The notes beneath the pieces were generated by a model. The model had not been told where the DNA came from, ran no database searches, and saw nothing but the letters and a program-made list of their open reading frames with translations. Made by a program: the position numbers and the translations under genes. Source: an uncultured cyanobacterium (GTDB lineage Bacteria; Cyanobacteriota; Cyanobacteriia; Cyanobacteriales; CAWUOF01). From it: a DNA stretch of 64,000 nt. The stretch covers positions 4,288,001 through 4,352,000 of the forward strand of contig CAVUSO010000001.1 in the NCBI GenBank assembly GCA_963744145.1, read 5' to 3'. How positions within the stretch are numbered: the stretch's first letter is position 1; each line of letters opens with the position of its first letter. This document shows positions 1-64,000 of this stretch, piece by piece.

Positions 1-1312
1 CTAAGGATTGGGCTTCATCATAAGCCCAAATTAAACGTCTTTGTTCAGGATTTTCTGGATCGATCGGACGTAAAGATTCATACATCATCCAATAGATTGC
101 TTGCTTATATTCCCCATTATCTTCATACTTAAACTCATCGTCGGTGACTAAATCTTGTCCCTCATCAACGAGAATAGCATCAAAAATCGGTTGCAGGTAA
201 TTTTCCGACAATAACTGATTGCAGATTTGGGCTAATTCTTCACTTGGTTTTCTCCGGGACACACTGTTAATACCCAGAGGAGCAATTCCATTAACTTGAC
301 AAATAGTTTGATAAAAACCAGGTCGCGCTTTTCCACCCCAAGCGTGTAATATTTTGAGGTGGTTTTTTACTTGCTGATCATAGGAAACATCCCCATTACT
401 AAAACGTCTTAACCAGCGATCAATTAATGTTTCAATTTGAGGATAAAGCGATCGACTAAAAAAGATAAAAGCGATCTCCCAATCAGGATGCTTTAAATAC
501 ATCATTGCGGCTTTTTGACATAGCAAGATGGTTTTTCCTGAACCAGCAATACCGCGAATTCGTTGGGCACCGGGAGGAATTTGTTTAGCAATTTCTTCTT
601 GCTGTAAATCTACCTCATATAGCCATTCTTGTAAATTACTAATAATGCTACCACGAGTCTTTCTTTGACTAGTGGTAGTGGTGTGAGTAAATTTACGCAG
701 AGCTGGAGTCCCACTGATTACTGCTTGCAATATTTTCCATTGTTCCTCATCTAAGTCTTCTCCGCTCACCGCAGGAACTGATTGTTGAATTTGCTGTAAT
801 AAAGTGCTAGGATGAAGCTGGTTTTGGAAGATGATCGGTAACAAATTGGGAATTTGATCAAAACCTCTTTGTTGCCATTGTTCTGTGGTGATCAAAGGAA
901 GTACAATCAGAGCGCGTCCCGTAATTTTACGGAAAATATTTTTTTCGCGATCGCAATATCCTAACAATGCTTGTAGTTGAGATTTACCACTTTCTCCCGG
1001 ATGAGCAAAGATGAGTTGATCATGATCTAATTGCCATTGTCCATCATTAATTGCGATAATTTGGTCGATCGTCAGCTGCGATATTTCGAGAATAACTAAA
1101 CCTAATTCTTGATCAGCTATTACCACATCCGGTTCTCTGCGGACTTCTCCCAGTTTAAAAAAAAGCGGGTAACGCCAATAACCGATACACTCGCGATCGC
1201 TAAAAGCATTTTTGACCAGATCCCAAACCTTCTGTTCACAATTTTTACCACTCTCCGGAATTGGTTCAGTGATGATAAATTTGCGAATTTTATCTTTAAT
1301 CGAAACAGACAT
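1..1312 (-). CDS. NERD-like nuclease / superfamily I (UvrD-like) helicase, runs off the window edge
   Basis: Manual translation from ATG at 1312: MSVSIKDKIRKFIITEP...REPDVVIADQELGLVILEI; Walker A RIRGIAGSGKT; Walker B DAILVDEGQD. Absent from the ORF track because it is truncated. Confidence 0.8.
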   Translation of the reverse strand, partial: MSVSIKDKIRKFIITEPIPESGKNCEQKVWDLVKNAFSDRECIGYWRYPLFFKLGEVRREPDVVIADQELGLVILEISQLTIDQIIAINDGQWQLDHDQLIFAHPGESGKSQLQALLGYCDREKNIFRKITGRALIVLPLITTEQWQQRGFDQIPNLLPIIFQNQLHPSTLLQQIQQSVPAVSGEDLDEEQWKILQAVISGTPALRKFTHTTTTSQRKTRGSIISNLQEWLYEVDLQQEEIAKQIPPGAQRIRGIAGSGKTILLCQKAAMMYLKHPDWEIAFIFFSRSLYPQIETLIDRWLRRFSNGDVSYDQQVKNHLKILHAWGGKARPGFYQTICQVNGIAPLGINSVSRRKPSEELAQICNQLLSENYLQPIFDAILVDEGQDLVTDDEFKYEDNGEYKQAIYWMMYESLRPIDPENPEQRRLIWAYDEAQSL

Positions 1313-1484
1313 AATCACTACCCTAAAAAACAGTGGGGTGAATTTAAAAGAATAATTTTTTTTTGTCAATCCCCTATTGATTAATTTTCCAGATACAATT
1401 AATTTAAAATATTAACAAAAGTTATCATAGAAACCGGATTTCCCTGATCTTGAATTTTAGATAAATGGAGCGCGATCGCTGCAA

Positions 1485-1521
1485 GTTTCAATCCCTGAAA
1501 GGGATTCAGTGTCATTGCGAC
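1485..1521 (-). CRISPR. Solitary 37-bp CRISPR-type repeat (type I-D-like) with putative leader at about 1522-1700
   Basis: GTTTCAATCCCTGAAAGGGATTCAGTGTCATTGCGAC: 37 nt, AATCCC/GGGATT hairpin, ends ATTGAAAC on the - strand. Only one copy and no cas genes in the window. Confidence 0.7.
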
Positions 1522-1992
1522 TGCGGTAGTTTGGAGGTCTTGATATATATGACCATGAGACTTCTATTCGAGTGGTCCAAGCAGCGAGAGATTTTCCAAA
1601 TTCTTAATAGCTGTTTTCGGGAGGGATATTTTTCAGGGACTATTTTCTGTAATCATACCAGATCTGGTTAATGTTGTTTAGCCGTTTGATTGATTTAGGT
1701 GAGGAAAACCGTCTCTGTTCGTCATTGGCAGAAAAAATAAATTGAGGTTAATTATGATTAGACCTAGAAACACACCTGACTACCTTAGAAAAGACTGATA
1801 TCTTAGGGGGCAGATTGATCCTTAACCTAGTTTTGTCAAAAAAAAACCAAATTTCCCGAACATTTTGTTAATTTTTATGAAAGGATATGCGATCGGGTGC
1901 AAATTCTTCAAAAATTTTTGAGGAAAAATAGCATCATAATGCCAAGATTCTTCTAGCCTTATGGTAATTTTCAGACAGTTCGAGGCTGATCA

Positions 1993-3474
1993 ATGACTGC
2001 TGTGCCCTTGTCCAGACCAACCCCACAACCTGCTGATTCTAACAGTAGAAATCCCACTGCTGATGCCACACCTGTTTTTGCCCTCAAAGAACTGGTGGCT
2101 CGATTACAGCGGGAACAACACAAAATTCAAGATTTACTTAGTTCCTTGGGATTTGCTCTCCGGAGCTTTAACAATTTGAATCAGTTTTTAGAACTGATTC
2201 CTTTAATTGCCAGTCGCGTTACGGATGCTGATGGTGGTGCTTTGGTGTCTTTGAAAAATGGTCAAGTCAAACTTGAACAAGTTCATTGCCAAAATGGTCA
2301 TTCCTGTCAAGATATTCGTCAAGTGTTAGAAAAGGCTACCAGTGAAATTAAACTGTCCTTACTAAAGTCATCTGTTCGTTCTCAGCCTATCACTAAACTA
2401 AATCCTAAAAGTGCTAGTATTTCAGCCCAAAAACTTGGCTCAGTTGAGGAGACCTGTCTAGGAGCTTTAGATCAACAAATATCCTGGAATTTGGGCTCAG
2501 ATATTCAGGTTTTTGGGACTCCGATTCTGATTAAAAATATCGAAAGAGGTCGGTTGTATGTATTTAGTCGCGCTCCAGAATATAACTGGACAGAAACTCG
2601 TCAGAAATTAATTCGCTTAATCGCTGACCAAACTGCTGTCGCGATCGAAAATGATGAATTGACCGTAGAACTTCGGAAAAAAGAACGTTTAGATCGGGAG
2701 TTAGAAATTGGGGCAGAAATTCAATTACGCTTGTTCCCTCGTCAATGTCCGCAAATTAAAGGGATTGAATTAGCAGCTTTGTGTCAACCTGCTAATCGAG
2801 TCGGTGGTGATTATTACGATTTTATTCCTACTAATCATCAATCGATCCGTCACAAACATTCTGAAGAAAGTCAGGTCGATCGCTGGGGAGTTGTGATTGG
2901 AGATGTGATGGGTAAAGGTGTTCCTGCTGGTTTAATTATGACCATGACTAGGGGAATGCTGCGAGCGGAAGTATTAAATGGTCACCCACCAGCTCGCATT
3001 TTGCAACATTTGAATCGGGCAATGTATGCTGATTTGGAGAATTCCCATCGGTTTGTAACTTTGTTTTATTCAGAATATGATCCGGTTAGTCGGATTTTGT
3101 CCTATAGTAATGCAGCTCATAATCCACCTTTATTATGGCAAGCTCATTCCCAGTCAATTAAACGTTTAGATACTTTAGGAATGTTGATTGGCTTAGACTC
3201 AGATACCCGCTACCAAGATGCTCAAATTCAACTTGAACCAGGAGATACAATTATTTATTATACCGATGGATTTACTGAAGCGGCTAGTCAAACTGGCGAT
3301 CGCTTTGATGAGGAAAATTTGACCAAAGCCTTTTTATGGGCTTGTCATCATTGTCGCGACTCTCAAGAGATTTTAGAATATTTGTTTGACCAAGTTCAAC
3401 AGTTTATTGGTCTGGGGAACCGTAATGGGGATGATATGACCCTAATTGTCATGAAAATTAACAATAGCGATTAG
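1993..3474 (+). CDS. rsbU: GAF + SpoIIE/PP2C serine phosphatase (RsbU-like)
   Basis: VGGDYYD, IGDVMGKG, YTDGFTEA and DDMT motifs; N-terminal GAF-like region. Confidence 0.85.
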   Translation: MTAVPLSRPTPQPADSNSRNPTADATPVFALKELVARLQREQHKIQDLLSSLGFALRSFNNLNQFLELIPLIASRVTDADGGALVSLKNGQVKLEQVHCQNGHSCQDIRQVLEKATSEIKLSLLKSSVRSQPITKLNPKSASISAQKLGSVEETCLGALDQQISWNLGSDIQVFGTPILIKNIERGRLYVFSRAPEYNWTETRQKLIRLIADQTAVAIENDELTVELRKKERLDRELEIGAEIQLRLFPRQCPQIKGIELAALCQPANRVGGDYYDFIPTNHQSIRHKHSEESQVDRWGVVIGDVMGKGVPAGLIMTMTRGMLRAEVLNGHPPARILQHLNRAMYADLENSHRFVTLFYSEYDPVSRILSYSNAAHNPPLLWQAHSQSIKRLDTLGMLIGLDSDTRYQDAQIQLEPGDTIIYYTDGFTEAASQTGDRFDEENLTKAFLWACHHCRDSQEILEYLFDQVQQFIGLGNRNGDDMTLIVMKINNSD

Positions 3475-3511
3475 AAATGTTGCAGACCAAAGACCGCTGG
3501 CAAAAATAACT

Positions 3512-3532
3512 AGGACAGTCATTTTGACTGTC
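3512..3532. terminator. Hairpin between convergent genes
   Basis: ggacagtca-ttt-tgactgtcc perfect inverted repeat. Confidence 0.55.
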
Positions 3533-3550
3533 CCATCAAATGACAAAAAA

Positions 3551-4882
3551 CTATTGGGCATAGATAAAGGTATTATCCCAAACGTAATCTATAATCTTTT
3601 TCGCTTCATCGAGTGATGGAACTAGGCAATGCCCATCACGATCGTAAGTTAGCATAGATACTTCTTCCGGACTAGCTTCATCTGTACCATCCTTGATGAT
3701 TTTACCAGTTATACTTTGTAAATTGCCCAAAGGACCATTAATATCAAAGTCAATTTTTGTGCCTAACTTGCTTTCCATCCATGTTTCAATTTGGTTATCT
3801 AATTGTTCTGGAGTCAAGGGTGTTTTGCTAGTCATTAGGTGATAATAAACCAGGATAATTTCTTTACATTCTTCCTCTTCTGCGGCATCAATTAAGGAAC
3901 CAAAAACACTAGCATTATTAGCTAAATTTCGGAAGAAAAGAGTATCGGACACTTTTTTTTGAAATTTGATTTTCTTGTAATTGTAGTTGGTGTATTGTCT
4001 GACACCTACTCCACCCAATGTGACTACCAAGGACAATGCTGCTACCAATATGGGCATAATATTCTGGACATTTTCTTCGCTGATATTTGTGTTGAGGAAA
4101 TTAAGATTTCCGAAAAATATAAACAAGATCACTCCGAGAATGAGTAAAAGTTGTGGTAAAATTTTCACCACTACTGAAATACCTGCCCCCACAGCAGGAA
4201 TGAACAGAAAAAGACGATCTTTCCATGTCATGCTGATTTTGATATTGGGAAACAAGAATTCCAAGTCAAATTTGGGAATATTTTTGTAGAAGTAGATATA
4301 TATTTTCCCTGGCACAAAATTGAGCTTCTCGATTTTTGCCTTTTTTGACTCAAAATAAGTAGCATCTTTGAACTTAAGTAACAATACTACTCTTTCAAAA
4401 GTGTCAATCGTCTTTTCTACTTGTTTCAAAAGTTTCTTGATAGCAGCTTTCTTCTGACTATCTCCTTGATAGTAGCAAATAATCCGGTCATAGTCATTAA
4501 AATCAATGTTTGTCTTGAGTTCAAGTAACGAGTTTTCTTCCAAGGCCCGTTGTAACATTTCTTCAGGTAAGCGGATATAATTTGCTCTTTCCATTAGGGT
4601 TTCAAAAGTGGAAACTACTTTTGCTTCCATCTGAGCTTGCTGTTCTGGGGTAGGTAAAACTCTTAACTTGGTATCAGAATCTGGATTAAAGGGAAAAAAG
4701 TTGTCCTTTAAAATTTCTAGAGTCTGATGTAACTGAAAATGGTAATAAGCGGCTAATATTTCGCAGAAATCCCGAAACTTTTGGACATCTGCGTCAGCTA
4801 ATTGGTTATCTTGAACACAGATTTCGATCAGATCGGAGCGACGATAGGGGATAAAAGCTTCGCGGTCTTGATAAACTGCCAT
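3551..4882 (-). CDS. DUF3754/TMEM143 family membrane protein
   Basis: REAFIPYRRSDL start, FKNIPK.DLE.LFP-type motif, two TM segments, AEEEECKEIIL motif. Start moved to ATG 4882. Confidence 0.75.
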   Translation of the reverse strand: MAVYQDREAFIPYRRSDLIEICVQDNQLADADVQKFRDFCEILAAYYHFQLHQTLEILKDNFFPFNPDSDTKLRVLPTPEQQAQMEAKVVSTFETLMERANYIRLPEEMLQRALEENSLLELKTNIDFNDYDRIICYYQGDSQKKAAIKKLLKQVEKTIDTFERVVLLLKFKDATYFESKKAKIEKLNFVPGKIYIYFYKNIPKFDLEFLFPNIKISMTWKDRLFLFIPAVGAGISVVVKILPQLLLILGVILFIFFGNLNFLNTNISEENVQNIMPILVAALSLVVTLGGVGVRQYTNYNYKKIKFQKKVSDTLFFRNLANNASVFGSLIDAAEEEECKEIILVYYHLMTSKTPLTPEQLDNQIETWMESKLGTKIDFDINGPLGNLQSITGKIIKDGTDEASPEEVSMLTYDRDGHCLVPSLDEAKKIIDYVWDNTFIYAQ

Positions 4883-5110
4883 AATACTTAATCTGTGAAT
4901 AGGAAGAATTGAAAAATTGTTGTAGTTGTTAGCATAAACAATTATGGATACCAAAAATAGTGATTTTTTGGCCCAGAATGGCGATCGCTACCTAAAACCT
5001 GTCCCAAAAACTTGCACCTCAGATTCGTGACGGCGATTTTACTTCCTTAGAAGTAATTGTAGAATTTTCAATTTCCCTAGGTATAATCTATGATTTTTTT
5101 AGAGAAAATA

Positions 5111-5333
5111 TAGAATTTTCTATAGGTGAGCATAGAATTTTCTATAGGTGAGCATAGAATTTTCTATAGGTGAGCATAGAATTTTCTATAGGTGAGCATA
5201 GAATTTTCTACAGGTGGACATGCAATTCCTTATAGATGAGCGTAGAATTTTCTATAGGTGACCGTAGAATTTTCTACAGGTGAGCGTAGAATTTTCTATA
5301 GGTGAGCGTAGAATTTTCTACAGGTGAGCGTAG
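5111..5333. repeat. Tandem array of 10 x 22-bp unit (tagaattttctataggtgagc[a/g])
   Basis: Counted directly; unit 6 is degenerate; internal palindrome tagaa-tt-ttcta. Confidence 0.95.
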
Positions 5334-5413
5334 TTCCAAACAAGGTCTCCTGGAAGGTTAGATGATTTTATCTATGCTGTGGCCGAACCAATATTTTATT
5401 TGAGGAAAAAATA

Positions 5414-5665
5414 ATGGTAATCAGTAACTTAATTGGGAACATAATAGCTGGGGGCACCAGCATAATTCATCTGAGCGACTCTGTCCCAATGTTAGTCTGG
5501 AAGATATTCCTGAATGGTTCGTTGTTAGCCCAACATGTTGATGTCGATTTGTGGGCAGATGTCCAAAATTCCTTTAATAATTTTGTCCAAAGTGGCCAAA
5601 TCTGGGCGATGCTAGTTGGTTTCTTTTTAGGATATTTTATCCGAGGTATGTATACCATCGGTTAA
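5414..5665 (+). CDS. Small cyanobacterial membrane protein (hypothetical)
   Basis: gagg RBS; C-terminal FNNFVQSGQIWAMLVGFFLGY single-TM segment. Confidence 0.65.
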   Translation: MVISNLIGNIIAGGTSIIHLSDSVPMLVWKIFLNGSLLAQHVDVDLWADVQNSFNNFVQSGQIWAMLVGFFLGYFIRGMYTIG

Positions 5666-5726
5666 TTAGGTAATGAGAACCATTACCATTGAGGATGGGA
5701 TCAGGTAATCTTAAAACATAGCAACT

Positions 5727-7115
5727 GTGACTGAAAAAAAAACTTGGAGTCAAAGGTTTGAAACGGTGCTACATCCCGCGATCGCCCGTTTCAATGCGAG
5801 TATTAGTTTTGATCTAGAATTAATTGAGTATGATCTGACTGGCTCAATCGCCCATGCTCAGATGTTAGCCAAAACAGGGATTATTTCCCCGGAAGAAGGA
5901 AATCAGTTAGTTGCAGGATTAGAACAAATTCGTCAAGAATATCGGTCTGGACAGTTTCAGCCAGGAGTAGATGCGGAAGATGTCCATTTTGCGGTAGAAA
6001 AGAGATTAACCGAAATAGTCGGTGATGCTGGAAAAAAACTCCATACTGCTCGATCGCGCAATGATCAAGTTGGAACAGATACCCGGTTGTATTTGCGTGA
6101 TCAAATTGAACAAATTCGGGCTGGGTTGCGAGAATTTCAACGTGTTTTATTGCAACTCGCTGAACAAAATGTGGAGACTTTAATTCCTGGATATACTCAC
6201 TTACAACGGGCACAACCAGTAAGTCTAGCACATCATTTATTAGCTTATTGGGAAATGGCTAATCGGGATTGGGAAAGATTAGCAGATGTTTCTCGTCGCG
6301 TGAATATTTCTCCTCTAGGTTGTGGTGCTTTAGCAGGAACTACTTTCCCGATCGATAGACATTTTACAGCAGAAAAGTTAGGTTTTGCCGCTCCCTATCC
6401 TAATAGTTTAGATGGGGTCAGCGATCGGGATTTTGCCATTGAATTTCTCGGTGCTGCTAGTTTAATTATGGTTCATTTGAGCCGCTTGTCAGAGGAAATT
6501 ATTCTGTGGAGTTCTCACGAATTTGGTTTTGTGACTCTCACGGATAGTTGTGCGACTGGTTCAAGTATTATGCCGCAAAAGAAAAATCCTGACGTACCGG
6601 AGTTAGTGAGAGGAAAAACTGGTCGTGTGTTTGGTCATTTGCAAGGGATGTTAGTGTTAATGAAAGGTCTACCATTAGCTTATAACAAAGACTTGCAAGA
6701 AGACAAAGAAGCTTTGTTTGATAGTGTAAAAACAGTCAAAGCTTGTTTGGAAGCAATGACAATTTTAATGGAAGAAGGGATAGAATTTCGCAGCGATCGC
6801 TTGCTCAACGCGGTGAATGAAGACTTTTCTAATGCTACCGATGTGGCTGATTATTTAGCAACTAAAGGAGTTCCGTTTCGGGAAGCTTATAATTTGGTTG
6901 GTAAAGTAGTTAAGACCAGTTTAGCACAAGGGAAGTTACTCAAAGACCTTACTTTAGCAGAATGGCAAGCATTACATCCAGCTTTTGCTGAAGATATCTA
7001 TGCAGCGATCGCACCTCGTCAAGTAGTTTCTGCTCGAAATAGCTATGGTGGAACTGGGTTTGACCAAGTCCGAATTGCTTTACAATTTGCTAAAGAGCGA
7101 ATGCAATTGTCCTAG
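5727..7115 (+). CDS. argH: Argininosuccinate lyase
   Basis: [21 protein letters not shown] and [11 protein letters not shown] signatures. Confidence 0.97.
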
Positions 7116-7377
7116 TTAAGCCCGATACTTAAATTAATTAGATTAGCGATCGCTATCCTAGACAAAACCAAGACCGCGGGCATTTTGGCATCGCGATCGC
7201 TCTTTCTACTGATGTCCCTATATTATTCTCTGATGAAGGTTTGAAATATTTCTAACTTTTTGCCGGCTATGCTGGTTTTATTGGAAATTGGGAGGGATCG
7301 CTTGCTCAAGCGTAGACTTTTGATATTGGGACTCTGGTTATTCTAAAGGCGATCGCCACCTCACCCCGTTTAAATTT

Positions 7378-7620
7378 ATGCTGAAACAAATCTTGACCTT
7401 AATTTTGGTACTGGTAGCAATTACGGCAACTCTATTGTTTTTTGATATTGGCCAATTACAAGCCGCCCAAGATTGCAATAAGTCTTACCCAGATGTCTGT
7501 ATTCCTTCACCTCCTCCTGATTTGGATTGTAAGGACATAAGTTATCGCAATTTTAAGGTTTTACCTCCTGACCCACACAAGTTCGATCGGGATAAAGATG
7601 GTGTTGGTTGTGAGCGGTAG
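7378..7620 (+). CDS. Secreted Excalibur-like Ca-binding domain protein
   Basis: Signal peptide; CxxSYPDVCIP...DLDC...DRDKDGVGCE. Confidence 0.75.
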   Translation: MLKQILTLILVLVAITATLLFFDIGQLQAAQDCNKSYPDVCIPSPPPDLDCKDISYRNFKVLPPDPHKFDRDKDGVGCER

Positions 7621-7768
7621 TTTTGAGATGGGGCGATCGCTATTGTCCCACACACATTAACCCTAATTTTGGTATTAAAAAGCATACATATAGGATAAGA
7701 CATGAGCTAGAATAAATCAGAATGTCTGAAGTGTAAAGAATTAATCTATTACCAATAGCATCTTCACT

Positions 7769-9175
7769 CTAGTTTATACTCAAGGAAGGAAAACGAGGCA
7801 TCATGCAGTAGGGACAATCTAACCATTCTAGTTGCAATCCTGCATCACAACCTTGACAGGTAAGATAGTTTTTTCGTTTAGCTTTGAGTTCTGCTTCTAA
7901 TCCAGAATCCATAAATGCAACTCGTTCTAATTCTTCAAAGGTAGTATAACCTTGGCGGACTAGGTTTAAACTGTAAGCCAGTAAGGAAACCATCCCTTCT
8001 TCTACTGCCGCTTCTTTAATCCGCTCTGTATTTGCGCCTTGGACAATTAAGGCTTTTATTCTTTCTGTTACTTTGAGGAATTCATAGACTCCCACGCGAC
8101 CATCGTACCCGCTCCCATGACATTTTTCACAAAGTTTATCTCCCATTTCCTGGCGCTGATTACCATGGATAGTATTAGCCTTATAGAAAACTATATCTAC
8201 TTCCTGAGAAGCAGATAGACCATAACGGGCTAATTCTTCTAGAGTGGGATTATAAGCAATTCGACAGCGATCGCAAACTCGACGAACTAGACGTTGGGCT
8301 AATATACCCAGCAAAGTCCCAGACACCATGAAGGGTTCACACCCCATTTCGTCTAAACGTGCGATCACACCGACAGCATGATTATTATAGAAAGCAGTTA
8401 AAACTAAGTTTCCCCTTAATGCTGCTTCTAATGCAGTTTTAGCTGTTTCCCGATCTCGTGTTTCTCCCACTAGGATGATATCTGGTCTTTGTCCTAAAAC
8501 AGCCCGGAGAAGAACATAGGAGGTTAAGTGTTTATCACGTATCACTTGACATTGATTAATCCCTGGTAAAGCCAATTCTATTGGGTCTTCAATAGTAATG
8601 ATATTAATTCCTGGCTCATTGCGTTCGGCTAGGATCGAATACAAAGTGCTTGATTTTCCTGATCCGCTTGGTCCTGTTACTATAATTAATCCGGAGGGAT
8701 GACTAGCTGCTTCTCTTACCAGGGCTAAAGTATCAGGATCTGTAATTAAATTATCTAAACCTATTGGGGGAATCGATTTATCGAGAATTTTTAGACAAAT
8801 TCTTTCCCCATAAAGACTAGGTAAACTATCAACCAGAAAGTCTACTATACGTCCTTGAAAAGTACGACGAATCCGACTAAATTGCGGTTGTCGTTGTTCC
8901 GCAATATCCATGTCGGAGATAAATTTAAACCGGGCGGTAATAGCTGGGACTACTTTTTTAGGTAATTGAAAATATTCTTGCAGTACCCCATCTTTCCGCA
9001 TCCGAATCCGCATAAATTCTTCTTGTGGTTCCACATGAATTTCCGAAACTTTTTCTACTAAAGCTTTAGCTAATATTTTGTTAACTGCATCAATAATTAA
9101 TGTGGAAGAAGCTTCTGACTTCGATAGGAGGGCGTCATTATCATCGCCAAAATCATTGCCTAAAGTAGATATCAT
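7769..9175 (-). CDS. PilB/GspE-family ATPase paralogue, N-terminally shortened
   Basis: Walker A GPSGSGKSST, TIEDPIE Asp box, DIILVGETRD, Cys-pair Zn motifs, cyanobacterial PilB1-like C-terminal tail. Confidence 0.85.
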   Translation of the reverse strand: MISTLGNDFGDDNDALLSKSEASSTLIIDAVNKILAKALVEKVSEIHVEPQEEFMRIRMRKDGVLQEYFQLPKKVVPAITARFKFISDMDIAEQRQPQFSRIRRTFQGRIVDFLVDSLPSLYGERICLKILDKSIPPIGLDNLITDPDTLALVREAASHPSGLIIVTGPSGSGKSSTLYSILAERNEPGINIITIEDPIELALPGINQCQVIRDKHLTSYVLLRAVLGQRPDIILVGETRDRETAKTALEAALRGNLVLTAFYNNHAVGVIARLDEMGCEPFMVSGTLLGILAQRLVRRVCDRCRIAYNPTLEELARYGLSASQEVDIVFYKANTIHGNQRQEMGDKLCEKCHGSGYDGRVGVYEFLKVTERIKALIVQGANTERIKEAAVEEGMVSLLAYSLNLVRQGYTTFEELERVAFMDSGLEAELKAKRKNYLTCQGCDAGLQLEWLDCPYCMMPRFPSLSIN

Positions 9176-9360
9176 AGAATATTTTTGATGGATAAATTTT
9201 GGTTAATGTCCTGTTTACTCTATTATATCTTGAGGGGTATGATCGCTATTCTCCTGATTGGGTTTTGGATAGGTGGGGGCGATAGCCAAGAAACCCGGTT
9301 TCTTTGCGTAAGTCCTAAAACATTGAAAAAAGCAATTACAAAGAAGGATGTCTGATTCAA

Positions 9361-9858
9361 TTATTCAATATTTTCAGGATTTTCAGGCAGATCGCTGTCA
9401 GTCGGTAAAAAATCAGGATTAAGAACTTCTTCTCCAGTAAAGGGAGACTCTGGGGGAAATATCACAATAGATAAACCTGTTTCACCTGCGGCGAGTTCCC
9501 TAGCATCTTGATAAGATTCATTAAAAATCTCTTCAAAAAAACGATATAAACTCGGACTGGTTTTGAAGGTATCTCGGATGCGTTTACGATGTTCTATAAT
9601 GGTGTAATGCCAACTATTTGTTCGTTTTCCCGGCTGATATTTATACTTGAGTAAGTGCATGAGAAGTACCCTCAAATTACTCTTTAAAGTATTTTTATCG
9701 CTTCTCCCCATACTTTCCAGTTCCTCTAGTAAGTTTTCTAAATCTATTTCGGCAAATTTTCCCTCTTTTAATAAGTTGATAGTTGTCTTTAACCACAGAT
9801 AAAAATCCTGTTCATAAAGGGATGTTATTGCAGTTGGTATTGATTTGATAGTTGTCAT
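9361..9858 (-). CDS. DUF29 family protein
   Basis: LYEQDFYLW...ENLLEELESMGRSD...LLMHLLKYKYQP pattern. Confidence 0.9.
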   Translation of the reverse strand: MTTIKSIPTAITSLYEQDFYLWLKTTINLLKEGKFAEIDLENLLEELESMGRSDKNTLKSNLRVLLMHLLKYKYQPGKRTNSWHYTIIEHRKRIRDTFKTSPSLYRFFEEIFNESYQDARELAAGETGLSIVIFPPESPFTGEEVLNPDFLPTDSDLPENPENIE

Positions 9859-9978
9859 TTTGTTTGACCCCCTTTCTCTTCTCTACACATAAGTGTAACA
9901 TATTCTATAATTTATCGCGATATGGTTCAATAAACCTTGACGATATGCTGTGGCTGGAGACCAGGAGAGTACCCAAAT

Positions 9979-10206
9979 CTAAACATGATAAGCAGTAATA
10001 GCAACAGTTCCATCAGGACTGTAAATAGCTTCAATGCGTCTAAAAGTAGAATGATTCCACCACACTTTCAGGCGATTTCCCTGAGCGGGAGCCGTACCAA
10101 TTTTAGCGTAACCGGCTCCTACTAGAAGTAACTCAAATTCTGTAGATGGCAAAGTTTTTACAGTAATTTGAGGGATACCATCAAGCTGATGCGTATCAAG
10201 GGTCAT
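9979..10206 (-). CDS. Hypothetical protein, second gene of an overlapping pair
   Basis: 75-aa ORF overlapping the upstream ORF by 11 nt. Confidence 0.6.
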   Translation of the reverse strand: MTLDTHQLDGIPQITVKTLPSTEFELLLVGAGYAKIGTAPAQGNRLKVWWNHSTFRRIEAIYSPDGTVAITAYHV

Positions 10207-10453
10207 AACTACCTTGATACGTGCTATAAATCCGGTATCCAGGGAATACTAAAGCAATGCCAATTGGACTATGAATTCTCCCCGGATAGCTTTCTTCGGG
10301 TTCACTACCTCCAATCCGAATTTTGATAGCACCTAGCCAAATGTAGAGCCCTGGAATTAAAGTATCTAAACTATAGGCGATCGCTCGCATTTGCAGATCG
10401 GCGGAATTAATCGGTTTTAAAGACTGTGGCTTTTCAGGTTTAGAAATAGACAT
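10196..10453 (-). CDS. Hypothetical protein, first gene of an overlapping pair
   Basis: 85-aa ORF with ATG start. Confidence 0.6.
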   Translation of the reverse strand: MSISKPEKPQSLKPINSADLQMRAIAYSLDTLIPGLYIWLGAIKIRIGGSEPEESYPGRIHSPIGIALVFPGYRIYSTYQGSYDP

Positions 10454-10699
10454 GGAACTGATTCCTGTGCGTTACGGTGCAAAAGCGGTCTTGTTAATTA
10501 CACTTGAACGTAACCTAATCTTCATTTTTCAAGTGTTAAGCTTATGTTACTATTTTGTCGCGATGCCTGCGACTGATCTCGACTTATACCACGAAATTGT
10601 AAATCTACAGATCCCTTTTTTTGTCCATCCTCAATCAAGTCACAAACCTTTGATTTTTCCAGAGACCAGGCGATTTTAATCTCGCAACAAAAGTAATGC

Positions 10700-11191
10700 C
10701 TACGGCACGCTACGCGAACAGAATGCTGATGCTAAGGTCTTGGATGTTATTAACAAATCAAGCTGGTTATTAAGATTATCTAAATCTGCTTCAATCTCAA
10801 TTATTTTTTGATTAGCTTCAGCATTATTTTTACTCAAACCTACATCTAAAGAAACTAAAACATAATTTAATAATTCTATTATTTTATTAAGAATCTCTAA
10901 AATCTGTAACTCTATATTTTTATCTATTGGCAGTGGTACTATTCTGAATAACAAAAAACAGTTATATAGACTAGAGGCAGATTTTAAAATACTTTCAAAA
11001 CCAAATATCATAGCTCCACCCTTTATCGGTGAAGATAAAATACGCATAGGTTCGTTGATGATCTCTGGCTCTTCATCTCTTTTATGTAGATTTCGTAAAC
11101 TATTTTCAACAATTGCTAAACATTCTTTTGCATCCTCAAGAAAATATTCAATTCCTGCTCTTTTGGTCTTATTCTGGTTTTCTTTAATCAT
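10700..11191 (-). CDS. Stand-alone Hpt-like (CheA P1-like) protein lacking the canonical His
   Basis: YFLEDAKECLAIVE...MRILSSPIKGGAMIFGF compared with the canonical xxRAAHSIKGGA. Confidence 0.65.
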   Translation of the reverse strand: MIKENQNKTKRAGIEYFLEDAKECLAIVENSLRNLHKRDEEPEIINEPMRILSSPIKGGAMIFGFESILKSASSLYNCFLLFRIVPLPIDKNIELQILEILNKIIELLNYVLVSLDVGLSKNNAEANQKIIEIEADLDNLNNQLDLLITSKTLASAFCSRSVP

Positions 11192-11474
11192 AAAAAGCTG
11201 GCCGATCTAATATTTAAAATATAACTGTCTAATAGCCCATAAGACTACTGATTTGAACGCAAATACTCTTACAGTAATATTATTTCATAACTTTAATACG
11301 ATCGCACCTAATCAAATATTGAAATGCGATCGCTATTCCTAAATCCCACTAGACGGTTGATTTTAGTTGATGCGATCGCCATCTCCCCAACCAACTCCCA
11401 AACATCACTAACCACAACATCATTCACAACGCGATCGTTCTCCCAAAAATAATAATGCGATCGCCATAAATAAT

Positions 11475-13108
11475 TCAAGTTTCCGTAGCAAAATCTTCTG
11501 GGTCAATATCCCAGTTTACCCAGCGAATTGCTGCTCTAGCAGAATCAAGATCGGGTGGAACACGCAAAACGTGAATGTGAGCTGTACTTGGACAAGTCAT
11601 TTTTAGTAAATGTATGGGTTCTATATCAATATTTGCATCAATCTTGAGAAGGGTATATTCTCGATAGCGATCAATTTCGATTGCTCCTAGCTCTTGGATA
11701 ATGCGATCATACCCTAGCTGCCGAATCAATATTCTCCGAATTTCAACATTTTCTTCTGTAAGTAACCATTCGGCTTTCCACTGGTTTAAATGCGTCCAGT
11801 AGCGACGTGGAAGATTGACAGCCAAAACAGTAAACCTCCAAATATTGATTGGGATGGTTAGCTAAAATAGATAAATCTTCAATGGGGTTACCATTGAGAT
11901 CAAGCAATCCTAAAGACTTGAGCTGTCCTACCTCAATTGGTAAGCTGGTTAGTTGATTATTAGACAAATTAAATCTGTATAAAGACTGGAGTTGTCCTAT
12001 CTCAATCGGTAAGCTGGTTAGTTGATTATTAGACAAATTAAGTCTCTTTAAAGACTGGAGTTGTCCTATCTCTGCTGGTATGCTTGTTAGTCGGTTATCC
12101 CCCAGATAGAGCTTGGTCAAAGAATGGAGTTGTCCTATCTCTGCTGGTATACTTGTTAGTTGGTTATACCCCAAACAGAGCTGGCTCAAAGAATGAAGTC
12201 CCCCTATCTCGGTTGGTAAGCTTGTTAATTGGTTACCACACAGATAGAGTTCGTTCAATGACTGGAGTTGTCCTATTTCTGTTGGCAAGTGTGTTAGTTT
12301 ATTCCCATCTAGAAGTAGCGTTTGCAAAGAACAAAGTTTCCCTATCTCTGCTGGTAGACTTGTTAATTGGTTGCTATTTAAGCTGAGATGGGTCAAAGAA
12401 TGGAGTCGCCCTATTTCTGTTGGTAGGTGTGTTAGTTGGTTCTTGTCTAGGGATAGCGATTTTAAAGAATGCAGTTTTTCTATTACAACTGGTATATTAG
12501 CTAAATAGTTTCCAGCTAACGAAAGTGTGGTTAAATAAGGGAGTTGGCTGATTTCGTCTGGTAGGTGTGTTAGTTGGTTATTGTCTAGGGATAGCGATTT
12601 TAAAGAATGCAGTTTTTCTATTACAACTGGTATATTAGTTAAATAGTTTCCAGCTAACGAAAGTCCGGTTAAATAAGGTAGTTGGCTGATTTCATCTGGT
12701 AGATTTGTTAGTTGATTATTGTCTAGAAAAAGCCATTCTAAAGAATGTAATTGCCCTGTCTCTATGGATAAGCTTTTTATTTGGTTATCTTCTAAATGAA
12801 GAATCTCTTAAGTTGTGAATTTGCCATATTTCAGCTGGTAGGTGTGTTAGTTCATTTTTACTCAGGTCTAATTCTTTTAAAGAATCAAGTTGCCCGATCT
12901 CAGCTGGTAGACTTTTTATTTGGTTATCAGACAGACAAAGTTCGCTCAAATTTAATAGCAGTCCTATCTCTTTTGGTAAAGTAATCAACCCTTTACACCT
13001 GAAATTAAGTTCTGTTATATCTAAGTAATAATAACTAAGAATTATTGCTTGTACATCTTGCTCTGCCATAACCGAGCAACCATCAATTATTCCTTGTACA
13101 ACTTCCAT
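11475..13108 (-). pseudogene. Leucine-rich repeat protein with C-terminal DUF6745-like domain, split by two 1-bp frameshifts (about 12805 and 11822)
   Basis: 23-aa LPxEIGQLxSLxxLxLxxNQLT repeats continue across the three ORF fragments; C-terminus has EENVEIRR...LKMTCPST...HVLRVPP. Confidence 0.75.
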
Positions 13109-13740
13109 ATCCGATATCTTTTTCCTTTACTTTATGACTCATTGGTAATCCTAAAAAATGCGATCGCTGCTGATCTTTATAATTTTTTCTAATTCTGCGA
13201 CTAACTGGGTTGCCTTAGTGATACTTGCGATTGCTCTCTCTGCAACTTTCACCCAAGCAGCACTAAGCATAGACTAACTCACTGGGAGAAATTTGTCTAC
13301 TACTTGGCGATCGCCCACCCAAACTCAAATCTATCTAGCCCTTAATTATTTGACCTAATGGTTTAAATGTTTCTGTACTGCGATCTCCTTTTTACCCAAG
13401 CAATAATCCCGACGATGGCCCTAGTTACGACTGTCCACAGCCAAACTTGTTTTTTTTTCCTACTGAATGGGCGCAAGAACTCTGGCCCCCGTATATGTAA
13501 TTCATCGATCTGGGCGATGTCCCGAATTTCCTCATGATCGGGTGAGGGTATGCTTAGGTATATTGTTGGTTAGGGATCTTGTCGGTTATATTTATCTTGG
13601 TAAGAGGATATTTTCCCAAGTCCCTTCTTTATAAAATCCTCATCGAAACTTTACCCAATGCTTGCAATTACCTATTGACCTACAAGTAGAAAAAAATAGA
13701 TGATTAAGTCAATGAGATATTTACTGCAAGGGAAAAATCG

Positions 13741-13971
13741 ATGACACCAATATTTCTAAATGACTTAATTGACTTAATGCCAGAAATTGCTCAAGCAGAG
13801 ATTAATATGGAATATGGCAGGATGGATGAGCATGAGAATATCTGGGCATCTACAATTGCTCAAAACAGTTCTAATCATCCTCACTTTGATGAAAAAGATC
13901 AGCTAAAAGTTATTTTAGATCATCTTGATCGTTCCTGGTGGATAGATCCCTTGTTAGAGTCAGATGTCTAA
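13741..13971 (+). CDS. Small acidic hypothetical protein
   Basis: 76-aa ORF followed by a terminator-like hairpin. Confidence 0.5.
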   Translation: MTPIFLNDLIDLMPEIAQAEINMEYGRMDEHENIWASTIAQNSSNHPHFDEKDQLKVILDHLDRSWWIDPLLESDV

Positions 13972-14046
13972 ATTCCTAGACTTGAACATTTTAATTTTTA
14001 TTTTGTCTGACCGCAAAATCAGAATTTTTCACTATAAATATTTCGG

Positions 14047-14080
14047 TAGCCCCTTAGACATGAGGGGCTATTTATTTTTT
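14047..14080 (+). terminator. Rho-independent terminator
   Basis: tagcccctt...gaggggcta followed by a T-rich tract. Confidence 0.7.
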
Positions 14081-14165
14081 GTGAGTGGCTACACAATTGT
14101 TGATATATTTAGTTAGAGCCGTTAGATTAGAGTGTCAAATTTCACCAATATTTTTATGAATATGT

Positions 14166-14194
14166 TTGACATTTGGTTAAATATATGGTATAAC
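14166..14194 (+). promoter_or_regulatory. Sigma70-type promoter for the site-2 protease gene
   Basis: TTGACA-N17-TATAAC. Confidence 0.5.
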
Positions 14195-14337
14195 AGCCAA
14201 AAATAGCCGTCAAAAGGAAAAATAACCAAATAAGTGGTTGTGCTAAATCTATTCTTATCAAAAAAAAAATCCAAGATAAAATTGATTAAGTGTTTTAGTG
14301 TAAATTCGGCTTGGTCTGGTGGAGCGAAAGTTTAAAA

Positions 14338-15861
14338 ATGTTGAATGTATCTGAAAATATGGCCACAATTGCCATTGTACTGGTTGCATTGGGGATCTTG
14401 GGTTGGGGATATTATCGGGCCAAACCTTTCGGGAAATTAGGAATTTTAGCTTGGTTACAGTCAGTCGTACTGATGCTACCTTGGTTAGTCTTCTTTAGTT
14501 TGTTCTCTGCTGGGATTTATATCGAGTTAGTGGGTGTAATATTGTTGCTAGTGGTTTCGACCGGAATATACATATTTTTGGGGTACAAACTCCGGTCCGC
14601 TAGTAACGATGCTCAGGTCCGATCGCGTTTAGAAACCATATTAAAATCAAACTCAGATCAGACTGATCCGGAACAGGTCAGTGATCCGGTCGCGATCGAA
14701 AACACGACTAAATCTGTAGCAGTCGGATTACCCGTACCAGCACAAATGCGTCCTCTACCTGATGAAGACTTAAAAATCATTCAAGGGATATTTGGAATTG
14801 ATACGTTTTTTGTCACAGAAACTATTCCCTATCAAGATGGAGCGATTTTTAAAGGTAATTTGCGAGGGGAAGTAGAATCCGTATATTCCCGACTATCTGC
14901 TAGTTTACAAGAACGTTTGGGCGATCGCTATCGGTTATTTTTGGTGCCGAGCCAAAATGACAAACCGATCGTCATTATCTTACCAAGTAGCAATGATCCG
15001 CAACCAGCAACTAAAAGTCAAAATCTCCTGTCTTTAGTGTTATTAATAGTCACCGTGATTAGTTGTTATGAAACTAGCGGACTATTAAAAGGGTTTGATT
15101 TATTCTCTACTCCAGAAAGATGGGTGGAAGCTTTACCTATTGGTACAGGAATTTTAGCGGTTTTTGCTGTGCATGAAATCGGACATCAGGTATTAGCTAA
15201 ACGTCATCAAGTGCGGTTTAGTTGGCCATTTTTTATTCCCACATTACAAATTGGCTCGTTTGGAGCAATTAATCGTTTTGAATCCTTAATCCCCACTCGA
15301 ACTGCTTTATTTGATGTCGCTTTAGCTGGTCCAGCAGCAGGGGGAATTCTCTCTCTAGTCATGTTAATCACTGGTTTACTTCTATCCCATCCTGGTAGTT
15401 TGTTCCAAGTACCATCAGAATTTTTCAAAGGCTCAATTTTAGTGGGAACTTTGGCGAAAATTGTCCTGGGTACAGATTTGCAAAAAACCATCGTTGATAT
15501 TCATCCACTCACAATCATTGGTTGGTTAGGATTAGTAATTACAGCGATTAATTTACTACCTGCGGGTCAATTAGATGGGGGAAGAATTGTGCAAGCTATT
15601 TATGGACGCAAAATTGCTGGTCGAACTACAGTTGCTAGTTTAATTATTTTAGCGATCGCGTCTCTAGCTAATCCTCTGGCTTTATATTGGGCGATTGTTA
15701 TTATCTTTTTACAAAGAAACTTAGAACGTCCTAGTCTTAATGAAATCACTGAACCTGATGATGCTAGAGCTGCTTTAGGTTTATTAGCATTATTTTTGAT
15801 GATTGCTACTCTTTTACCTTTAAGTCCAGGTTTAGCAGGTCGTTTAGGAATTGGTGGGTAA
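14338..15861 (+). CDS. Site-2 protease (peptidase M50, EGY-like)
   Basis: HEIGH, AGPAAG and NLLPAGQLDGGR motifs; multiple TM segments. Confidence 0.9.
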   Translation: MLNVSENMATIAIVLVALGILGWGYYRAKPFGKLGILAWLQSVVLMLPWLVFFSLFSAGIYIELVGVILLLVVSTGIYIFLGYKLRSASNDAQVRSRLETILKSNSDQTDPEQVSDPVAIENTTKSVAVGLPVPAQMRPLPDEDLKIIQGIFGIDTFFVTETIPYQDGAIFKGNLRGEVESVYSRLSASLQERLGDRYRLFLVPSQNDKPIVIILPSSNDPQPATKSQNLLSLVLLIVTVISCYETSGLLKGFDLFSTPERWVEALPIGTGILAVFAVHEIGHQVLAKRHQVRFSWPFFIPTLQIGSFGAINRFESLIPTRTALFDVALAGPAAGGILSLVMLITGLLLSHPGSLFQVPSEFFKGSILVGTLAKIVLGTDLQKTIVDIHPLTIIGWLGLVITAINLLPAGQLDGGRIVQAIYGRKIAGRTTVASLIILAIASLANPLALYWAIVIIFLQRNLERPSLNEITEPDDARAALGLLALFLMIATLLPLSPGLAGRLGIGG

Positions 15862-15984
15862 AAAATAATTAGCTCAAACAATAGAATATTGGAGATTTTT
15901 TTTCTGGTGATTTTAGTTGCGATGAGAGTGTTCTCATCGCTAATAACTACTTAGATATATAACATTATTGCACAATGATGCTCC

Positions 15985-16851
15985 ATGACCAATCATCACA
16001 ATGATCTGATCTCTGTTAATGCTATTCCTGGAGTGATTTTAGTATTTGATTTTAGTGCTTTAGTGATCGGTAAAACCCAGGAATGGCAGCATTACACAAA
16101 TACTGGTTTATGTTATTTACCTGGGTGTGTTTATCAGGAACTTAAATTACTAACTATCAATAAAAATCAAGCTGCTCCAACCAAATTAGCACAGGAGTTT
16201 ATGCTTTTTTGGTCAACCAGTGGTTGGAAGTTAACTAATACTCTAGCTGATCATCCTTTGCTCCAACCAGCTCTAGCGAATCAAAGCAAAGAAGCTCGAT
16301 TAATAGTTGCTGTAGCTCAGTCTGCCTATAGTTTATCCCAAAAGCACCAGAATAAGTTAATTATTTTAATTACTAATCATCAACTTTTATTAGAACGTAT
16401 CGAAGCTTTAAATGTGACTAATTTGAGCGGAATTAACCTAACTGCTTTGCGAGAATGGTGTCGCACTAAATTTCGCCCCCTATTAATTACTCAAAAACTT
16501 CAGAACATGATGCAGTTATCAACATCACTGACCATCTCATCCACGCTGTCTTCGCAAATTGTGCAGAAGGGTAATATTCAGAAAAACCCGAAAACTGTTT
16601 GGCAAACAACCCAGTTACAAGGGACAAAACCTAGAAAAACTCCACTAAAAAAACCTGTTTCTAGTTTATCATCGAAATCGCCAGTTACCTCTGGGCAACC
16701 TAGTCTATTAGCGTTGTTGATTTCTGGAATTTTAGCTTTCATGGGATTGACGATCATCACGGGATTTACTTGGCGATCGCTGGATCTCAGAACTTTTAAT
16801 CAAGTTTGGGATCATTTAGGTTTACCCGATTTACCAGCCGAGCTTTTTTAA
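15985..16851 (+). CDS. PIN-like domain protein with C-terminal TM anchor
   Basis: ILVFDFSAL...VYQEL...ILITN pattern; C-terminal hydrophobic helix. Confidence 0.6.
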   Translation: MTNHHNDLISVNAIPGVILVFDFSALVIGKTQEWQHYTNTGLCYLPGCVYQELKLLTINKNQAAPTKLAQEFMLFWSTSGWKLTNTLADHPLLQPALANQSKEARLIVAVAQSAYSLSQKHQNKLIILITNHQLLLERIEALNVTNLSGINLTALREWCRTKFRPLLITQKLQNMMQLSTSLTISSTLSSQIVQKGNIQKNPKTVWQTTQLQGTKPRKTPLKKPVSSLSSKSPVTSGQPSLLALLISGILAFMGLTIITGFTWRSLDLRTFNQVWDHLGLPDLPAELF

Positions 16852-16918
16852 GTTATCCCTACTATTTTTTTTTGCCAAAATATGCCAATATTTTAGCATT
16901 GAGATTAAATTCAAAATC

Positions 16919-18498
16919 ATGAATAGTGAAGTATCAACCGTCAATAATCATCCAGGTTACGATATTATTGCCTTTGGAGACGAAGTCCCAGGAGTATTAG
17001 GGATCGTATCTGCAGCAAGAGAGTATTTTCGTCAGACTAAAAAGTATCCCCGGACCTGCTGATCTCAAAAGGAAATTTCGCGATCGGAATTGGTGGAGTT
17101 TTAGTGAGAGGAGGTTTGGCTTATTTAGATAGAAGTCAAATTGATGGCAATATGCGTCAATCATTAGGTTTAGAGAACTTTGGCGCTCCCGCATCAATAT
17201 ATAAAGAATTTTTACAAAGAACGGGAGTAGTGAGTGTAGCACTTGATCCCCATCGAGCTAATCAAGTGCTGCGGGAAATGCTGTTAGAGTCTGGAGTTAG
17301 TCTGCTGGGTAACGCTCAGATTACAGATGTGATCAAAGAAGATCAAGTGATCAAAAGCATTGTGACATCTAATGGTCAGAGTTATGGAGCTAAACAATTT
17401 ATTGATTGTACTATTCATGCTGAATTGGCACAAGCAGCTGGGGTGAAAAAGTTGAAGGGATTTGAAACCTTTGGTTTACCAGAATCAGAATTAGCAGTTA
17501 CCTTTATTTTTGAAACTCAAGGGATTAGTCCGCAAACCCTCAAAGACATCGAACTTAATTATCTCAAACGTTTCACAGATCTAAATGATGCTCAAGCCCA
17601 AAAGTCCTTGCTCAACGCCGCTGGTTCAGATGCCAAGTTAGCAGAAAGACTAAGACAAAATATGGTTGATCAGAACGGGAAACTCAAAAATTTCTGGATT
17701 GGTCCTGATTATATCGATATTCGTTCTCCAGCTTTTTCCGTAGCTTATCATGCTTTTCGCGGCAAAAAAATCTCTCTCCCAGAAAAAGGTTTTATTTTTG
17801 ACTTAGCTAATATTGCGATTCTGCCTGATCAAAGGTTATCTTGGAATAACTTACTCTTTACTGTGACCGGTACTCAAGCAGAGGAACTAGCTCGAAATGG
17901 TGCCAAACCAAATGCGGCTATGTGCGAAGAAATGTCTTTTGTCGAAAAATGGTTTAAGAGTATTGGTGCTACTGGGGTAACTGCGGCTTCAGAAATTTAT
18001 ATTAGACACGCTGGTAATGTTACCGGAGTAGTAAAACCATTGACTGGAACTCAAATGTTAGCAGGAGGAGTACCAGCAGAGGAAGCTTTAGGAACTTTTA
18101 GTTATCATTTTGATGTTCGCGGTGGAATTCCCGGAATTGGTAATAAAGCTAGTGCTAAGGGAGTTTCTGGTTTGAGTTTTGGGAATCCGATTTTTAATTA
18201 TGGGATTCAACACTGTTTAATTCAAGATATTCCTAATCTCGCTGTTGTTAGTCCTAGTTCAGGATTTGAAGGTTTAGCTCCAGCCGCAGGTAGAATTGTT
18301 GAATTTAATAGTGGTGTTGCCCAAGGAGTTGGAATTGCTGCAACTTTAGCAATTCTGGGCAAAAAAAATTTAGCGGATATATCGAATCAGGAAGTAAAGC
18401 AAGTTTTAATTAATAATGGTCAATATCCGAAAATTTTTGGGATTGATCAAACCGCAGAAGCATCTAGATTAGGACAGTTAGAAACTTTGTTAGCTTAA
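16919..18498 (+). CDS. FAD-dependent oxidoreductase, apparent 1-bp frameshift at about 17056
   Basis: Upstream frame MNSEV...YDIIAFGDEVPGVLG...YPRT joins LISKGN...GGVLVRGGLAYLD of the 17104 ORF; FIDCT motif. Confidence 0.75.
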
Positions 18499-18630
18499 CT
18501 GGTTTTTGATCTTAAGGTAGTCTCTGCAAGATGGTGCAGGTACGAAAAATCAATAGACAAGAAAGCAAAAGTCAAAAATATTTGTTTGTAGTAACGGCTG
18601 TCTTCCCTCAAATATTGAGCATGATTGGGA

Positions 18631-20080
18631 CTGAACCATTCTTTGCCGAGCTCTCCCAAAATATTCTTAACTGAACCCTACAAAAATTGTCTCCTCTAGT
18701 TTGAATGCTGATTTATGATAGTCAATCTGTGTGATTCATGAACCCAGGGCAAAGCATTTCGGTCATAGATTTCGGTCGAGGCGATAATTTCTGAGCCGAA
18801 ATGCTTTGCCCCTACAAATATTACAAATATGGACAAGATTTGGTTCTTGTTTCCTGAGCGCGATCGCGAAGAGCCACAAAATCTGCATTATCATACAGTT
18901 TGGTTAATTGTAGGGGCGAAGCATTCGGGCGATAATTAATCACTCAAGCCTTTACCCTGAGCGTAGTCGAAGGGCATAATTTTAGATCCGAATGCTTCGC
19001 CCATTCTTTGCCGAGAGCTCCCAAAACATTCTTAACTGAACCATTCTTTGCCGAGCTCTCCCAAAATATTCTTAACTGAACCCTACAAAAATTGTCTCCT
19101 CTAGTTTGAATGCTGATTTATGATAGTCAATCTGTGTGATTCATGAACCCAGGGCAAAGCATTTCGGTCATAGATTTCGGTCAAGGCGATAATTTCTGAG
19201 CCGAAATGCTTTGCCCCTACAAATATTACAAATATGGACAAGATTTGGTTCTTGTTTCCTGAGCGCGATCGCGAAGAGCCACAAAATCTGCATTATCATA
19301 CAGTTTGGTTAATTGTAGGGGCGAAGCATTCGGGCGATAATTAATCACTCAAGCCTTTACCCTGAGCGTAGTCGAAGGGCATAATTTTAGATCCGAATGC
19401 TTCGCCCATTCTTTGCCGAGAGTTCCCAAAACATTCTTAACTGAACCATTCTTTGCCGAGCTCTCCCAAAATATTCTTAACTGAACCCTACAAAAATTGT
19501 CTCCTCTAGTTTGAATGCTGATTTATGATAGTCAATCTGTGTGATTCATGAACCCAGGGCAAAGCATTTCGGTCATAGATTTCGGTCGAGGCGATAATTT
19601 CTGAGCCGAAATGCTTTGCCCCTACAAATATTACAAATATGGACAAGATTTGGTTCTTGTTTCCTGAGCGCGATCGCGAAGAGCCACAAAATCTGCATTA
19701 TCATACAGTTTGGTTAATTGTAGGGGCGAAGCATTCGGGCGATAATTAATCACTCAAGCCTTTACCCTGAGCGTAGTCGAAGGGCATAATTTTAGATCCG
19801 AATGCTTCGCCCATTCTTTGCCGAGAGCTCCCAAAACATTCTTAACTGAACCATTCTTTGCCGAGAGTTCCCAAAATATTCTTAACTGAACCCTACAAAA
19901 ATTGTCTCCTCTAGTTTGAATGCTGATTTATGATAGTCAATCTGTGTGATTCATGAACCCAGGGCAAAGCATTTCGGTCATAGATTTCGGTCAAGGCGAT
20001 AATTTCTGAGCCGAAATGCTTTGCCCCTACAAAGATTACAAATACGGACAAGATTTGGTTCTTGTTTCCTGAGCGCGATC
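18631..20080. repeat. Tandem array of about 3.5 x 405-bp composite unit (two REP-like hairpins, 40-bp sub-repeat pair, HIP1 site)
   Basis: ctgaaccctacaaaaattgt recurs at 18671, 19076, 19481 and 19886 (period 405); copies are nearly identical. Confidence 0.95.
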
Positions 20081-20319
20081 GTTGTTATTCTCCTACTTTT
20101 TCCGGAGGTTTTAGCTTAATTCCTCGCAAACGATAAGCCGTACTGACACTAGCTTCTATAGCATTGTCCAGCTTATTGCTTAACCCATTTACAAAAGTTA
20201 ATACATTACCTATTACTTTTGTCCGACTACTTATATGATTATAACATTTTTAGGTTTTCACGCCACAGTCACGCCATTAGGGTGCGACGCGAAAGCTTGA
20301 TTGTTCAGTCAGAATTAGG

Positions 20320-22404
20320 TTAGGTCTGTGTAAGTTCTGCAATTGGCACAGACCGATACTTGACCGCAGCGATCGCTAAATCCCGCACTAGCTGTAATAA
20401 AGTTTCCTGACTATAAGCTCCTTTTTGGAGAATTTGCTGCACATAACCATTGAGAGACTCTTTTTCCGCATGAGATAGATCGATCGCTGTAATCACAATA
20501 ATTGGTAGCGATCGCCCGATTGGCATTTGTCGTAATTGTCTAATAAATTCAAACCCATCTACTTCTGGTAACATTAAATCTAACAAAATCAAATCTGGGG
20601 GATGAGCGACTACTTGCTCAAGTCCAATCCGACCATTTTCCGCCATGATTACTGTCCAACCAGCTTTTTCTAAAATTTTTCCTAACATCTGGCGAGTCAT
20701 AATATCATCTTCAACTACCAGAATTTGACTAGATTTTTCTTGTTCATATTTTTGCAATAAATTAGCTAATTGCTGATGATCAATTGGTTTGACCAAATAA
20801 TCGGTAGTCCCAATCGTAAAACCCGTATTTTTATCATCAACAAATGTCAACAAAATCACTGGTACATCAGCCAATTTTGGATCAGCTTTCAAAGCTAATA
20901 AAACTTCCCAACTATTCATCTCCGGAATCAACACATCTAAAATAATTACATCCGGATGACAAGTTTGCGCTAACTCTAATCCAGTCTGAGCAGTTGTCGC
21001 ACTTTCAATTTTAAATCCTTCCTGCTGTAAATGCTGGGAAATTAAAGCGTGAACTGCTGGATCATCATCGATGAGTAATAGCACTTTTTGATCAATAATC
21101 TGCTCAGATAGATGATCATTTTTGCTAGTTAATGGCTGATCTGGAAATTGATGATTTTCTGGTTCTTGCATATTTTTCTGATTGACGATCGCGGGGAGAC
21201 GAATAATAAAAGTAGATCCTACTCCTACTTCGCTATTAACCGTAATATCCCCACCCATCATCTGACAAAATTTCTTGGTGATCGTTAAACCCAAACCAGT
21301 ACCACCATATTTGCGAGTGGTGCTAGCATCTGCTTGGGTAAAAGCTTCAAATACAGATTTGATCTGTTCTGAATTCATCCCAATCCCCGAATCAGTAACT
21401 CGAAAAGTTAAGATCGAACTATCCAGAGTTTTACTTGCATCTTCCTCTTGTTCAGGTTTGACTTCTAAAATAATTATTCCCGCTTGGGTAAATTTAGCAG
21501 CATTACTGAGCAGATTAAATAGAGATTGTCTAATCTTAGTCGGATCAGAATACATTGGGCCAATATTTTCCGCACAAATAACCTGCAATTCATTACCTTT
21601 ATTTTCAATTAATGGCTGGATCGTCGATACGACTTCCGCAATTAAACTCGGTACATCAAAAGTTGTTAAGTCTAATTCCATCCGACCAGCTTCAATTTTA
21701 GAAAAATCCAGAATATCATTAATTAAAGACAGCAGATGCTTACCAGCTACATAGATGTTTTTCAGATCACCAACCAAGTCTTCTGCACCAGTTGCTTGGG
21801 CATCTTCTTGGAGTAATTCACTATAACCAATAATCGCATTTAATGGTGTCCTTAATTCATGGCTAATATTTGCCAAAAATTGACTTTTAGCCCGATTTGC
21901 TGTTTCTGCTGCTTCTTTTTGCTCTTGGACTAAATTATTCGCGATCGCTAACAGTTGAGCTTGACCTAACTGGAGCATATGAAAATCCAATAACTCAAAA
22001 TGCCCATCCTCAAATTCAATAATAATCGGCTCATAAACCAATTCGAGCGGACGATTTAACGCGATTTGCGCCGCAGTATGGATGGGACAAGATGCGGATA
22101 ATACCAGATGTTCTATTGGTAAAGAAGCGTTATTTTTAATGACATTTAATAAAACTTGGATCGGGCGTTTTAAATAAAGTTCTAAACTATAGGGTCTACT
22201 CATCCATGTGAGGAATTTTGCCCGAGAAATCATGCCTAACATTTGGGAGCCCTCAGCAACAATTACTCCTGGTAAACCTAAATGACGTTCAAATTCAGTG
22301 ACAACAATTCGTCCTAAAGTTGCCGAACTAATTTGAAAATTATGAGAAGGGAAATCTCCTAATTTAGAATCAAGGTTTAAAGGTGGTAAGTTGACATCTA
22401 GCAC
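20320..22404 (-). CDS. Hybrid histidine kinase (CBS-like input, HisKA, HATPase, 2 x REC)
   Basis: [10 protein letters not shown]-box, [17 protein letters not shown], two receiver domains. Confidence 0.9.
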
Positions 22405-22550
22405 AATTATTCTCTGGTGCCTAAAATTAAAGTTAAACAGTTATGGCAATTTTCGAGTAGATGAAGAAAAACTTAGTCGTTCTGAGTGACAGCCCCTGAT
22501 TGGTGGTTTGCTCGTAAATGATAATTGAGCAGGTATTTTATACTTTTCCA

Positions 22551-23627
22551 CTAAAGTGTTAGAGTTTCCGTATTTTTTTTAGCAATTAGCAGATAAGTAG
22601 TCATTTCCCCCTTACCTTTAATGGGAATCGGTCCGCGTTGTTCTAACAAATAAGAATTACATAATCGGTCATAGGTGGTTTGGGTCACCTGAATAGCTCC
22701 AGCAATACCGTGAGATTCCATCCGACTAGCAATATTAACCGTGTCACCCCAGAGATCATAGATAAACTTATTCGTACCAATTACTCCTGCAACTACTGGT
22801 CCAGTATGAATTCCCATCCGCATTTTAAATAACTCTCCAGTTTTGGATTTAAATTGAGAAATTTCTTTTTGCATATCAATTGCCATATTTGCGACAGATT
22901 CTGCATGATCCTGACTTGGTGTGGGTAGACCACCGACTACCATATAAGCATCACCAATGGTTTTAATTTTTTCCAAACCATGTTTTTCCGCTAATCGATC
23001 AAAAGCCGAAAATATCTCATTGAGCCATTCTACTAATTCCGTTGGGGACATTCGCGTTGCCAACTTAGTAAAATCCACAATATCAGCAAACAAAACTGTC
23101 ACTTCCGCAAAGCTATCAGCAATTGTGGTTTGTTTTTGTTTAAGTCTTTCAGCAATTTGCTTAGGTAAGATACTCAGCAGCAAACGCTCAGAGTTTTCTT
23201 GTTCTATTTGCAATTTTTCTAAGTATGCTTGTTCCAAATCACGCAGCCTCTTTTTTTCTAAACTCGCTTCAATCCGAGCTTTGAGTAATATCGGATTAAA
23301 GGGTTTAGTTAAGTAGTCTTCTGCACCAAGTTCAATACATCTGACAATACTATCAATATCATCTAAGGCAGAAATTACAATCACCGGAATATGACGCAAA
23401 CTCGGATCAGCTTTCAACTGTTCAAGTACCTGATAGCCATTCATCCGTGGCATCATAATATCTAGAAAAACTAAATCAAAGGATGTAGCACGAATCATCT
23501 CCAGTGCTTCACAACCATCGACCGCCACAGCAACTGTATGACCTTGCCGTTGTAAACGTCGTCCGAGCAGGTCACGGTTAACCTCATTATCATCAACAAC
23601 CAGCACTGATGCCGGGGGGGGAGTCAT
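22551..23627 (-). CDS. REC-class III adenylate cyclase
   Basis: N-terminal REC; LFADIV, KTIGDAYM, YDLWGDTVNIASRMES; Lys/Asp pair typical of ATP specificity. Confidence 0.9.
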   Translation of the reverse strand: MTPPPASVLVVDDNEVNRDLLGRRLQRQGHTVAVAVDGCEALEMIRATSFDLVFLDIMMPRMNGYQVLEQLKADPSLRHIPVIVISALDDIDSIVRCIELGAEDYLTKPFNPILLKARIEASLEKKRLRDLEQAYLEKLQIEQENSERLLLSILPKQIAERLKQKQTTIADSFAEVTVLFADIVDFTKLATRMSPTELVEWLNEIFSAFDRLAEKHGLEKIKTIGDAYMVVGGLPTPSQDHAESVANMAIDMQKEISQFKSKTGELFKMRMGIHTGPVVAGVIGTNKFIYDLWGDTVNIASRMESHGIAGAIQVTQTTYDRLCNSYLLEQRGPIPIKGKGEMTTYLLIAKKNTETLTL

Positions 23628-24001
23628 CGATTAACCTCTTTGTCCAGCAGAGCTTCGATTTTCGACAATAGTCGAGTAAATTCCACAGGTTTAGTATCGT
23701 AATCGTCACAACCAGCAGCCAAGCATTTTTCCCGATCGCCAGCGATCGCGTGAGCTGTCAGAGCAATAATCGGAATCAATTTGGTCGTCGGTGATGCTTT
23801 AATCTGCTCTGTAGCTTGCCACCCATCTAGGACTGGTAGTCCCATATCCATCAAAATTAAATCGGGGATTTCTGACAGGGCGATCGCCACTCCTTGGCTA
23901 CCATCTATGGCCATGATTACTTGGTATCCCTTGCGCTGAAGACGCCGTGACAGCATATCCCGATTCATTTCGTTATCTTCTACCAACAATATTTTAGGCA
24001 T
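23624..24001 (-). CDS. Single-domain response regulator (DivK/CheY-like)
   Basis: ILLVEDN, DLILMD, ALTA and KP motifs; ATGA overlap with the cyclase gene. Confidence 0.92.
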   Translation of the reverse strand: MPKILLVEDNEMNRDMLSRRLQRKGYQVIMAIDGSQGVAIALSEIPDLILMDMGLPVLDGWQATEQIKASPTTKLIPIIALTAHAIAGDREKCLAAGCDDYDTKPVEFTRLLSKIEALLDKEVNR

Positions 24002-24330
24002 AAATTTCCTTCGCTTAGTAACCGTGGATTACGCCTGCCCAGGGAGTTGGGCCAAGGTACTCTAAGCAAGATAAAGGATGAAAGATAAATAATAAAAAAT
24101 GAATCAAATTCATCATTAGTAATTGGTGACTGTTTAATTGGTGATAGCGACTGTTTAGATCATTCTGTGGTTTGCTAAACTTAGCACTCTTTAAATATAT
24201 CTTGTTGCCTTTGAGTTGACGGCTTTAATTCCTGCCCTGATCTATTCCTGTCTTGGCTTGACCAGGAATTCTGGTCAATACTAGATCATGAACTTCTGGC
24301 AACAAAATATCCTGACTTGTGGTTCCTTGG

Positions 24331-27327
24331 CTAAGATTTGGTTGACATCACCTCATCTTCGACCAGCAGAATTTGTCCAACCCGACCAATTCTATATTTA
24401 TTTAATAATGCTGTCAGCCGTTTAGTATCAATCGGTTTCACCAAGTAGTCAGAAGCACCAAGGGCAAAACCAGTATTCTTCTCATCCATAAAAGTTAGCA
24501 AGATTACAGGCACATCGGCTAGCTCGGGATCTCCTTTTAGTGCTGATAAAACTTCCCAACCGTTCATCCCTGGTAAGAGTACATCTAGCAAAATCACATC
24601 GGGACTTCTCTCTTTGGCCATTTGTAACCCACTCACCCCATTGTCCGCATGGGCAATTTCCAACCCGGTTTTCCCTAAACGACGCTTCAATAAATCGTGA
24701 ATTGCAGGATCGTCATCTATTACCAATATTAAACCTGGTTTCAAAATTCCAGTGCCCATATGGTCGGGTTCTTCTAAATCAAGCGGATTTTGGGTCAAAA
24801 TCTCTGGTGGTGGGGCCAAAGTGACTTGTCGTGGTAGACTGATGGTAAAAGTAGAGCCAATCCCGATCGCACTGGTGACGCTAATATCACCACCCATCAT
24901 CAGGCAAAATTTCTTGGTAATAGCTAGACCCAAACCAGTCCCACCATATTGGCGAGTTGTACTAGGATCGGCTTGAATAAAAGCATCAAATATGCCTTCT
25001 ATCTGTCCCGTGGTCATCCCAATCCCATTATCGGTAACCTCAAAAATGATCAAATCATCGATTTTTTGACTGAGTTGGCGATCGCTGTCAGTTTGATTTG
25101 CTTGATTTGGTAGTTTTTCGGATGCAACAGCCTTAACTACTAGACTAATTTTACCTTTTTCGGTAAATTTGGCAGCGTTGCTGAGTAAATTTAGTAAAGC
25201 TTGACGAATTTTAGTTTGATCTGCATACATTATGCCAATATCGTCAGGACAATTAATTTCTAAAATATTGTCTTTTTTTTCAATCATTGGCATGATTGTA
25301 CTCTGGACTTCAAAGATTAATTTTGATAGATCAATTTTTTCTAAATAAAGCTCCATCCGTCCAGCTTCAATTTTCGAGATATCTAAGATATCATTAATTA
25401 AAGTCAGTAAATGTTTTCCCGCGGCTTGAATTTTGCTTAAATCAGAGACAATATCATCATAGCCAAATTCTAATACTTCCTCTTGTAGCATTTCACTATA
25501 GCCAATAATCGCATTTAAAGGTGTTCTTAGTTCATGGCTCATATTTGCCAAAAATTGGCTTTTAGCGCGATTAGCAGATTCAGCCAGTTCTTTAGCTTGT
25601 TGTAATTCTTGCTGCGATCGCTTATTCAGCGTAATATCACGGAATGTGCCCGTATAAAAAGATTCTTTACCTAATTTCGCTTCTGCTATACTTACTTCCA
25701 TCGGGAAAGTTGAACCATCTGCACGTTTACCCACCAGTTCCGTTGTTTGATTGATTGCGGTGAAAAAATCCTTGGGAGATTCCTGATTTTTCTCATTTGC
25801 AGATTCCGCGATTAAACAGGTAATCGGTTGACCAATAATCTCCCAGTCTCCATAGCCAAAAATTCTCGTTGCGGCTGGATTAAACGTATCGATTAACAAT
25901 TCTGGTTTAGAAAAAGTAATAATGCCATCCATCACATTCTTAATGATAGCATCAGTTCTGGTGACAGTTTTTTCTAAAGAATCCATCACTTGATTATAAC
26001 GAGCCGCAATCAGCCCAACTTCGGTAAAAGATTCTACCGGAACTCGCAAACTCAGGTCTTCTTTTTCCGATTGCATTTCCATCGCGGTACAGAGATTAAA
26101 TAGATCATTAGTAGCACCATGTTCAGTAATATTTAAACCAATCAATTCGTCAGCCGCAGTCACTCGCAAAGGTGAGAAACTATCAGTAATTTTCAGAATT
26201 AAATAACTAACGCCAAAAGACCATAAAAAACAAACCAATATTCCTAGCAATTGTACTTGTAATTGTTGCCAGTGAGTTAAATTTGTACCAAGTTGTTCTG
26301 ATTGACCAAAAATAGCAACTGCTAAAGTTCCCCAAATCCCTCCACCTAAATGAACTGGAATTGCTCCTACAGCATCATCAATTTGGAATTTTTCTAGACA
26401 TTTTTCCACTAATAGCATTACTATACTCGCGATCGCACCGATACATATCGCCCCACTCGATGTTACTGCATGACAATTAGCCGTAATCGCTACTAAACTA
26501 GCTAAAACACCACAAATCAGCAAATGTATATGATCTTGTTTCTTTCGACCCCATCCCCAAACTAAGATAGTCACTAACCCAGCTACCCCAGCTAAGACAG
26601 TATTAGTAATTATTTGAGGAATAGTTGTATTAGCTGCTAAGGTACTACCTCCATTAAATCCAAACCAACCAAACCACAATAACATGGTGCCTAATATCGC
26701 TAAAGGTAAATTCCCACCAGCAATTTTTTGGGATAACCCATGAGCCAGAAAACGTCCAGTCCTTGGACCGATCACCAGCACTGCGGCTAAAGATACCCAT
26801 CCTCCCACACTGTGAACTACACTCGAACCAGCAAAATCGACAAATCCTTTTGACCCTAACCAACCTGTTAATAATCCTGTATCATGACCATGCCAAACCC
26901 AATGACCAAAAATCGGGTAAATCAAACCAGAAATTATCGCAGTAACAATAATATAACTGTGAAAACGCATTCGTTCGGCTACAGCACCGGACAGAATGGT
27001 GACTGTGGTGGAACAGAACATCGCTTCAAATAAAAAAAACACTGCTAACCAGTTATTCCCATTTTGATCGTGACTAAACCCAAGGTTGGGCATAAACCCA
27101 CTAGTCCCAATCCAACCACTAGCGGAATTACCAAACATTAAGGCAAATCCAAACATCCAAAATAAAATAATTGATACACCAAAATCAGTCAGGTTTTTAA
27201 TCGCGACATTGATATTATTTTTACTGCGAGTTAGCCCCGATTCTAGACAGACAAACCCAGCTTGCATCATAAATACAGCACAGGCGCTAATTGTAACCCA
27301 AAGTAGATCTAGCAGTGATTTTTCCAT
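24331..27327 (-). CDS. Ammonium transporter-PAS-histidine kinase-REC fusion
   Basis: Amt motifs [45 protein letters not shown]; stub of a second REC at the C-terminus. Confidence 0.9.
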   Translation of the reverse strand: MEKSLLDLLWVTISACAVFMMQAGFVCLESGLTRSKNNINVAIKNLTDFGVSIILFWMFGFALMFGNSASGWIGTSGFMPNLGFSHDQNGNNWLAVFFLFEAMFCSTTVTILSGAVAERMRFHSYIIVTAIISGLIYPIFGHWVWHGHDTGLLTGWLGSKGFVDFAGSSVVHSVGGWVSLAAVLVIGPRTGRFLAHGLSQKIAGGNLPLAILGTMLLWFGWFGFNGGSTLAANTTIPQIITNTVLAGVAGLVTILVWGWGRKKQDHIHLLICGVLASLVAITANCHAVTSSGAICIGAIASIVMLLVEKCLEKFQIDDAVGAIPVHLGGGIWGTLAVAIFGQSEQLGTNLTHWQQLQVQLLGILVCFLWSFGVSYLILKITDSFSPLRVTAADELIGLNITEHGATNDLFNLCTAMEMQSEKEDLSLRVPVESFTEVGLIAARYNQVMDSLEKTVTRTDAIIKNVMDGIITFSKPELLIDTFNPAATRIFGYGDWEIIGQPITCLIAESANEKNQESPKDFFTAINQTTELVGKRADGSTFPMEVSIAEAKLGKESFYTGTFRDITLNKRSQQELQQAKELAESANRAKSQFLANMSHELRTPLNAIIGYSEMLQEEVLEFGYDDIVSDLSKIQAAGKHLLTLINDILDISKIEAGRMELYLEKIDLSKLIFEVQSTIMPMIEKKDNILEINCPDDIGIMYADQTKIRQALLNLLSNAAKFTEKGKISLVVKAVASEKLPNQANQTDSDRQLSQKIDDLIIFEVTDNGIGMTTGQIEGIFDAFIQADPSTTRQYGGTGLGLAITKKFCLMMGGDISVTSAIGIGSTFTISLPRQVTLAPPPEILTQNPLDLEEPDHMGTGILKPGLILVIDDDPAIHDLLKRRLGKTGLEIAHADNGVSGLQMAKERSPDVILLDVLLPGMNGWEVLSALKGDPELADVPVILLTFMDEKNTGFALGASDYLVKPIDTKRLTALLNKYRIGRVGQILLVEDEVMSTKS

Positions 27328-27402
27328 GACTGATCACATCTAAATTGTCTAGCTGAATTTTTCTCTATGGGAGAAATTTTTTCCTGATTATGGTTCAATA
27401 AG

Positions 27403-27653
27403 GTTCAGTTAAGAATTTTTTTTTGGATATCCGGGCGAAAAACCGGGCGAAGCATTCGGATCTAAGATTAATGGATTTAAGTGATAAATTATCGCCCGAA
27501 TGCTTCGCCCCTACTGGGATTGTGCCCCATATTTATTCAGATATCCGGGCGAAAAATCGGGCGAAGCATTCGGATCTAAGATTAACGATTTAAGTGATAA
27601 ATTATCGCCCGAATGCTTCGCCCCTACTGGGATTGTGCCCCATATTCATTCAG
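27403..27653. repeat. Two tandem copies (about 114 bp) of a REP-like hairpin (gggcgaagcattcg...cgaatgcttcgccc-ctac) plus a ggttcagttaag end
   Basis: Direct inspection; reverse complement of hairpin B in the 405-bp unit. Confidence 0.85.
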
Positions 27654-27840
27654 ATCAATTAATCAATCTAGCAAATGCACACCTAGCTTACTGAGTATTA
27701 ATTTTAATTATCAAAAAATAAATGGCCCAAAGGTATTTCCCATTGTAGCCTGGTTTTTCGATTACATATTGCCTATATTACCTGATTTTTTTCCTAAATA
27801 TTGACAGAAAATTTCCGATCGGCTAGGTAATTTTCCCCAA

Positions 27841-28849
27841 CTAATTAAGTAAATCTAAGCGGGGATTAAAGGTTTCAATTTGACGAAGTTTTTCATACAG
27901 TTCTTTTTCCTCGGGACTAGGGTCAGGAGGAGCAACGATTTGGATTTCTACCAACTGATCACCCCGATCGCCAGTTCCGTTAGGATAACCTTTACCAGCT
28001 AAACGCAATTTTTGTCCAGAAGTAACTCCAGGAGGAACTTTCATATTGACTAACCCATCAAGGGTAGGTACGGAAATTTTCCCACCTAAAACTGCTTCAC
28101 TGGGAGTAATGGGTAATTCACAATAAATATCTGTACCTTCGACCCGAAAGAAGGGATGGGAAGCTACGGTAATTTTTAAATATAAATCTCCCCCATCAAT
28201 ACCTTGACCTTTCAACCGGATGCGCTGACCAGTTATCATTGCTGGGGGCATGGTTACTTCTAAAGTGCGTCCATCTTCTAGTCGAATCCGTTCGTATCCT
28301 CCTTGATAAGCTTTATCAAGAGGTAAAGTTAGTCTTGCTTCTATGTCTTTACGATTAGAACGAGAAGTAACAGTATAAGCTGTTTTTGTCGTACCCGGTC
28401 GAAACGGATCAGTGGAATTAGTTCTGGCACTTTTTGTGGTACTATTAGCAGTGCTAACATGGGCTTCTTCACAACGTTCCTAACAGGGTATCAACAAAAG
28501 CATTAAAGTCAGGATAATCATCAAACTTAATTTCTTCTGTACTAGTACGACTGTTGGCACTTCGATTATCCCAGGTTCTGGCACCTGATGTTTTCACCGT
28601 AGTTTTGCCTTGAAATCCTCTTTGCTTCCAAAATTTACTAAATTCGTCATATTGGGCTCTTTTATTTAGATCGGAAAGCACTTCATAAGCTTCACCAATA
28701 TCTTTAAATTTTTCTTCAGCAGATTTATTACCAGGATTTAAGTCAGGGTGATATTGTCGCGCTAGTCGGCGATAAACTTTTTTGATTTCTTCAATAGTTG
28801 CATCTTTAGATACTCCGAGAATATCGTAATAGTTCCGAAAATTCTGCAT
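27841..28849 (-). CDS. dnaJ: DnaJ-class chaperone (J domain + DnaJ_C), single-base frameshift at about 28478
   Basis: HPD motif; the shifted frame continues [10 protein letters not shown]...[10 protein letters not shown]...LEVTMPP into the C-terminal ORF; directly downstream of dnaK3. Confidence 0.85.
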
Positions 28850-28997
28850 AATTATTGGTAATAACTTATTCTGAATGGATGTTTTTTTTTCAAGTATATA
28901 AAAGTGAAGAGTGAGTCAGAAAAAAGAGCAGTTGCTACTTATGATTTGTTCACTCTGCACTATTGATCAGGGATAATCGGGGCAGATTGTTTAGAGT

Positions 28998-31025
28998 TTA
29001 AATCCAATCATCGTCATCTTCCTCATCCCAATTATCACTTTGATTCATTGATCTGCGTCCCTCAACTCGACGGGAACGACTAGCACTGATTCGGTCAGAA
29101 GAACGTCTTTCTCTGGGAGAACGATTTTCTTTATTAGTAGTCCCTTCTCGAATACTGCTAAAGGTCCGACGAAAAGACTCAAATAAGTCATCATCATCAT
29201 CATCTTCACGGGAATATTGGTAGATTTCACGATTGAGTTCATAAATTGCATCTTGCAGATCAGCTCCAGTGCGGTCAATGATGCGTTCATCATTGGTAGC
29301 TAGAGCATCTCGCAACTCACGAACCAAGTTTTCAATCCGCGATCGCAACCCTTGAGCAAAAGGCATACCATAATCTAGTACCACTTCGCGCAGTTGTCTT
29401 TCAGCTTGATATGCTAAAGCTTCAGCGCGATTGCGTTTTTCAATCTGTTCTCGTTGGAGCCGATCGGTTTGGGCAAATTTTTCTGCATCTTGGATCATCC
29501 GACTCACTTCTCCTTGAGAAAGAGTCGAAGCTCCTTGAATCGTAATCCCCTGTTCTCTTCCCGTGGTTCTTTCTAAAGCCGTCACCTGTAAAATCCCGTT
29601 AGCATCAATATCAAACGATACCTGAATTTGGGGTATACCGCGTGGAGCTGGGGGAATACCAGTCAGTTTAAACCGTCCGAGGGACTTATTATCAGTTGCC
29701 ATTTCCCGTTCACCTTGGAGAACGTGAATTTCGACCAAGGTTTGGTTATTTTCTGCGGTGGAAAAGGTATCGGAACGACGCACGGGAATTGTGGTATTGC
29801 GAGGGATGAGTTTTTTCAGGACACCACCGATGGTTTCTAAACCCAAGGATAGGGGAGTCACATCTAAGAGCAAAATATCCTTTACCTCACCCCCTAAAAT
29901 TCCCGCTTGAATGGCTGCACCAACCGCAACTACTTCATCAGGATTAACATTTTCGTTAGGTTCTTTATCAATTAAACTGCGGACTAGCTGTTTGACTAGG
30001 GGAATCCGAGTCGAACCACCCACTAAAACTACTTCGTCAATTTGGGATGAACGGAGATTGGCATCACTTAGGGCCCGTTTGACTGGCGATCGCAAACGAC
30101 TAATCAAATCACCACATAAACCTTCAAACTGCGCTCGAGTCAGACGAGTTTCGATATGTTTTGGCCCATCTTCTGTGGCCGTAATAAAGGGTAAATTAAT
30201 TTCCGTGACAGTTACCCCGGACAGTTCAATTTTCGCCTTTTCCGCAGCTTCCATGAGTCTTTGTAAAGCTTGGCGATCGCGACGTAAATCTACCCCTTCA
30301 GCTTCGAGAAAAGCATCTGCTAACCAATCAACGATTTTTTTATCAAAATCATTACCACCGAGTTGGGTATCACCACTGGTGGCTTTAACTTCAAATACAC
30401 CATCACCGACTTCTAGGATGGAAACATCAAACGTCCCACCACCTAAATCAAACACCAAAATTGTTTGATGATCTTGCCGATCTAGTCCATATGCTAATGC
30501 TGCTGCGGTTGGTTCATTGAGAATCCGCTTTACTTCCAGCCCAGCAATACTACCTGCATCTCTAGTCGCTTGTCGCTGTGAGTCATTAAAATAGGCAGGT
30601 ACGGTAATTACGGCACCAGTGATTGGTTGTCCCAGATAACGACTAGCTTCTTCAGCTAATTTTCGCAGCACCATCGCGGATATTTCTTCTGGGGCGAAAT
30701 CTTTTTTGAGCCGGGGACACTTGATTTTAATGTTGGCGTTTTCATCACGAGCGACGGTGTAGGGAATTCGTTTCGACTCCGGGTTGAGTTCAGCGTATTT
30801 ACGACCGATAAACCGTTTGACTGCATAAAAGGTATTTTGAGGATTGAGTACAGCTTGCCGTCTCGCCATTTGTCCGACTAGACGTTCCCCTTCTTTACTG
30901 AAGCCTACTACAGAGGGAGTTGTCCGCATTCCTTCTGCATTGGCGATCACAACTGGTTTCCCGCCTTCCATGACGGCTACTACTGAGTTAGTTGTACCCA
31001 GATCAATGCCGACTACTTTGCCCAT
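28998..31025 (-). CDS. dnaK: Hsp70 chaperone, cyanobacterial DnaK3 type
   Basis: GIDLGTTNS and [10 protein letters not shown]; acidic tail WDEEDDDDW; operon with dnaJ. Confidence 0.95.
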
Positions 31026-31305
31026 GCTTTGCGGTTCTCCTCGCGTCTATTGTCACTTAATTTTGAGAACATTTTCTTTATTTATTGTATCTTGCTGCTA
31101 AAGATCCACAATTACCGATCGCCACAGGGTTGACTTAACAGGGGGGAAATCCGTACTTATACCAGAAATTATGGCTTTGTTTCCTATAATTGAGGATATT
31201 TTCTTTGTTTCCCTGGTTTAATTTGATCAATCTAGAAGTTGGATAGCAAAATTCCTTAATTTGGGATTTTTGGTAACTATAATCTTAATTTCTTTAATAA
31301 GATTT

Positions 31306-31430
31306 TAGACCTCTTGCAAAAATAAATAGGACAGGCAAGATGCCTGTCCCACCAGAATCAATAACTTTTGTGGGACAGGCATCTTGCCTGTCAATAACAT
31401 AGATCAATAAGGACTTTTGCAAGAGGTCTA
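31306..31430. mobile_element. MITE-like element with 16-bp terminal inverted repeats enclosing a REP pair
   Basis: tagacctcttgcaaaa ... ttttgcaagaggtcta; internal gacaggcaagatgcctgtcccac / gtgggacaggcatcttgcctgtc. Confidence 0.8.
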
Positions 31431-31447
31431 TTACATTAAAATTTTAA

Positions 31448-31636
31448 AAAAAAATAGGGCGGAGGGTATTGGGGTTCGCCTTTCCATTCCCACCGTCCCG
31501 AGAGCCTAGCTACTGCTGATAAGCATATTTGGTGTTAGCAGCGTATGTTCTTTTTGTACTCTCTCTTGCTCCGATCGCGCAATCTGGAGTGTTGTCGGGG
31601 GTGAATTGATGTAGATCCACTCTCACCAAATCCTTG
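31448..31636 (-). ncRNA. Candidate sRNA divergent from crtP
   Basis: TATAAT on the - strand at 31643-31648; internal hairpin gctgctaac...tatcagcagt; long GC hairpin followed by a U-tract at about 31448-31495. Confidence 0.4.
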
Positions 31637-31678
31637 TCTCAAATTATAAATTTCTCAATTTAGCTCATTCCCTGCGGT

Positions 31679-31703
31679 GATGTAACGGAATGTAACTTAT
31701 AAT
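31679..31703. promoter_or_regulatory. HLR1 (RpaB-box)-like direct repeat abutting the crtP -10 box
   Basis: - strand GTTACATT-CC-GTTACATC at 31679-31696; TATAAT at 31698-31703. Confidence 0.55.
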
Positions 31704-31739
31704 GAGAACGAAAAAAAACTGAATGCTTGGGAAAGGTAA

Positions 31740-33158
<1,419 letters not shown>

Positions 33159-33221
33159 CCCCACCTTACCCAAGTTTTGAAATTACTCAAGGCGGAATGC
33201 TGATCCCTGAGCTAACTGGAA

Positions 33222-34151
33222 ATGCTGCAATTGTCTAAGACTTCTTCCACCAGAAACCTGACCACCCGGTCAGACGCTTACGAACTATGTCGCCAAATCA
33301 CAGCCAAATACGGGAAAACCTTTTATTTAGGCACTCTCTTAATGTCGCCACCAAAGCGTAAGGCTATTTGGGCAATTTATGCTTGGTGTCGTCGCACTGA
33401 TGAATTGGTTGATGGTCCATTAGCAAGTAATACCACTTTAGAAACTCTTGATCGCTGGGAAGAGCGGCTAGAATCTATCTTTGCTGGCAATCCGATCGAT
33501 GATTATGATGTGGCTTTAGTTGATACGGTCAAATCCTTTCCACTGGATATTCAGCCATTCCGAGATATGATTGCTGGTCAAAGAATGGATTTATATCGTA
33601 GTCGTTATCAAACTTTTGAAGATTTAAATCTTTACTGTTATCGTGTGGCTGGTACGGTGGGATTGATGTCTAATGCGGTGATGGGAGTGAATACTTCCCA
33701 CTCGATCGCTCCTTGGCATCATGATCAGTTACCTTATATTCCCAATCAAGAAGCGATCGCTTTAGGAATTGCGGGTCAGTTAACTAACATTTTACGAGAT
33801 GTGGGCGAAGATGCTCATCGGGGTCGAATTTATTTACCCTTAGATGAGTTAGCTGCATTTAATTATACGGAACAGGATTTATTGAATGGAGTTGTCGATC
33901 AGCGCTGGTGTGAATTCATGCGCTTTCAAATTCAACGGGCGCGTCAGTTTTATGCTCAAGCCGAAAAAGGAATTAGCATTTTAAGTCAAGATGCGCGTTG
34001 GCCAGTTTGGTCGGCGCTGATGCTATATAGTCAGATTTTAAATGTGATTGAACAAAACCACTATGATGTATTCCGTCGTCGCGCCTTTGTGCCCAGTTTC
34101 CGCAAGTTAATTTATTTACCCATTGCTTGGCTGAGAGCCCAGGTGCTGTAG
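33222..34151 (+). CDS. crtB: Phytoene synthase
   Basis: RRTDELVD, YCYRVAGTVG and LTNILRDVGED motifs. Confidence 0.96.
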   Translation: MLQLSKTSSTRNLTTRSDAYELCRQITAKYGKTFYLGTLLMSPPKRKAIWAIYAWCRRTDELVDGPLASNTTLETLDRWEERLESIFAGNPIDDYDVALVDTVKSFPLDIQPFRDMIAGQRMDLYRSRYQTFEDLNLYCYRVAGTVGLMSNAVMGVNTSHSIAPWHHDQLPYIPNQEAIALGIAGQLTNILRDVGEDAHRGRIYLPLDELAAFNYTEQDLLNGVVDQRWCEFMRFQIQRARQFYAQAEKGISILSQDARWPVWSALMLYSQILNVIEQNHYDVFRRRAFVPSFRKLIYLPIAWLRAQVL

Positions 34152-34155
34152 GTAG

Positions 34156-34189
34156 AGGTTATAGGTAATCAGGCGATCGCCTATAACCT
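34156..34189. terminator. Hairpin between convergent crtB and the RRM gene
   Basis: aggttatagg...cctataacct inverted repeat. Confidence 0.5.
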
Positions 34190-34205
34190 GGAATCAATAA
34201 GATAA

Positions 34206-34706
34206 TTAGGTATTGGTAGCTTGAGCGGCCAACATTTGCTTTAGCTTTGCTAATTCTTGAGCCCAACGGGGATCTGGTTGAATTGCATCGTTATCGGAAT
34301 TAGCTGTGCTGGTAGACCGCTTGGATTTGTTATTGTTCTTGCGGCGATTACTACTAGAATTACCACTACCAGAACTTTTTTCACTATTACCAGTGTGGCT
34401 CGGAGCGCTAACTGTAGTAGGACGAGGAGTCCCTCCTTCCTCCTCGCTTTTACCCTTAGAACGAGGTAACGCTTTTTCAATTTTCAAGGCGCTTTCTTTG
34501 AAGGCATAGCCGTTATACTTTTCAATAATTTGGTCGGCTTGTTCTTCGGTCTTCACGGTGACAAATCCAAACCCCCGACATTTACCGGTTTTGCGATCGG
34601 TGATCACCTTGGTGGAAACGGAATCTCCTTCTTGTGCAAATACCGCAGCTAGCTCTTGACGATCTAGCTCTTTTGGTAAATTACCTACATATAAACGAAT
34701 AGACAT
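34206..34706 (-). CDS. RRM RNA-binding protein (Rbp3/RbpG-like)
   Basis: RNP2 LYVGNL, RNP1 RGFGFV, C-terminal QPDPRWA tail. Confidence 0.9.
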   Translation of the reverse strand: MSIRLYVGNLPKELDRQELAAVFAQEGDSVSTKVITDRKTGKCRGFGFVTVKTEEQADQIIEKYNGYAFKESALKIEKALPRSKGKSEEEGGTPRPTTVSAPSHTGNSEKSSGSGNSSSNRRKNNNKSKRSTSTANSDNDAIQPDPRWAQELAKLKQMLAAQATNT

Positions 34707-35358
34707 GGAAGAACCTCCAGACTTTAATGGAAATTAACAGACTCTTCAACTTTCACAGCTAGCTTGGCTGGAAATAGATGGATTGACAGACGGATCTAGA
34801 GTCAGCCAGCTCGAATTAGCTACCGACCGAATTAGAAAACATCTTTTATCGTTTAAAAAAAGCTTCTTCACCTTCACCTAACATTTTGGACTCGACCGAC
34901 AGAAATTTTAGCTATATGGCTGTGTTACATAAGCTTTCGATCATCACTAGGTAATCCAAGTCCAATCTGCAAGTTGGTACTGCTTTGCCAGGATGTTTAG
35001 AGAAACCGTTGTCAAACTCACCATTTTAAACGAAGTTGGGAAAATAATAAAGGCTGTAAACGACCCAATCGTCCAGCTATTTTGGCAGTGCTAATTTAAA
35101 GCTCTTCAATAAGGTATCATAGCCTGGTATATAGAGCTAGTTAAAATTTTTTATTTACACTTTTTTCCCATTTTTTTCTTCTACTTCCTGGCAAGTTTTG
35201 CACAGTTTTCTCAACTTTCTCATAACTGATAAAAACCAGCCGATGGTAGCGGCTGGCTGAACTGGCTGTGTTGGGAGAAATAAAACCTGATCCTGTCACT
35301 GTTGAACTAGATATCGTTGCCAATGGCTGCTTGATACTTGTTCTCGTTGGATCTGATC

Positions 35359-35376
35359 TCTGTAAAGAAATGTAAC
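35359..35376 (-). promoter_or_regulatory. Possible HLR1-like repeat far upstream of the RRM gene
   Basis: GTTACATT-TC-TTTACAGA on the - strand. Confidence 0.3.
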
Positions 35377-35426
35377 ACAAGAAGTTTGATAGTGCAATAT
35401 TTTTTTACAACTGTTTCAATTTCTGC

Positions 35427-37880
35427 TCATGTGAGTCCACCTCGACAGATCAGGTAAGCTCCTCCTAATCCCGTGCCGATCGCGATTAAGGTTGACCAAA
35501 ATTGTTGTCCACCTAGATAATTTTTGCCTGTGGTGGTTTTCAAGGTTTCTAGATCAACCCAAGGACTGACCCCGCGACGCCACCAACCAGTTACGGTGAC
35601 TGATTGACCCACTACCTGACTAGGACGGTTTTTGGCGGACCATAAGTTCCCGATCGGACCAAAATTAGTGAGCCAATGTAATTTTACTAATCCTGTAGGA
35701 GTTGCTAAAATTAAGTCTTGTCCTAACCAGTTACTAATTCCTGTACGCCCCAATAATTTTCCGGACAAGCGCAAGGGTTGACTATTGATGGGTAGGGCTG
35801 TGGTACTGCTGAGTAAATCTGGTATACTTGGATCAGTTATCAAATTAGCTGGTTTGAGATCTGGAAAAAAAGAATTAATTCTGAGGATCGTGCCAAAGCT
35901 AAAACCAACTAGCATAAATCCTGCTACCAACCACGAACTATCCAGAAACAGCCAATTTAACAACCGAAATCTGAATAGCATACTAAGCCAACCGACCAGC
36001 CACACTAAACCGCCAAAAGCTAAACCCAAGCATAACCCAAAAAACGGTGCCCCTTGTGATTGTAAGGGTTGAGGTAATTGGGATAAATTCGCTGACGATC
36101 GCGGTTTTTTCGGGGATGAGGTTTTAGTTTTCCCCTGAATTTGCGGCTTTTCTCCTGTCAGTGCCGGTAATTTGTCGGTCGAGGAATCAAAATTTAGTTC
36201 TGTACCTAGTTTCCAATATTTAGCATAACTTCCTAATAATTGCAAGCGATCGCCCAAGGGGGGATGGGAGTGATTGACAGCTAACCAGCGTTGATAATTA
36301 CTAAAACAATCCCAGGCTAAAACTGTTTCCCAGGGAGTCAAGTTATGTAGACTACCAATGGTTATAGCTTGTTGATTACCAACAGGTGTTACTAGATCAA
36401 ACCCTTCTAGTAACCAGCTAGTTTTCCCTTGGGTTTGGATCTCATTCGCAATTCCGATACAAATTTTTAATAAAGCACGGGTCATTCCATTCGGATTTCC
36501 TGTTGCGTCACTAGCAATGCGATCGCTCCAATAGATCCGCGCTCGGGATATCCATAACATCGGCATTCGTACTAACCAATATATCCCATAACTAACGGCT
36601 GATGTGAATCCGAATAGTGGTTGGAGTAGGGGATGAAGTTGATTTCCCCATTCTGCTAGTTGCCAATAAATAGTATAAGGAATTTGGAGCATTACCAATC
36701 CCATCGACATCAGGAAAAAATCCCAATTGAGAATGTGACCTAATTCTCCAGCATAAATTGCGGCAATTTCGTCATCTTGGAGTTGTGTCAACAATCCCTG
36801 ACTGATGACAATTCTTGCAGTAGTTGGTAAATTTCCATAACTAAAAGCAATTGGTGCTGTAGTTGGTAATATTCCTAAAGTGGGAATAGGAAGTTGGCGT
36901 TGACGACAAAAATCTGGCAATAATTTCGCTGTTTCCGGACTATGAATTTTTAAAGTAGTTAAAGATAAGGGTTGCCAACCATAAAATAGTTTTAGAATTA
37001 GATCGATTAACCAAGGAGAAATTGCTGCGGATAGACCCATGAGGGTGATCACGATCCAGGTTGGTTGATAATAAAGATAATAAAAAAACTGAATTGGTTG
37101 AAAATGGGGAATTTTAGTTAAAATTATATTGATGGTGATCGCTGTAAATTGGATCAGTAGGGTGATCGTTTCATACAGCGCGATCGCACTAAAGACTTGA
37201 ATCCACCATAAACGAGTCAGTTTGACTTTAGTTAATGATGGCCATTTTTTCGCCCGACCTTGATTTTGCCAGACTGGTAGAGTGGGATTGGACTGTTTCG
37301 ATTTGGGGATCTGACTGGAAAAGTCTAGATGAGGTGGAGCAACATTCTTTTTTGCTGCACTGGGGAAAGTATTAGGAGAATGAGGATGGGAATTATTCGT
37401 TGGGGAAAGATTATTTAAAGGTACAAATCCAGTGGAATTGACTGGAGGAGAATTAGGTGTAACTGGATTTGGTTGATTTTTAGGGGATTGATTTTCTAAG
37501 GGTACAAAACCAGTAACCGAGGGAAGCGGATCAACCGAGTCGGGAATAGATGGGGAGATCGAACCCGAAGGTGGAGATGATCCTTGACTCAAGAGGACGA
37601 GGTGACGAGCAGCCCAACTGCGGATTTGTCGGTTGGGATTTTTACTCAATTTTTGACAAATCTCCATCGCTTTGTCAATTTGCTCAGTCTGATGATAAGC
37701 GATCGCTAAACCAATTTGGGCTCGTAAGCGTAAGGATGGGTCTAATTCTAGTTGGTAGACGCGATCGAACTCAGTGATTGCTTTGTGATAATCTTGTTGC
37801 TGCAAAGCTACCAACCCAGCAGTGAGGTTTGGATTTTGATCAGCATCACCGTTTGTTAAAAAATTGGGAAGAGAATCCAT
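35427..37880 (-). CDS. TPR + M48 (HtpX-like) membrane protein with degenerate HEXXH
   Basis: N-terminal TPR-like helices, IVISQGLL...AGELGH, SHPPLGDRL. Confidence 0.8.
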   Translation of the reverse strand: MDSLPNFLTNGDADQNPNLTAGLVALQQQDYHKAITEFDRVYQLELDPSLRLRAQIGLAIAYHQTEQIDKAMEICQKLSKNPNRQIRSWAARHLVLLSQGSSPPSGSISPSIPDSVDPLPSVTGFVPLENQSPKNQPNPVTPNSPPVNSTGFVPLNNLSPTNNSHPHSPNTFPSAAKKNVAPPHLDFSSQIPKSKQSNPTLPVWQNQGRAKKWPSLTKVKLTRLWWIQVFSAIALYETITLLIQFTAITINIILTKIPHFQPIQFFYYLYYQPTWIVITLMGLSAAISPWLIDLILKLFYGWQPLSLTTLKIHSPETAKLLPDFCRQRQLPIPTLGILPTTAPIAFSYGNLPTTARIVISQGLLTQLQDDEIAAIYAGELGHILNWDFFLMSMGLVMLQIPYTIYWQLAEWGNQLHPLLQPLFGFTSAVSYGIYWLVRMPMLWISRARIYWSDRIASDATGNPNGMTRALLKICIGIANEIQTQGKTSWLLEGFDLVTPVGNQQAITIGSLHNLTPWETVLAWDCFSNYQRWLAVNHSHPPLGDRLQLLGSYAKYWKLGTELNFDSSTDKLPALTGEKPQIQGKTKTSSPKKPRSSANLSQLPQPLQSQGAPFFGLCLGLAFGGLVWLVGWLSMLFRFRLLNWLFLDSSWLVAGFMLVGFSFGTILRINSFFPDLKPANLITDPSIPDLLSSTTALPINSQPLRLSGKLLGRTGISNWLGQDLILATPTGLVKLHWLTNFGPIGNLWSAKNRPSQVVGQSVTVTGWWRRGVSPWVDLETLKTTTGKNYLGGQQFWSTLIAIGTGLGGAYLICRGGLT

Positions 37881-37966
37881 AGCTTTTTATCCCCTCGGTT
37901 ATTACCGTAGCCTCACTCTAGATGATTTATCTAATCTCTCAACTAGGCATAATTAAAATTTATTAA

Positions 37967-39598
37967 CTACAAAACTGCTAAGGGTTGGGAACCAGAAACC
38001 ACTGGTGCGGTTGAATTTAATTCTAATTCGGGATGATCTGCTTGTAATTGTTGTAAATTCCATTCATTTTTAAACAATAGCACTGGTCGCTCCCAACTAT
38101 CTTTAACTGTCACTGTATTAAACAAGCGACCGACTTTGGTTAAAGCTTCCCAACCACCTGTCACCCAACGGGCAACGGAGTAAGGTAACATTTCGATATT
38201 AGTTTCGACCCCATACTCATTTTGGAGACGAAACTGGACTACTTCAAATTGTAGCTGACCAACTGCGGCTAGGATCGGATCACGTTTAGCTTCATCAGCA
38301 GAATACATGATTTGGACTGCACCTTCTTCACGCAATTCGGATACACCTTTGCGAAATTGTTTGAATTTAGAAGGATTAGGATTACGGAGATAGGCAAAAA
38401 TTTCTGGAGAAAAACAGGGTATCCCTTCGTATTCTAATCTTTGTCCATTATATATAGTATCACCAATGGCAAATACGCCAGGATTGTTTAAACCAATCAC
38501 ATCTCCTGGATATGCTTCTTCAATTGATTCTCGATCTTGAGCAAATAGTTTTTGGGGACGGGAAAGACGGACAATTTTGCCAGTTCGAGCATGATTAACG
38601 GTCATATCTTTAGCAAATTTACCACTACAAACCCGGACAAAGGCAATGCGATCGCGGTGTTTCGGGTCCATATTGGCTTGTAATTTAAACACAAAACCGC
38701 TAAATTCGGGATAGGTAGGGGGAATTTCTCCCGCATTACTGTGACGAGAGCCAGGTTTAAGGGCATATTCTAAAAAAGAATCAAGAAATAGCTGGACTCC
38801 AAAATTAGTCATCGCACTTCCGAAGAAAACTGGGGTCATTTTCCCAGCATGGATTTGTGCTAGATCGAGTTCTTCCCCTAATTCTGCCAAAACTTCTAAT
38901 TCTTCGGTAAGTTGATCATAAAGGTCTGATGGTAAGAGAGTTTTTACTCTTGGGTCATCTAAATCCATGACCGTATCAACAGCTTCTTTACTACCATGAG
39001 CACTGCGTTCAAACAGGTGAATTTGGTTAGTAGCTCGATCTAAGACACCTTTAAAGCGATCGCCCATGCCAATGGGCCAATTGACCGCATAAGTAGCCAG
39101 ACCTAATTCTTTTTCAATTTCATCTAACAATTCTAACGGTTCGCGGGCGGGTCGATCTAATTTATTAATAAAAGTAAAGATCGGAATCTGACGCATCCGA
39201 CAAACTTCAAAGAGCTTACGGGTTTGAGGTTCTAAACCTTTGGCGGCATCTTCTAACATTACCGCATTATCAGCGGCAGCTAAAGTGCGATAAGTATCTT
39301 CACTAAAATCTTGGTGTCCAGGGGTATCGAGGAGATTAATCTGACAGTCGCGATAGGCAAACTGTAATACAGTAGAAGTAATCGAAATTCCTCGTTGTTG
39401 CTCCATTGCCATCCAATCCGAGGTAGCATGACGCTGGGCTCTTCTGGCTTTGACCGCACCAGCTTCATGAATCGCTCCACCATAAAGCAGGAGTTTTTCA
39501 GTTAAAGTAGTTTTCCCTGCGTCCGGATGGGAGATAATGGCAAAATTCCGCCGACGCTCGACTGCTGTTTGTAATTCGGTTTCAATTTCTGTAGTCAT
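37967..39598 (-). CDS. prfC: Peptide chain release factor 3
   Basis: [25 protein letters not shown] and [11 protein letters not shown] motifs. Confidence 0.97.
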
Positions 39599-39822
39599 AA
39601 AAAATCGGTAAATAGGAGTAGCTTTAATTAACAATGGCTGATTTGGTAATTACTTGATTGATTCAACTTTACCAACAGATGTGGCATCGTTCTAGTAATC
39701 GTTTGAGGTAGAAATTATCACAATGTATAAATCTATCATTAATATAATGACCAAACTTGCCAGTCAAGTAGGTCGGTCGGTAGCGGGTCGGATACTAGCT
39801 AGTTATGGAAAACTATCTTAAC

Positions 39823-39938
39823 ATACCTTTGCAAAAGTCAAAAGTATTTGTTTGTAGTAAGGGCTGTCTTCTCTCGATAATTTAGCATGATTGGGACTCA
39901 CATTCCCTACTACAAACGATATTTTTGCAAGAAGTCCA
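39823..39938. mobile_element. Degenerate MITE-like element (ttgcaaaa...ttttgcaa ends)
   Basis: Ends resemble those of 31306-31430; internal hairpin gtttgtagta...tactacaaac; its left part recurs at 18565-18630. Confidence 0.6.
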
Positions 39939-39957
39939 CTATTTATTAGTGTTTTTA

Positions 39958-42099
39958 ATGATGGTTACCTCAAAAAAAACTACGGTTCCTAAACTGTTTA
40001 AATTCCGACTTCGTGTTGCCATTGTGGTTCCTTTTGTTTTACAAATTGCGGCGACAGTGGGTTTAGTTAGTTATATCTCTTTCCGTAGTAGTCAAAAAGC
40101 TGTGAACGATCTAGCCATCCAATTGCGGAATGAGATCACAGCTCGGATTGATGGAGAATTGAGGAAATATCTTGAGAGTTCTCACAATTTTAATCGGCTC
40201 AATGCGGCGACATTTGCTCAAGGTAAGTTTGATCTCAAGAATGCTAGCAATGCCAAACAATTTCTTACTCAAATTGAAATTTCTCCTTTTATTTATTCAT
40301 CTTACTGTGGTGATTCCCAAGGACAATCTTTGGGTGCTTATCGCTTCATTGATCATGGTTCCTCAACCATTGCTATGTCTGTAAGTAATAAGGAAACTAA
40401 TTACAACTTTTTCTTTTATGCCATGGATAAACAGGGAAATAAACAACAAATTTTGGCTAAACTCAAACCCTATGATCCCCGTCAACGCCCCTGGTATATT
40501 TCTGCTGTCACTGCTAAACGAGCAATTTGGAGTGAAGTATATTTAGATTTCGCTAGTGGTCTCCCCACGATTACAGCGAGTGAACCAATATATGATGAAT
40601 CAGGGCAAAATGTTTTGGGAGTTTGTGCGACTGATGTAGTGTTGTTGAGCGATTTAAGGAAGTTTTTGGCAAACCTTTCGATTGGGAAGACAGGACGAGC
40701 TTTTATTATTGATCGGACAGGTGCTATGCTCTCGAGTTCAACGGACGAACCACTAACAGTGGGTGAGGGGGAAAATACTAAGCTGGTTCTTGCTGCAGAA
40801 AGCATTGAACCTTCCGTGCGTGAAACTGCTCGATATTTGCAAAAACACTTTGGCAGTTTTGATCGAATTGAACAATTGCAACAATTGGATTATCAGTTAC
40901 AGGGTGAACGACAGTATGTCCAAGTTTTACCGTTGAATGATGGGAAAGGGATCGATTGGTTGATTGTGGTGGTAGTACCGGAAACTGATTTTATGGCACA
41001 AATTAATGCCAATACTCGCAACACAATTTGGCTAACTTTGGCAGCTTTGGGATTGGCGATCGCGATTGGTATTTTCACCGCTCGTTTGATTACCCATTCT
41101 GTGTTCAGATTAATTCAAGCATCTCAAGAGATTGCTAAAGGTAATTTAGAGCGACAAGTATCCACGGTTAATGTAATCGAAATTGAAGAAATTGATACAT
41201 TAGAAAATTCATTCAACACCATGGCAGCACAACTTAAGGAATCCTTTGACAAACTTACTTCTGTAATTTTTCAGGCTGAACAAGTTGGGAATCAAATCAG
41301 TTTATCGACCAATCAAATTGTAACTGCTAATCAGCAAATAGAAGCTACTGCGATCCAGCAAGCTACTTCAACCAATGAAGTCAGAGCTACAGCTCATCAA
41401 ATTGCCTCTACCTCCGGACAATTAGTCAACAAGATGGAAAATATTGTTGAACAAGCTACCACCACAGAACTGTCAGCTAGTCAGGGTCAAAAAGGTCTAT
41501 TGGAAATAGCTCAGGTAATGGAACAGTTAGTAAGGTCTACTAATTTGATTGCTTCTCAGTTGGGAATGATGAATGAAAAAGCAAATAGCATCAGTAGTGT
41601 GGTACTCACCATTGCCAAAGTAGCAGACCAGACTAATTTAATTTCTCTTAATGCTACGATTGAAGCAGAAAAAGCTGGAGAAGCTGGGGTCGGTTTTGTG
41701 GTGGTAGCTAGAGAAGTGCAGCGATTAGCTGATCGTTCGGCTGCGGCTTCTCGTGAAATTGAGGATATTGTTAAGGATTTGCAATCTTCTGTGGCTCAGG
41801 GGGTGAACGAAATGGATAAGTTCAGTCAACAAGTGAGCTACTATGGGTTACAGGTAGGTCGCATTAGTGGGCAGATTGCCCAGGTGATTCAGCAAGTCCA
41901 GAGTCTGACACCCCAATTTCAACAGATTAGTTATAGTATGGAAGGGCAATTTGCAGGGGCTCAGCAAATTAGTTTCGCGATCGCTCAATTAAGTGAAGCT
42001 TCTCAACAAACTGTGCTATCTTTACAAGAAACTAATCAGGCTCTGAAGGAATTAAATGATACCGCACAAGAGCTGCAAAATCTGGTTAAATCCAGTTAG
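39958..42099 (+). CDS. Methyl-accepting chemotaxis protein (Cache-HAMP-MA)
   Basis: YDPRQRPWY Cache motif, [24 protein letters not shown] signalling tip. Confidence 0.92.
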
Positions 42100-42185
42100 T
42101 AAGTCAAAGCTTTTGTGGCATGGCAATCTTTAGTTTAACCCTACTTCAATTCTCTAACTTACCACTTGTCAACATCTAATAATTC

Positions 42186-42497
42186 TCAGATTAGACGGTG
42201 GTATTTAAAGATGGTGGCACGATGACCGACGCTGATAAAAGTTCTGTGGGTTTCTAACAGATGCTGATCGAGATTTTCCTCATTTTTAACATCCAAAGCG
42301 CTAGGAGCTTCATCTAAAATTACATACTTGGGTTGAGAAATTAAGAGACGAGCAAAAGCAATGCGCTGTTGTTCTCCTAAGGAAAGCACATCACTCCCAT
42401 CTTTTTCCACATCAAAACTACCGCATCTTTCAACTAAATTGGGGAGGTTGACCTTTGGCAATACTTGCTCTAGTTCTTGGTCGCTGATAGGTTTCAT
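42186..42497 (-). pseudogene. 3' fragment of an ABC-D/YddA-type ABC transporter
   Basis: LSLGEQQRIAFARLL...VILDE...ISVGHR, with no Walker A or TM domain. Confidence 0.8.
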
Positions 42498-42505
42498 TAT
42501 CGATA

Positions 42506-43429
42506 CTAAGAGAATAGTTCTGCGGAATGTTTGTTATCTATTATTCTCCTTAAAGATAGCCGGCTTAGAAATATTCGGATTTTTATCAAAAAGTAGAAAA
42601 TAAAACTTAATAAATGATGCAATTGCCCGCGTTTAGAAAGCCCTAAAATAGGGACTAGAAAGTTGAAGATATAATAAATATGTTTTCTTTCATAGAGCGG
42701 ATACATTTTGCTAATATAAGTATTAGTTTCTTTACTTTTAATATACTTTTCTTGTTTCAGGTAAGAACCTACGCAAAATGAAGCATAAATAATTTGGTCA
42801 TCTTCTAATTCAAAAACTCGTTTGACTAAAACTAGCAGTTTGTTAAAAATGTTAATTTTCTCCGTTTTTTGACATTCTTGCAAAAATCTATAAAACATTC
42901 CATAATGACGGGCTTCGTCCTTCGACAAGCGATCACAAATATCACGTAAAAGAGGTTCTGGTGTGCGATCGCGAATCGCTGCATAGTAAGCACTTGCTAA
43001 TGCTTCAATAACACAACGAGCAATTAATTCATTGGCAATAGAACCTCGAACAGAAACTCCAGTTTCTGAATGATATTGAACAGTTTCTATATACTTTTTG
43101 TATAACTCTTCAAAATTGAAATCAGGATCTACTAGCTGACTCCATTTTTGCAGAGCTTGTCCATGTTGTCTTTCTTCTAAATTCCAAATATGAATCAATC
43201 TATGCCAATCGCTTTTACTATAAAATACTGAAATTAAGTAGGAAGAGTAAAGGTCTGCACGGGACTCAATTAAACAAGTTGCTTTAATTATATCAACTAA
43301 GTCACTAGAAACTTGCTCGCTATTAAAAAGGCTTAAATTAAGCTCTTGAATATCCCACTTTTTTAAAGAATCTAAGTTAGCATTTTCCCATATACACTCT
43401 TTAAATTCTTGCATACTTTTTTTCACCAA
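42506..43429 (-). CDS. Ferritin-like di-iron protein (acyl-ACP desaturase-like)
   Basis: IES...EERQHG...CVIE...DEARHY di-iron ligand pattern; AT-rich. Confidence 0.8.
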   Translation of the reverse strand: MVKKSMQEFKECIWENANLDSLKKWDIQELNLSLFNSEQVSSDLVDIIKATCLIESRADLYSSYLISVFYSKSDWHRLIHIWNLEERQHGQALQKWSQLVDPDFNFEELYKKYIETVQYHSETGVSVRGSIANELIARCVIEALASAYYAAIRDRTPEPLLRDICDRLSKDEARHYGMFYRFLQECQKTEKINIFNKLLVLVKRVFELEDDQIIYASFCVGSYLKQEKYIKSKETNTYISKMYPLYERKHIYYIFNFLVPILGLSKRGQLHHLLSFIFYFLIKIRIFLSRLSLRRIIDNKHSAELFS

Positions 43430-43828
43430 AATAAATAACTGGACAGTGCGAAGTTCTGGAAAGCGTAGGCTAGATTACCATCATTAGGCAAGCGATGCAA
43501 GAATTTGTTATAGCTCACAGCAAAAGTTTTGAATTTTTTCAAACCTTCATAAGAAAATAATACTGGACAATGAGGGCGATCGCAATTCTCAGTAAATTAA
43601 GCTCTGCTGCTACTGAGCGCAATCGCTTTTAGTTTGATTGTGGGGTTTAGTGCGATCGCTATTAGGTTACTACTGGGACAGATTGAAAGCGATAAGTATT
43701 TTGTATTGCCGCCCTCTATTATAGTGAGGATAAAACTACTTAAACGCTTTCTTACTAATCTTTTCAGCGTTTTAGCAACATTGTGGACTGATGAGTAATA
43801 AATGTTTACAATTAATTCTAAAAATTAG

Positions 43829-44005
43829 TTGACAAAACCTAATAGATGTTTTAGGATGATAATGGTAGCTGTTTAAGCTAAACGCAAGCACAAGCTTGGG
43901 TTTACATCGCATAAACACTATACCAGTACCTTGATAATTCTATAGTTATTCGGCTGCCCTAAGAATAGGTAGTACCACCTAGTCTGCTTATGCAGTATAA
44001 AGCTT
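43829..44005 (+). ncRNA. Candidate multi-branch structured RNA behind a sigma70 promoter
   Basis: TTGACA-N17-TAGGAT; aagctt (43892) and aagctt (44000) enclose about five short hairpins. Confidence 0.35.
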
Positions 44006-44478
44006 TTGGAAAGTTAGGTTTTAATTGTTTCGTTTCCATAATCTTTATACTGCATGACCAGGTTATGTGTTGCTACATATTCTTATGCCAGTTTAATAAC
44101 CATATTTTATATATTCTAATTAGTATTACTAGTTTAATTCTACTATTTTTTCCTGGAATTTATGTAGTAAATCGTTTAATATTTATAAATTACATAATTG
44201 CAATTGAGAACTGTTCAGCAGCTACAGAAGGATTGAGTCGCAGTTGGGAATTAACAAAAGGACATTGGTGGTTAATATGGCGCTCTAGTTTACTGTTGTC
44301 TCCTATATTTTTTATAGGAGGTATTTTAATCGGATTGAATCCGAAATCAATACAACCAATACTGTTTCAGGTAATAATGTTTTTGGGTGTACCTTTAATA
44401 AAGGTTAATTTTGTAATTTTGTATATGCGTCTAGCTAACCGAGATAAAAATACAAACTTTTGCACAGGGAGACCCTAA
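43990..44478 (+). CDS. Membrane protein, probably 5'-truncated (GDPD-membrane-domain-like)
   Basis: PGIY...E...GLSRSWELTKGHWW motif in the C-terminal part; the N-terminus looks non-coding. Confidence 0.45.
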   Translation: MQYKAFGKLGFNCFVSIIFILHDQVMCCYIFLCQFNNHILYILISITSLILLFFPGIYVVNRLIFINYIIAIENCSAATEGLSRSWELTKGHWWLIWRSSLLLSPIFFIGGILIGLNPKSIQPILFQVIMFLGVPLIKVNFVILYMRLANRDKNTNFCTGRP

Positions 44479-44560
44479 TTAAAGATAAAATAATCGGCAA
44501 ATTAGCGTGGATTTAATACGACTGTTACTTTGTTCTCTAAAAAACTAATGGAAAAAGACT

Positions 44561-45238
44561 ATGAATCGTCGTGAATTTTTAGGTTGGACAAGTGTTGGTG
44601 CAGTAGCGATTTCTTTACCACAAGCTTACAACGCTTGTCTCGCCGACTCCCAAAACTCTTTGGTATTTAATTTGGGCACTAGCGTTCTGCATCGTGGAGA
44701 TTACTTTCCTATTCCACAATTGGATCTTCATGCTACTAGCTTCACTATTGCTACTAAAGTTAACCTTGACTCTACAGAAAATCGGAATATTATTCTAGGT
44801 AACTGGAGCAGCAACCAAAATGCTTGGCAATTACTCTTTGCAATCAATGCTGGTGGTCTTCCTGCGATCAATCTCCGCAAAGATTTACCAACTGACGGGT
44901 CAGATCCAACTCAGGATTTAGTCGCATTAGTAGGAACAACCACAGTAACGGCTGGTGAATGGCATCATGTAGCAGTTACCTTTAGCTGGGGTGCAGATAA
45001 TACTACCCCAATAGCTACCCTTTATGTTGATGGAAAAGAAGCAGGCAGTGTTTCACCTAAAATATCTCCTGACTCACGAGTACATAATCCCTACACTCTT
45101 AAACCTAGTCCTAATGCTTATCTGATTGGTCATAAGGAAGATGGCACTGGGGATGATGACTGGTTTGCTGGACAGTTAGCTAATTTTCGCATCTATACTG
45201 TTGCTTTGACTGGTGCGGAAATCTCTACTTTGCTCTAA
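44561..45238 (+). CDS. Tat-signal LamG/concanavalin-like domain protein
   Basis: MNRREFL twin-arginine leader; WHHVAVT...LYVDG...FAGQLANFRIY. Confidence 0.8.
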   Translation: MNRREFLGWTSVGAVAISLPQAYNACLADSQNSLVFNLGTSVLHRGDYFPIPQLDLHATSFTIATKVNLDSTENRNIILGNWSSNQNAWQLLFAINAGGLPAINLRKDLPTDGSDPTQDLVALVGTTTVTAGEWHHVAVTFSWGADNTTPIATLYVDGKEAGSVSPKISPDSRVHNPYTLKPSPNAYLIGHKEDGTGDDDWFAGQLANFRIYTVALTGAEISTLL

Positions 45239-45740
45239 TTTAACTTTCAATAAATGCGTACACTGTCGAGAGTAGTTTGACACTAATTTTGGTAATACGA
45301 TCACATTCTATTCTTATTGGCCAAATTAGAATAGTGATGTTGATTGCACCGGGGTCTAATCTTGAGTTTTTGTTGGGCGATCGCTATTTCACACTGGGGA
45401 ATTTGTCCAATTTGTCGTCTGCTGCTGCTACTGAATTTTGCCAGCGGTGTTTTTGCTCCTGGTTGAGATGACTACCAGTTTTGCACCGGGAAAAATTTTG
45501 TTTTGGGTTCTGGTGTGCGATCGCCAATCACCATCCAAACTCACCAACACCCTAAACATCTAATTTTCCTGAAACTGCCAGAAATATTCAAATTCTTCCC
45601 AAACCTCAATCAAGCTAAACTCTATACTCAGTAACCATTTGAGCTAATCTCACCGCACCGGCTGCACAGCTTCATTTTGGCGTGAACAATTTTGTAGGGG
45701 CGTATTGCAATACGCCAGTACAATTTTTATTTGGGTGCGA

Positions 45741-46070
45741 TTATCTGCGACCCGAAGCAACAGGGCGCTGGTATGGTGGATTATATTGCGGACTATAGCC
45801 GATCGATGGTCGAGAGGGAGTATAGATAGTAATTGTACGGGGTTGATGTTGACTAGGGTTATAGGTTGAAGGTGGAGTATAGGAACGAGCAGGCGCTGTC
45901 GGTGGTTTGGCATTGCACATACTTGATAGATCAATTGTTTTACCGCTAGAGGTAGTAATAAAACAACCTTGAGTCTCCTGGGCATTCACTAGACTGATGG
46001 GACAAACAATAGTTGAAACCAATATCCCGAATAGCAAACTTTTCATAGTTATTAGCAGAAATCTATACAT
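45741..46070 (-). CDS. Small secreted hypothetical protein
   Basis: Signal peptide, CFITTSSGKTIDLSSMC motif, Pro-rich tail. Confidence 0.65.
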   Translation of the reverse strand: MYRFLLITMKSLLFGILVSTIVCPISLVNAQETQGCFITTSSGKTIDLSSMCNAKPPTAPARSYTPPSTYNPSQHQPRTITIYTPSRPSIGYSPQYNPPYQRPVASGRR

Positions 46071-46432
46071 ATATTTTATCTAACGAAAGTAATATTTAAG
46101 TGAGGAAATTTAAAATATTTGTCAAGGAGTATTAAAGTTTTAGTAATTGTGCCGATCGCTACCAAACCTAATGGGGCAAACTAGACACCAGAACAAAACT
46201 AGCGATCGCTCCAAAACATTTAATCTCTACAGCAGCAGTTCCGTCGCGGCTTGAAGCTGTGCAAACTATCAATCACTTACTAGCTAAAGCTTTTGTCTTT
46301 CTGGTAATGAGTTTATTTGATGCGATCGCTCTTGCAAATTAGTTGGACAAATTAGTAAGTACAAGCAACCCACAGAAGTTCACCTGGTGTCGGATTTTGC
46401 CATCGGTGATTTTAGCTTTGGTCTTGGTGGGA

Positions 46433-46515
46433 GCGATCGCCCCCAATAAAGACCACAACGGGAAAATTGCAATCAGCTATTGCTGTGGTCTTAGTGCTGA
46501 AAATTGGGATTAATC
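46433..46515. repeat. 83-bp direct repeat, copy 1 (starts at HIP1)
   Basis: Near-identical to 48002-48084. Confidence 0.9.
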
Positions 46516-46517
46516 CT

Positions 46518-47255
46518 CTAAAGAAGAGAGAAGAGAACCACCCTCCCCCACACCCCGTCCGCATCATCCCCTCTCCCTCCTGCACACACATCATCCCTAC
46601 ATGCAAGCCCCTCTAACCAAGGGAGGTGACATTCAGGAGCCGAGATATTAAAAGTGAGATCAGAGTAGCTCAACCTGTGGCGTCCTTTTATCCAGCCGAC
46701 TTGATATTCTAGTTTAACATAGGTATGGGAATCAAAACTACCATCTAGCTTACCACCCAGGTTGAGCCAGATTTCCTTCTGGACTGAAAATCCAAATTTA
46801 CCGTGAGAATGTTTTAACCACAACTGGTCGATAATATGTAGTTCCTCTTTGGGAAAATTACGACAATTTTTCACTGTTAACCATCCCCCTTCTTCCCTGT
46901 TCATAATTTTTAACATTACTCGACGAGTTTCTTCATCTGCGTCTTTCCATTCTTGGGCTGCTAATAATTTATCTAGTTGTCTGAAATCAGCTCTAGAAGT
47001 AACTAAATTTATTTGGGGTGACTGAGGTGTTTGCGTTACATCAAGATTTACTTGGGGAGTATAATAATCGATCGCTTTCTGAGGTGGTTGACTCTGTGCA
47101 ATTAGAGTAGCAGAATTACTAAATAGCCTTTGTGGATAATTAGCAAAAACTATACTAGACCAAAAAGGAAGTATCATTAAACTTAATCCTAAGTATTTGG
47201 CTGTATGTATCATCAGGTTTCTGTCTCCTTTATTCAAAAATATTAGATTTTGCAC
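46518..47255 (-). CDS. GUN4 domain protein with N-terminal hydrophobic segment
   Basis: LLAAQEWKDADEET...IDQLWLKHSHGKFGFSVQKEIW...HLP. Confidence 0.85.
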   Translation of the reverse strand: MQNLIFLNKGDRNLMIHTAKYLGLSLMILPFWSSIVFANYPQRLFSNSATLIAQSQPPQKAIDYYTPQVNLDVTQTPQSPQINLVTSRADFRQLDKLLAAQEWKDADEETRRVMLKIMNREEGGWLTVKNCRNFPKEELHIIDQLWLKHSHGKFGFSVQKEIWLNLGGKLDGSFDSHTYVKLEYQVGWIKGRHRLSYSDLTFNISAPECHLPWLEGLACRDDVCAGGRGDDADGVWGRVVLFSLL

Positions 47256-47264
47256 TTTCCTAGT

Positions 47265-47900
47265 TTAGGTAAACTGAAATGTTGAAAGTATTTGCTGAAA
47301 AATAAGATTTTCTTGACCATAATCTGGCTTTTCACATACACCGTAATACCTACCAATGTCAACTAAATAACGTTTGTCAGGTGTAAAAAATCTAGCATTA
47401 ATAAAACAATCTGGTGGTTGTACACGCATATACTTTCTCTTATAAATAATAGCTTCTTGATTAGCAATAGTAGCCGTTGACTCAGAATAAGAAGGATAAA
47501 TACCATCTGTTAAATTTACATATCCTGATTGAATAGGAGTTATTTCAATAGAAACTTCGTGTACCCACACTGCTTCAGTACAACCTGGAGAGGGATGGTC
47601 TTGACAACATTTAATTTCGGCGAAAGTTCCTGGATCTATTATTGTTACACTAACCGACCCACCGGATTTACTCTTTCTTTTTTCAGTATGATAATTAGCA
47701 GGAATTTGAAACTTAATCCCAAACTCTGGTATTTCAATTTCACGACTTTCTGATGCAGGTGTTTGAAAAACGTAAGCACAATCCTCTTGTTGAGCATTTA
47801 CTGGATTAAATGGAAAAGCAAATACCGAACCTAATACCGTTACCGTAGTAATTGCCCCAAATAATGGTTGTTTTCCCATAACCCTACCCAGACATAGCAT
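47265..47900 (-). CDS. Secreted Cys-rich hypothetical protein
   Basis: Signal peptide, EFGIKFQIP, C-terminal FQQILSTFQF. Confidence 0.7.
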   Translation of the reverse strand: MLCLGRVMGKQPLFGAITTVTVLGSVFAFPFNPVNAQQEDCAYVFQTPASESREIEIPEFGIKFQIPANYHTEKRKSKSGGSVSVTIIDPGTFAEIKCCQDHPSPGCTEAVWVHEVSIEITPIQSGYVNLTDGIYPSYSESTATIANQEAIIYKRKYMRVQPPDCFINARFFTPDKRYLVDIGRYYGVCEKPDYGQENLIFQQILSTFQFT

Positions 47901-48001
47901 CTAAATCTACATCTGGAAGATAGCCTAACTTTTATGCAAAACCTACCAACTTTGCAACAAAACTTTATATATTCAAGCAATAGTCCCAGTTGGGAGATAT
48001 G

Positions 48002-48084
48002 GCGATCGCTCCCAATAAAAACCACAACGGGAAAATTGCAATCAGCTATTGCTGTGGTCCTGGTGCTGAAAATTGGGATTAATC
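48002..48084. repeat. 83-bp direct repeat, copy 2 (HIP1 on both sides)
   Basis: Near-identical to 46433-46515; a second HIP1 at 48089-48096. Confidence 0.9.
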
Positions 48085-48221
48085 ATCGGCGATCGCTTCT
48101 TAATCAATGTGGCCATAATTTCTCTGAACCATCGGTATTTGGTAGCGATCGCGCCCTAATCCACCAGTCCTGCAAACTTGGAGAGAAATACCGCAGCGGA
48201 TTAATAGCGATCGCTCTAAAC

Positions 48222-48581
48222 CTAATAATGATGCTCATCCTCTAAAACATCAGGAAAAATATATCTCTCCTCAATCCCCAACTCATCAAAATTAATATTT
48301 TTGTCATACAAAAAATCGTAAATCTCTAAAATACATAACTCAGCTAGTTTCCTATATCTCTTTAATCGTGCTGCTTTTGTCCTATTTGTTGCTTTCTCCT
48401 CATTAAGTTTTTTCTCAGGCTGCTCCTCTGACGGCAAGGTAACTTCTTCAGACTTTGTTCTCCCACTTTCAGCTTTAGCAATTCGTAAAGCAAGCCTATC
48501 AATTAATTCATCTAACATTTGCTGATTTTTTAATAATTTTGATTCAGCTACTCGATCACAACTCAATGTGATCGCTCTCAA
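48222..48581 (-). CDS. Hypothetical protein
   Basis: 119-aa ORF with aggag RBS upstream of a TTG start. Confidence 0.55.
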   Translation of the reverse strand: MRAITLSCDRVAESKLLKNQQMLDELIDRLALRIAKAESGRTKSEEVTLPSEEQPEKKLNEEKATNRTKAARLKRYRKLAELCILEIYDFLYDKNINFDELGIEERYIFPDVLEDEHHY

Positions 48582-48668
48582 TATCCTACTCCTAAACTTG
48601 CTGGTAAAGATTGCGATCGCGTTAACCTCAATATCTTATTACGACTCAATGCGATCGCAAATCATTTA

Positions 48669-48878
48669 TTAATCAAGCAACTGATAAGTTTTGGTTAGGT
48701 ATTGAATCAGTTGGTAGAGACTTTCTTGAATGATGCGATCGCTCTCAGGATCAGCATTTTCAAACTCGCTCATAGTTTGAATAAGTTTCTCTAACTGAAC
48801 CTTAGCTAATTGACAACGTTCATAAACCTGATCCTCTATTGGGCTAAAGGTTGTCCTCATTTTGATGATATAGGTCAC
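48669..48878 (-). CDS. Small hypothetical protein
   Basis: 69-aa helical-looking ORF. Confidence 0.4.
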   Translation of the reverse strand: MTYIIKMRTTFSPIEDQVYERCQLAKVQLEKLIQTMSEFENADPESDRIIQESLYQLIQYLTKTYQLLD

Positions 48879-48917
48879 AGCGACAACTGGATAGCGATCG
48901 CTTCAATCAAAAGCAAC

Positions 48918-49038
48918 GGATAAGTTCAGTCAACAAGTGAGCTACTATGGGTCACAGGTTGGTCGCATCAGTGGTCAGATTGCCCAGGTGATTCAGCAAG
49001 TCCAGAGTCTGACACCCCAATTTCAACAGATTAGTTAT
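48918..49038 (+). pseudogene. Duplicated 121-bp fragment of the MCP gene
   Basis: Near-identical to 41814-41934. Confidence 0.9.
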
Positions 49039-49039
49039 T

Positions 49040-49927
49040 TTTAATATGCAAAGCGCTAGTAGCTTCATCTAAAATTACATACTGGGGTTGATAAATTAAG
49101 AGACGAGCAAAGTTCTTGGTCGCTGATAGGATCATTTACCAGAGGATATCCTAACTGTTGGCGGAGATTTCCCAAAACCATATAAGGACGTTGAGGTAAA
49201 AATAAGATTTCCTCTAGTTTGGGTCGGATAATTGTTCCACTACCAGAATTCCATAAACCCGCGATCGCTCGTAATAGAGAACTTTTACCACAACCACTTT
49301 TACCCATAATTACCATTCCTTGTTTTGAGGGCACTTTTACCGAAATATTCTGAAATAAGATTCTTTGATAGTTTGGTGTATACAAGGTCAGGTCTTGGAG
49401 TGTTAAACAGCTATCTTCTAAGATATTAATAGTTGTATCCTGAATGCTCCCATTAGTAATTTCTCTCTTTGGTTGTTGCAGAAAATTATAAAATTCATCT
49501 AAACGCTCAATTTCGGCAGCAGGTTATCAATTTCTCTCTGAGATTGACTGAGTTCATAAAACGCCCGATTGCGGAAATATTGACTGAAAAAATGCTTGCT
49601 TAACCACCTACGCCAATATAGACCGAGTTTTTGGCGGATGTAGTTGTGTGCGGCCCAAATAGCCCAGATCATTAGGTATAGCCCAGTCAATTTCCAGGTA
49701 ATTGCCCAGAATTGATTCCCATCCTGAGCCGCGATGACGGAAAGGACTTTACCCTGTTTAGTATTGGCGAGTACGGTGAGATTGGCCGAAACTAGAATAC
49801 TGGCAATCAGCGTCAATAGTAAAGCGATCGCACCCCATTTTTCCTTGCTATACCAGTAGAGTTTAGCGATCGCCCAAAACCTCTGAAAAAAACTCCGGTT
49901 CAGTTTATTCATTTTGTTAGTCGTCAT
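49040..49927 (-). pseudogene. ABC-D/YddA-type ABC transporter pseudogene with two internal deletions
   Basis: N-terminal TM part to IDN, jump to AAEIERL..., Walker A GKSGCGKS, LPQRPY, jump from DQEL to FARLL...VILDEATSAL. Confidence 0.85.
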
Positions 49928-50005
49928 TTAGCAAAATATAGAATAAATTAAAGATAATCTGCCAAAAATTGTCCTCACACCAAAAACTGATTAAATTGGA
50001 GGGAG

Positions 50006-50362
50006 TTGATTGTTATGTACGACCCAGACAAACGCAAAATCTTATCAGGACTGAGTCATAGTTCAATTTTTTTCAGTTCTTTGGTAGTTTCTGTGGGTAT
50101 CCCGATCGCGGTTTTGATCATATCTGATGACCCAGTAGTCAAAGATAACGCTAAAGAAGCAATTAACTTTCACTTTAACGTTTGGATTTATGAAAGTATT
50201 ATTGCGTTTTTAGTGTTTACCATTATTGGTATTCCTTTCGCTTGGATCTTAGCACCCTTCTTTCTTCTTTATCATTGGGTTTTTCCAGTTCTAGCTATTT
50301 TACAGGTTTTGGGTGAACCAGAAAAAATCTACCGTTATCCAGTTATTTTACGTTTACTCTAA
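50006..50362 (+). CDS. DUF4870 membrane protein
   Basis: LSHSS...VKDNAKEAINF...YRYP. Confidence 0.85.
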   Translation: MIVMYDPDKRKILSGLSHSSIFFSSLVVSVGIPIAVLIISDDPVVKDNAKEAINFHFNVWIYESIIAFLVFTIIGIPFAWILAPFFLLYHWVFPVLAILQVLGEPEKIYRYPVILRLL

Positions 50363-50679
50363 AACCACCCGGAAGGCAAAATTATGTAGAAATATTTTTG
50401 CCTTCTTGTTTATAACAAATAAAATTGCCCTAGAACATATTTTGTTGTAGGGCATATAGGTAAGGACAGTTAAATGCTAACCCTAGTTTCGACAATTTTA
50501 AATTTAGTTAGATCACTCTTTGTGACAATTTCTTCAGTGTCCATTGGTGGCATGATGGGAAGATTTGTTATTGATCCATCAAAAATCTAAAATTAGATTG
50601 CTGGTATCAAAAATTGTAACCAAACCTAGACATCAGATGGTTACCTATAGTATATCAATATATTCTCATGCATCCTGGC

Positions 50680-50703
50680 AAGCAGCCGCCTCGGGGGCTG
50701 CTT
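50680..50703. terminator. GC hairpin downstream of the - strand membrane gene
   Basis: aagcagcc...ggctgctt. Confidence 0.5.
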
Positions 50704-50713
50704 CTTTATCCAC

Positions 50714-51169
50714 CTAAAAATGTAAAGGAACTAGCTGGAGTGTCCACAAAAAGTTTTTCGCTACCCATCCCAGTCCAATTCCGAACAGAGAAATAATATT
50801 TAAAATCCAAAAAGCAGTTTTATCAGTTAAGCCAAAAATTTGAAAATCTAATCTAGCTAAACTAGCCGCAGAAACTAGAATTAAAACATGGGAAAAAAAG
50901 TGAATCCAGTTGAGAATGATCACAGTTAAGAAAGCAGCGAGCGCGATCGCAAAAGAAGCAAAAATATCGGAGCGAAGCCAACGGACAATCACAATTTCTA
51001 AATTTGTTAATGGTGCTGCTACTGAAGCAGAAATCAGAAAAGCTAGGATTATTGTAGCTGGTAAAACTAGAGCAGCAGGTTTAATCGTAGCTACAATCCA
51101 ACCAAAGCTACTATAGGTGAGCAGCAGTAGAAACAGGGAAAACCGGGGAAGTTTTTTTACAGCAGTCAT
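50714..51169 (-). CDS. Multi-TM hypothetical membrane protein
   Basis: Several TM helices with a LARLD motif; start moved to ATG 51169. Confidence 0.7.
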   Translation of the reverse strand: MTAVKKLPRFSLFLLLLTYSSFGWIVATIKPAALVLPATIILAFLISASVAAPLTNLEIVIVRWLRSDIFASFAIALAAFLTVIILNWIHFFSHVLILVSAASLARLDFQIFGLTDKTAFWILNIISLFGIGLGWVAKNFLWTLQLVPLHF

Positions 51170-51197
51170 CTGGTTTAGCTGATCTGATTGAGAAACA

Positions 51198-51602
51198 TTA
51201 AAGATTAGTAGAAACCGCTGCAACAGGACAAGTGGGAATACACTGTTCACAAACGATACAACGCGATCGCGTAAAAGTGAGCCGAAATGTTTCTGGTGCT
51301 AGACTGAGAGCTTCAGTGGGACAAACCCCTGTACATAAACCACAGTGAACACAGCTATCTTCATCAATTAAAATTTCTCGACTAGCTAGAGAAACGTTAA
51401 TATCCTGCGATCGCATCCATTCAATGGCGGCATCAAGCTGATCAATATCTCCCAATAACTCTACCACTAATTTACCAATTTGATTTGGTGCTACCTGGGC
51501 TCGAATGATATTCGCAGCCACATTAAAATCTTTTGCTAATCTGTAGGTGACTGGTGATTGGACAGCACGTTTGGGAAAAGTCAGCGTTACCCGTTTTTTC
51601 AT
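51198..51602 (-). CDS. NIL domain + 2[4Fe-4S] ferredoxin
   Basis: NIIRA NIL motif; CVHCGLCTGVCP and CIVCEQCIPTCP. Confidence 0.92.
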   Translation of the reverse strand: MKKRVTLTFPKRAVQSPVTYRLAKDFNVAANIIRAQVAPNQIGKLVVELLGDIDQLDAAIEWMRSQDINVSLASREILIDEDSCVHCGLCTGVCPTEALSLAPETFRLTFTRSRCIVCEQCIPTCPVAAVSTNL

Positions 51603-51702
51603 TATGGGTCTCTGGGATCGGCAAACAACTAGGATGATCAGATCGACCTGACTGATAGTTTAGCTAAACTGAAGACAGTTTGTCATATTTTGTAAAATTA
51701 CC

Positions 51703-52290
51703 ATGGCTAGCAATTTACCGATATCACCCACAGCACCAGAAAACTTAGTCGCAAAGCGAGTACGCAATTTTTTAATTGCATTAGCAGCGATCGCTCTGAG
51801 TATATTTTTAGTCATTGGATTCAAAGGGCAAGCTAATACAGGAAATCTTACCACCTTAGCCCAGGAATCTATTCCTTTAGAAGTAGCGATCGCTAACCAT
51901 AAACCCACTCTGATCGAATTTTATGCTAATTGGTGTGGCACTTGTCAGGCCATGGCTAAGGATTTGAGCCAGATCAAACCCCAATATGATCAACAGGTCA
52001 ACTTTGTGATGTTAAATGTGGATAATTCCAAATGGCTTCCAGAGATGACCAAGTACCGAGTTGATGGTATACCACATTTTGTGTTTTTAGACAAGCAGGG
52101 ACAAGAAATCGCCCAGACCATTGGTGAAGTACCACCAGCAATTATGGTTCAAAACCTGACCGCGTTAGCATCTAGTTTACCCATTCCCCATGCTCAAACT
52201 AGCGGTCAAGTTTCTAGCATTGACCCAGAAGTGACACCAGTTCAAGCAAGTGCGATCGAACCCCGTAGTCATGGAAATCAAGTAAATTAA
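51703..52290 (+). CDS. txlA: Thylakoid thioredoxin-like protein (TxlA/HCF164)
   Basis: N-terminal TM, EFYANWCGTC, YRVDGIPHF. Confidence 0.85.
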   Translation: MASNLPISPTAPENLVAKRVRNFLIALAAIALSIFLVIGFKGQANTGNLTTLAQESIPLEVAIANHKPTLIEFYANWCGTCQAMAKDLSQIKPQYDQQVNFVMLNVDNSKWLPEMTKYRVDGIPHFVFLDKQGQEIAQTIGEVPPAIMVQNLTALASSLPIPHAQTSGQVSSIDPEVTPVQASAIEPRSHGNQVN

Positions 52291-52625
52291 TTCCAGAGGA
52301 GCATGGTTAATAATCCTTGTTGACCCAAAAGCAATTCTCGGAAAAGACTAACCAAACCTACCCAGATAATTGGAGTAATATCAACACCACCGATCGGTGG
52401 AACCAATTTTCTGGTCGGGTTTAAAAAAGGCTCAGTGGGCCGAAAGATGAACTGAAACGGAAATTTGTTTAAATCAACTTGGGGATACCAGGTCAACACA
52501 ATCCGGAAAATAAACAAAAAGGTCATCACACCCAAAACTGGACTTAAAATCCAACTAGCAATTAATTCAGGACTCATAATTCTTGTTGCCATTTTCATCG
52601 TATGATCAATAATAGCGATCAGCAT
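52287..52625 (-). CDS. YggT/Ycf19 family protein (start may be further downstream)
   Basis: RIVLTWYP...PTEPFL...PPIGGVDITP. Confidence 0.9.
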   Translation of the reverse strand: MLIAIIDHTMKMATRIMSPELIASWILSPVLGVMTFLFIFRIVLTWYPQVDLNKFPFQFIFRPTEPFLNPTRKLVPPIGGVDITPIIWVGLVSLFRELLLGQQGLLTMLLWN

Positions 52626-52725
52626 TTGAGATTAGTTGCCCAAAAATAAATCTGGCAATAATTTCTCAAAAATGCAACAAATCGTTAAGATTGTTATGAA
52701 GAAACTTAAACAGGATGAGAAATTT

Positions 52726-52845
52726 ATGACACCATCTTTAGCTAATCTTTTCTACAGCCTACTTTGGGGAGCCGTTATTGTCGTTATCCCTACGACCGTG
52801 GGACTAATTTTTGTCAGCCAAAAAGATAAAGTTCAACGGTCCTAA
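52726..52845 (+). CDS. psbX: Photosystem II protein PsbX
   Basis: [15 protein letters not shown]...[11 protein letters not shown], 39 aa. Confidence 0.93.
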
Positions 52846-52907
52846 ATTTTTAGTGGGGTAATTAGCAGGAGAAAGCAGGGCTGTTTTATGCTAGGTCACT
52901 AAATGCT

Positions 52908-53026
52908 GACCTAACCCCCCAACCCCCTTCCCTACCAGGGAAGGGGGAGTAGTTAAGATGACTAAATTGATAGGAGATTTATTCTTGCTCCCCTTTCCTC
53001 TTAGGAGAGGGGTTGGGGGAGAGGTC
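52908..53026. repeat. REP-like paired palindromes (cccccttccct...agggaaggggg family)
   Basis: Two facing GC-rich hairpins between psbX and ycf66. Confidence 0.7.
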
Positions 53027-53131
53027 TTCTGCTAGAATGAAACAAGCCCTGAAATTGACTGATATCTTGCCGTCTATAGTAGATATATTTATAGGAACTC
53101 GCTAACATAGGACTGTCTTAGGAGAGAGGTT

Positions 53132-53923
53132 ATGGTAAATTTTCAGCTAAACTTAGCGAGTATAGTCGGGATAGTTCTGGCTGTTGGTGGGGCAGCACTC
53201 TATGGAGTGCGGTCGGTAAAACCAGAGCTATCACGAGATTACGATATCTTTTTTGCCGCTGTATCCTTATTATGCGGTGGGATTTTATTTTTTTATGGTT
53301 GGCGTTTTGACCCAATCATGCAATTTGGTCAGGTTTTATTAGCCGGATCAACAGTATTTTTTGCTTTTGAAAACTTTCGACTCCGTGGTACAACCGTAGC
53401 TCAAGCTAAACGTAGCTCTCCCACTGTTGATCAGGAACGACGTGTTAGTAAAGTTTATGAAGTAGAAGCAGAACTTGATCAATTAGATGAAGTTTATGAG
53501 CAACCAGTCAGACGGAGAATCAGAGGTACTCAAGATCCTCGTGGTTATCGAGAGGAATATGAAACAGAAGTCCGGAAACGTCCTAATAATCGTCGGAGTT
53601 CTGTAGAGAAGCAAGTACCACCAGCAGAAACCAGGAAACGTCGTCCACGTCCAGAAAATAGCCCGATCGCCCAAAGACCGGATCAGTGGGAAACAGAAGA
53701 TGAGGAGGAAATTAAACCACCTCGTCGTTCTAGCAGTAGTTCAACTCGAACAGTAATACGCAATTCGGAAGCTGCGGTAAGACCAAAAAATAGTCGTCCA
53801 CCAGAAGAAACTGCAACTCGAAGAACGAAACCAGAAAGAGTCAAACCCACTGACTATGTTGATTTCCAACCGGTAGACGAAAGTGATGACGAGGGAGATA
53901 ATTCCAAAAATTTCGACTACTAA
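53132..53923 (+). CDS. ycf66: Ycf66 family protein
   Basis: PELSRDYDIFFAAV...WRFDPIMQFGQ followed by a charged tail. Confidence 0.9.
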   Translation: MVNFQLNLASIVGIVLAVGGAALYGVRSVKPELSRDYDIFFAAVSLLCGGILFFYGWRFDPIMQFGQVLLAGSTVFFAFENFRLRGTTVAQAKRSSPTVDQERRVSKVYEVEAELDQLDEVYEQPVRRRIRGTQDPRGYREEYETEVRKRPNNRRSSVEKQVPPAETRKRRPRPENSPIAQRPDQWETEDEEEIKPPRRSSSSSTRTVIRNSEAAVRPKNSRPPEETATRRTKPERVKPTDYVDFQPVDESDDEGDNSKNFDY

Positions 53924-54037
53924 GTTCAGTGGAGTGCTAATTTTAGCCAATATTAACCAATCTACTGGTATTTTCCAGTAGGTTGGGAGGAAAAAAATTC
54001 TGTTCGCGGCTAATTGCGGAAATTGAGAAAGTTCGCG

Positions 54038-54598
54038 ATGCTTGTAAAAAAATATTATTGGCAAAAGGCAAAATTAGGTTTATGGGCAAGTCTAGCTGGT
54101 ATGATGGTGGCTTGTACCGCTAATAATTCAATAGGACCAGTTTCAATTAATAGTCGCTATACTGATGAACAACCGACTTTAAGTGGAAATGGTCGGTTTT
54201 TAGCTTTCGTTTCTAATCGCAATGGTCGTCGCGATATTATGTTGTATGACTTACAACAGCAGCAGTTTGTCGATGTTCCAGGATTAAATCCGAATGGGGC
54301 GATCGCGGAAAATCCCAGTCTTAGTTATAGTAGTCGTTATATTGTTTACCTGACTAGCGACCAAGGAAAACCGATTATTGTTCTGTATGATCGGACGATT
54401 AAGCAAGCACAGATTCTCACTCAAGGTTATTGGGGTTGGGTCAGAAATCCCAGTATTAGTCCTGATGGTCGTTATGTGGTGTTTGAAACCAGTACCAGGG
54501 GACAATGGGATATTGAGGTACTCGATCGCGGTCCGAATATTGAACTAGATCGAGTTGAGGGGAATACATCGGAAACTGGGATCAAAAATTCACTGTAA
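54038..54598 (+). CDS. TolB-like PD40-repeat lipoprotein
   Basis: Lipobox MVAC; PD40 repeats (PSISPDGRYVVF). Confidence 0.85.
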   Translation: MLVKKYYWQKAKLGLWASLAGMMVACTANNSIGPVSINSRYTDEQPTLSGNGRFLAFVSNRNGRRDIMLYDLQQQQFVDVPGLNPNGAIAENPSLSYSSRYIVYLTSDQGKPIIVLYDRTIKQAQILTQGYWGWVRNPSISPDGRYVVFETSTRGQWDIEVLDRGPNIELDRVEGNTSETGIKNSL

Positions 54599-54613
54599 TT
54601 AGGTCGGATCACT

Positions 54614-55150
54614 GTGAAAAATTTTGTCAGATCATCGGGTTGGTTATGGATGGTAGCGATCGCTTCTTTATTAAGCAGTTGTAGTAGTTATCCCCGTTTA
54701 CTGAGTTTTCCCTTTGATCCGGGGGGAAGAAGTTTAAATAGTCCTTCATCCCAATTAACTCCGAACATATCTGGTCGCTATATTGTATTTGTGTCCGATC
54801 GCAGTGGGACTCAAGATATTTATCTGTTTGATGGGATTGATCAAAGATTAATCGATTTACCAGGATTAAATTCACTAGATGCGATCGCTTCCCATCCGGG
54901 TATTTCTGGAGATGGACGTTATATCGTTTTTGCTGCTACTCGTCAGGGACGTTCTGGGATTTATTTATACGATCGAGAAACTCGTCAATTGCGTAATCTC
55001 ACGGAAAACCTCCAAGCTGAAGTGAGAAATCCGACTATTAGTGCGGATGGTAATATTATTGCTTTTGAATCTAGTGCTAATGGTCATTGGGATATTTTAG
55101 TTTACGATCGAGCTGGTCAACCCTTAAATGTACCGATCAATCCACGCTGA
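54614..55150 (+). CDS. TolB-like PD40-repeat lipoprotein
   Basis: Lipobox LSSC; PD40 repeats. Confidence 0.85.
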   Translation: MKNFVRSSGWLWMVAIASLLSSCSSYPRLLSFPFDPGGRSLNSPSSQLTPNISGRYIVFVSDRSGTQDIYLFDGIDQRLIDLPGLNSLDAIASHPGISGDGRYIVFAATRQGRSGIYLYDRETRQLRNLTENLQAEVRNPTISADGNIIAFESSANGHWDILVYDRAGQPLNVPINPR

Positions 55151-55291
55151 TTTTAGTTGAGGAAACATCCCTGCGTAAGTTCTGAATAATACATTTCTAC
55201 TGGACTGGCGATCGCTAAGTATTATAGAAAGGTTAAAAACCTGCTATAATATAATGTTAGTTATCTATGTTGACAAAGTGAGGTAATCATT

Positions 55292-55589
55292 ATGTTATCA
55301 ATCGATATTAGACCAGAATCAATAGTTAAAAGAATTGAGGATACTGTTTCCATTTTAATGGAAGAACACCCTTTGTTCAAGGAAGATTCTGAATTATTCA
55401 GAAATCGTAAACCATTTAGTTCAAGTATTTCAAAAAAACTTATCTTTTGAGGAATTTAGTATGATGTCAGAGACAAACTTGAAAAAACGTTGTAGTCGGA
55501 TAATGGCGATCGAACTTTTGGGAAAAATTAGTGAAGACTTTACCCCTGAACAAATGGCGATTTTTGAAGAAGCAATCAAACGTAAATAG
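55292..55589 (+). pseudogene. Putative antitoxin with a 1-bp frameshift at about 55380
   Basis: gagg RBS + MLSIDIRPE...HPLF; the shifted frame continues KILNYSEIV...FTPEQMAIFEEAIKRK and ends 11 nt before the VapC-type gene. Confidence 0.6.
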
Positions 55590-55600
55590 ATTCTGAGATT

Positions 55601-56002
55601 ATGAGTTATTTATTAGATACTAATATTGTTTCTTTTGCGATTCGGCGAAATTCTCAAGTCCTTCAAAATATTAAAAAAGTTGAAACTGAAGAAAATATCT
55701 TCATTAGTTGCATTACCTATTTTGAAATTAAGCGAGGATTTTTAGCGGTTGATGCTCCTAAACAAAAGGCAAGATTTGAAGAATTTTGTCAAATTTATCC
55801 GATTATTTTATTAGATGATTTAGAAATTTTAGAAAAAGCATCCGAAATTTATGCTAATCTGAGATTAAGAGGTTTGCCGATCCAAACTGAAGATATTTTA
55901 ATTGCTGCTACTGCTATAGTTAAAGGTTTAATTATGGTTTCTAATGATACAGATTTAGTAAGAATTGAAGGTTTAAATTTAGAAAATTGGGCTCAATTAT
56001 AA
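55601..56002 (+). CDS. vapC: VapC-family PIN toxin
   Basis: YLLDTNI, YFEI, DILIAATA, SND motifs. Confidence 0.9.
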   Translation: MSYLLDTNIVSFAIRRNSQVLQNIKKVETEENIFISCITYFEIKRGFLAVDAPKQKARFEEFCQIYPIILLDDLEILEKASEIYANLRLRGLPIQTEDILIAATAIVKGLIMVSNDTDLVRIEGLNLENWAQL

Positions 56003-56060
56003 AGCGATCGCACCGGATGATATGGTTGATGAAAAATCGAGGATTGATGGAAGCTAAGAT

Positions 56061-56552
56061 GTGGTGAGTAGAAATTCGTATCTATTAATTATAATCGGAT
56101 TAATTATAAGTGGCTGTAATTCATATTTGAATCAACCACCTTTATTAGGTGGTGGTCTGAATAGTCGGACACCAGATGAATATCCTTCTTTTAGTGCGGA
56201 TGGTCGCTATTTAGCTTTTGCATCCGATCGCAATATGACTCGGAGTATTTATTTATATGATTTGCAACAACATAGTCTGATCCCTTTACCAAACTTAAAT
56301 CGCGTTGATTCTAGTCAAGATCAACCTGCGCTTAGTGCAGATGGTCGGTTTATTGCTTATGTTTCCACTGAACGTGGTAAAACTGATATATTTAGATACG
56401 ATCGGTTTACGAAAACATCCCAATTACTAACTTATAATATTCGGAATTCAGTCCGACATCCGACTATTACAGGAGATGGAAATTTGGTATCATTTGAATC
56501 GAACCGTTCTGGTCAATGGCACATTGAAATTATCGATCTTCGGGGTAAATAA
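56061..56552 (+). CDS. TolB-like PD40-repeat lipoprotein
   Basis: Lipobox ISGC; PD40 repeats. Confidence 0.85.
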   Translation: MVSRNSYLLIIIGLIISGCNSYLNQPPLLGGGLNSRTPDEYPSFSADGRYLAFASDRNMTRSIYLYDLQQHSLIPLPNLNRVDSSQDQPALSADGRFIAYVSTERGKTDIFRYDRFTKTSQLLTYNIRNSVRHPTITGDGNLVSFESNRSGQWHIEIIDLRGK

Positions 56553-56604
56553 AAATTAAACAGCAAACCAAGAATAGTTTGCTGCTCTTTTTAATTGCAG
56601 GTTT

Positions 56605-57822
56605 TTATTGACTTGATTCTAGTTGTTCGATCGACTCAATCAGCGATCGGATTGTAGCAGTACCTTCAGAACTTTCAAAGTGAAAAGGTAATTTACCCCG
56701 CATCAACATTCTTAATCCCAATGGTCCTAATTTAGCAAGTTTCATCCAACCTTCTAAGGAATGATTAAATAAGCGGAGAGCAAATTCACGCTCATTAATC
56801 CAACCTCCTTTTTTGACCAAGTCTACCAATAACTTACGATGACGAATCGGTTGACTGGTAGATTCATCCTTACGAGTGAGGATTTCTTGTTTAATTTTGC
56901 TAATTTGATCCATTGGTGCTACTTCCATTGGACAAACACTATTACAGTAAAAACAACGAGTACAACCCCAAACACCTCTGGTATCTTGATTATATTTTTC
57001 TAACCGATTTTCAGTTTGCCGATCGCGCGAGTCTGCTACCATGCGATAAGCTTTAGCCAAAGCATGGGGACCGACAAAACCTGGATTTACCTTTACTGCA
57101 TTACATTCAGAGTAACAAGCTCCACATAATATACAATTACCAGTCTGATCCAACTCCGATCGCTCGTTTGGGGTTTGTAAAAATTCGCGATCGGGAATTT
57201 TCCTAGCACCTGTTGAGACATAAGGATCAACTGCTTCCAGATTTTGCCAAAAACCAGTCATATCTACCACCAGATCCTTAATTACGGGCATATTGCCCAT
57301 CGGTGCTATAATAATTTCTGGAATTGACTCGATCGCGGTTGAAGTTGGGGTCAAATTGACTACTGATGTGGCGATCTGCTGTAGACGTGCTAATTCACTA
57401 CCCACATTTTCCTTACAAGCTAGAGCAGAACGACCATTTATTACCATTGCACAGCTACCGCAAATGGTATTGCGACAATTTTTCCGAAAAGCTAAAGTAC
57501 CATCTTGTTCCCATTTAATTCGATTGAGACAATCCAGGATGGTATTTCCAGGATCGACATCTAGAGTGTATGCTTGTTCCCTAGCTGTATCCTGAGCGGA
57601 GTCGAAGGTTGTACCCTGAGCGGAGTCGAAGGTTGTACCCTGAGCGGAGTCGAAGGTTGTACCCTGAGCGGAGTCGAAGGTTGTACCCTGAGCGGAGTCG
57701 AAGGTTGTACCCTGAGCGGAGTCGAAGGTTGTACCCTGAGCGGAGTCGAAGGTTGTACCCTGAGCGGAGTCGAAGGGGGGAGTATTCTCTGGCGATCGCC
57801 TGATTTTAACAATGATTTTCAT
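56605..57822 (-). CDS. sdhB: Succinate dehydrogenase/fumarate reductase Fe-S subunit with an N-terminal repeat insertion
   Basis: CRNTICGSC, CILCGACYSEC, CTRCFYCNSVCP; start at ATG 57822 (MKIIVKI). Confidence 0.93.
   Translation of the reverse strand: MKIIVKIRRSPENTPPFDSAQGTTFDSAQGTTFDSAQGTTFDSAQGTTFDSAQGTTFDSAQGTTFDSAQGTTFDSAQDTAREQAYTLDVDPGNTILDCLNRIKWEQDGTLAFRKNCRNTICGSCAMVINGRSALACKENVGSELARLQQIATSVVNLTPTSTAIESIPEIIIAPMGNMPVIKDLVVDMTGFWQNLEAVDPYVSTGARKIPDREFLQTPNERSELDQTGNCILCGACYSECNAVKVNPGFVGPHALAKAYRMVADSRDRQTENRLEKYNQDTRGVWGCTRCFYCNSVCPMEVAPMDQISKIKQEILTRKDESTSQPIRHRKLLVDLVKKGGWINEREFALRLFNHSLEGWMKLAKLGPLGLRMLMRGKLPFHFESSEGTATIRSLIESIEQLESSQ
57591..57778. repeat. 8 x 24-bp in-frame tandem repeat (ccctgagcggagtcgaaggttgta)
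   Basis: Core ctgagcggagtcgaagg at 57592 + 24n; encodes FDSAQGTT. Confidence 0.95.
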
Positions 57823-57940
57823 TTTTGATCCTAAAAAAATAAAATAAGCTATTTTGCTGTAATCGCATTGATCGGATAACCTGTTCAGATATAATAACAA
57901 TTTATGGCGATCGGTTAAAGTCGCTTGTGAGTGATCTGTG

Positions 57941-58016
57941 TTGGTTGGGCAGGTTTATGATAGTTATCTGTTTGGATCAGAATTAATTGGTGAACCTGCC
58001 CCTACAAATCCTGGTT
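57941..58016. repeat. REP-like hairpin (gggcaggtt...aacctgcccctac); inverted copy at 62461-62535
   Basis: Direct comparison of the two copies. Confidence 0.8.
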
Positions 58017-58311
58017 CATTGTGAGCATAAATTCATTCACCTGCCCTTACAAATCCTGTTAATCTTGTAATCCTCTCATCCTGATCGATTTTTTGGTGAA
58101 TCCCTGTAGGGTTACCGCTGAATTTGCTACACACAAATAACCGCATATCCGTCCCACTCCAAGAATTTTGCTGTATGGCTGAATTATCTAGGCTCGCGAT
58201 CGCTAGATGGCTCGGATATGTTTTAGGTGTCTTTTGGTCTGTTTTTCTCAATAATTGGTAAACTTTTCAGTGTAGCGATCGCATATCGAAAATTATTAAT
58301 ATTGTAAGTAT

Positions 58312-59103
58312 ATGAGCATTCAGGAAAAATTCAAAACTGTATGTGCTTTGAAAATATTTGAACCAGGTTATGAAAAGCCGTGGTTAACAGACCCTAATAA
58401 ATGTGATCAGATCCAAAATAAGCTTTCCTATTTTAATCCTAACCATAGCAATAGTTCAGAACATATTGATCAAGTTTATAAAGCGTTAACTAGAGGAGTT
58501 GGTCTAGTTGAAGCAGGGATAGAATGGGAAAATCCCGCAATTGGTGAAAAACCTAGACCCCGAAATAAAAGTAGTATCCTTGATGAAAGCAATATAGTTG
58601 ATGAAAATACGACAACTGGTAAAGAAAAGTCTCGGCGAACTGATACTGATAAATACCGAGGTATTCAATGGAAACTGGTAATCGTTTATGTTGGCTTTGA
58701 GATTATATCCAAAACATTAATGATGGATAAGTTTAATCGGACAGTTCCACCAGGAATGTATGAGCAATTCCTTGAAAAATGCGCTCTGCCTGATTACAAA
58801 CCAATAGCCGCGCCAGAGAAAAAAAGCCTTACTAAATGGCTTGATAAAGAAGATGGAGCGTTGGCAGAATTTTTGGGGATAGGGGCGGGAGATAAGAAAG
58901 CTATTGATCGATGGTTAGTTGAATCAAAACCTGTAGATTCCTGGGAACAAGCATACAAGCTAGCAAAAGCCATGAGAAATGCTTCTGCACATGGATTTCT
59001 ACTACCAAGTAGGATTGGTAAATGGGGATTAAAACATGGATTTCGTAAGTTAACTGATGATTTAGCACTAATTGTTACTGAAGGACTGAGTAAGATTACT
59101 TAA
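58312..59103 (+). CDS. Hypothetical protein with a HEPN-type RNxxxH motif
   Basis: Helical-looking 263-aa ORF; WKLVIVYVGFEI helix and AMRNASAHG (58975-58992). Confidence 0.6.
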   Translation: MSIQEKFKTVCALKIFEPGYEKPWLTDPNKCDQIQNKLSYFNPNHSNSSEHIDQVYKALTRGVGLVEAGIEWENPAIGEKPRPRNKSSILDESNIVDENTTTGKEKSRRTDTDKYRGIQWKLVIVYVGFEIISKTLMMDKFNRTVPPGMYEQFLEKCALPDYKPIAAPEKKSLTKWLDKEDGALAEFLGIGAGDKKAIDRWLVESKPVDSWEQAYKLAKAMRNASAHGFLLPSRIGKWGLKHGFRKLTDDLALIVTEGLSKIT

Positions 59104-59145
59104 TTAGTCTTTTGAATTTTGTCTAAATTGATTTTGTCAAAGGTA

Positions 59146-59175
59146 TTGACAAGTAGTTGTGATTCAGCATATTAT
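59146..59175 (+). promoter_or_regulatory. Sigma70-type promoter
   Basis: TTGACA-N18-TATTAT. Confidence 0.55.
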
Positions 59176-59176
59176 T

Positions 59177-59752
59177 AAGTTGATAAATACACAAAGAGCT
59201 GAAGACCGCAAATTTTCGCGCTTCTTGTGTATTTTTCAACTTTTGTGGCTAAATTAATAAGATTGCAAGTCCAAACACAGATAGTTGGTATCCGGCGCAT
59301 CAAATCAGGGTATTGACAATCTTGACGGTTGGTTGTAAAGTAGGTTCAATGTTTATTTGTCATTAGGCAATTGATTGAAAAAGCCCTAGTTTTCATTGCC
59401 ATTGCACAAATACAGCATATTCCTGATTGATGAAGTACACTCTGGAAGTGAAGATCACCTATTTTTAGTGCTATCTAGTGTACTTTTTTGAGCAAATATG
59501 CTGCATACAGAGACTCTGAAGGCAGCGAATTTACGCTCTTCAGCAGGTTCAATTAGGTGCAATTGGCTCAGAAAACCCTCGTTTTCACGGCTATTGTATA
59601 AGTACACAAAGAGCTGAAGACCGCAAGTTTTCGCGCTTCTTGTGTACTATCCAATATTTGTCGCTAAATTAATAAGGTTGTGAGTCCAAACGCAGACAGT
59701 TGGTATCCAACGCAAAAAGCAGGAGCTTAGTCAATACCCATACCATCAACCT
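59177..59752 (+). ncRNA. Candidate modular structured RNA (repeated hairpin modules A, B, C)
   Basis: Repeat of about 130 bp at 59188 and 59603, extra A and B modules, compensatory base changes between copies. Confidence 0.55.
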
Positions 59753-59849
59753 ATAATGAAAGATGTTCCATGTAGCGTAAGCTAATATTTGGTAGATTTT
59801 ATGTCTTAAATACTTGTCTCTATTTATCCAAAAAAAAAGGAGCATTATT

Positions 59850-60212
59850 ATGGATGAAGTAGTAAAAAAAATAGCCGCTATTGGTCTACCAGGTATCATC
59901 TTTGTAATCACAATGGCCACCACAGGTTTAGGTGGAGCAGCTGCAATTACCAAAGCCTTATATCTATTAGGTCCTGGTGGGATGATTGGCGGTATTGTTT
60001 TTCTGGGAATAATCGGATTAGTTTCGGATACTTTGACTAAATATGGGTTGACAGAATTTCTGAAAGCCGTATATGTAGAAAGGTTAGCAAAAGGCGAATC
60101 TGCGGTAGATTTATGCAAAGAGATTGATTATTTGTTTATTACTAATGAGCTTAAGCTAGTGCTTAAAGACCATTTGTCTACTATTACTAATCAAGGAAAC
60201 AGAATCATGTAA
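59850..60212 (+). CDS. Small glycine-rich membrane protein
   Basis: aaggag RBS + ATG; GLGGAAAIT...GPGGMIGG hydrophobic hairpin. Confidence 0.75.
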   Translation: MDEVVKKIAAIGLPGIIFVITMATTGLGGAAAITKALYLLGPGGMIGGIVFLGIIGLVSDTLTKYGLTEFLKAVYVERLAKGESAVDLCKEIDYLFITNELKLVLKDHLSTITNQGNRIM

Positions 60213-60248
60213 TCGCACTCTTCCAGCAAAAATGACCGTTGATTTTTT

Positions 60249-60363
60249 GGCGTTGCTTAATCAGGGTATGAAAATCCTGTAGGGGCGCAAGAGCCATGCG
60301 CCCTGGGAGCAAGAGCCATACGCCCCTACAAATTATTTATTCATACCGTAAATCAGCAACGCC
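60249..60363. mobile_element. MITE-like element (ggcgttgct...agcaacgcc ends) carrying a REP hairpin
   Basis: Terminal inverted repeats and gtaggggcg...cgcccctac; a right-end-only copy lies at about 62407-62442. Confidence 0.75.
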
Positions 60364-60453
60364 CCAATTTGCTCATAAGGTCAAAAAGAGATATCAACTC
60401 AAACTAATTGTTTACGAACCGTTAACTGAGGAGATTGTGCAATGGATAAATTA
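60364..60453 (+). pseudogene. xisH: 3' remnant of xisH
   Basis: Reads QFAHKVKKRYQLKLIVYEPLTEEIVQWIN*, overlapping the xisI start as in intact xisHI pairs. Confidence 0.75.
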
Positions 60454-60777
60454 GAGCATTATAGAATCTGTATCCAAGCCATCTTAGAACAGCATAGCCA
60501 ATATAAATCCAATGACGAAAATATCGAAAGCGCACTTTTTTTTGATCCAATACGCGATCACTACCAATTGATGCGGATCGGCTGGAAAGGCTTAAAGAGA
60601 ATCTATTACACTATCCTACATTTCGATATCAAAGAGGGCAAAATTTGGCTTCAGCAAAATACCACTGATAGCGATGTAGGTGAAGAACTATTGGCAATGG
60701 GTATTCCCAAAGAAGATATTATTCTGGGTTTACATCCTCCCTACAAGCGTCCTTATACCAAATATGGTGTTGCTTAA
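60442..60777 (+). CDS. xisI: XisI family protein
   Basis: MDKLEHYR...RDHYQLMRIGW...KIWLQQN...GIPKEDIILG. Confidence 0.92.
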   Translation: MDKLEHYRICIQAILEQHSQYKSNDENIESALFFDPIRDHYQLMRIGWKGLKRIYYTILHFDIKEGKIWLQQNTTDSDVGEELLAMGIPKEDIILGLHPPYKRPYTKYGVA

Positions 60778-60889
60778 AACCTCATGAACGATGTTCTCAC
60801 AGGTAAATTGATCTAGCCAATAATTCCCGATCGCATTTTTTGCTACTATCAAAAACCAATTAAAAATACAATAACAGGAGATTTTTATT

Positions 60890-61459
60890 ATGTCTCTGAT
60901 GACAGTTAAAGACTTAGAGCAAGTTCAAAGTACACTCTCTGAGGCGGGTTTAGATTATCAATTAGAATTAGAAAATGGGAGAATTCAAATTGTGGGGCCA
61001 TCAGATATCGTATCTAGCGAAATTGGGATTCGTCTCAGTGCTTTTCTGTTTGCCTGGGTCAATCCTCGCCGTCTCGGTCGAGTATTTGACTCCGCAGGTG
61101 GTTTTATGATGCCCGATACCAATCTGAAAGCCCCCGATGTTTCTTTCGTGCGAGCATCCCGTCTGCGCCAAAGTGTGCGTTACTTTGCCGAATTGGTGCC
61201 GGATTTGGTGGTGGAAATCAAATCTCAAAGCGATCGCGTCAAGTCTATAGAAAAGAAAATTCGGAAATTTTTAGAATTGGGAGCTACAGTCGGTATTCTC
61301 ATCGATCCGGATGAGTTAACTGTTACTGTTTATCGCGATCGCAGCGAACCGCTTGTGCTAGAAAATGAAGATATCTTAACAGTTCCAGAACTTTTCCCTG
61401 GTTGGGAATTACCTCTTAAGGAACTGTGGCCCCCTGTTTTTACCGAAGACGAAGTTTAA
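60890..61459 (+). CDS. Uma2 family endonuclease-fold protein
   Basis: ELENG, APDVSF and PDLVVEIKS motifs. Confidence 0.9.
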   Translation: MSLMTVKDLEQVQSTLSEAGLDYQLELENGRIQIVGPSDIVSSEIGIRLSAFLFAWVNPRRLGRVFDSAGGFMMPDTNLKAPDVSFVRASRLRQSVRYFAELVPDLVVEIKSQSDRVKSIEKKIRKFLELGATVGILIDPDELTVTVYRDRSEPLVLENEDILTVPELFPGWELPLKELWPPVFTEDEV

Positions 61460-61697
61460 AGAAATAACTTGGCTGTGTATTTAACTAATTTTTATTATTC
61501 CAAAACTAACCAGGATTTAGATAACCCATTACGCGATCCGCTAAACACTGGAAGTTTGCCCGATTATACAGTAAAATGAATACGCGAGTTTTCTGAAATA
61601 CCCACAATGCCCAGAAAAGTAATGACTGAACCGCATCCGTCAGAGTACAATCTAATGGTTAGTTAGACCCCATTCAAGCAATAGGATGGTAAGAAAA

Positions 61698-62279
61698 ATG
61701 ATCGCAGTAGCAACAGCAACGATAGCAACAGAACCAACAAGAAAGAAATTCACGGTAGAGGAATATTACAAGCTGGGTGAAGTTGGGATAATTGGACCTG
61801 ATGAACGGACGGAATTAATTGATGGGGATATCATTCTTATGTCACCGATGGGACGTCGTCATTTTGGTTTTTTAATTCGACTGAATAGAATTTTTTCCAA
61901 GCTTTTTAATGATCGTGCTTTAGTAGCGATACAAGGTCCAGTCAGACTAAACGGAGAATTACAACCAGAACCCGATCTATTAATTTTGAAACCTTGTGGA
62001 GATGATTACATAGAATCAGATATCCAAATCCAAGACATTTATTTACTAATTGAAGTAGCGGATACCACTATTAACCATGACCGCAATGTGAAGTCAGTCC
62101 TATATGGCAGAGCTGGGATTATTGAGCTTTGGATTGTAGATATAAATGCTGAATTAGTAGAGGTGTATCGCAATCCTGGTCCGAACGGTTATGAAAGTAT
62201 CCAACAATTCAGACGCGGCGAAAGTATCTCACCCCTGGCATTTCCAGATTTAGTAATTAGTGTTGACGATATTTTGTAG
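61698..62279 (+). CDS. Uma2 family endonuclease-fold protein
   Basis: FTVEEYY, ELIDG, PEPDL and LLIEVADT motifs. Confidence 0.9.
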   Translation: MIAVATATIATEPTRKKFTVEEYYKLGEVGIIGPDERTELIDGDIILMSPMGRRHFGFLIRLNRIFSKLFNDRALVAIQGPVRLNGELQPEPDLLILKPCGDDYIESDIQIQDIYLLIEVADTTINHDRNVKSVLYGRAGIIELWIVDINAELVEVYRNPGPNGYESIQQFRRGESISPLAFPDLVISVDDIL

Positions 62280-62559
62280 ACCAATAGTTTCGATTACTAA
62301 TCAACCGGATTCAATCGCATTTAATTTAGTTACTTCACTTCGTCTCAAACCGTTATCCCATAAGAGTCTCAGAATAGCGTAGTCGCGTTGACCAGGTACA
62401 GTATCGCCTACAAATTTATTCATACCATAAATCAGCAACGCCGAATTTATGATGACAATCAACCAGGATTTGTAGGGGCAGGTTCACCAATCAATTCTGA
62501 TTCAAACAGATCACGATCATAAACCTGCCCAACCAAACGAGATAACTTCATCAACGTGG

Positions 62560-62716
62560 AATCCGCTGTATCTGGTGGGTTTCGTCGGAATCGGTTTCTG
62601 GTTTCTGTTGCTGACGCATCCGGTAATTGGGTTTGGATTGCATCAATGATAATGCTTTGCTCAAATTTTTTGAAATCGCGTAAATCTTGAACTGCTTCAG
62701 GCGTAAGGTCACACAA
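62560..62716 (-). pseudogene. RelE/ParE-like toxin fragment truncated by a REP element
   Basis: LTPEAVQDLRDFKKFEQSIIIDAIQTQL...ETRNR, then the frame reads into the repeat. Confidence 0.55.
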
Positions 62717-63170
62717 ATAGTTGAGGATATTCTAACAGAATGCGGTCAGGTTGACAAAAAGATCGGCAGCGCACCTTTTTTTGAGTTAGTACGCGATCGC
62801 TACCAACTGATGCAGATTGACGAGAAAGTTACTATTACGTCGCCAGGCAAGTGACCACACGGAAGTATCAACAATAACCTTCATAATACTTGTCTTTGTT
62901 TCTTATAATCATTAATTTCTGAGCTGCGTCACGATAATCATGGCAGTGACCAAACGCGATCAACCATGCCATTGTCAAATAAATTTAAACCTTTGTTCCT
63001 GCTGTATCCCCTTAGCACCAGCGATCGCCCCAGCACTATCAAGCCGCAATAATCACAGAAATCGGGTCCATAATTCATCCTCACTCATTTTTAACAGGGG
63101 AAAATATTGGTCTTACTGCGGATTGCCATTACATATACCACAAAGTTAATATAATGAGATCATGAGATCG

Positions 63171-63434
63171 TAAATTGATCTAGCCAATAATTCCTGATCG
63201 GGTTTTTTGCTACTATCCAAAACCAACTAAAAATACAATAACAGGAAATTTTTATCATGTCTGAAGATGACAGTTAAAGACTTAGAGCAAGTTTCATTAT
63301 ACCCGATCCCAACCTGAAAGCCCGAGATGTTTCTTTCGTGCGAGCGTCCCGTCTGCGACAAAGTGTGCGTTACTTTGCCGAATTGGTGCCGGATTTGGTG
63401 GTGAAAATCAAATCTCAAAGCGATCGCCTCAAGT
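63171..63434 (+). pseudogene. Internally deleted duplicate of the 60890 Uma2 gene and its upstream region
   Basis: Matches 60803-60925 and 61113-61244 with the middle removed. Confidence 0.85.
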
Positions 63435-63483
63435 TAAATGTAAAGATTGCTATTCTACGAATCGTTTGCAGGAAAAAAGAATA

Positions 63484-64000
63484 ATGAGCAATTTTGCTGG
63501 GATAAGTTCAAAAGCGACCAATGAACTCTCGTGTTTTCTTCCTAATGATCTTGGAGATTTGAGTGATATTCAAAGAGCAATTCCTCGTATTGCTAAAGAT
63601 GAAAGGATTACTAGCCAGATAGAGCAATCTCTCCCTCAGATTCCAAGTAAACACGCTCTTTATCTGGGTGATGCCCGTGAAATGTCAGTGATTAGACCTC
63701 AGAGCGTTCACTTAGTATTGACATCACCACCATACTGGACACTCAAAGCATACAACAAGGTGAATGGGCAACTTGGCTACATTGACAGCTACGAAAACTT
63801 TCTTGATGAACTTGATAAGGTTTGGCAAAGATGTTTTGAGGTTTTAGTACCCGGTGGTCGGTTGATTTGCGTGGTAGGGGATGTCTGTCTTTCTAGAAGA
63901 AAAAATGGTGGACGACATACTGTAGTGCCACTCCATGCCTCGATCCAAGAGCATTGTCGCTCGATCGGTTTTGATAATCTTGCCCCAATCATTTGGCACA
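63484..64000 (+). CDS. Site-specific DNA methyltransferase (beta class, N4-C/N6-A), runs off the window edge
   Basis: Manual translation: LYLGDAREM...SVHLVLTSPPYW...LVPGGRLICVVGD...IIW. Confidence 0.88.
   Translation, partial: MSNFAGISSKATNELSCFLPNDLGDLSDIQRAIPRIAKDERITSQIEQSLPQIPSKHALYLGDAREMSVIRPQSVHLVLTSPPYWTLKAYNKVNGQLGYIDSYENFLDELDKVWQRCFEVLVPGGRLICVVGDVCLSRRKNGGRHTVVPLHASIQEHCRSIGFDNLAPIIWH

Follow-up and report, generated by a model that had tools for sequence, protein, structure and literature searches.

Do the accessory genes of a cyanobacterium come and go as units bounded by the octamer HIP1? The question is raised by a stretch of 64,000 nucleotides (the window) from an uncultured cyanobacterium, in which a sequence-only reading had seen five unrelated accessory genes with HIP1 just past the stop codon and another HIP1 upstream. 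HIP1 (GCGATCGC) is a palindrome and is abundant in cyanobacteria. The chromosome studied here (7.7 Mb, 39% G+C) carries about 7,800 copies, one per 984 bp, and the 64-kb window holds 85 sites versus 0.25 expected from shuffles. Core genes (argH, dnaK/dnaJ, prfC, and carotenoid genes) are interspersed there with short islands in which accessory and decayed genes lie, and the window looks like an ordinary part of a HIP1-rich cyanobacterial chromosome. The whole analysis concerns this one genome.

HIP1 sites and stop codons

The HIP1 positions that had been cited for the window are all exact copies of GCGATCGC, and the observation that the LRR and vapBC cassettes contain no HIP1 was borne out, with zero sites in 11465-13159 and 55216-56003. 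The short gaps between stop codon and HIP1 in the five genes are likewise real: 12 nt (7378-7620), 10 nt (11475-11825), 7 nt (48222-48581), 10 nt (48669-48878), and 1 nt (55601-56002). They do not reflect a general rule. Among 6321 genes from a crude in-house gene caller, 116 have a HIP1 0 to 12 nt past the stop codon, versus 114.4 ± 8.9 (P = 0.46) when each intergenic HIP1 was re-placed randomly inside its own intergenic region 1000 times. The genome-wide count thus equals the background intergenic HIP1 density, an outcome that the sequence-only reading itself had named as incompatible with its proposal, and most near-stop HIP1s are explained by that density. A near-stop HIP1 together with a second HIP1 at most 60 nt upstream of the start codon is found genome-wide in 16 genes, versus 10.6 ± 3.0 expected (P = 0.06).

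Within the window, 6 of the 61 genes have a near-stop HIP1 (2.47 expected, P = 0.017) and 3 have HIP1 on both sides (0.35 expected, P = 0.002), both P values being uncorrected and for a window picked post hoc. Six near-stop genes are reached in 3 of 947 overlapping 64-kb windows, which makes this one a local extreme. Throughout the genome, near-stop HIP1s are somewhat commoner in multi-copy genes (31/1064 versus 85/5257, p = 0.008) and commoner in genes of at most 200 aa (64/2495 versus 52/3826, p = 0.0007); in the genome-wide gene set they are unrelated to low coding score or to HIP1-free genes.

Gene units in the window

The vapBC unit (55208..56014, plus strand) runs from one HIP1 (55208-55215) to another (56004-56011) plus 3 nt. 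It comprises a vapB-like antitoxin gene (55292..55586, plus strand) and vapC, a PIN-domain toxin gene (55601..56002, plus strand; Pfam PIN, E = 4.6e-13), with HIP1 starting 1 nt past the vapC stop codon. A small antitoxin gene thus precedes a PIN toxin gene, the layout of a type II toxin-antitoxin (VapBC) system. The vapB-like gene occupies two frames with a break near 55387: when the 98-aa ORF of a paralogue was used in tblastn, residues 1-32 fell in frame 2 and residues 33-98 in frame 3. Because a contig of run X1 is one base short at 55387, an assembly indel in vapB is likely.

The unit is about 81% identical to a second copy in the genome (C1:4768086-4768820), which is in inverted orientation. 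At the right end both copies read TTATAAA GCGATCGC ACC and diverge beyond; at the left end the HIP1 of the window is aligned to GCGATCGT in the other copy, both lying 19 nt from a conserved promoter-like box. The genome harbors four related vapBC copies, each with a conserved TATAAT-like box upstream.

In the window, PD40 (TolB-like) genes 1 and 2 (54038-54598 and 54650-55150, together 54038..55150, plus strand; Pfam PD40) lie upstream of vapBC and PD40 gene 3 (56061..56552, plus strand; Pfam PD40) lies downstream. Orthologous PD40 trios are contiguous, without vapBC, in 11 relatives, represented by 5 reference genomes and 6 metagenome contigs (6 uninterrupted trios out of 41 metagenome loci). 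Gene order in these relatives shows that, relative to the other genomes, vapBC is inserted into the PD40 trio, and the description of vapBC as a HIP1-to-HIP1 unit splitting a TolB-like trio holds, the unit being shared over its whole HIP1-to-HIP1 length with the second genomic copy. None of the 11 uninterrupted trios has a HIP1 in the spacer between genes 2 and 3; all are distant (58-69% protein identity in gene 3), with unalignable spacers, so that the result is neutral as to a HIP1 at the original target. The vapBC copies in other genomes have HIP1 at neither end (3/3 genomes). The only sequencing run that contains the DNA of the window has the identical sequence, and no joints were seen in it.

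A further HIP1-to-HIP1 unit spans 46433-48001. Behind it, its initial 86 nt are repeated (48002-48087; unit and repeat, 46433..48087). The two copies of the repeat are 94% identical, both start exactly with HIP1, and another HIP1 lies at 48089. The unit carries a GUN4 gene (46518-47213, minus strand; Pfam GUN4) and a 204-aa ORF (47265-47879, minus strand). This unit was absent from the list of the sequence-only reading. Not all rearrangements nearby involve HIP1. An ABC-transporter gene is broken across 42162..49912 (minus strand), with residues 1-129 at 49912-49523, 319-452 at 49520-49110, and 447-555 at 42488-42162, and neither its deletion joints nor the rearranged repeats D1 (41806-41934 = 48910-49038) and D3 (42282-42356 = 49037-49111) are on HIP1.

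Of the five proposed cassettes, vapBC stands, with vapC confirmed as a PIN gene and both homology ends at HIP1, but the other four are not supported. The Excalibur-like ORF (7378-7620) lies in a duplicated block (7335..7744, plus strand) that is 84% identical to C1:7268289-7268726; homology passes HIP1 7349 by 14 nt on the left and HIP1 7633 by 104 nt on the right, and the second HIP1 is disrupted in the paralogue. Its Pfam match is marginal (22.3 bits, cut-off 22) and covers the last 13 residues only. The LRR/DUF6745 gene, with a mosaic 3' flank (11326..13167, minus strand), is fragmented into three ORF pieces (11475-11825, 11743-12396, and 12785-13108). Its identity to three paralogues falls stepwise at HIP1s 11457, 11372, and 11326, with 88-91% over 11465-11560 and 68%, 45%, and 33% over 11380-11456, and homology continues past the HIP1 that had been named as its boundary, 11457, to other HIP1s. 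ORFs 48222-48581 and 48669-48878, the latter with an internal HIP1 at 48735, lie in a HIP1 cluster (48002..48901, 8 sites in 900 bp) that is among the densest HIP1 stretches of the chromosome, 120-nt periodic arrays excepted. Since a search of 5.8 billion proteins returned no homologue but the ORFs themselves and neither has a Pfam match or an intragenomic paralogue, their status as genes and their movement are unsupported.

Two other genes had been noted as beginning just after a HIP1. ORF 58312-59103, taken for a HEPN gene, has no Pfam match even at E 0.1. Just upstream of the methyltransferase ORF (Pfam N6_N4_Mtase) is a partial duplicate of a Uma2 region (63170..63434, plus strand; Pfam Uma2), derived from 60803-60925 plus 61101-61244 with 92% identity; it includes HIP1 63420, and homology stops 7 nt beyond. 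Separately, a MITE-like repeat at 57904-58142 has no relation to HIP1.

When 65 window ORFs were scanned with Pfam, no domain of an integrase, recombinase, or transposase was found, and the XisI gene (60442-60777) is not a recombinase. Nor was an attC-like structure found, the octamer being all that the 12 cited HIP1 sites have in common when their 40-nt flanks are compared, and no terminal inverted repeats or target-site duplication were seen at the ends of vapBC, the Excalibur block, and the GUN4 unit. The units occur on both strands, spread over 49 kb, with no common-promoter array.

HIP1 is enriched at the exact ends of duplicated segments

When the chromosome was compared with itself by megablast, 2072 low-copy HSPs of 80 bp or longer were obtained, which have 3906 unique ends. 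At 66 of these ends a HIP1 inside the HSP coincides exactly with the homology boundary, and at a further 28 it is displaced inward by one base, versus a background of about 5.6 per offset. These 94 of 3906 ends represent 45 independent joint families and an enrichment of 8-12 fold over background, which shows that some ends of homology coincide exactly with HIP1. Four alternative low-copy filters give ratios of 7.5-11.5, and high-copy repeats give 3.9. No other 8-mer is found at as many ends as HIP1; the next in rank are ends of specific repeat families. At the 94 ends, identity is 0.81 inside and 0.28, that is, random, just outside, and HIP1 is present in both copies at 91 of them. Ten joints inspected base by base are all clean and abrupt. 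Among HSPs of at least 97% identity, 0/249 ends have HIP1 at offset 0. Segments that end exactly on HIP1 in the compared copies thus include vapBC and the 86-nt repeat at 46433/48002 as well as these 94 ends.

Of the 1372 unique HSP pairs, 56 have HIP1 at one end or at both; 34 of these are direct, 22 are inverted, and 35 are more than 100 kb apart. In 53 of the 56, HIP1 is at one end only, and in 3 it is at both ends, versus 0.63 expected if the ends were independent. Local direct repeats ending on HIP1 enclose small accessory genes, including those for XisI, a FitA-like antitoxin, and DUF29; the same loci also hold ParE/YhaV, Phd/YefM, DUF433, Uma2, GUN4, and NB-ARC, together with many genes without a Pfam match. 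These direct repeats, which measure 83-367 nt except for one of 2.7 kb, flank gene-bearing segments of 0.7-8 kb, one repeat end being the HIP1 microhomology and the other the end of homology. The layout resembles what Campbell-type single-crossover insertion-duplication, or homology-facilitated illegitimate recombination in natural transformation, might produce, and it could also be obtained if a tandem duplication between two HIP1s were later deleted in part.

The idea that HIP1 marks boundaries of gene movement is upheld in a narrower form by the 8-12 fold enrichment at exact duplicate ends but applies to only about 2-4% of joints. Joints on HIP1 make up 1.7-4.1% of homology ends, near the 3.3% that HIP1 contributes to all identical 8-mer pairs of the chromosome, a comparison that is rough because illegitimate recombination also uses shorter homologies and some HSP ends are not recombination joints. 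As the two shares are similar, plain microhomology recombination suffices.

Probable recombination at HIP1 and comparison with known systems

What process places HIP1 at these ends? Coincidence or an alignment artefact seems most improbable. HIP1 is dense here, and conserved HIP1 islands in diverged flanks could draw BLAST ends onto themselves; purifying selection on HIP1 has been reported for both coding and non-coding DNA (Xu 2018, via PMC13756078), an exact 8-mer can carry a megablast alignment over a few mismatches, and the window was selected post hoc from a very large scan. However, the spike is equally strong (12.2-fold, 28/1582) at ends whose adjoining 30 nt are at least 90% identical, adjacent identity at terminal-HIP1 ends is no lower than at other ends and is random outside, the joints are abrupt by eye, and one-mismatch HIP1 variants show little excess (7 versus 2.7). 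The proposal of a general, integron-like gain and loss of accessory genes in the form of HIP1-to-HIP1 cassettes, with no local integrase, is very unlikely and is largely refuted by the genome-wide permutation (116 versus 114.4 near-stop, 16 versus 10.6 on both sides). Its geometry fits vapBC and the GUN4 unit, and the three window genes flanked on both sides and the excess among multi-copy and short genes speak for it, but there is no association with low coding score or HIP1-free genes, homology in the Excalibur and LRR blocks does not end at the HIP1s named for them, no homologues of the two small ORFs were found, the flanks share only the octamer, no integrase is present in the scanned ORFs, and vapBC has its own promoter-like box.

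A HIP1-specific process would involve a dedicated recombination function, an endonuclease that cuts CGATCG or GCGATCGC and leaves compatible ends for rejoining, or a step tied to methylation and natural transformation, with preferential HIP1-to-HIP1 exchange. The sharp spike, placed right on the outer boundary of the octamer, HIP1 at both ends of vapBC, and the three HSP pairs with HIP1 at both ends are consistent with it, as are the plasmid recombination at HIP1 in PCC 7002 and the precise SDR5 insertion within HIP1 described in PMC4390886, and the homology- and methylation-dependent boost of natural transformation by HIP1 described in 10.1101/2024.09.10.611283 and PMC13756078. We nevertheless consider it unlikely: the joint share is not above HIP1's share of identical 8-mer pairs, in 53/56 HIP1-ended repeats the opposite end is not on HIP1, no recombinase gene was found in the 65 scanned ORFs, and excision frequencies are given as similarly low in E. 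coli and Synechococcus (Robinson 1997, via PMC4390886).

We favor, with a probability of about 55%, the reading that HIP1 is a preferred joint of illegitimate (short-homology) recombination, that the window is otherwise ordinary, and that the vapBC and GUN4 units are products of this recombination. The approximately 7,800 identical palindromic 8-mers are by far the commonest microhomology, usable in either orientation, so that duplications, dispersed copies, patch replacements, and deletions would begin or end there more than on any other word. The joints may arise by microhomology recombination independent of RecA, by template switching, or alternatively by circle formation at HIP1 and subsequent reintegration, and no HIP1-specific enzyme would be required. 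In the window, short-homology recombination would have yielded both the insertion of the vapBC pair among the PD40 genes and the GUN4 unit with its start repeated behind it.

A broader reading, which we regard as rather unlikely, gives HIP1 a role beyond that of an abundant microhomology. In cyanobacteria that are polyploid and naturally transformable, small accessory modules (toxin-antitoxin pairs, xisH/xisI, DUF29, Uma2, etc.) would be copied or imported along a distributed route that does without an integrase and uses HIP1 as its docking point. Such segments would be circularised or cut at HIP1 and then integrated, and the outcome would be either HIP1 at each end or a short direct repeat of which one end is on HIP1. 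If true, gene flow and recent transformation results would be joined to the question of what HIP1 does, which is 30 years old.

Integrons have an IntI tyrosine-recombinase integrase beside the cassette array and attI/attC sites. At each cassette end lies an attC site, an imperfect inverted repeat that spans tens of bases and has a conserved structure, and the cassettes are mostly promoterless, in one orientation, behind a common promoter. The units described here are similar in being small, often of one or two genes, and in lying between copies of a short recurring palindrome, but they have no integrase, no structured attC-like site of tens of bases, and no common promoter; vapBC carries a promoter-like box of its own, and the joints involved amount to only a few per cent. 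The term integron-like is unwarranted because stop proximity is at background level, the Excalibur and LRR homologies overrun their named HIP1s, few joints are on HIP1, and no integrase or transposase was seen in the 65 scanned ORFs and no attC-like consensus around the sites.

Recombination at HIP1 itself has precedents. Plasmid recombination at HIP1 in Synechococcus PCC 7002 is described as site-specific (Akiyama et al. 1998; PMC4390886), and HIP1 is placed ahead of a 188.6-kb inversion in S. elongatus PCC 7942 (PMC9239245). As these accounts present them, both resemble the present case in having HIP1 at joints between replicons or at inversion ends. In contrast to PCC 7002, the joint frequency here is compatible with abundance alone, with no sign of site-specific activity. 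A HIP1-flanked deletion is already known since 1993, namely, the 352-bp smtB deletion in Synechococcus PCC 6301 (Gupta 1993, via PMC13756078), and low-frequency excision between HIP1s has been reported (Robinson et al. 1997; PMC4390886). In those summaries, as here, the rearranged segments end on GCGATCGC, a recombinase is unnecessary, and the short direct repeat is provided by the octamer. The present case differs in that many site pairs are inverted or distant, usually with one end on HIP1, and in that duplications, dispersed copies, and one insertion are included as well, in a genome-wide count of 45 independent joints at 8-12 fold enrichment.

Abundance of HIP1 and its distance from stop codons

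HIP1, the abundant cyanobacterial palindromic octamer GCGATCGC, occurs 85 times in the window, against 0.25 expected from shuffles, and each site cited in the sequence-only reading was found in the sequence. The genome (7.70 Mb, 39.4% G+C) carries 7760 sites on its main contig (C1, on which the window spans 4288001-4352000), or one per 984 bp; coding DNA has 0.967 sites per kb and intergenic DNA 1.255. Genome-wide, the sites are spaced nearly as in a Poisson process, short gaps being just 1.13 to 1.15 times as frequent as expected. The densest HIP1 stretches of the chromosome are two loci (G000:C1:18304-19987 and 7624864-7626544) with an exact HIP1 period of 120 nt over 1.7 kb, which are probably tandem arrays with HIP1 in the unit. 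Around the cited sites we found no attC-like pattern or extended consensus, the octamer alone being common to the flanks. An origin of HIP1 as a piece of a tRNA or known RNA was ruled out in the window, where ARAGORN returned 0 genes and Rfam 0 matches at gathering score.

The sequence-only reading held that five accessory genes in the window are HIP1-bounded cassettes with HIP1 close to the stop codon. The gap between stop codon and HIP1 is 12 nt for 7378-7620, 10 nt for 11475-11825, 7 nt for 48222-48581, 10 nt for 48669-48878, and 1 nt for 55601-56002; a sixth gene, truncated by the left window edge, has a gap of 9 nt. Genes were called with a home-made crude caller that combines a codon log-odds score with a greedy choice among overlapping ORFs (6321 genes, 82.8% of the contig covered). 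Every intergenic HIP1 was then re-placed randomly inside its own intergenic region 1000 times, with near-stop defined as 0 to 12 nt past the stop. The window holds 6 near-stop genes against 2.47 expected (P = 0.017), a number reached in just 3 of 947 overlapping 64-kb windows, and 3 genes with HIP1 on both sides against 0.35 (P = 0.002). The window is a local extreme, though one chosen after the fact. Genome-wide, 116 near-stop sites were observed and 114.4 ± 8.9 expected (P = 0.46), 16 genes had HIP1 on both sides against 10.6 ± 3.0 (P = 0.06), and sites within 60 nt upstream of a start codon were depleted (268 observed, 383 expected). Since the genome-wide near-stop count equals the permutation expectation, the distances do not exceed background, which is the outcome that the sequence-only reading had itself named as refuting it; its observation is accurate but unusual locally only. 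As a warning for annotation, HIP1 adjoining a gene end should not by itself be taken to indicate a mobile cassette.

Copy number, length, coding score, and lack of internal HIP1 were used as proxies standing in for core and accessory classes. Two of them gave a 1.8- to 1.9-fold excess of near-stop HIP1, in multi-copy genes (31 of 1064 versus 85 of 5257 others; p = 0.008) and in genes of at most 200 aa (64 of 2495 versus 52 of 3826 longer genes; p = 0.0007). No excess was found by coding score or in genes without internal HIP1, and the signal from these proxies is weak.

HIP1 at the ends of duplicated segments

Because the collections contain no close relative, possible recombination joints were sought at the ends of homology between intragenomic duplicates. 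In the closest reference genome, argH is only ~78% identical and synteny is lost, and no metagenome contig exceeds 80% protein identity. Of the public sequencing runs searched for window DNA, X1, which is probably the source sample, contains the window stretch in identical form and without joints, and X2 and X3 contain next to none of it.

Self-megablast of the genome yielded 90,888 non-self HSPs on the main contig, and restriction to HSPs of at least 80 bp where at most 3 HSPs overlap left 2072 low-copy HSPs with 3906 unique ends. At 66 of these ends HIP1 is the outermost sequence of the aligned block, and at 28 more it is set one base inward; with a background of ~5.6 ends per offset, the excess at the exact end is 11.5-fold. 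Four other low-copy filters give ratios of 7.5 to 8.9, high-copy repeats give 3.9, and both copies carry HIP1 at 91 of the 94 ends. By identity of the duplicates, HIP1 is found at the exact end in 20 of 1985 ends at 75 to 85%, 20 of 951 at 85 to 92%, 26 of 721 at 92 to 97%, and 0 of 249 at 97% or more. HIP1 is the commonest single word at exact ends of duplicated segments, and the narrower claim that it is a recurrent recombination joint is upheld. For a word whose function has been debated for three decades, the whole-chromosome measure obtained here is 45 independent families of joints, with 80 of 104 sites intergenic. At least one HIP1 end is present in 56 of 1372 unique HSP pairs, of which 34 are direct and 22 inverted, 35 joining sites more than 100 kb apart; HIP1 at both ends occurs in three HSP pairs against 0.63 expected.

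Such ends could be an alignment artefact if conserved HIP1 islands drew the alignment ends toward them. This is unlikely: a 12.2-fold excess persists where identity in the adjoining 30 nt is 90% or more (28/1582). Identity adjacent to HIP1 ends is no lower than at other ends, identity in the 30 nt outside them is 0.28, as in random sequence, and in ten joints read base by base the break is abrupt at the octamer's outer edge in both copies. The next commonest end words in low-copy segments, TCAGTCCC (57 ends) and CTTTCTCA (42 ends), look like termini of specific repeat or mobile-element families, because both are nearly missing from segment interiors.

A local form of this layout is seen at 46433-48001, a unit unlisted in the sequence-only reading that comprises GUN4 and a 204-aa ORF and starts with HIP1. 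At 48002, HIP1 is followed by a 94%-identical repeat of the unit's first 86 nt and then by HIP1 at 48089. Twenty local direct-repeat pairs (15 merged loci) are laid out similarly, with one end on HIP1, and bracket 0.1 to 8 kb. We scanned 58 of 69 ORFs from 13 HIP1-ended direct-repeat loci and the region of the vapBC paralogue. Genes enclosed by the repeats include XisI (between repeats at C1:7136253-7137071), a FitA-like antitoxin, and DUF29; the fetched loci also hold ParE/YhaV, Phd/YefM, DUF433, Uma2, GUN4, and an NB-ARC ATPase, and many ORFs have no Pfam match.

Candidate cassettes in the window

Accessory genes form small islands among core genes of the window, which by Pfam include argH, a PilT-type ATPase, an M50 peptidase, dnaK, dnaJ, prfC, phytoene desaturase and synthase, sensor kinases, and an MCP. 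One of the five proposed cassettes, vapBC (55208-56014), is a genuine HIP1-to-HIP1 unit splitting a trio of TolB-like PD40 genes between genes 2 and 3, as judged from a second genomic copy and from contiguous trios in 11 relatives. The unit consists of a PIN (VapC) gene at 55601-56002, identified with Pfam, and a VapB-like gene just before it that is read in two frames, and it is ~81% identical to C1:4768086-4768820. At the right edge both copies read TTATAAA-GCGATCGC-ACC and then diverge. At the left edge the counterpart of the window HIP1 is GCGATCGT; in each copy a conserved promoter-like box lies 19 nt from this position, and upstream of it similarity between the copies is lost. Five reference genomes have the trio uninterrupted and without vapBC, as do 6 of 41 metagenome loci examined, the other 35 lacking gene 3 in the available sequence; vapBC is therefore an insertion. 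No HIP1 was found in the spacer between genes 2 and 3 of the 11 uninterrupted trios, all from distant relatives, or at either end of vapBC copies in three other genomes, likewise distant relatives. The region of the second copy (G000:C1:4766500-4772500) is an xisH/xisI cluster, with one pair intact and one fragmentary, adjoined by a DUF4058 gene, and several short HIP1-ended repeats map nearby, to 4771820-4771946 of C1.

The remaining candidates fared less well. The ORF at 7378-7620 gave a marginal Excalibur match in Pfam and nothing else, and its block does not fit a HIP1-bounded cassette: homology to C1:7268289-7268726 overruns both HIP1s, by 14 nt on the left and 104 nt on the right. The LRR/DUF6745 gene, which lies in three ORF pieces, fits in part: homology continues past 11457, but identity to three paralogues drops stepwise at HIP1s 11457, 11372, and 11326. 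The step at 11457 is confounded by loss of coding constraint, since it lies only 10 nt from the stop codon. The ORFs at 48222-48581 and 48669-48878, as called, have no Pfam match, no homologue but themselves in a search of 5.8 billion proteins, and no paralogue in the genome; thus, nothing indicates that they moved. They lie inside a cluster of 8 HIP1 sites in 900 bp, among the most HIP1-rich of the chromosome, within a rearranged region holding a broken ABC-transporter gene. This gene (ABC_membrane_2 and ABC_tran) is in three pieces at 42162-42488 and 49110-49912, with internal deletions and ~6.6 kb between pieces, and at 48910-49111 the 3' parts of this gene and of the neighbouring MCP gene recur as rearranged copies. 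None of the deletion joints of the ABC gene, or of the repeats D1 and D3, falls on HIP1.

Other features of the window were also noted. The dnaJ gene split into two ORFs (28469-28849 with the J domain, 27841-28251 with the C-terminal domain), the vapB frameshift at 55387, where a contig of run X1 is one base short, and the LRR pieces (11475-13108) suggest either single-base indel errors of the assembly or real pseudogenes. A MITE-like repeat of ~240 bp (57904-58142; well over 100 copies on the chromosome and contig C2, 74 to 99% identity) lies between a succinate dehydrogenase-like Fe-S gene and an ORF, labeled HEPN in the sequence-only reading, that has no Pfam match even at an E value of 0.1. 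At 52908-53045, two short pieces (~35 to 45 nt, 85 to 90% alike) match contigs of unrelated G+C-rich organisms from three soil runs and produce a depth spike; ARAGORN found no tRNA and Rfam no match in this conserved element. A 72-nt inverted repeat (43941-44104; 78% complementary, 20-nt spacer) overlaps the start of the ORF at 43990-44478, and a 265-nt partial copy (63170-63434) of the Uma2 gene region 60803-61244, with a 175-nt internal deletion, lies directly upstream of a DNA methyltransferase ORF (63466 onward).

Mechanism and relation to known HIP1 events

Among all pairs of identical 8-mers on the chromosome, 3.3% are HIP1 pairs, and HIP1 accounts for 1.7 to 2.4% of the ends and for 4.1% of the HSP pairs. 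In this rough comparison, the HIP1 joint share is about what abundance predicts: if any identical short words recombined at rates proportional to how common they are, the outcome would be about what was observed. Microhomology-mediated illegitimate recombination, or template switching, at the commonest short repeat is the simplest explanation. As the word is palindromic, recombination would be possible in both orientations, and the products would include dispersed copies such as vapBC, replaced patches, and tandem duplications subject to later decay. Circles closed at HIP1 and reintegrated through a single crossover may be the route instead, and would leave direct-repeat scars identical to those of the microhomology route. 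A HIP1-specific activity is a less likely alternative. The proposed integron-like gene flow finds no support, with no integrase, recombinase, or transposase domain by Pfam in the 65 window ORFs scanned and no attC-like pattern at HIP1 sites.

According to the introduction of PMC13756078, HIP1 first came to light as the sequence at both ends of a 352-bp smtB deletion, and a role in illegitimate recombination was proposed; later work on methylation and transformation is also covered there, and recent results link HIP1 to natural transformation. Site-specific recombination of plasmids at HIP1, excision at low frequency, and an SDR5 insertion inside HIP1 are cited in PMC4390886, and HIP1 ahead of an inversion is described in PMC9239245; PMC5861425 and PMC3025956 were also compared. 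Given these deletion, recombination, and inversion cases, the kind of event is already known. What is added here, with no claim to be first in print, is the genome-wide joint count and the accessory-module layout, and the case provides one more example of that known kind of event and puts numbers on it.

Follow-up and report, generated by a model that had tools for sequence, protein, structure and literature searches.

A predicted HEPN ribonuclease of filamentous cyanobacteria and the predicted, separately promoted hairpin RNA behind its gene: a candidate toxin–antitoxin cassette

Filamentous cyanobacteria carry an unnamed gene whose predicted product is an RNA-cutting (HEPN) enzyme. In one clade of its family, across many genera, a consensus promoter and a conserved hairpin lie behind the gene, an arrangement that would make a two-part cassette. 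The locus described here was found in a window of 64,000 nucleotides from an uncultured cyanobacterium with a genome of 7.7 Mb, within a patch of small accessory genes that has XisI and Uma2 among its neighbours. The RNA and the protein very probably form a functional pair of some kind. We moderately favour a type III-like toxin–antitoxin cassette, in which the hairpin RNA would bind and inhibit the HEPN RNase, because the locus has the anatomy of a toxin with an RNA antitoxin: the protein is a predicted RNase, no partner protein accompanies it, and a predicted structured RNA is linked to its gene behind a strong promoter.

The gene encodes a 263-aa protein of an unnamed, mostly cyanobacterial family, and its position and that of its RNASAH motif had been correctly placed by an earlier sequence-only reading (Table 1). 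The protein has no match in Pfam, PADLOC or NCBIfam, nor to PDB chains by sequence. Thirty-eight close homologs were found, all named ones being cyanobacterial and annotated as 'hypothetical', and a profile search yielded 201 representatives of the family at 50% identity; homologs were absent from viral contigs, phage records and plasmid records. The residues R222, N223 and H227 are invariant in 29/29 aligned proteins, and RNxxxH is present in 59 of 60 loci, the single miss being a truncated contig. A weak DUF4209 match was detected in 11 of 29 members of the family, and the nearest named Atlas cluster (22% HEPN_RiboL-PSP, at 0.82) serves as a lead only.

The AlphaFold2 model of the protein is all-helical, with a pLDDT of 84. 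A Foldseek search of the PDB, which had been suggested as a check, returned nothing at E ≤ 0.001, whereas the exhaustive structural search with VIA-align placed HEPN domains at the top: the best match was 2hsb (Z 8.3, rmsd 3.7, 117 aligned), followed by 5yep, which we take to be the HepT toxin (Z 7.7), 8xdj, 3o10 and 7ae2 (7.5 each) and 4nqf (7.3), with HEPN named in the titles of five of these six. A Z of 8.3 is middling and, as the tool itself warns, such values are common among helical bundles; the fold was therefore assigned from the agreement of the top matches together with the motif, rather than from the Z value. Furthermore, a homodimer was predicted with a score of 0.82, while the best of three controls scored 0.00, with a pLDDT of at least 81, runs that agree in at least 83% of contacts and residues 226–229 at the interface. 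Of 30 solved dimers, 20 reach the mark applied, as does 1 of 23 single chains, and the pass may reflect likeness only, because HEPN dimers have already been solved. The R-x4-6-H motif, the all-alpha fold and the predicted homodimer with motif residues at its interface place the modelled protein in the HEPN superfamily, as the motif had led the earlier reading to expect. Among the representatives of the family, scanned in 31 of the 150 listed, beta-propeller or LRR fusions also occur: in P0145, P0146, P0152, P0156 and P0158 the predicted HEPN domain is fused to WD40, PQQ-type beta-propeller or LRR domains, which makes them candidate sensor–nuclease fusions.

The locus is best read in the order P1–A1–C1, then P2–B1–(A3 with a MITE-like element)–B2–A4–C2, and then P3 with the gene at 59850. 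The promoter TTGACA-N18-TATTAT that had been noticed past the stop codon was borne out as P1, the best of 13 promoter-like sites in 57800–60600 (11/12 matches), a number of sites that is itself near chance expectation (9.5 ± 3.3). P1 has the same position class in the homologous loci, and in this genome the 200 nt that precede the HEPN gene contain no −35 site comparable to that of P1. Hairpin A1 consists of a long basal stem, a bulged upper part and a U-rich 3′ end. A1 with C1 (59183–59299) and A4 with C2 (59598–59714) are the copies of a 117-nt duplication, 87% identical, while B1 and B2 form a 48-nt pair (75%). In A3, the MITE-like element splits the 5′ arm and the 3′ basal arm is gone, the upper motif alone being left (59510–59546). 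The 591-nt region as a whole (59170–59760) folds with a z of −6.55, against −5.30 for the opposite strand, and predicted stems at 59259–59323 and 59674–59752 join each C module to the −35 region of the next promoter. Modules B and C have no match in 60 other homologous loci.

Table 1. Features of the HEPN locus (coordinates are those of the window)
Feature	Coordinates	Strand	Remarks
Predicted HEPN RNase gene, unnamed family, 263 aa	58312–59103	+	RNASAH (R222–H227) encoded from 58975
Promoter-like site P1, TTGACA-N18-TATTAT	59146–59175	+	42 nt past stop codon
Hairpin A1, predicted small RNA, candidate antitoxin	59177–59242	+	z −6.5; covariation; covariance model 61.1 bits
Module C1	59248–59324	+	Duplicated along with A; predicted stem-loop overlapping P2
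Promoter-like site P2, TTGACA-N17-TAAAGT	59313–59341	+	Promoter-pattern scan
Module B1, hairpin directly after P2	59348–59408	+	Weakly stable alone, z −0.9; local to this genome
A3, degenerate A copy	59404–59546	+	z −1.9; no match to covariance model R1
MITE-like dispersed repeat ('A2'), 97 bp	59410–59506	.	Terminal inverted repeats
Module B2, hairpin	59559–59597	+	z −3.5
Hairpin A4, second intact A copy	59597–59657	+	z −5.9; covariance model 55.5 bits; no promoter directly before
Module C2	59663–59752	+	z −1.7
Promoter-like site P3, TAGTCA-N18-TATAAT	59728–59757	+	Likely for the 59850 gene (presumed role); AGGAG at 59838
120-aa Gly-rich hydrophobic protein, widespread unnamed family	59850–60212	+	85 homologs

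From the module array first proposed (A1-C1-B1-A2-A3-B2-A4-C2), the repeats, the A1/A4 and B1/B2 pairs and the C modules stand, whereas 'A2' is the MITE-like element and P2 and P3 had been missed. The expected hairpin folding holds for A1, A4 and B2 but is weak for B1, A3 and C2. Concerning the two compensatory changes quoted, the A–U to G–C change between A1 and A4 is genuine (columns 8/55), while the other sits in the predicted stem between C and the −35 region.

Some further observations concern the array and its surroundings. A perfect 10-bp inverted repeat (59308–59317 and 59730–59739) brackets the P2 unit and corresponds to the extended −35 word of P1 and P2 and its reverse; an antisense promoter at 59730–59739 was discarded, as it shows no usable −10 by eye and is absent from the list of promoter sites. 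Part of module C1 (59254–59292) matches the 76-bp terminase–endonuclease gap of the marine cyanophages Syn19 and Syn2 (87% over 39 nt, E 0.05), probably by chance, the match coming from one related phage pair. Upstream of the HEPN gene, a palindromic repeat region at 57933–58050 resembles the REP-type repeats common in cyanobacteria; its Rfam mir-449 row is a chance match. A 23-nt tandem repeat of about eight copies (57590–57778), encoding repeated FDSAQGTT-type peptides, lies in frame in the 5′ part of the gene at 56605–57900 on the minus strand, presumably succinate dehydrogenase/fumarate reductase iron-sulfur-like. Three adjacent lipoprotein-like genes, which we assume to carry TolB/PD40-type repeats, occupy 54014–56552 with a PIN-domain-like gene in between.

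The left end of the element at 59410–59506 matches 58 places in the same genome (at most 7 substitutions in 31; three shuffled queries gave 0), and a second full-length MITE-like copy of 96 bp is found at position 2943115 of contig C1. The family comprises many left ends and just two short full-length copies (within 330 nt), and it is also found in genome G032. The bases that flank the element read as halves of an A-type 5′ arm, which suggests a MITE-like insertion into A3. 'A2' is thus an insertion, separate from the HEPN–RNA system, and the locus looks like a modular array because local unit duplication and a MITE hit came together in this genome. The concern that the modules could be a genome-wide dispersed repeat applies to 'A2' alone. 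For hairpin A it was dismissed, since the covariance model R1, built from 22 copies, matches two sites in the genome, A1 and A4, both of which belong to its training set. Rfam gave no match over 55000–64000 beyond six chance-level rows.

In the homologous loci, the RNA follows a shared design, with a 12–18 bp basal stem at the expected transcript start, a 3′ side rich in U and an upper part that ranges from about 25 to more than 100 nt. The hairpins differ greatly between lineages, and many loci hold two or three units, often with one promoter each (Nostocales, Okeania and the present genome among these). A DNA search with the whole array in 60 relatives found MITE-end and chance matches only, so the RNA appears too divergent for BLAST. 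In a sequence-only alignment of 25 short hairpins from six lineages, in which L014 and L068 were retained although misaligned, 89.5% of basal-stem cells are paired, compared with 74.5% after shuffling and 32–52% after sliding; these figures are inflated because possession of a stem was the basis on which hairpins were selected and the score cut-off was set after the stem results had been viewed, and many of the copies are close kin, related sequences being able to beat shuffles. Two-sided changes occur in 11 of the 12 pairs of the basal stem, G–U pairs being present, and RNAalifold recovered 11 of the same pairs unaided, with a covariation term of −2.39. The covariation expected for the modules was thus found for A, while B and C are local to this genome. 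The upper part keeps CU-x-A and CAA bases; mimicry of a tRNA anticodon loop by the CU-GAA, CU-CAU and CU-CAA words was rejected when the alignment was read by eye, there being no closing stem. Taken together, a cis-encoded, predicted structured RNA is linked to the putative toxin gene, and the hairpin is likely transcribed as a small RNA of 60–130 nt.

Two variations on this design were noted. In five Nostocales-type loci (L039, L061, L063, L065 and L066), the first promoter precedes a second, multi-branched RNA of about 100–125 nt, which has its own basal stem and lies ahead of the A copies. In L068 (= L017), from position 5387 onward, the upper motif of the second unit has expanded and now forms a tandem array with a 21-nt repeat unit.

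R1 matches 2 of 151 genomes, at the HEPN gene or its remnant (36 candidates scored per genome), and gives no match in the outgroup loci. Even with filters off it misses the longer forms of Okeania, Trichodesmium and Lyngbya as well as L014 and L068, and the homology of these therefore rests on position and design. In genome G113, two R1 copies from outside the training set lie beside a remnant of the HEPN gene that lacks the motif. Such persistence of the RNA after gene loss could suggest that it is a substrate of the HEPN protein, or an independent regulatory sRNA processed by it, with no toxin system involved. HEPN enzymes also process RNA, and AbiF cuts its own RNA (PMC12737573). We nevertheless regard this explanation as very unlikely: no RNA copy was found away from the gene among the 151 genomes, at 36 scored candidates per genome. 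Moreover, toxin–antitoxin pairs usually decay by losing the toxin first, so the order seen in G113 is the usual one for them too.

The linkage of promoter and hairpin to the HEPN gene was analysed in 61 loci (13 from 401 genomes of the order, 19 from metagenomes and 29 from genome contigs), 60 of them with a long match. A unit was defined as a TTGAC promoter followed at 33–45 nt by a basal stem of 12–18 bp, within 700 nt of the stop codon. It is present in 30 of 37 distinct clade loci, including the present one, in 0 of 10 outgroup loci and behind 17 of 4,121 control ORFs of contig C1, with a stem score cut-off of 23 that was set after the stem results had been viewed. The 37 loci are those left after the removal of nine duplicate rows and of the truncated or fragmentary L022, L032, L043, L044 and L048. 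When the strict promoter alone was sought within 300 nt past the stop, 34 of the 56 loci whose gene end is intact and whose flank is long enough had it; counted by clusters, this makes 21 of 42 at 90% identity and 9 of 19 at 70%, compared with 249 of 4,168 control ORFs. In a midpoint-rooted protein tree, all 34 fall into one supported group of 45 rows (96/91), and none of the 11 rows outside it has the promoter. Carriers include Microcoleus, Symploca, Okeania, Trichodesmium, Lyngbya, Capilliphycus, Anabaena and Cuspidothrix.

The seven clade misses were inspected by eye. In L038 and L058 the unit is present but its promoter matches less well, L053 falls one point below the cut-off, and L033 is truncated by the end of its contig. 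The unit seems degraded in L057 and L067 and is missing from L060, so that L060, and probably the other two, lack the RNA inside the clade despite an intact motif. The ten outgroup loci keep RNxxxH without the promoter–hairpin and without a conserved partner, and genome G349 carries both kinds of HEPN gene, RNA-linked and RNA-less. Some RNA-less outgroup genes (L019, L020 and L023; L070, L071 and L073) sit at fixed sites behind conserved large genes, presumably protochlorophyllide reductase B-like and chelatase-like. Among other promoter-plus-stem sites scanned in the present genome, no second HEPN–RNA pair was seen by eye.

On the question of whether the array travels with the HEPN gene or with the gene at 59850, these counts link the promoter and module A to the HEPN gene. 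The alternative, in which the array would serve the membrane-protein gene at 59850 as a structured leader or immunity RNA, draws on the adjacency of that gene on the same strand, but it is largely refuted and keeps only a slight residual probability. The 59850 gene has P3, a promoter-like site of its own; among 60 other HEPN loci, just one has a homolog of it, placed upstream on the opposite strand; and the genes that follow hairpin A in other genomes are unrelated. The gene at 59850 is a passenger neighbour, outside the HEPN–RNA system.

The distribution also bears on a second alternative, in which the hairpin is a DNA or cis element, such as one end of a small mobile cassette or the promoter–terminator insulator that the cassette left behind, with no contact with the protein. 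The family is patchily spread (10 of 401 genomes of the order) and its neighbours change by lineage and are rich in toxin–antitoxin and mobility genes, as would suit such an element; moreover, both strands fold, and copies survive beside a deleted gene. Nevertheless, the unit always lies on the strand of the HEPN gene, behind a consensus promoter and at transcript-start distance, the stem contains G–U pairs, and the plus strand scores far above the other with R1, which was trained on it. Neither a second end upstream, nor dispersed copies, nor a transposase conserved nearby was found, and we consider this alternative unlikely.

The preferred interpretation, a toxin paired with an RNA antitoxin, is modelled on two known systems. 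AbiF is an HEPN RNase homodimer with an R-x4-H motif, which a cis-encoded bulged hairpin RNA, present in one or two copies, binds and inhibits (10.1101/2025.04.15.648962; PMC12737573); one RNA is bound per monomer and bulged bases block the enzyme (PMC12737573), and the abiF RNA is upstream and co-transcribed (PMC13064643). AbiV is an HEPN dimer that is inhibited by a neighbouring RNA and binds the small abiV2 hairpin (10.1101/2024.05.05.592566). Both known RNAs lie upstream of the gene (PMC13064643; 10.1101/2025.04.15.648962).

The cyanobacterial system shares with AbiF (AbiD-F; Abi_2, PF07751; RNA RF03085, also AbiFr or RCd22) a predicted HEPN homodimer and a cis-encoded hairpin RNA. However, Abi_2 is absent from 29/29 members of the family, hhalign to one weak, below-cut-off Abi_2 protein gave a probability of 0.2%, RF03085 has no match here, and the RNA lies downstream with its own promoter. 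PbAbiF (8VZ6) was not among the 50 VIA-align matches listed, which excludes nothing. As for AbiV (abiV1 RNase and abiV2 RNA), its structure 9bj5 matches the model (Z 6.1, rmsd 3.4, 119 aligned), but the likeness is in fold only, with no match by Pfam, PADLOC model or PDB-chain sequence; besides, abiV2 is upstream and about 296 nt long, and AbiV has about 200 aa compared with 240–260 here. HEPN–MNT (type VII, HepT/MntA) supplies the closest solved folds (5yep, 8xdj and 7ae2), yet no nucleotidyltransferase or other conserved partner protein was found among the neighbours (ORFs of at least 90 aa) in 48 loci. ToxIN, CptIN and TenpIN are type III systems in which a protein RNase is likewise combined with repeated copies of an RNA antitoxin, but they have a ToxN-family fold and tandem pseudoknot repeats upstream in one operon, in contrast with the HEPN fold and the spaced downstream hairpins with separate promoters found here (for binding in ToxIN, see PMC13064643). 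The system likely works like AbiF and AbiV while being a member of neither. What appears to be new is an unnamed HEPN family joined to a covarying hairpin RNA that is unlisted and has a promoter of its own. Neither the family nor the RNA was found described in the literature searched, a body that most subscription papers lie outside; the supplementary structure lists of PMC12873609 may hold the hairpin and the HEPN–ncRNA survey of Zilberzwige-Tal et al. (2025) may include the family.

By analogy with AbiF and AbiV, the RNA would be produced in excess from its own strong promoter, each protomer would grip the stem of one RNA, and the loosely paired upper part, with its shared bases, would block the active site. 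If host transcription stopped, or if a phage factor displaced the RNA, the RNase would be freed and could cut rRNA or tRNA, leading to cell arrest. Extra promoter–hairpin copies would raise the dose of antitoxin. The RNA partner that the sequence-only reading had suspected for the HEPN protein finds support in linkage and covariation, for module A and its promoter only. The ten motif-keeping outgroup loci indicate that genomes can carry a member of the family in the absence of this RNA, a point against an obligate antitoxin, and the evidence from sequence fits an inhibitor and an activator RNA alike.

The RNA could instead be a needed subunit or sensor of the HEPN dimer, its constant stem docking on the protein and its variable upper part setting the trigger or target. 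A basal stem that stays constant and keeps its distance from the −35, below upper parts of such different length, would agree with this, as would the several different units per locus in Nostocales, Okeania and the present genome. Furthermore, abiV2 is required for AbiV defence (10.1101/2024.05.05.592566), and the life of outgroup genes without the RNA would fit a protein that is harmless alone. Against this, the upper parts are self-paired or conserved within a lineage, module A has no match to phages or plasmids, and antisense matches to the cognate mRNA do not go beyond those of non-cognate controls in 9/9 loci; we hold this role to be fairly unlikely. The same comparison in the nine loci led us to reject antisense (type I or CreA-like) control of the HEPN mRNA. 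It also speaks against the guide array that had been suggested, whose copies are near-duplicates rather than unique spacers; spaced near-duplicates and a module A without target match likewise separate the locus from a Cas13 CRISPR-like guide array. A bolder form of the subunit role, in which swappable upper parts and differing units on a constant stem would turn the dimer into an RNA-programmable HEPN nuclease by a second, independent route, is quite unlikely.

In the literature searched, AbiF and AbiV are the only RNA-inhibited HEPN families. If the present interpretation is true, this would be a third, unrelated HEPN family, with its own downstream RNA, and RNA control of HEPN RNases would have arisen more than once. 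The parts of the system are small, about 250 aa and 60 nt. AbiF is the proposed ancestor of Cas13, and if the programmable role were true it would parallel the AbiF-to-Cas13 path in an unrelated family. Finally, a sister group without the RNA, together with the beta-propeller and LRR-fused relatives, makes the gain of RNA control traceable and testable within this family.
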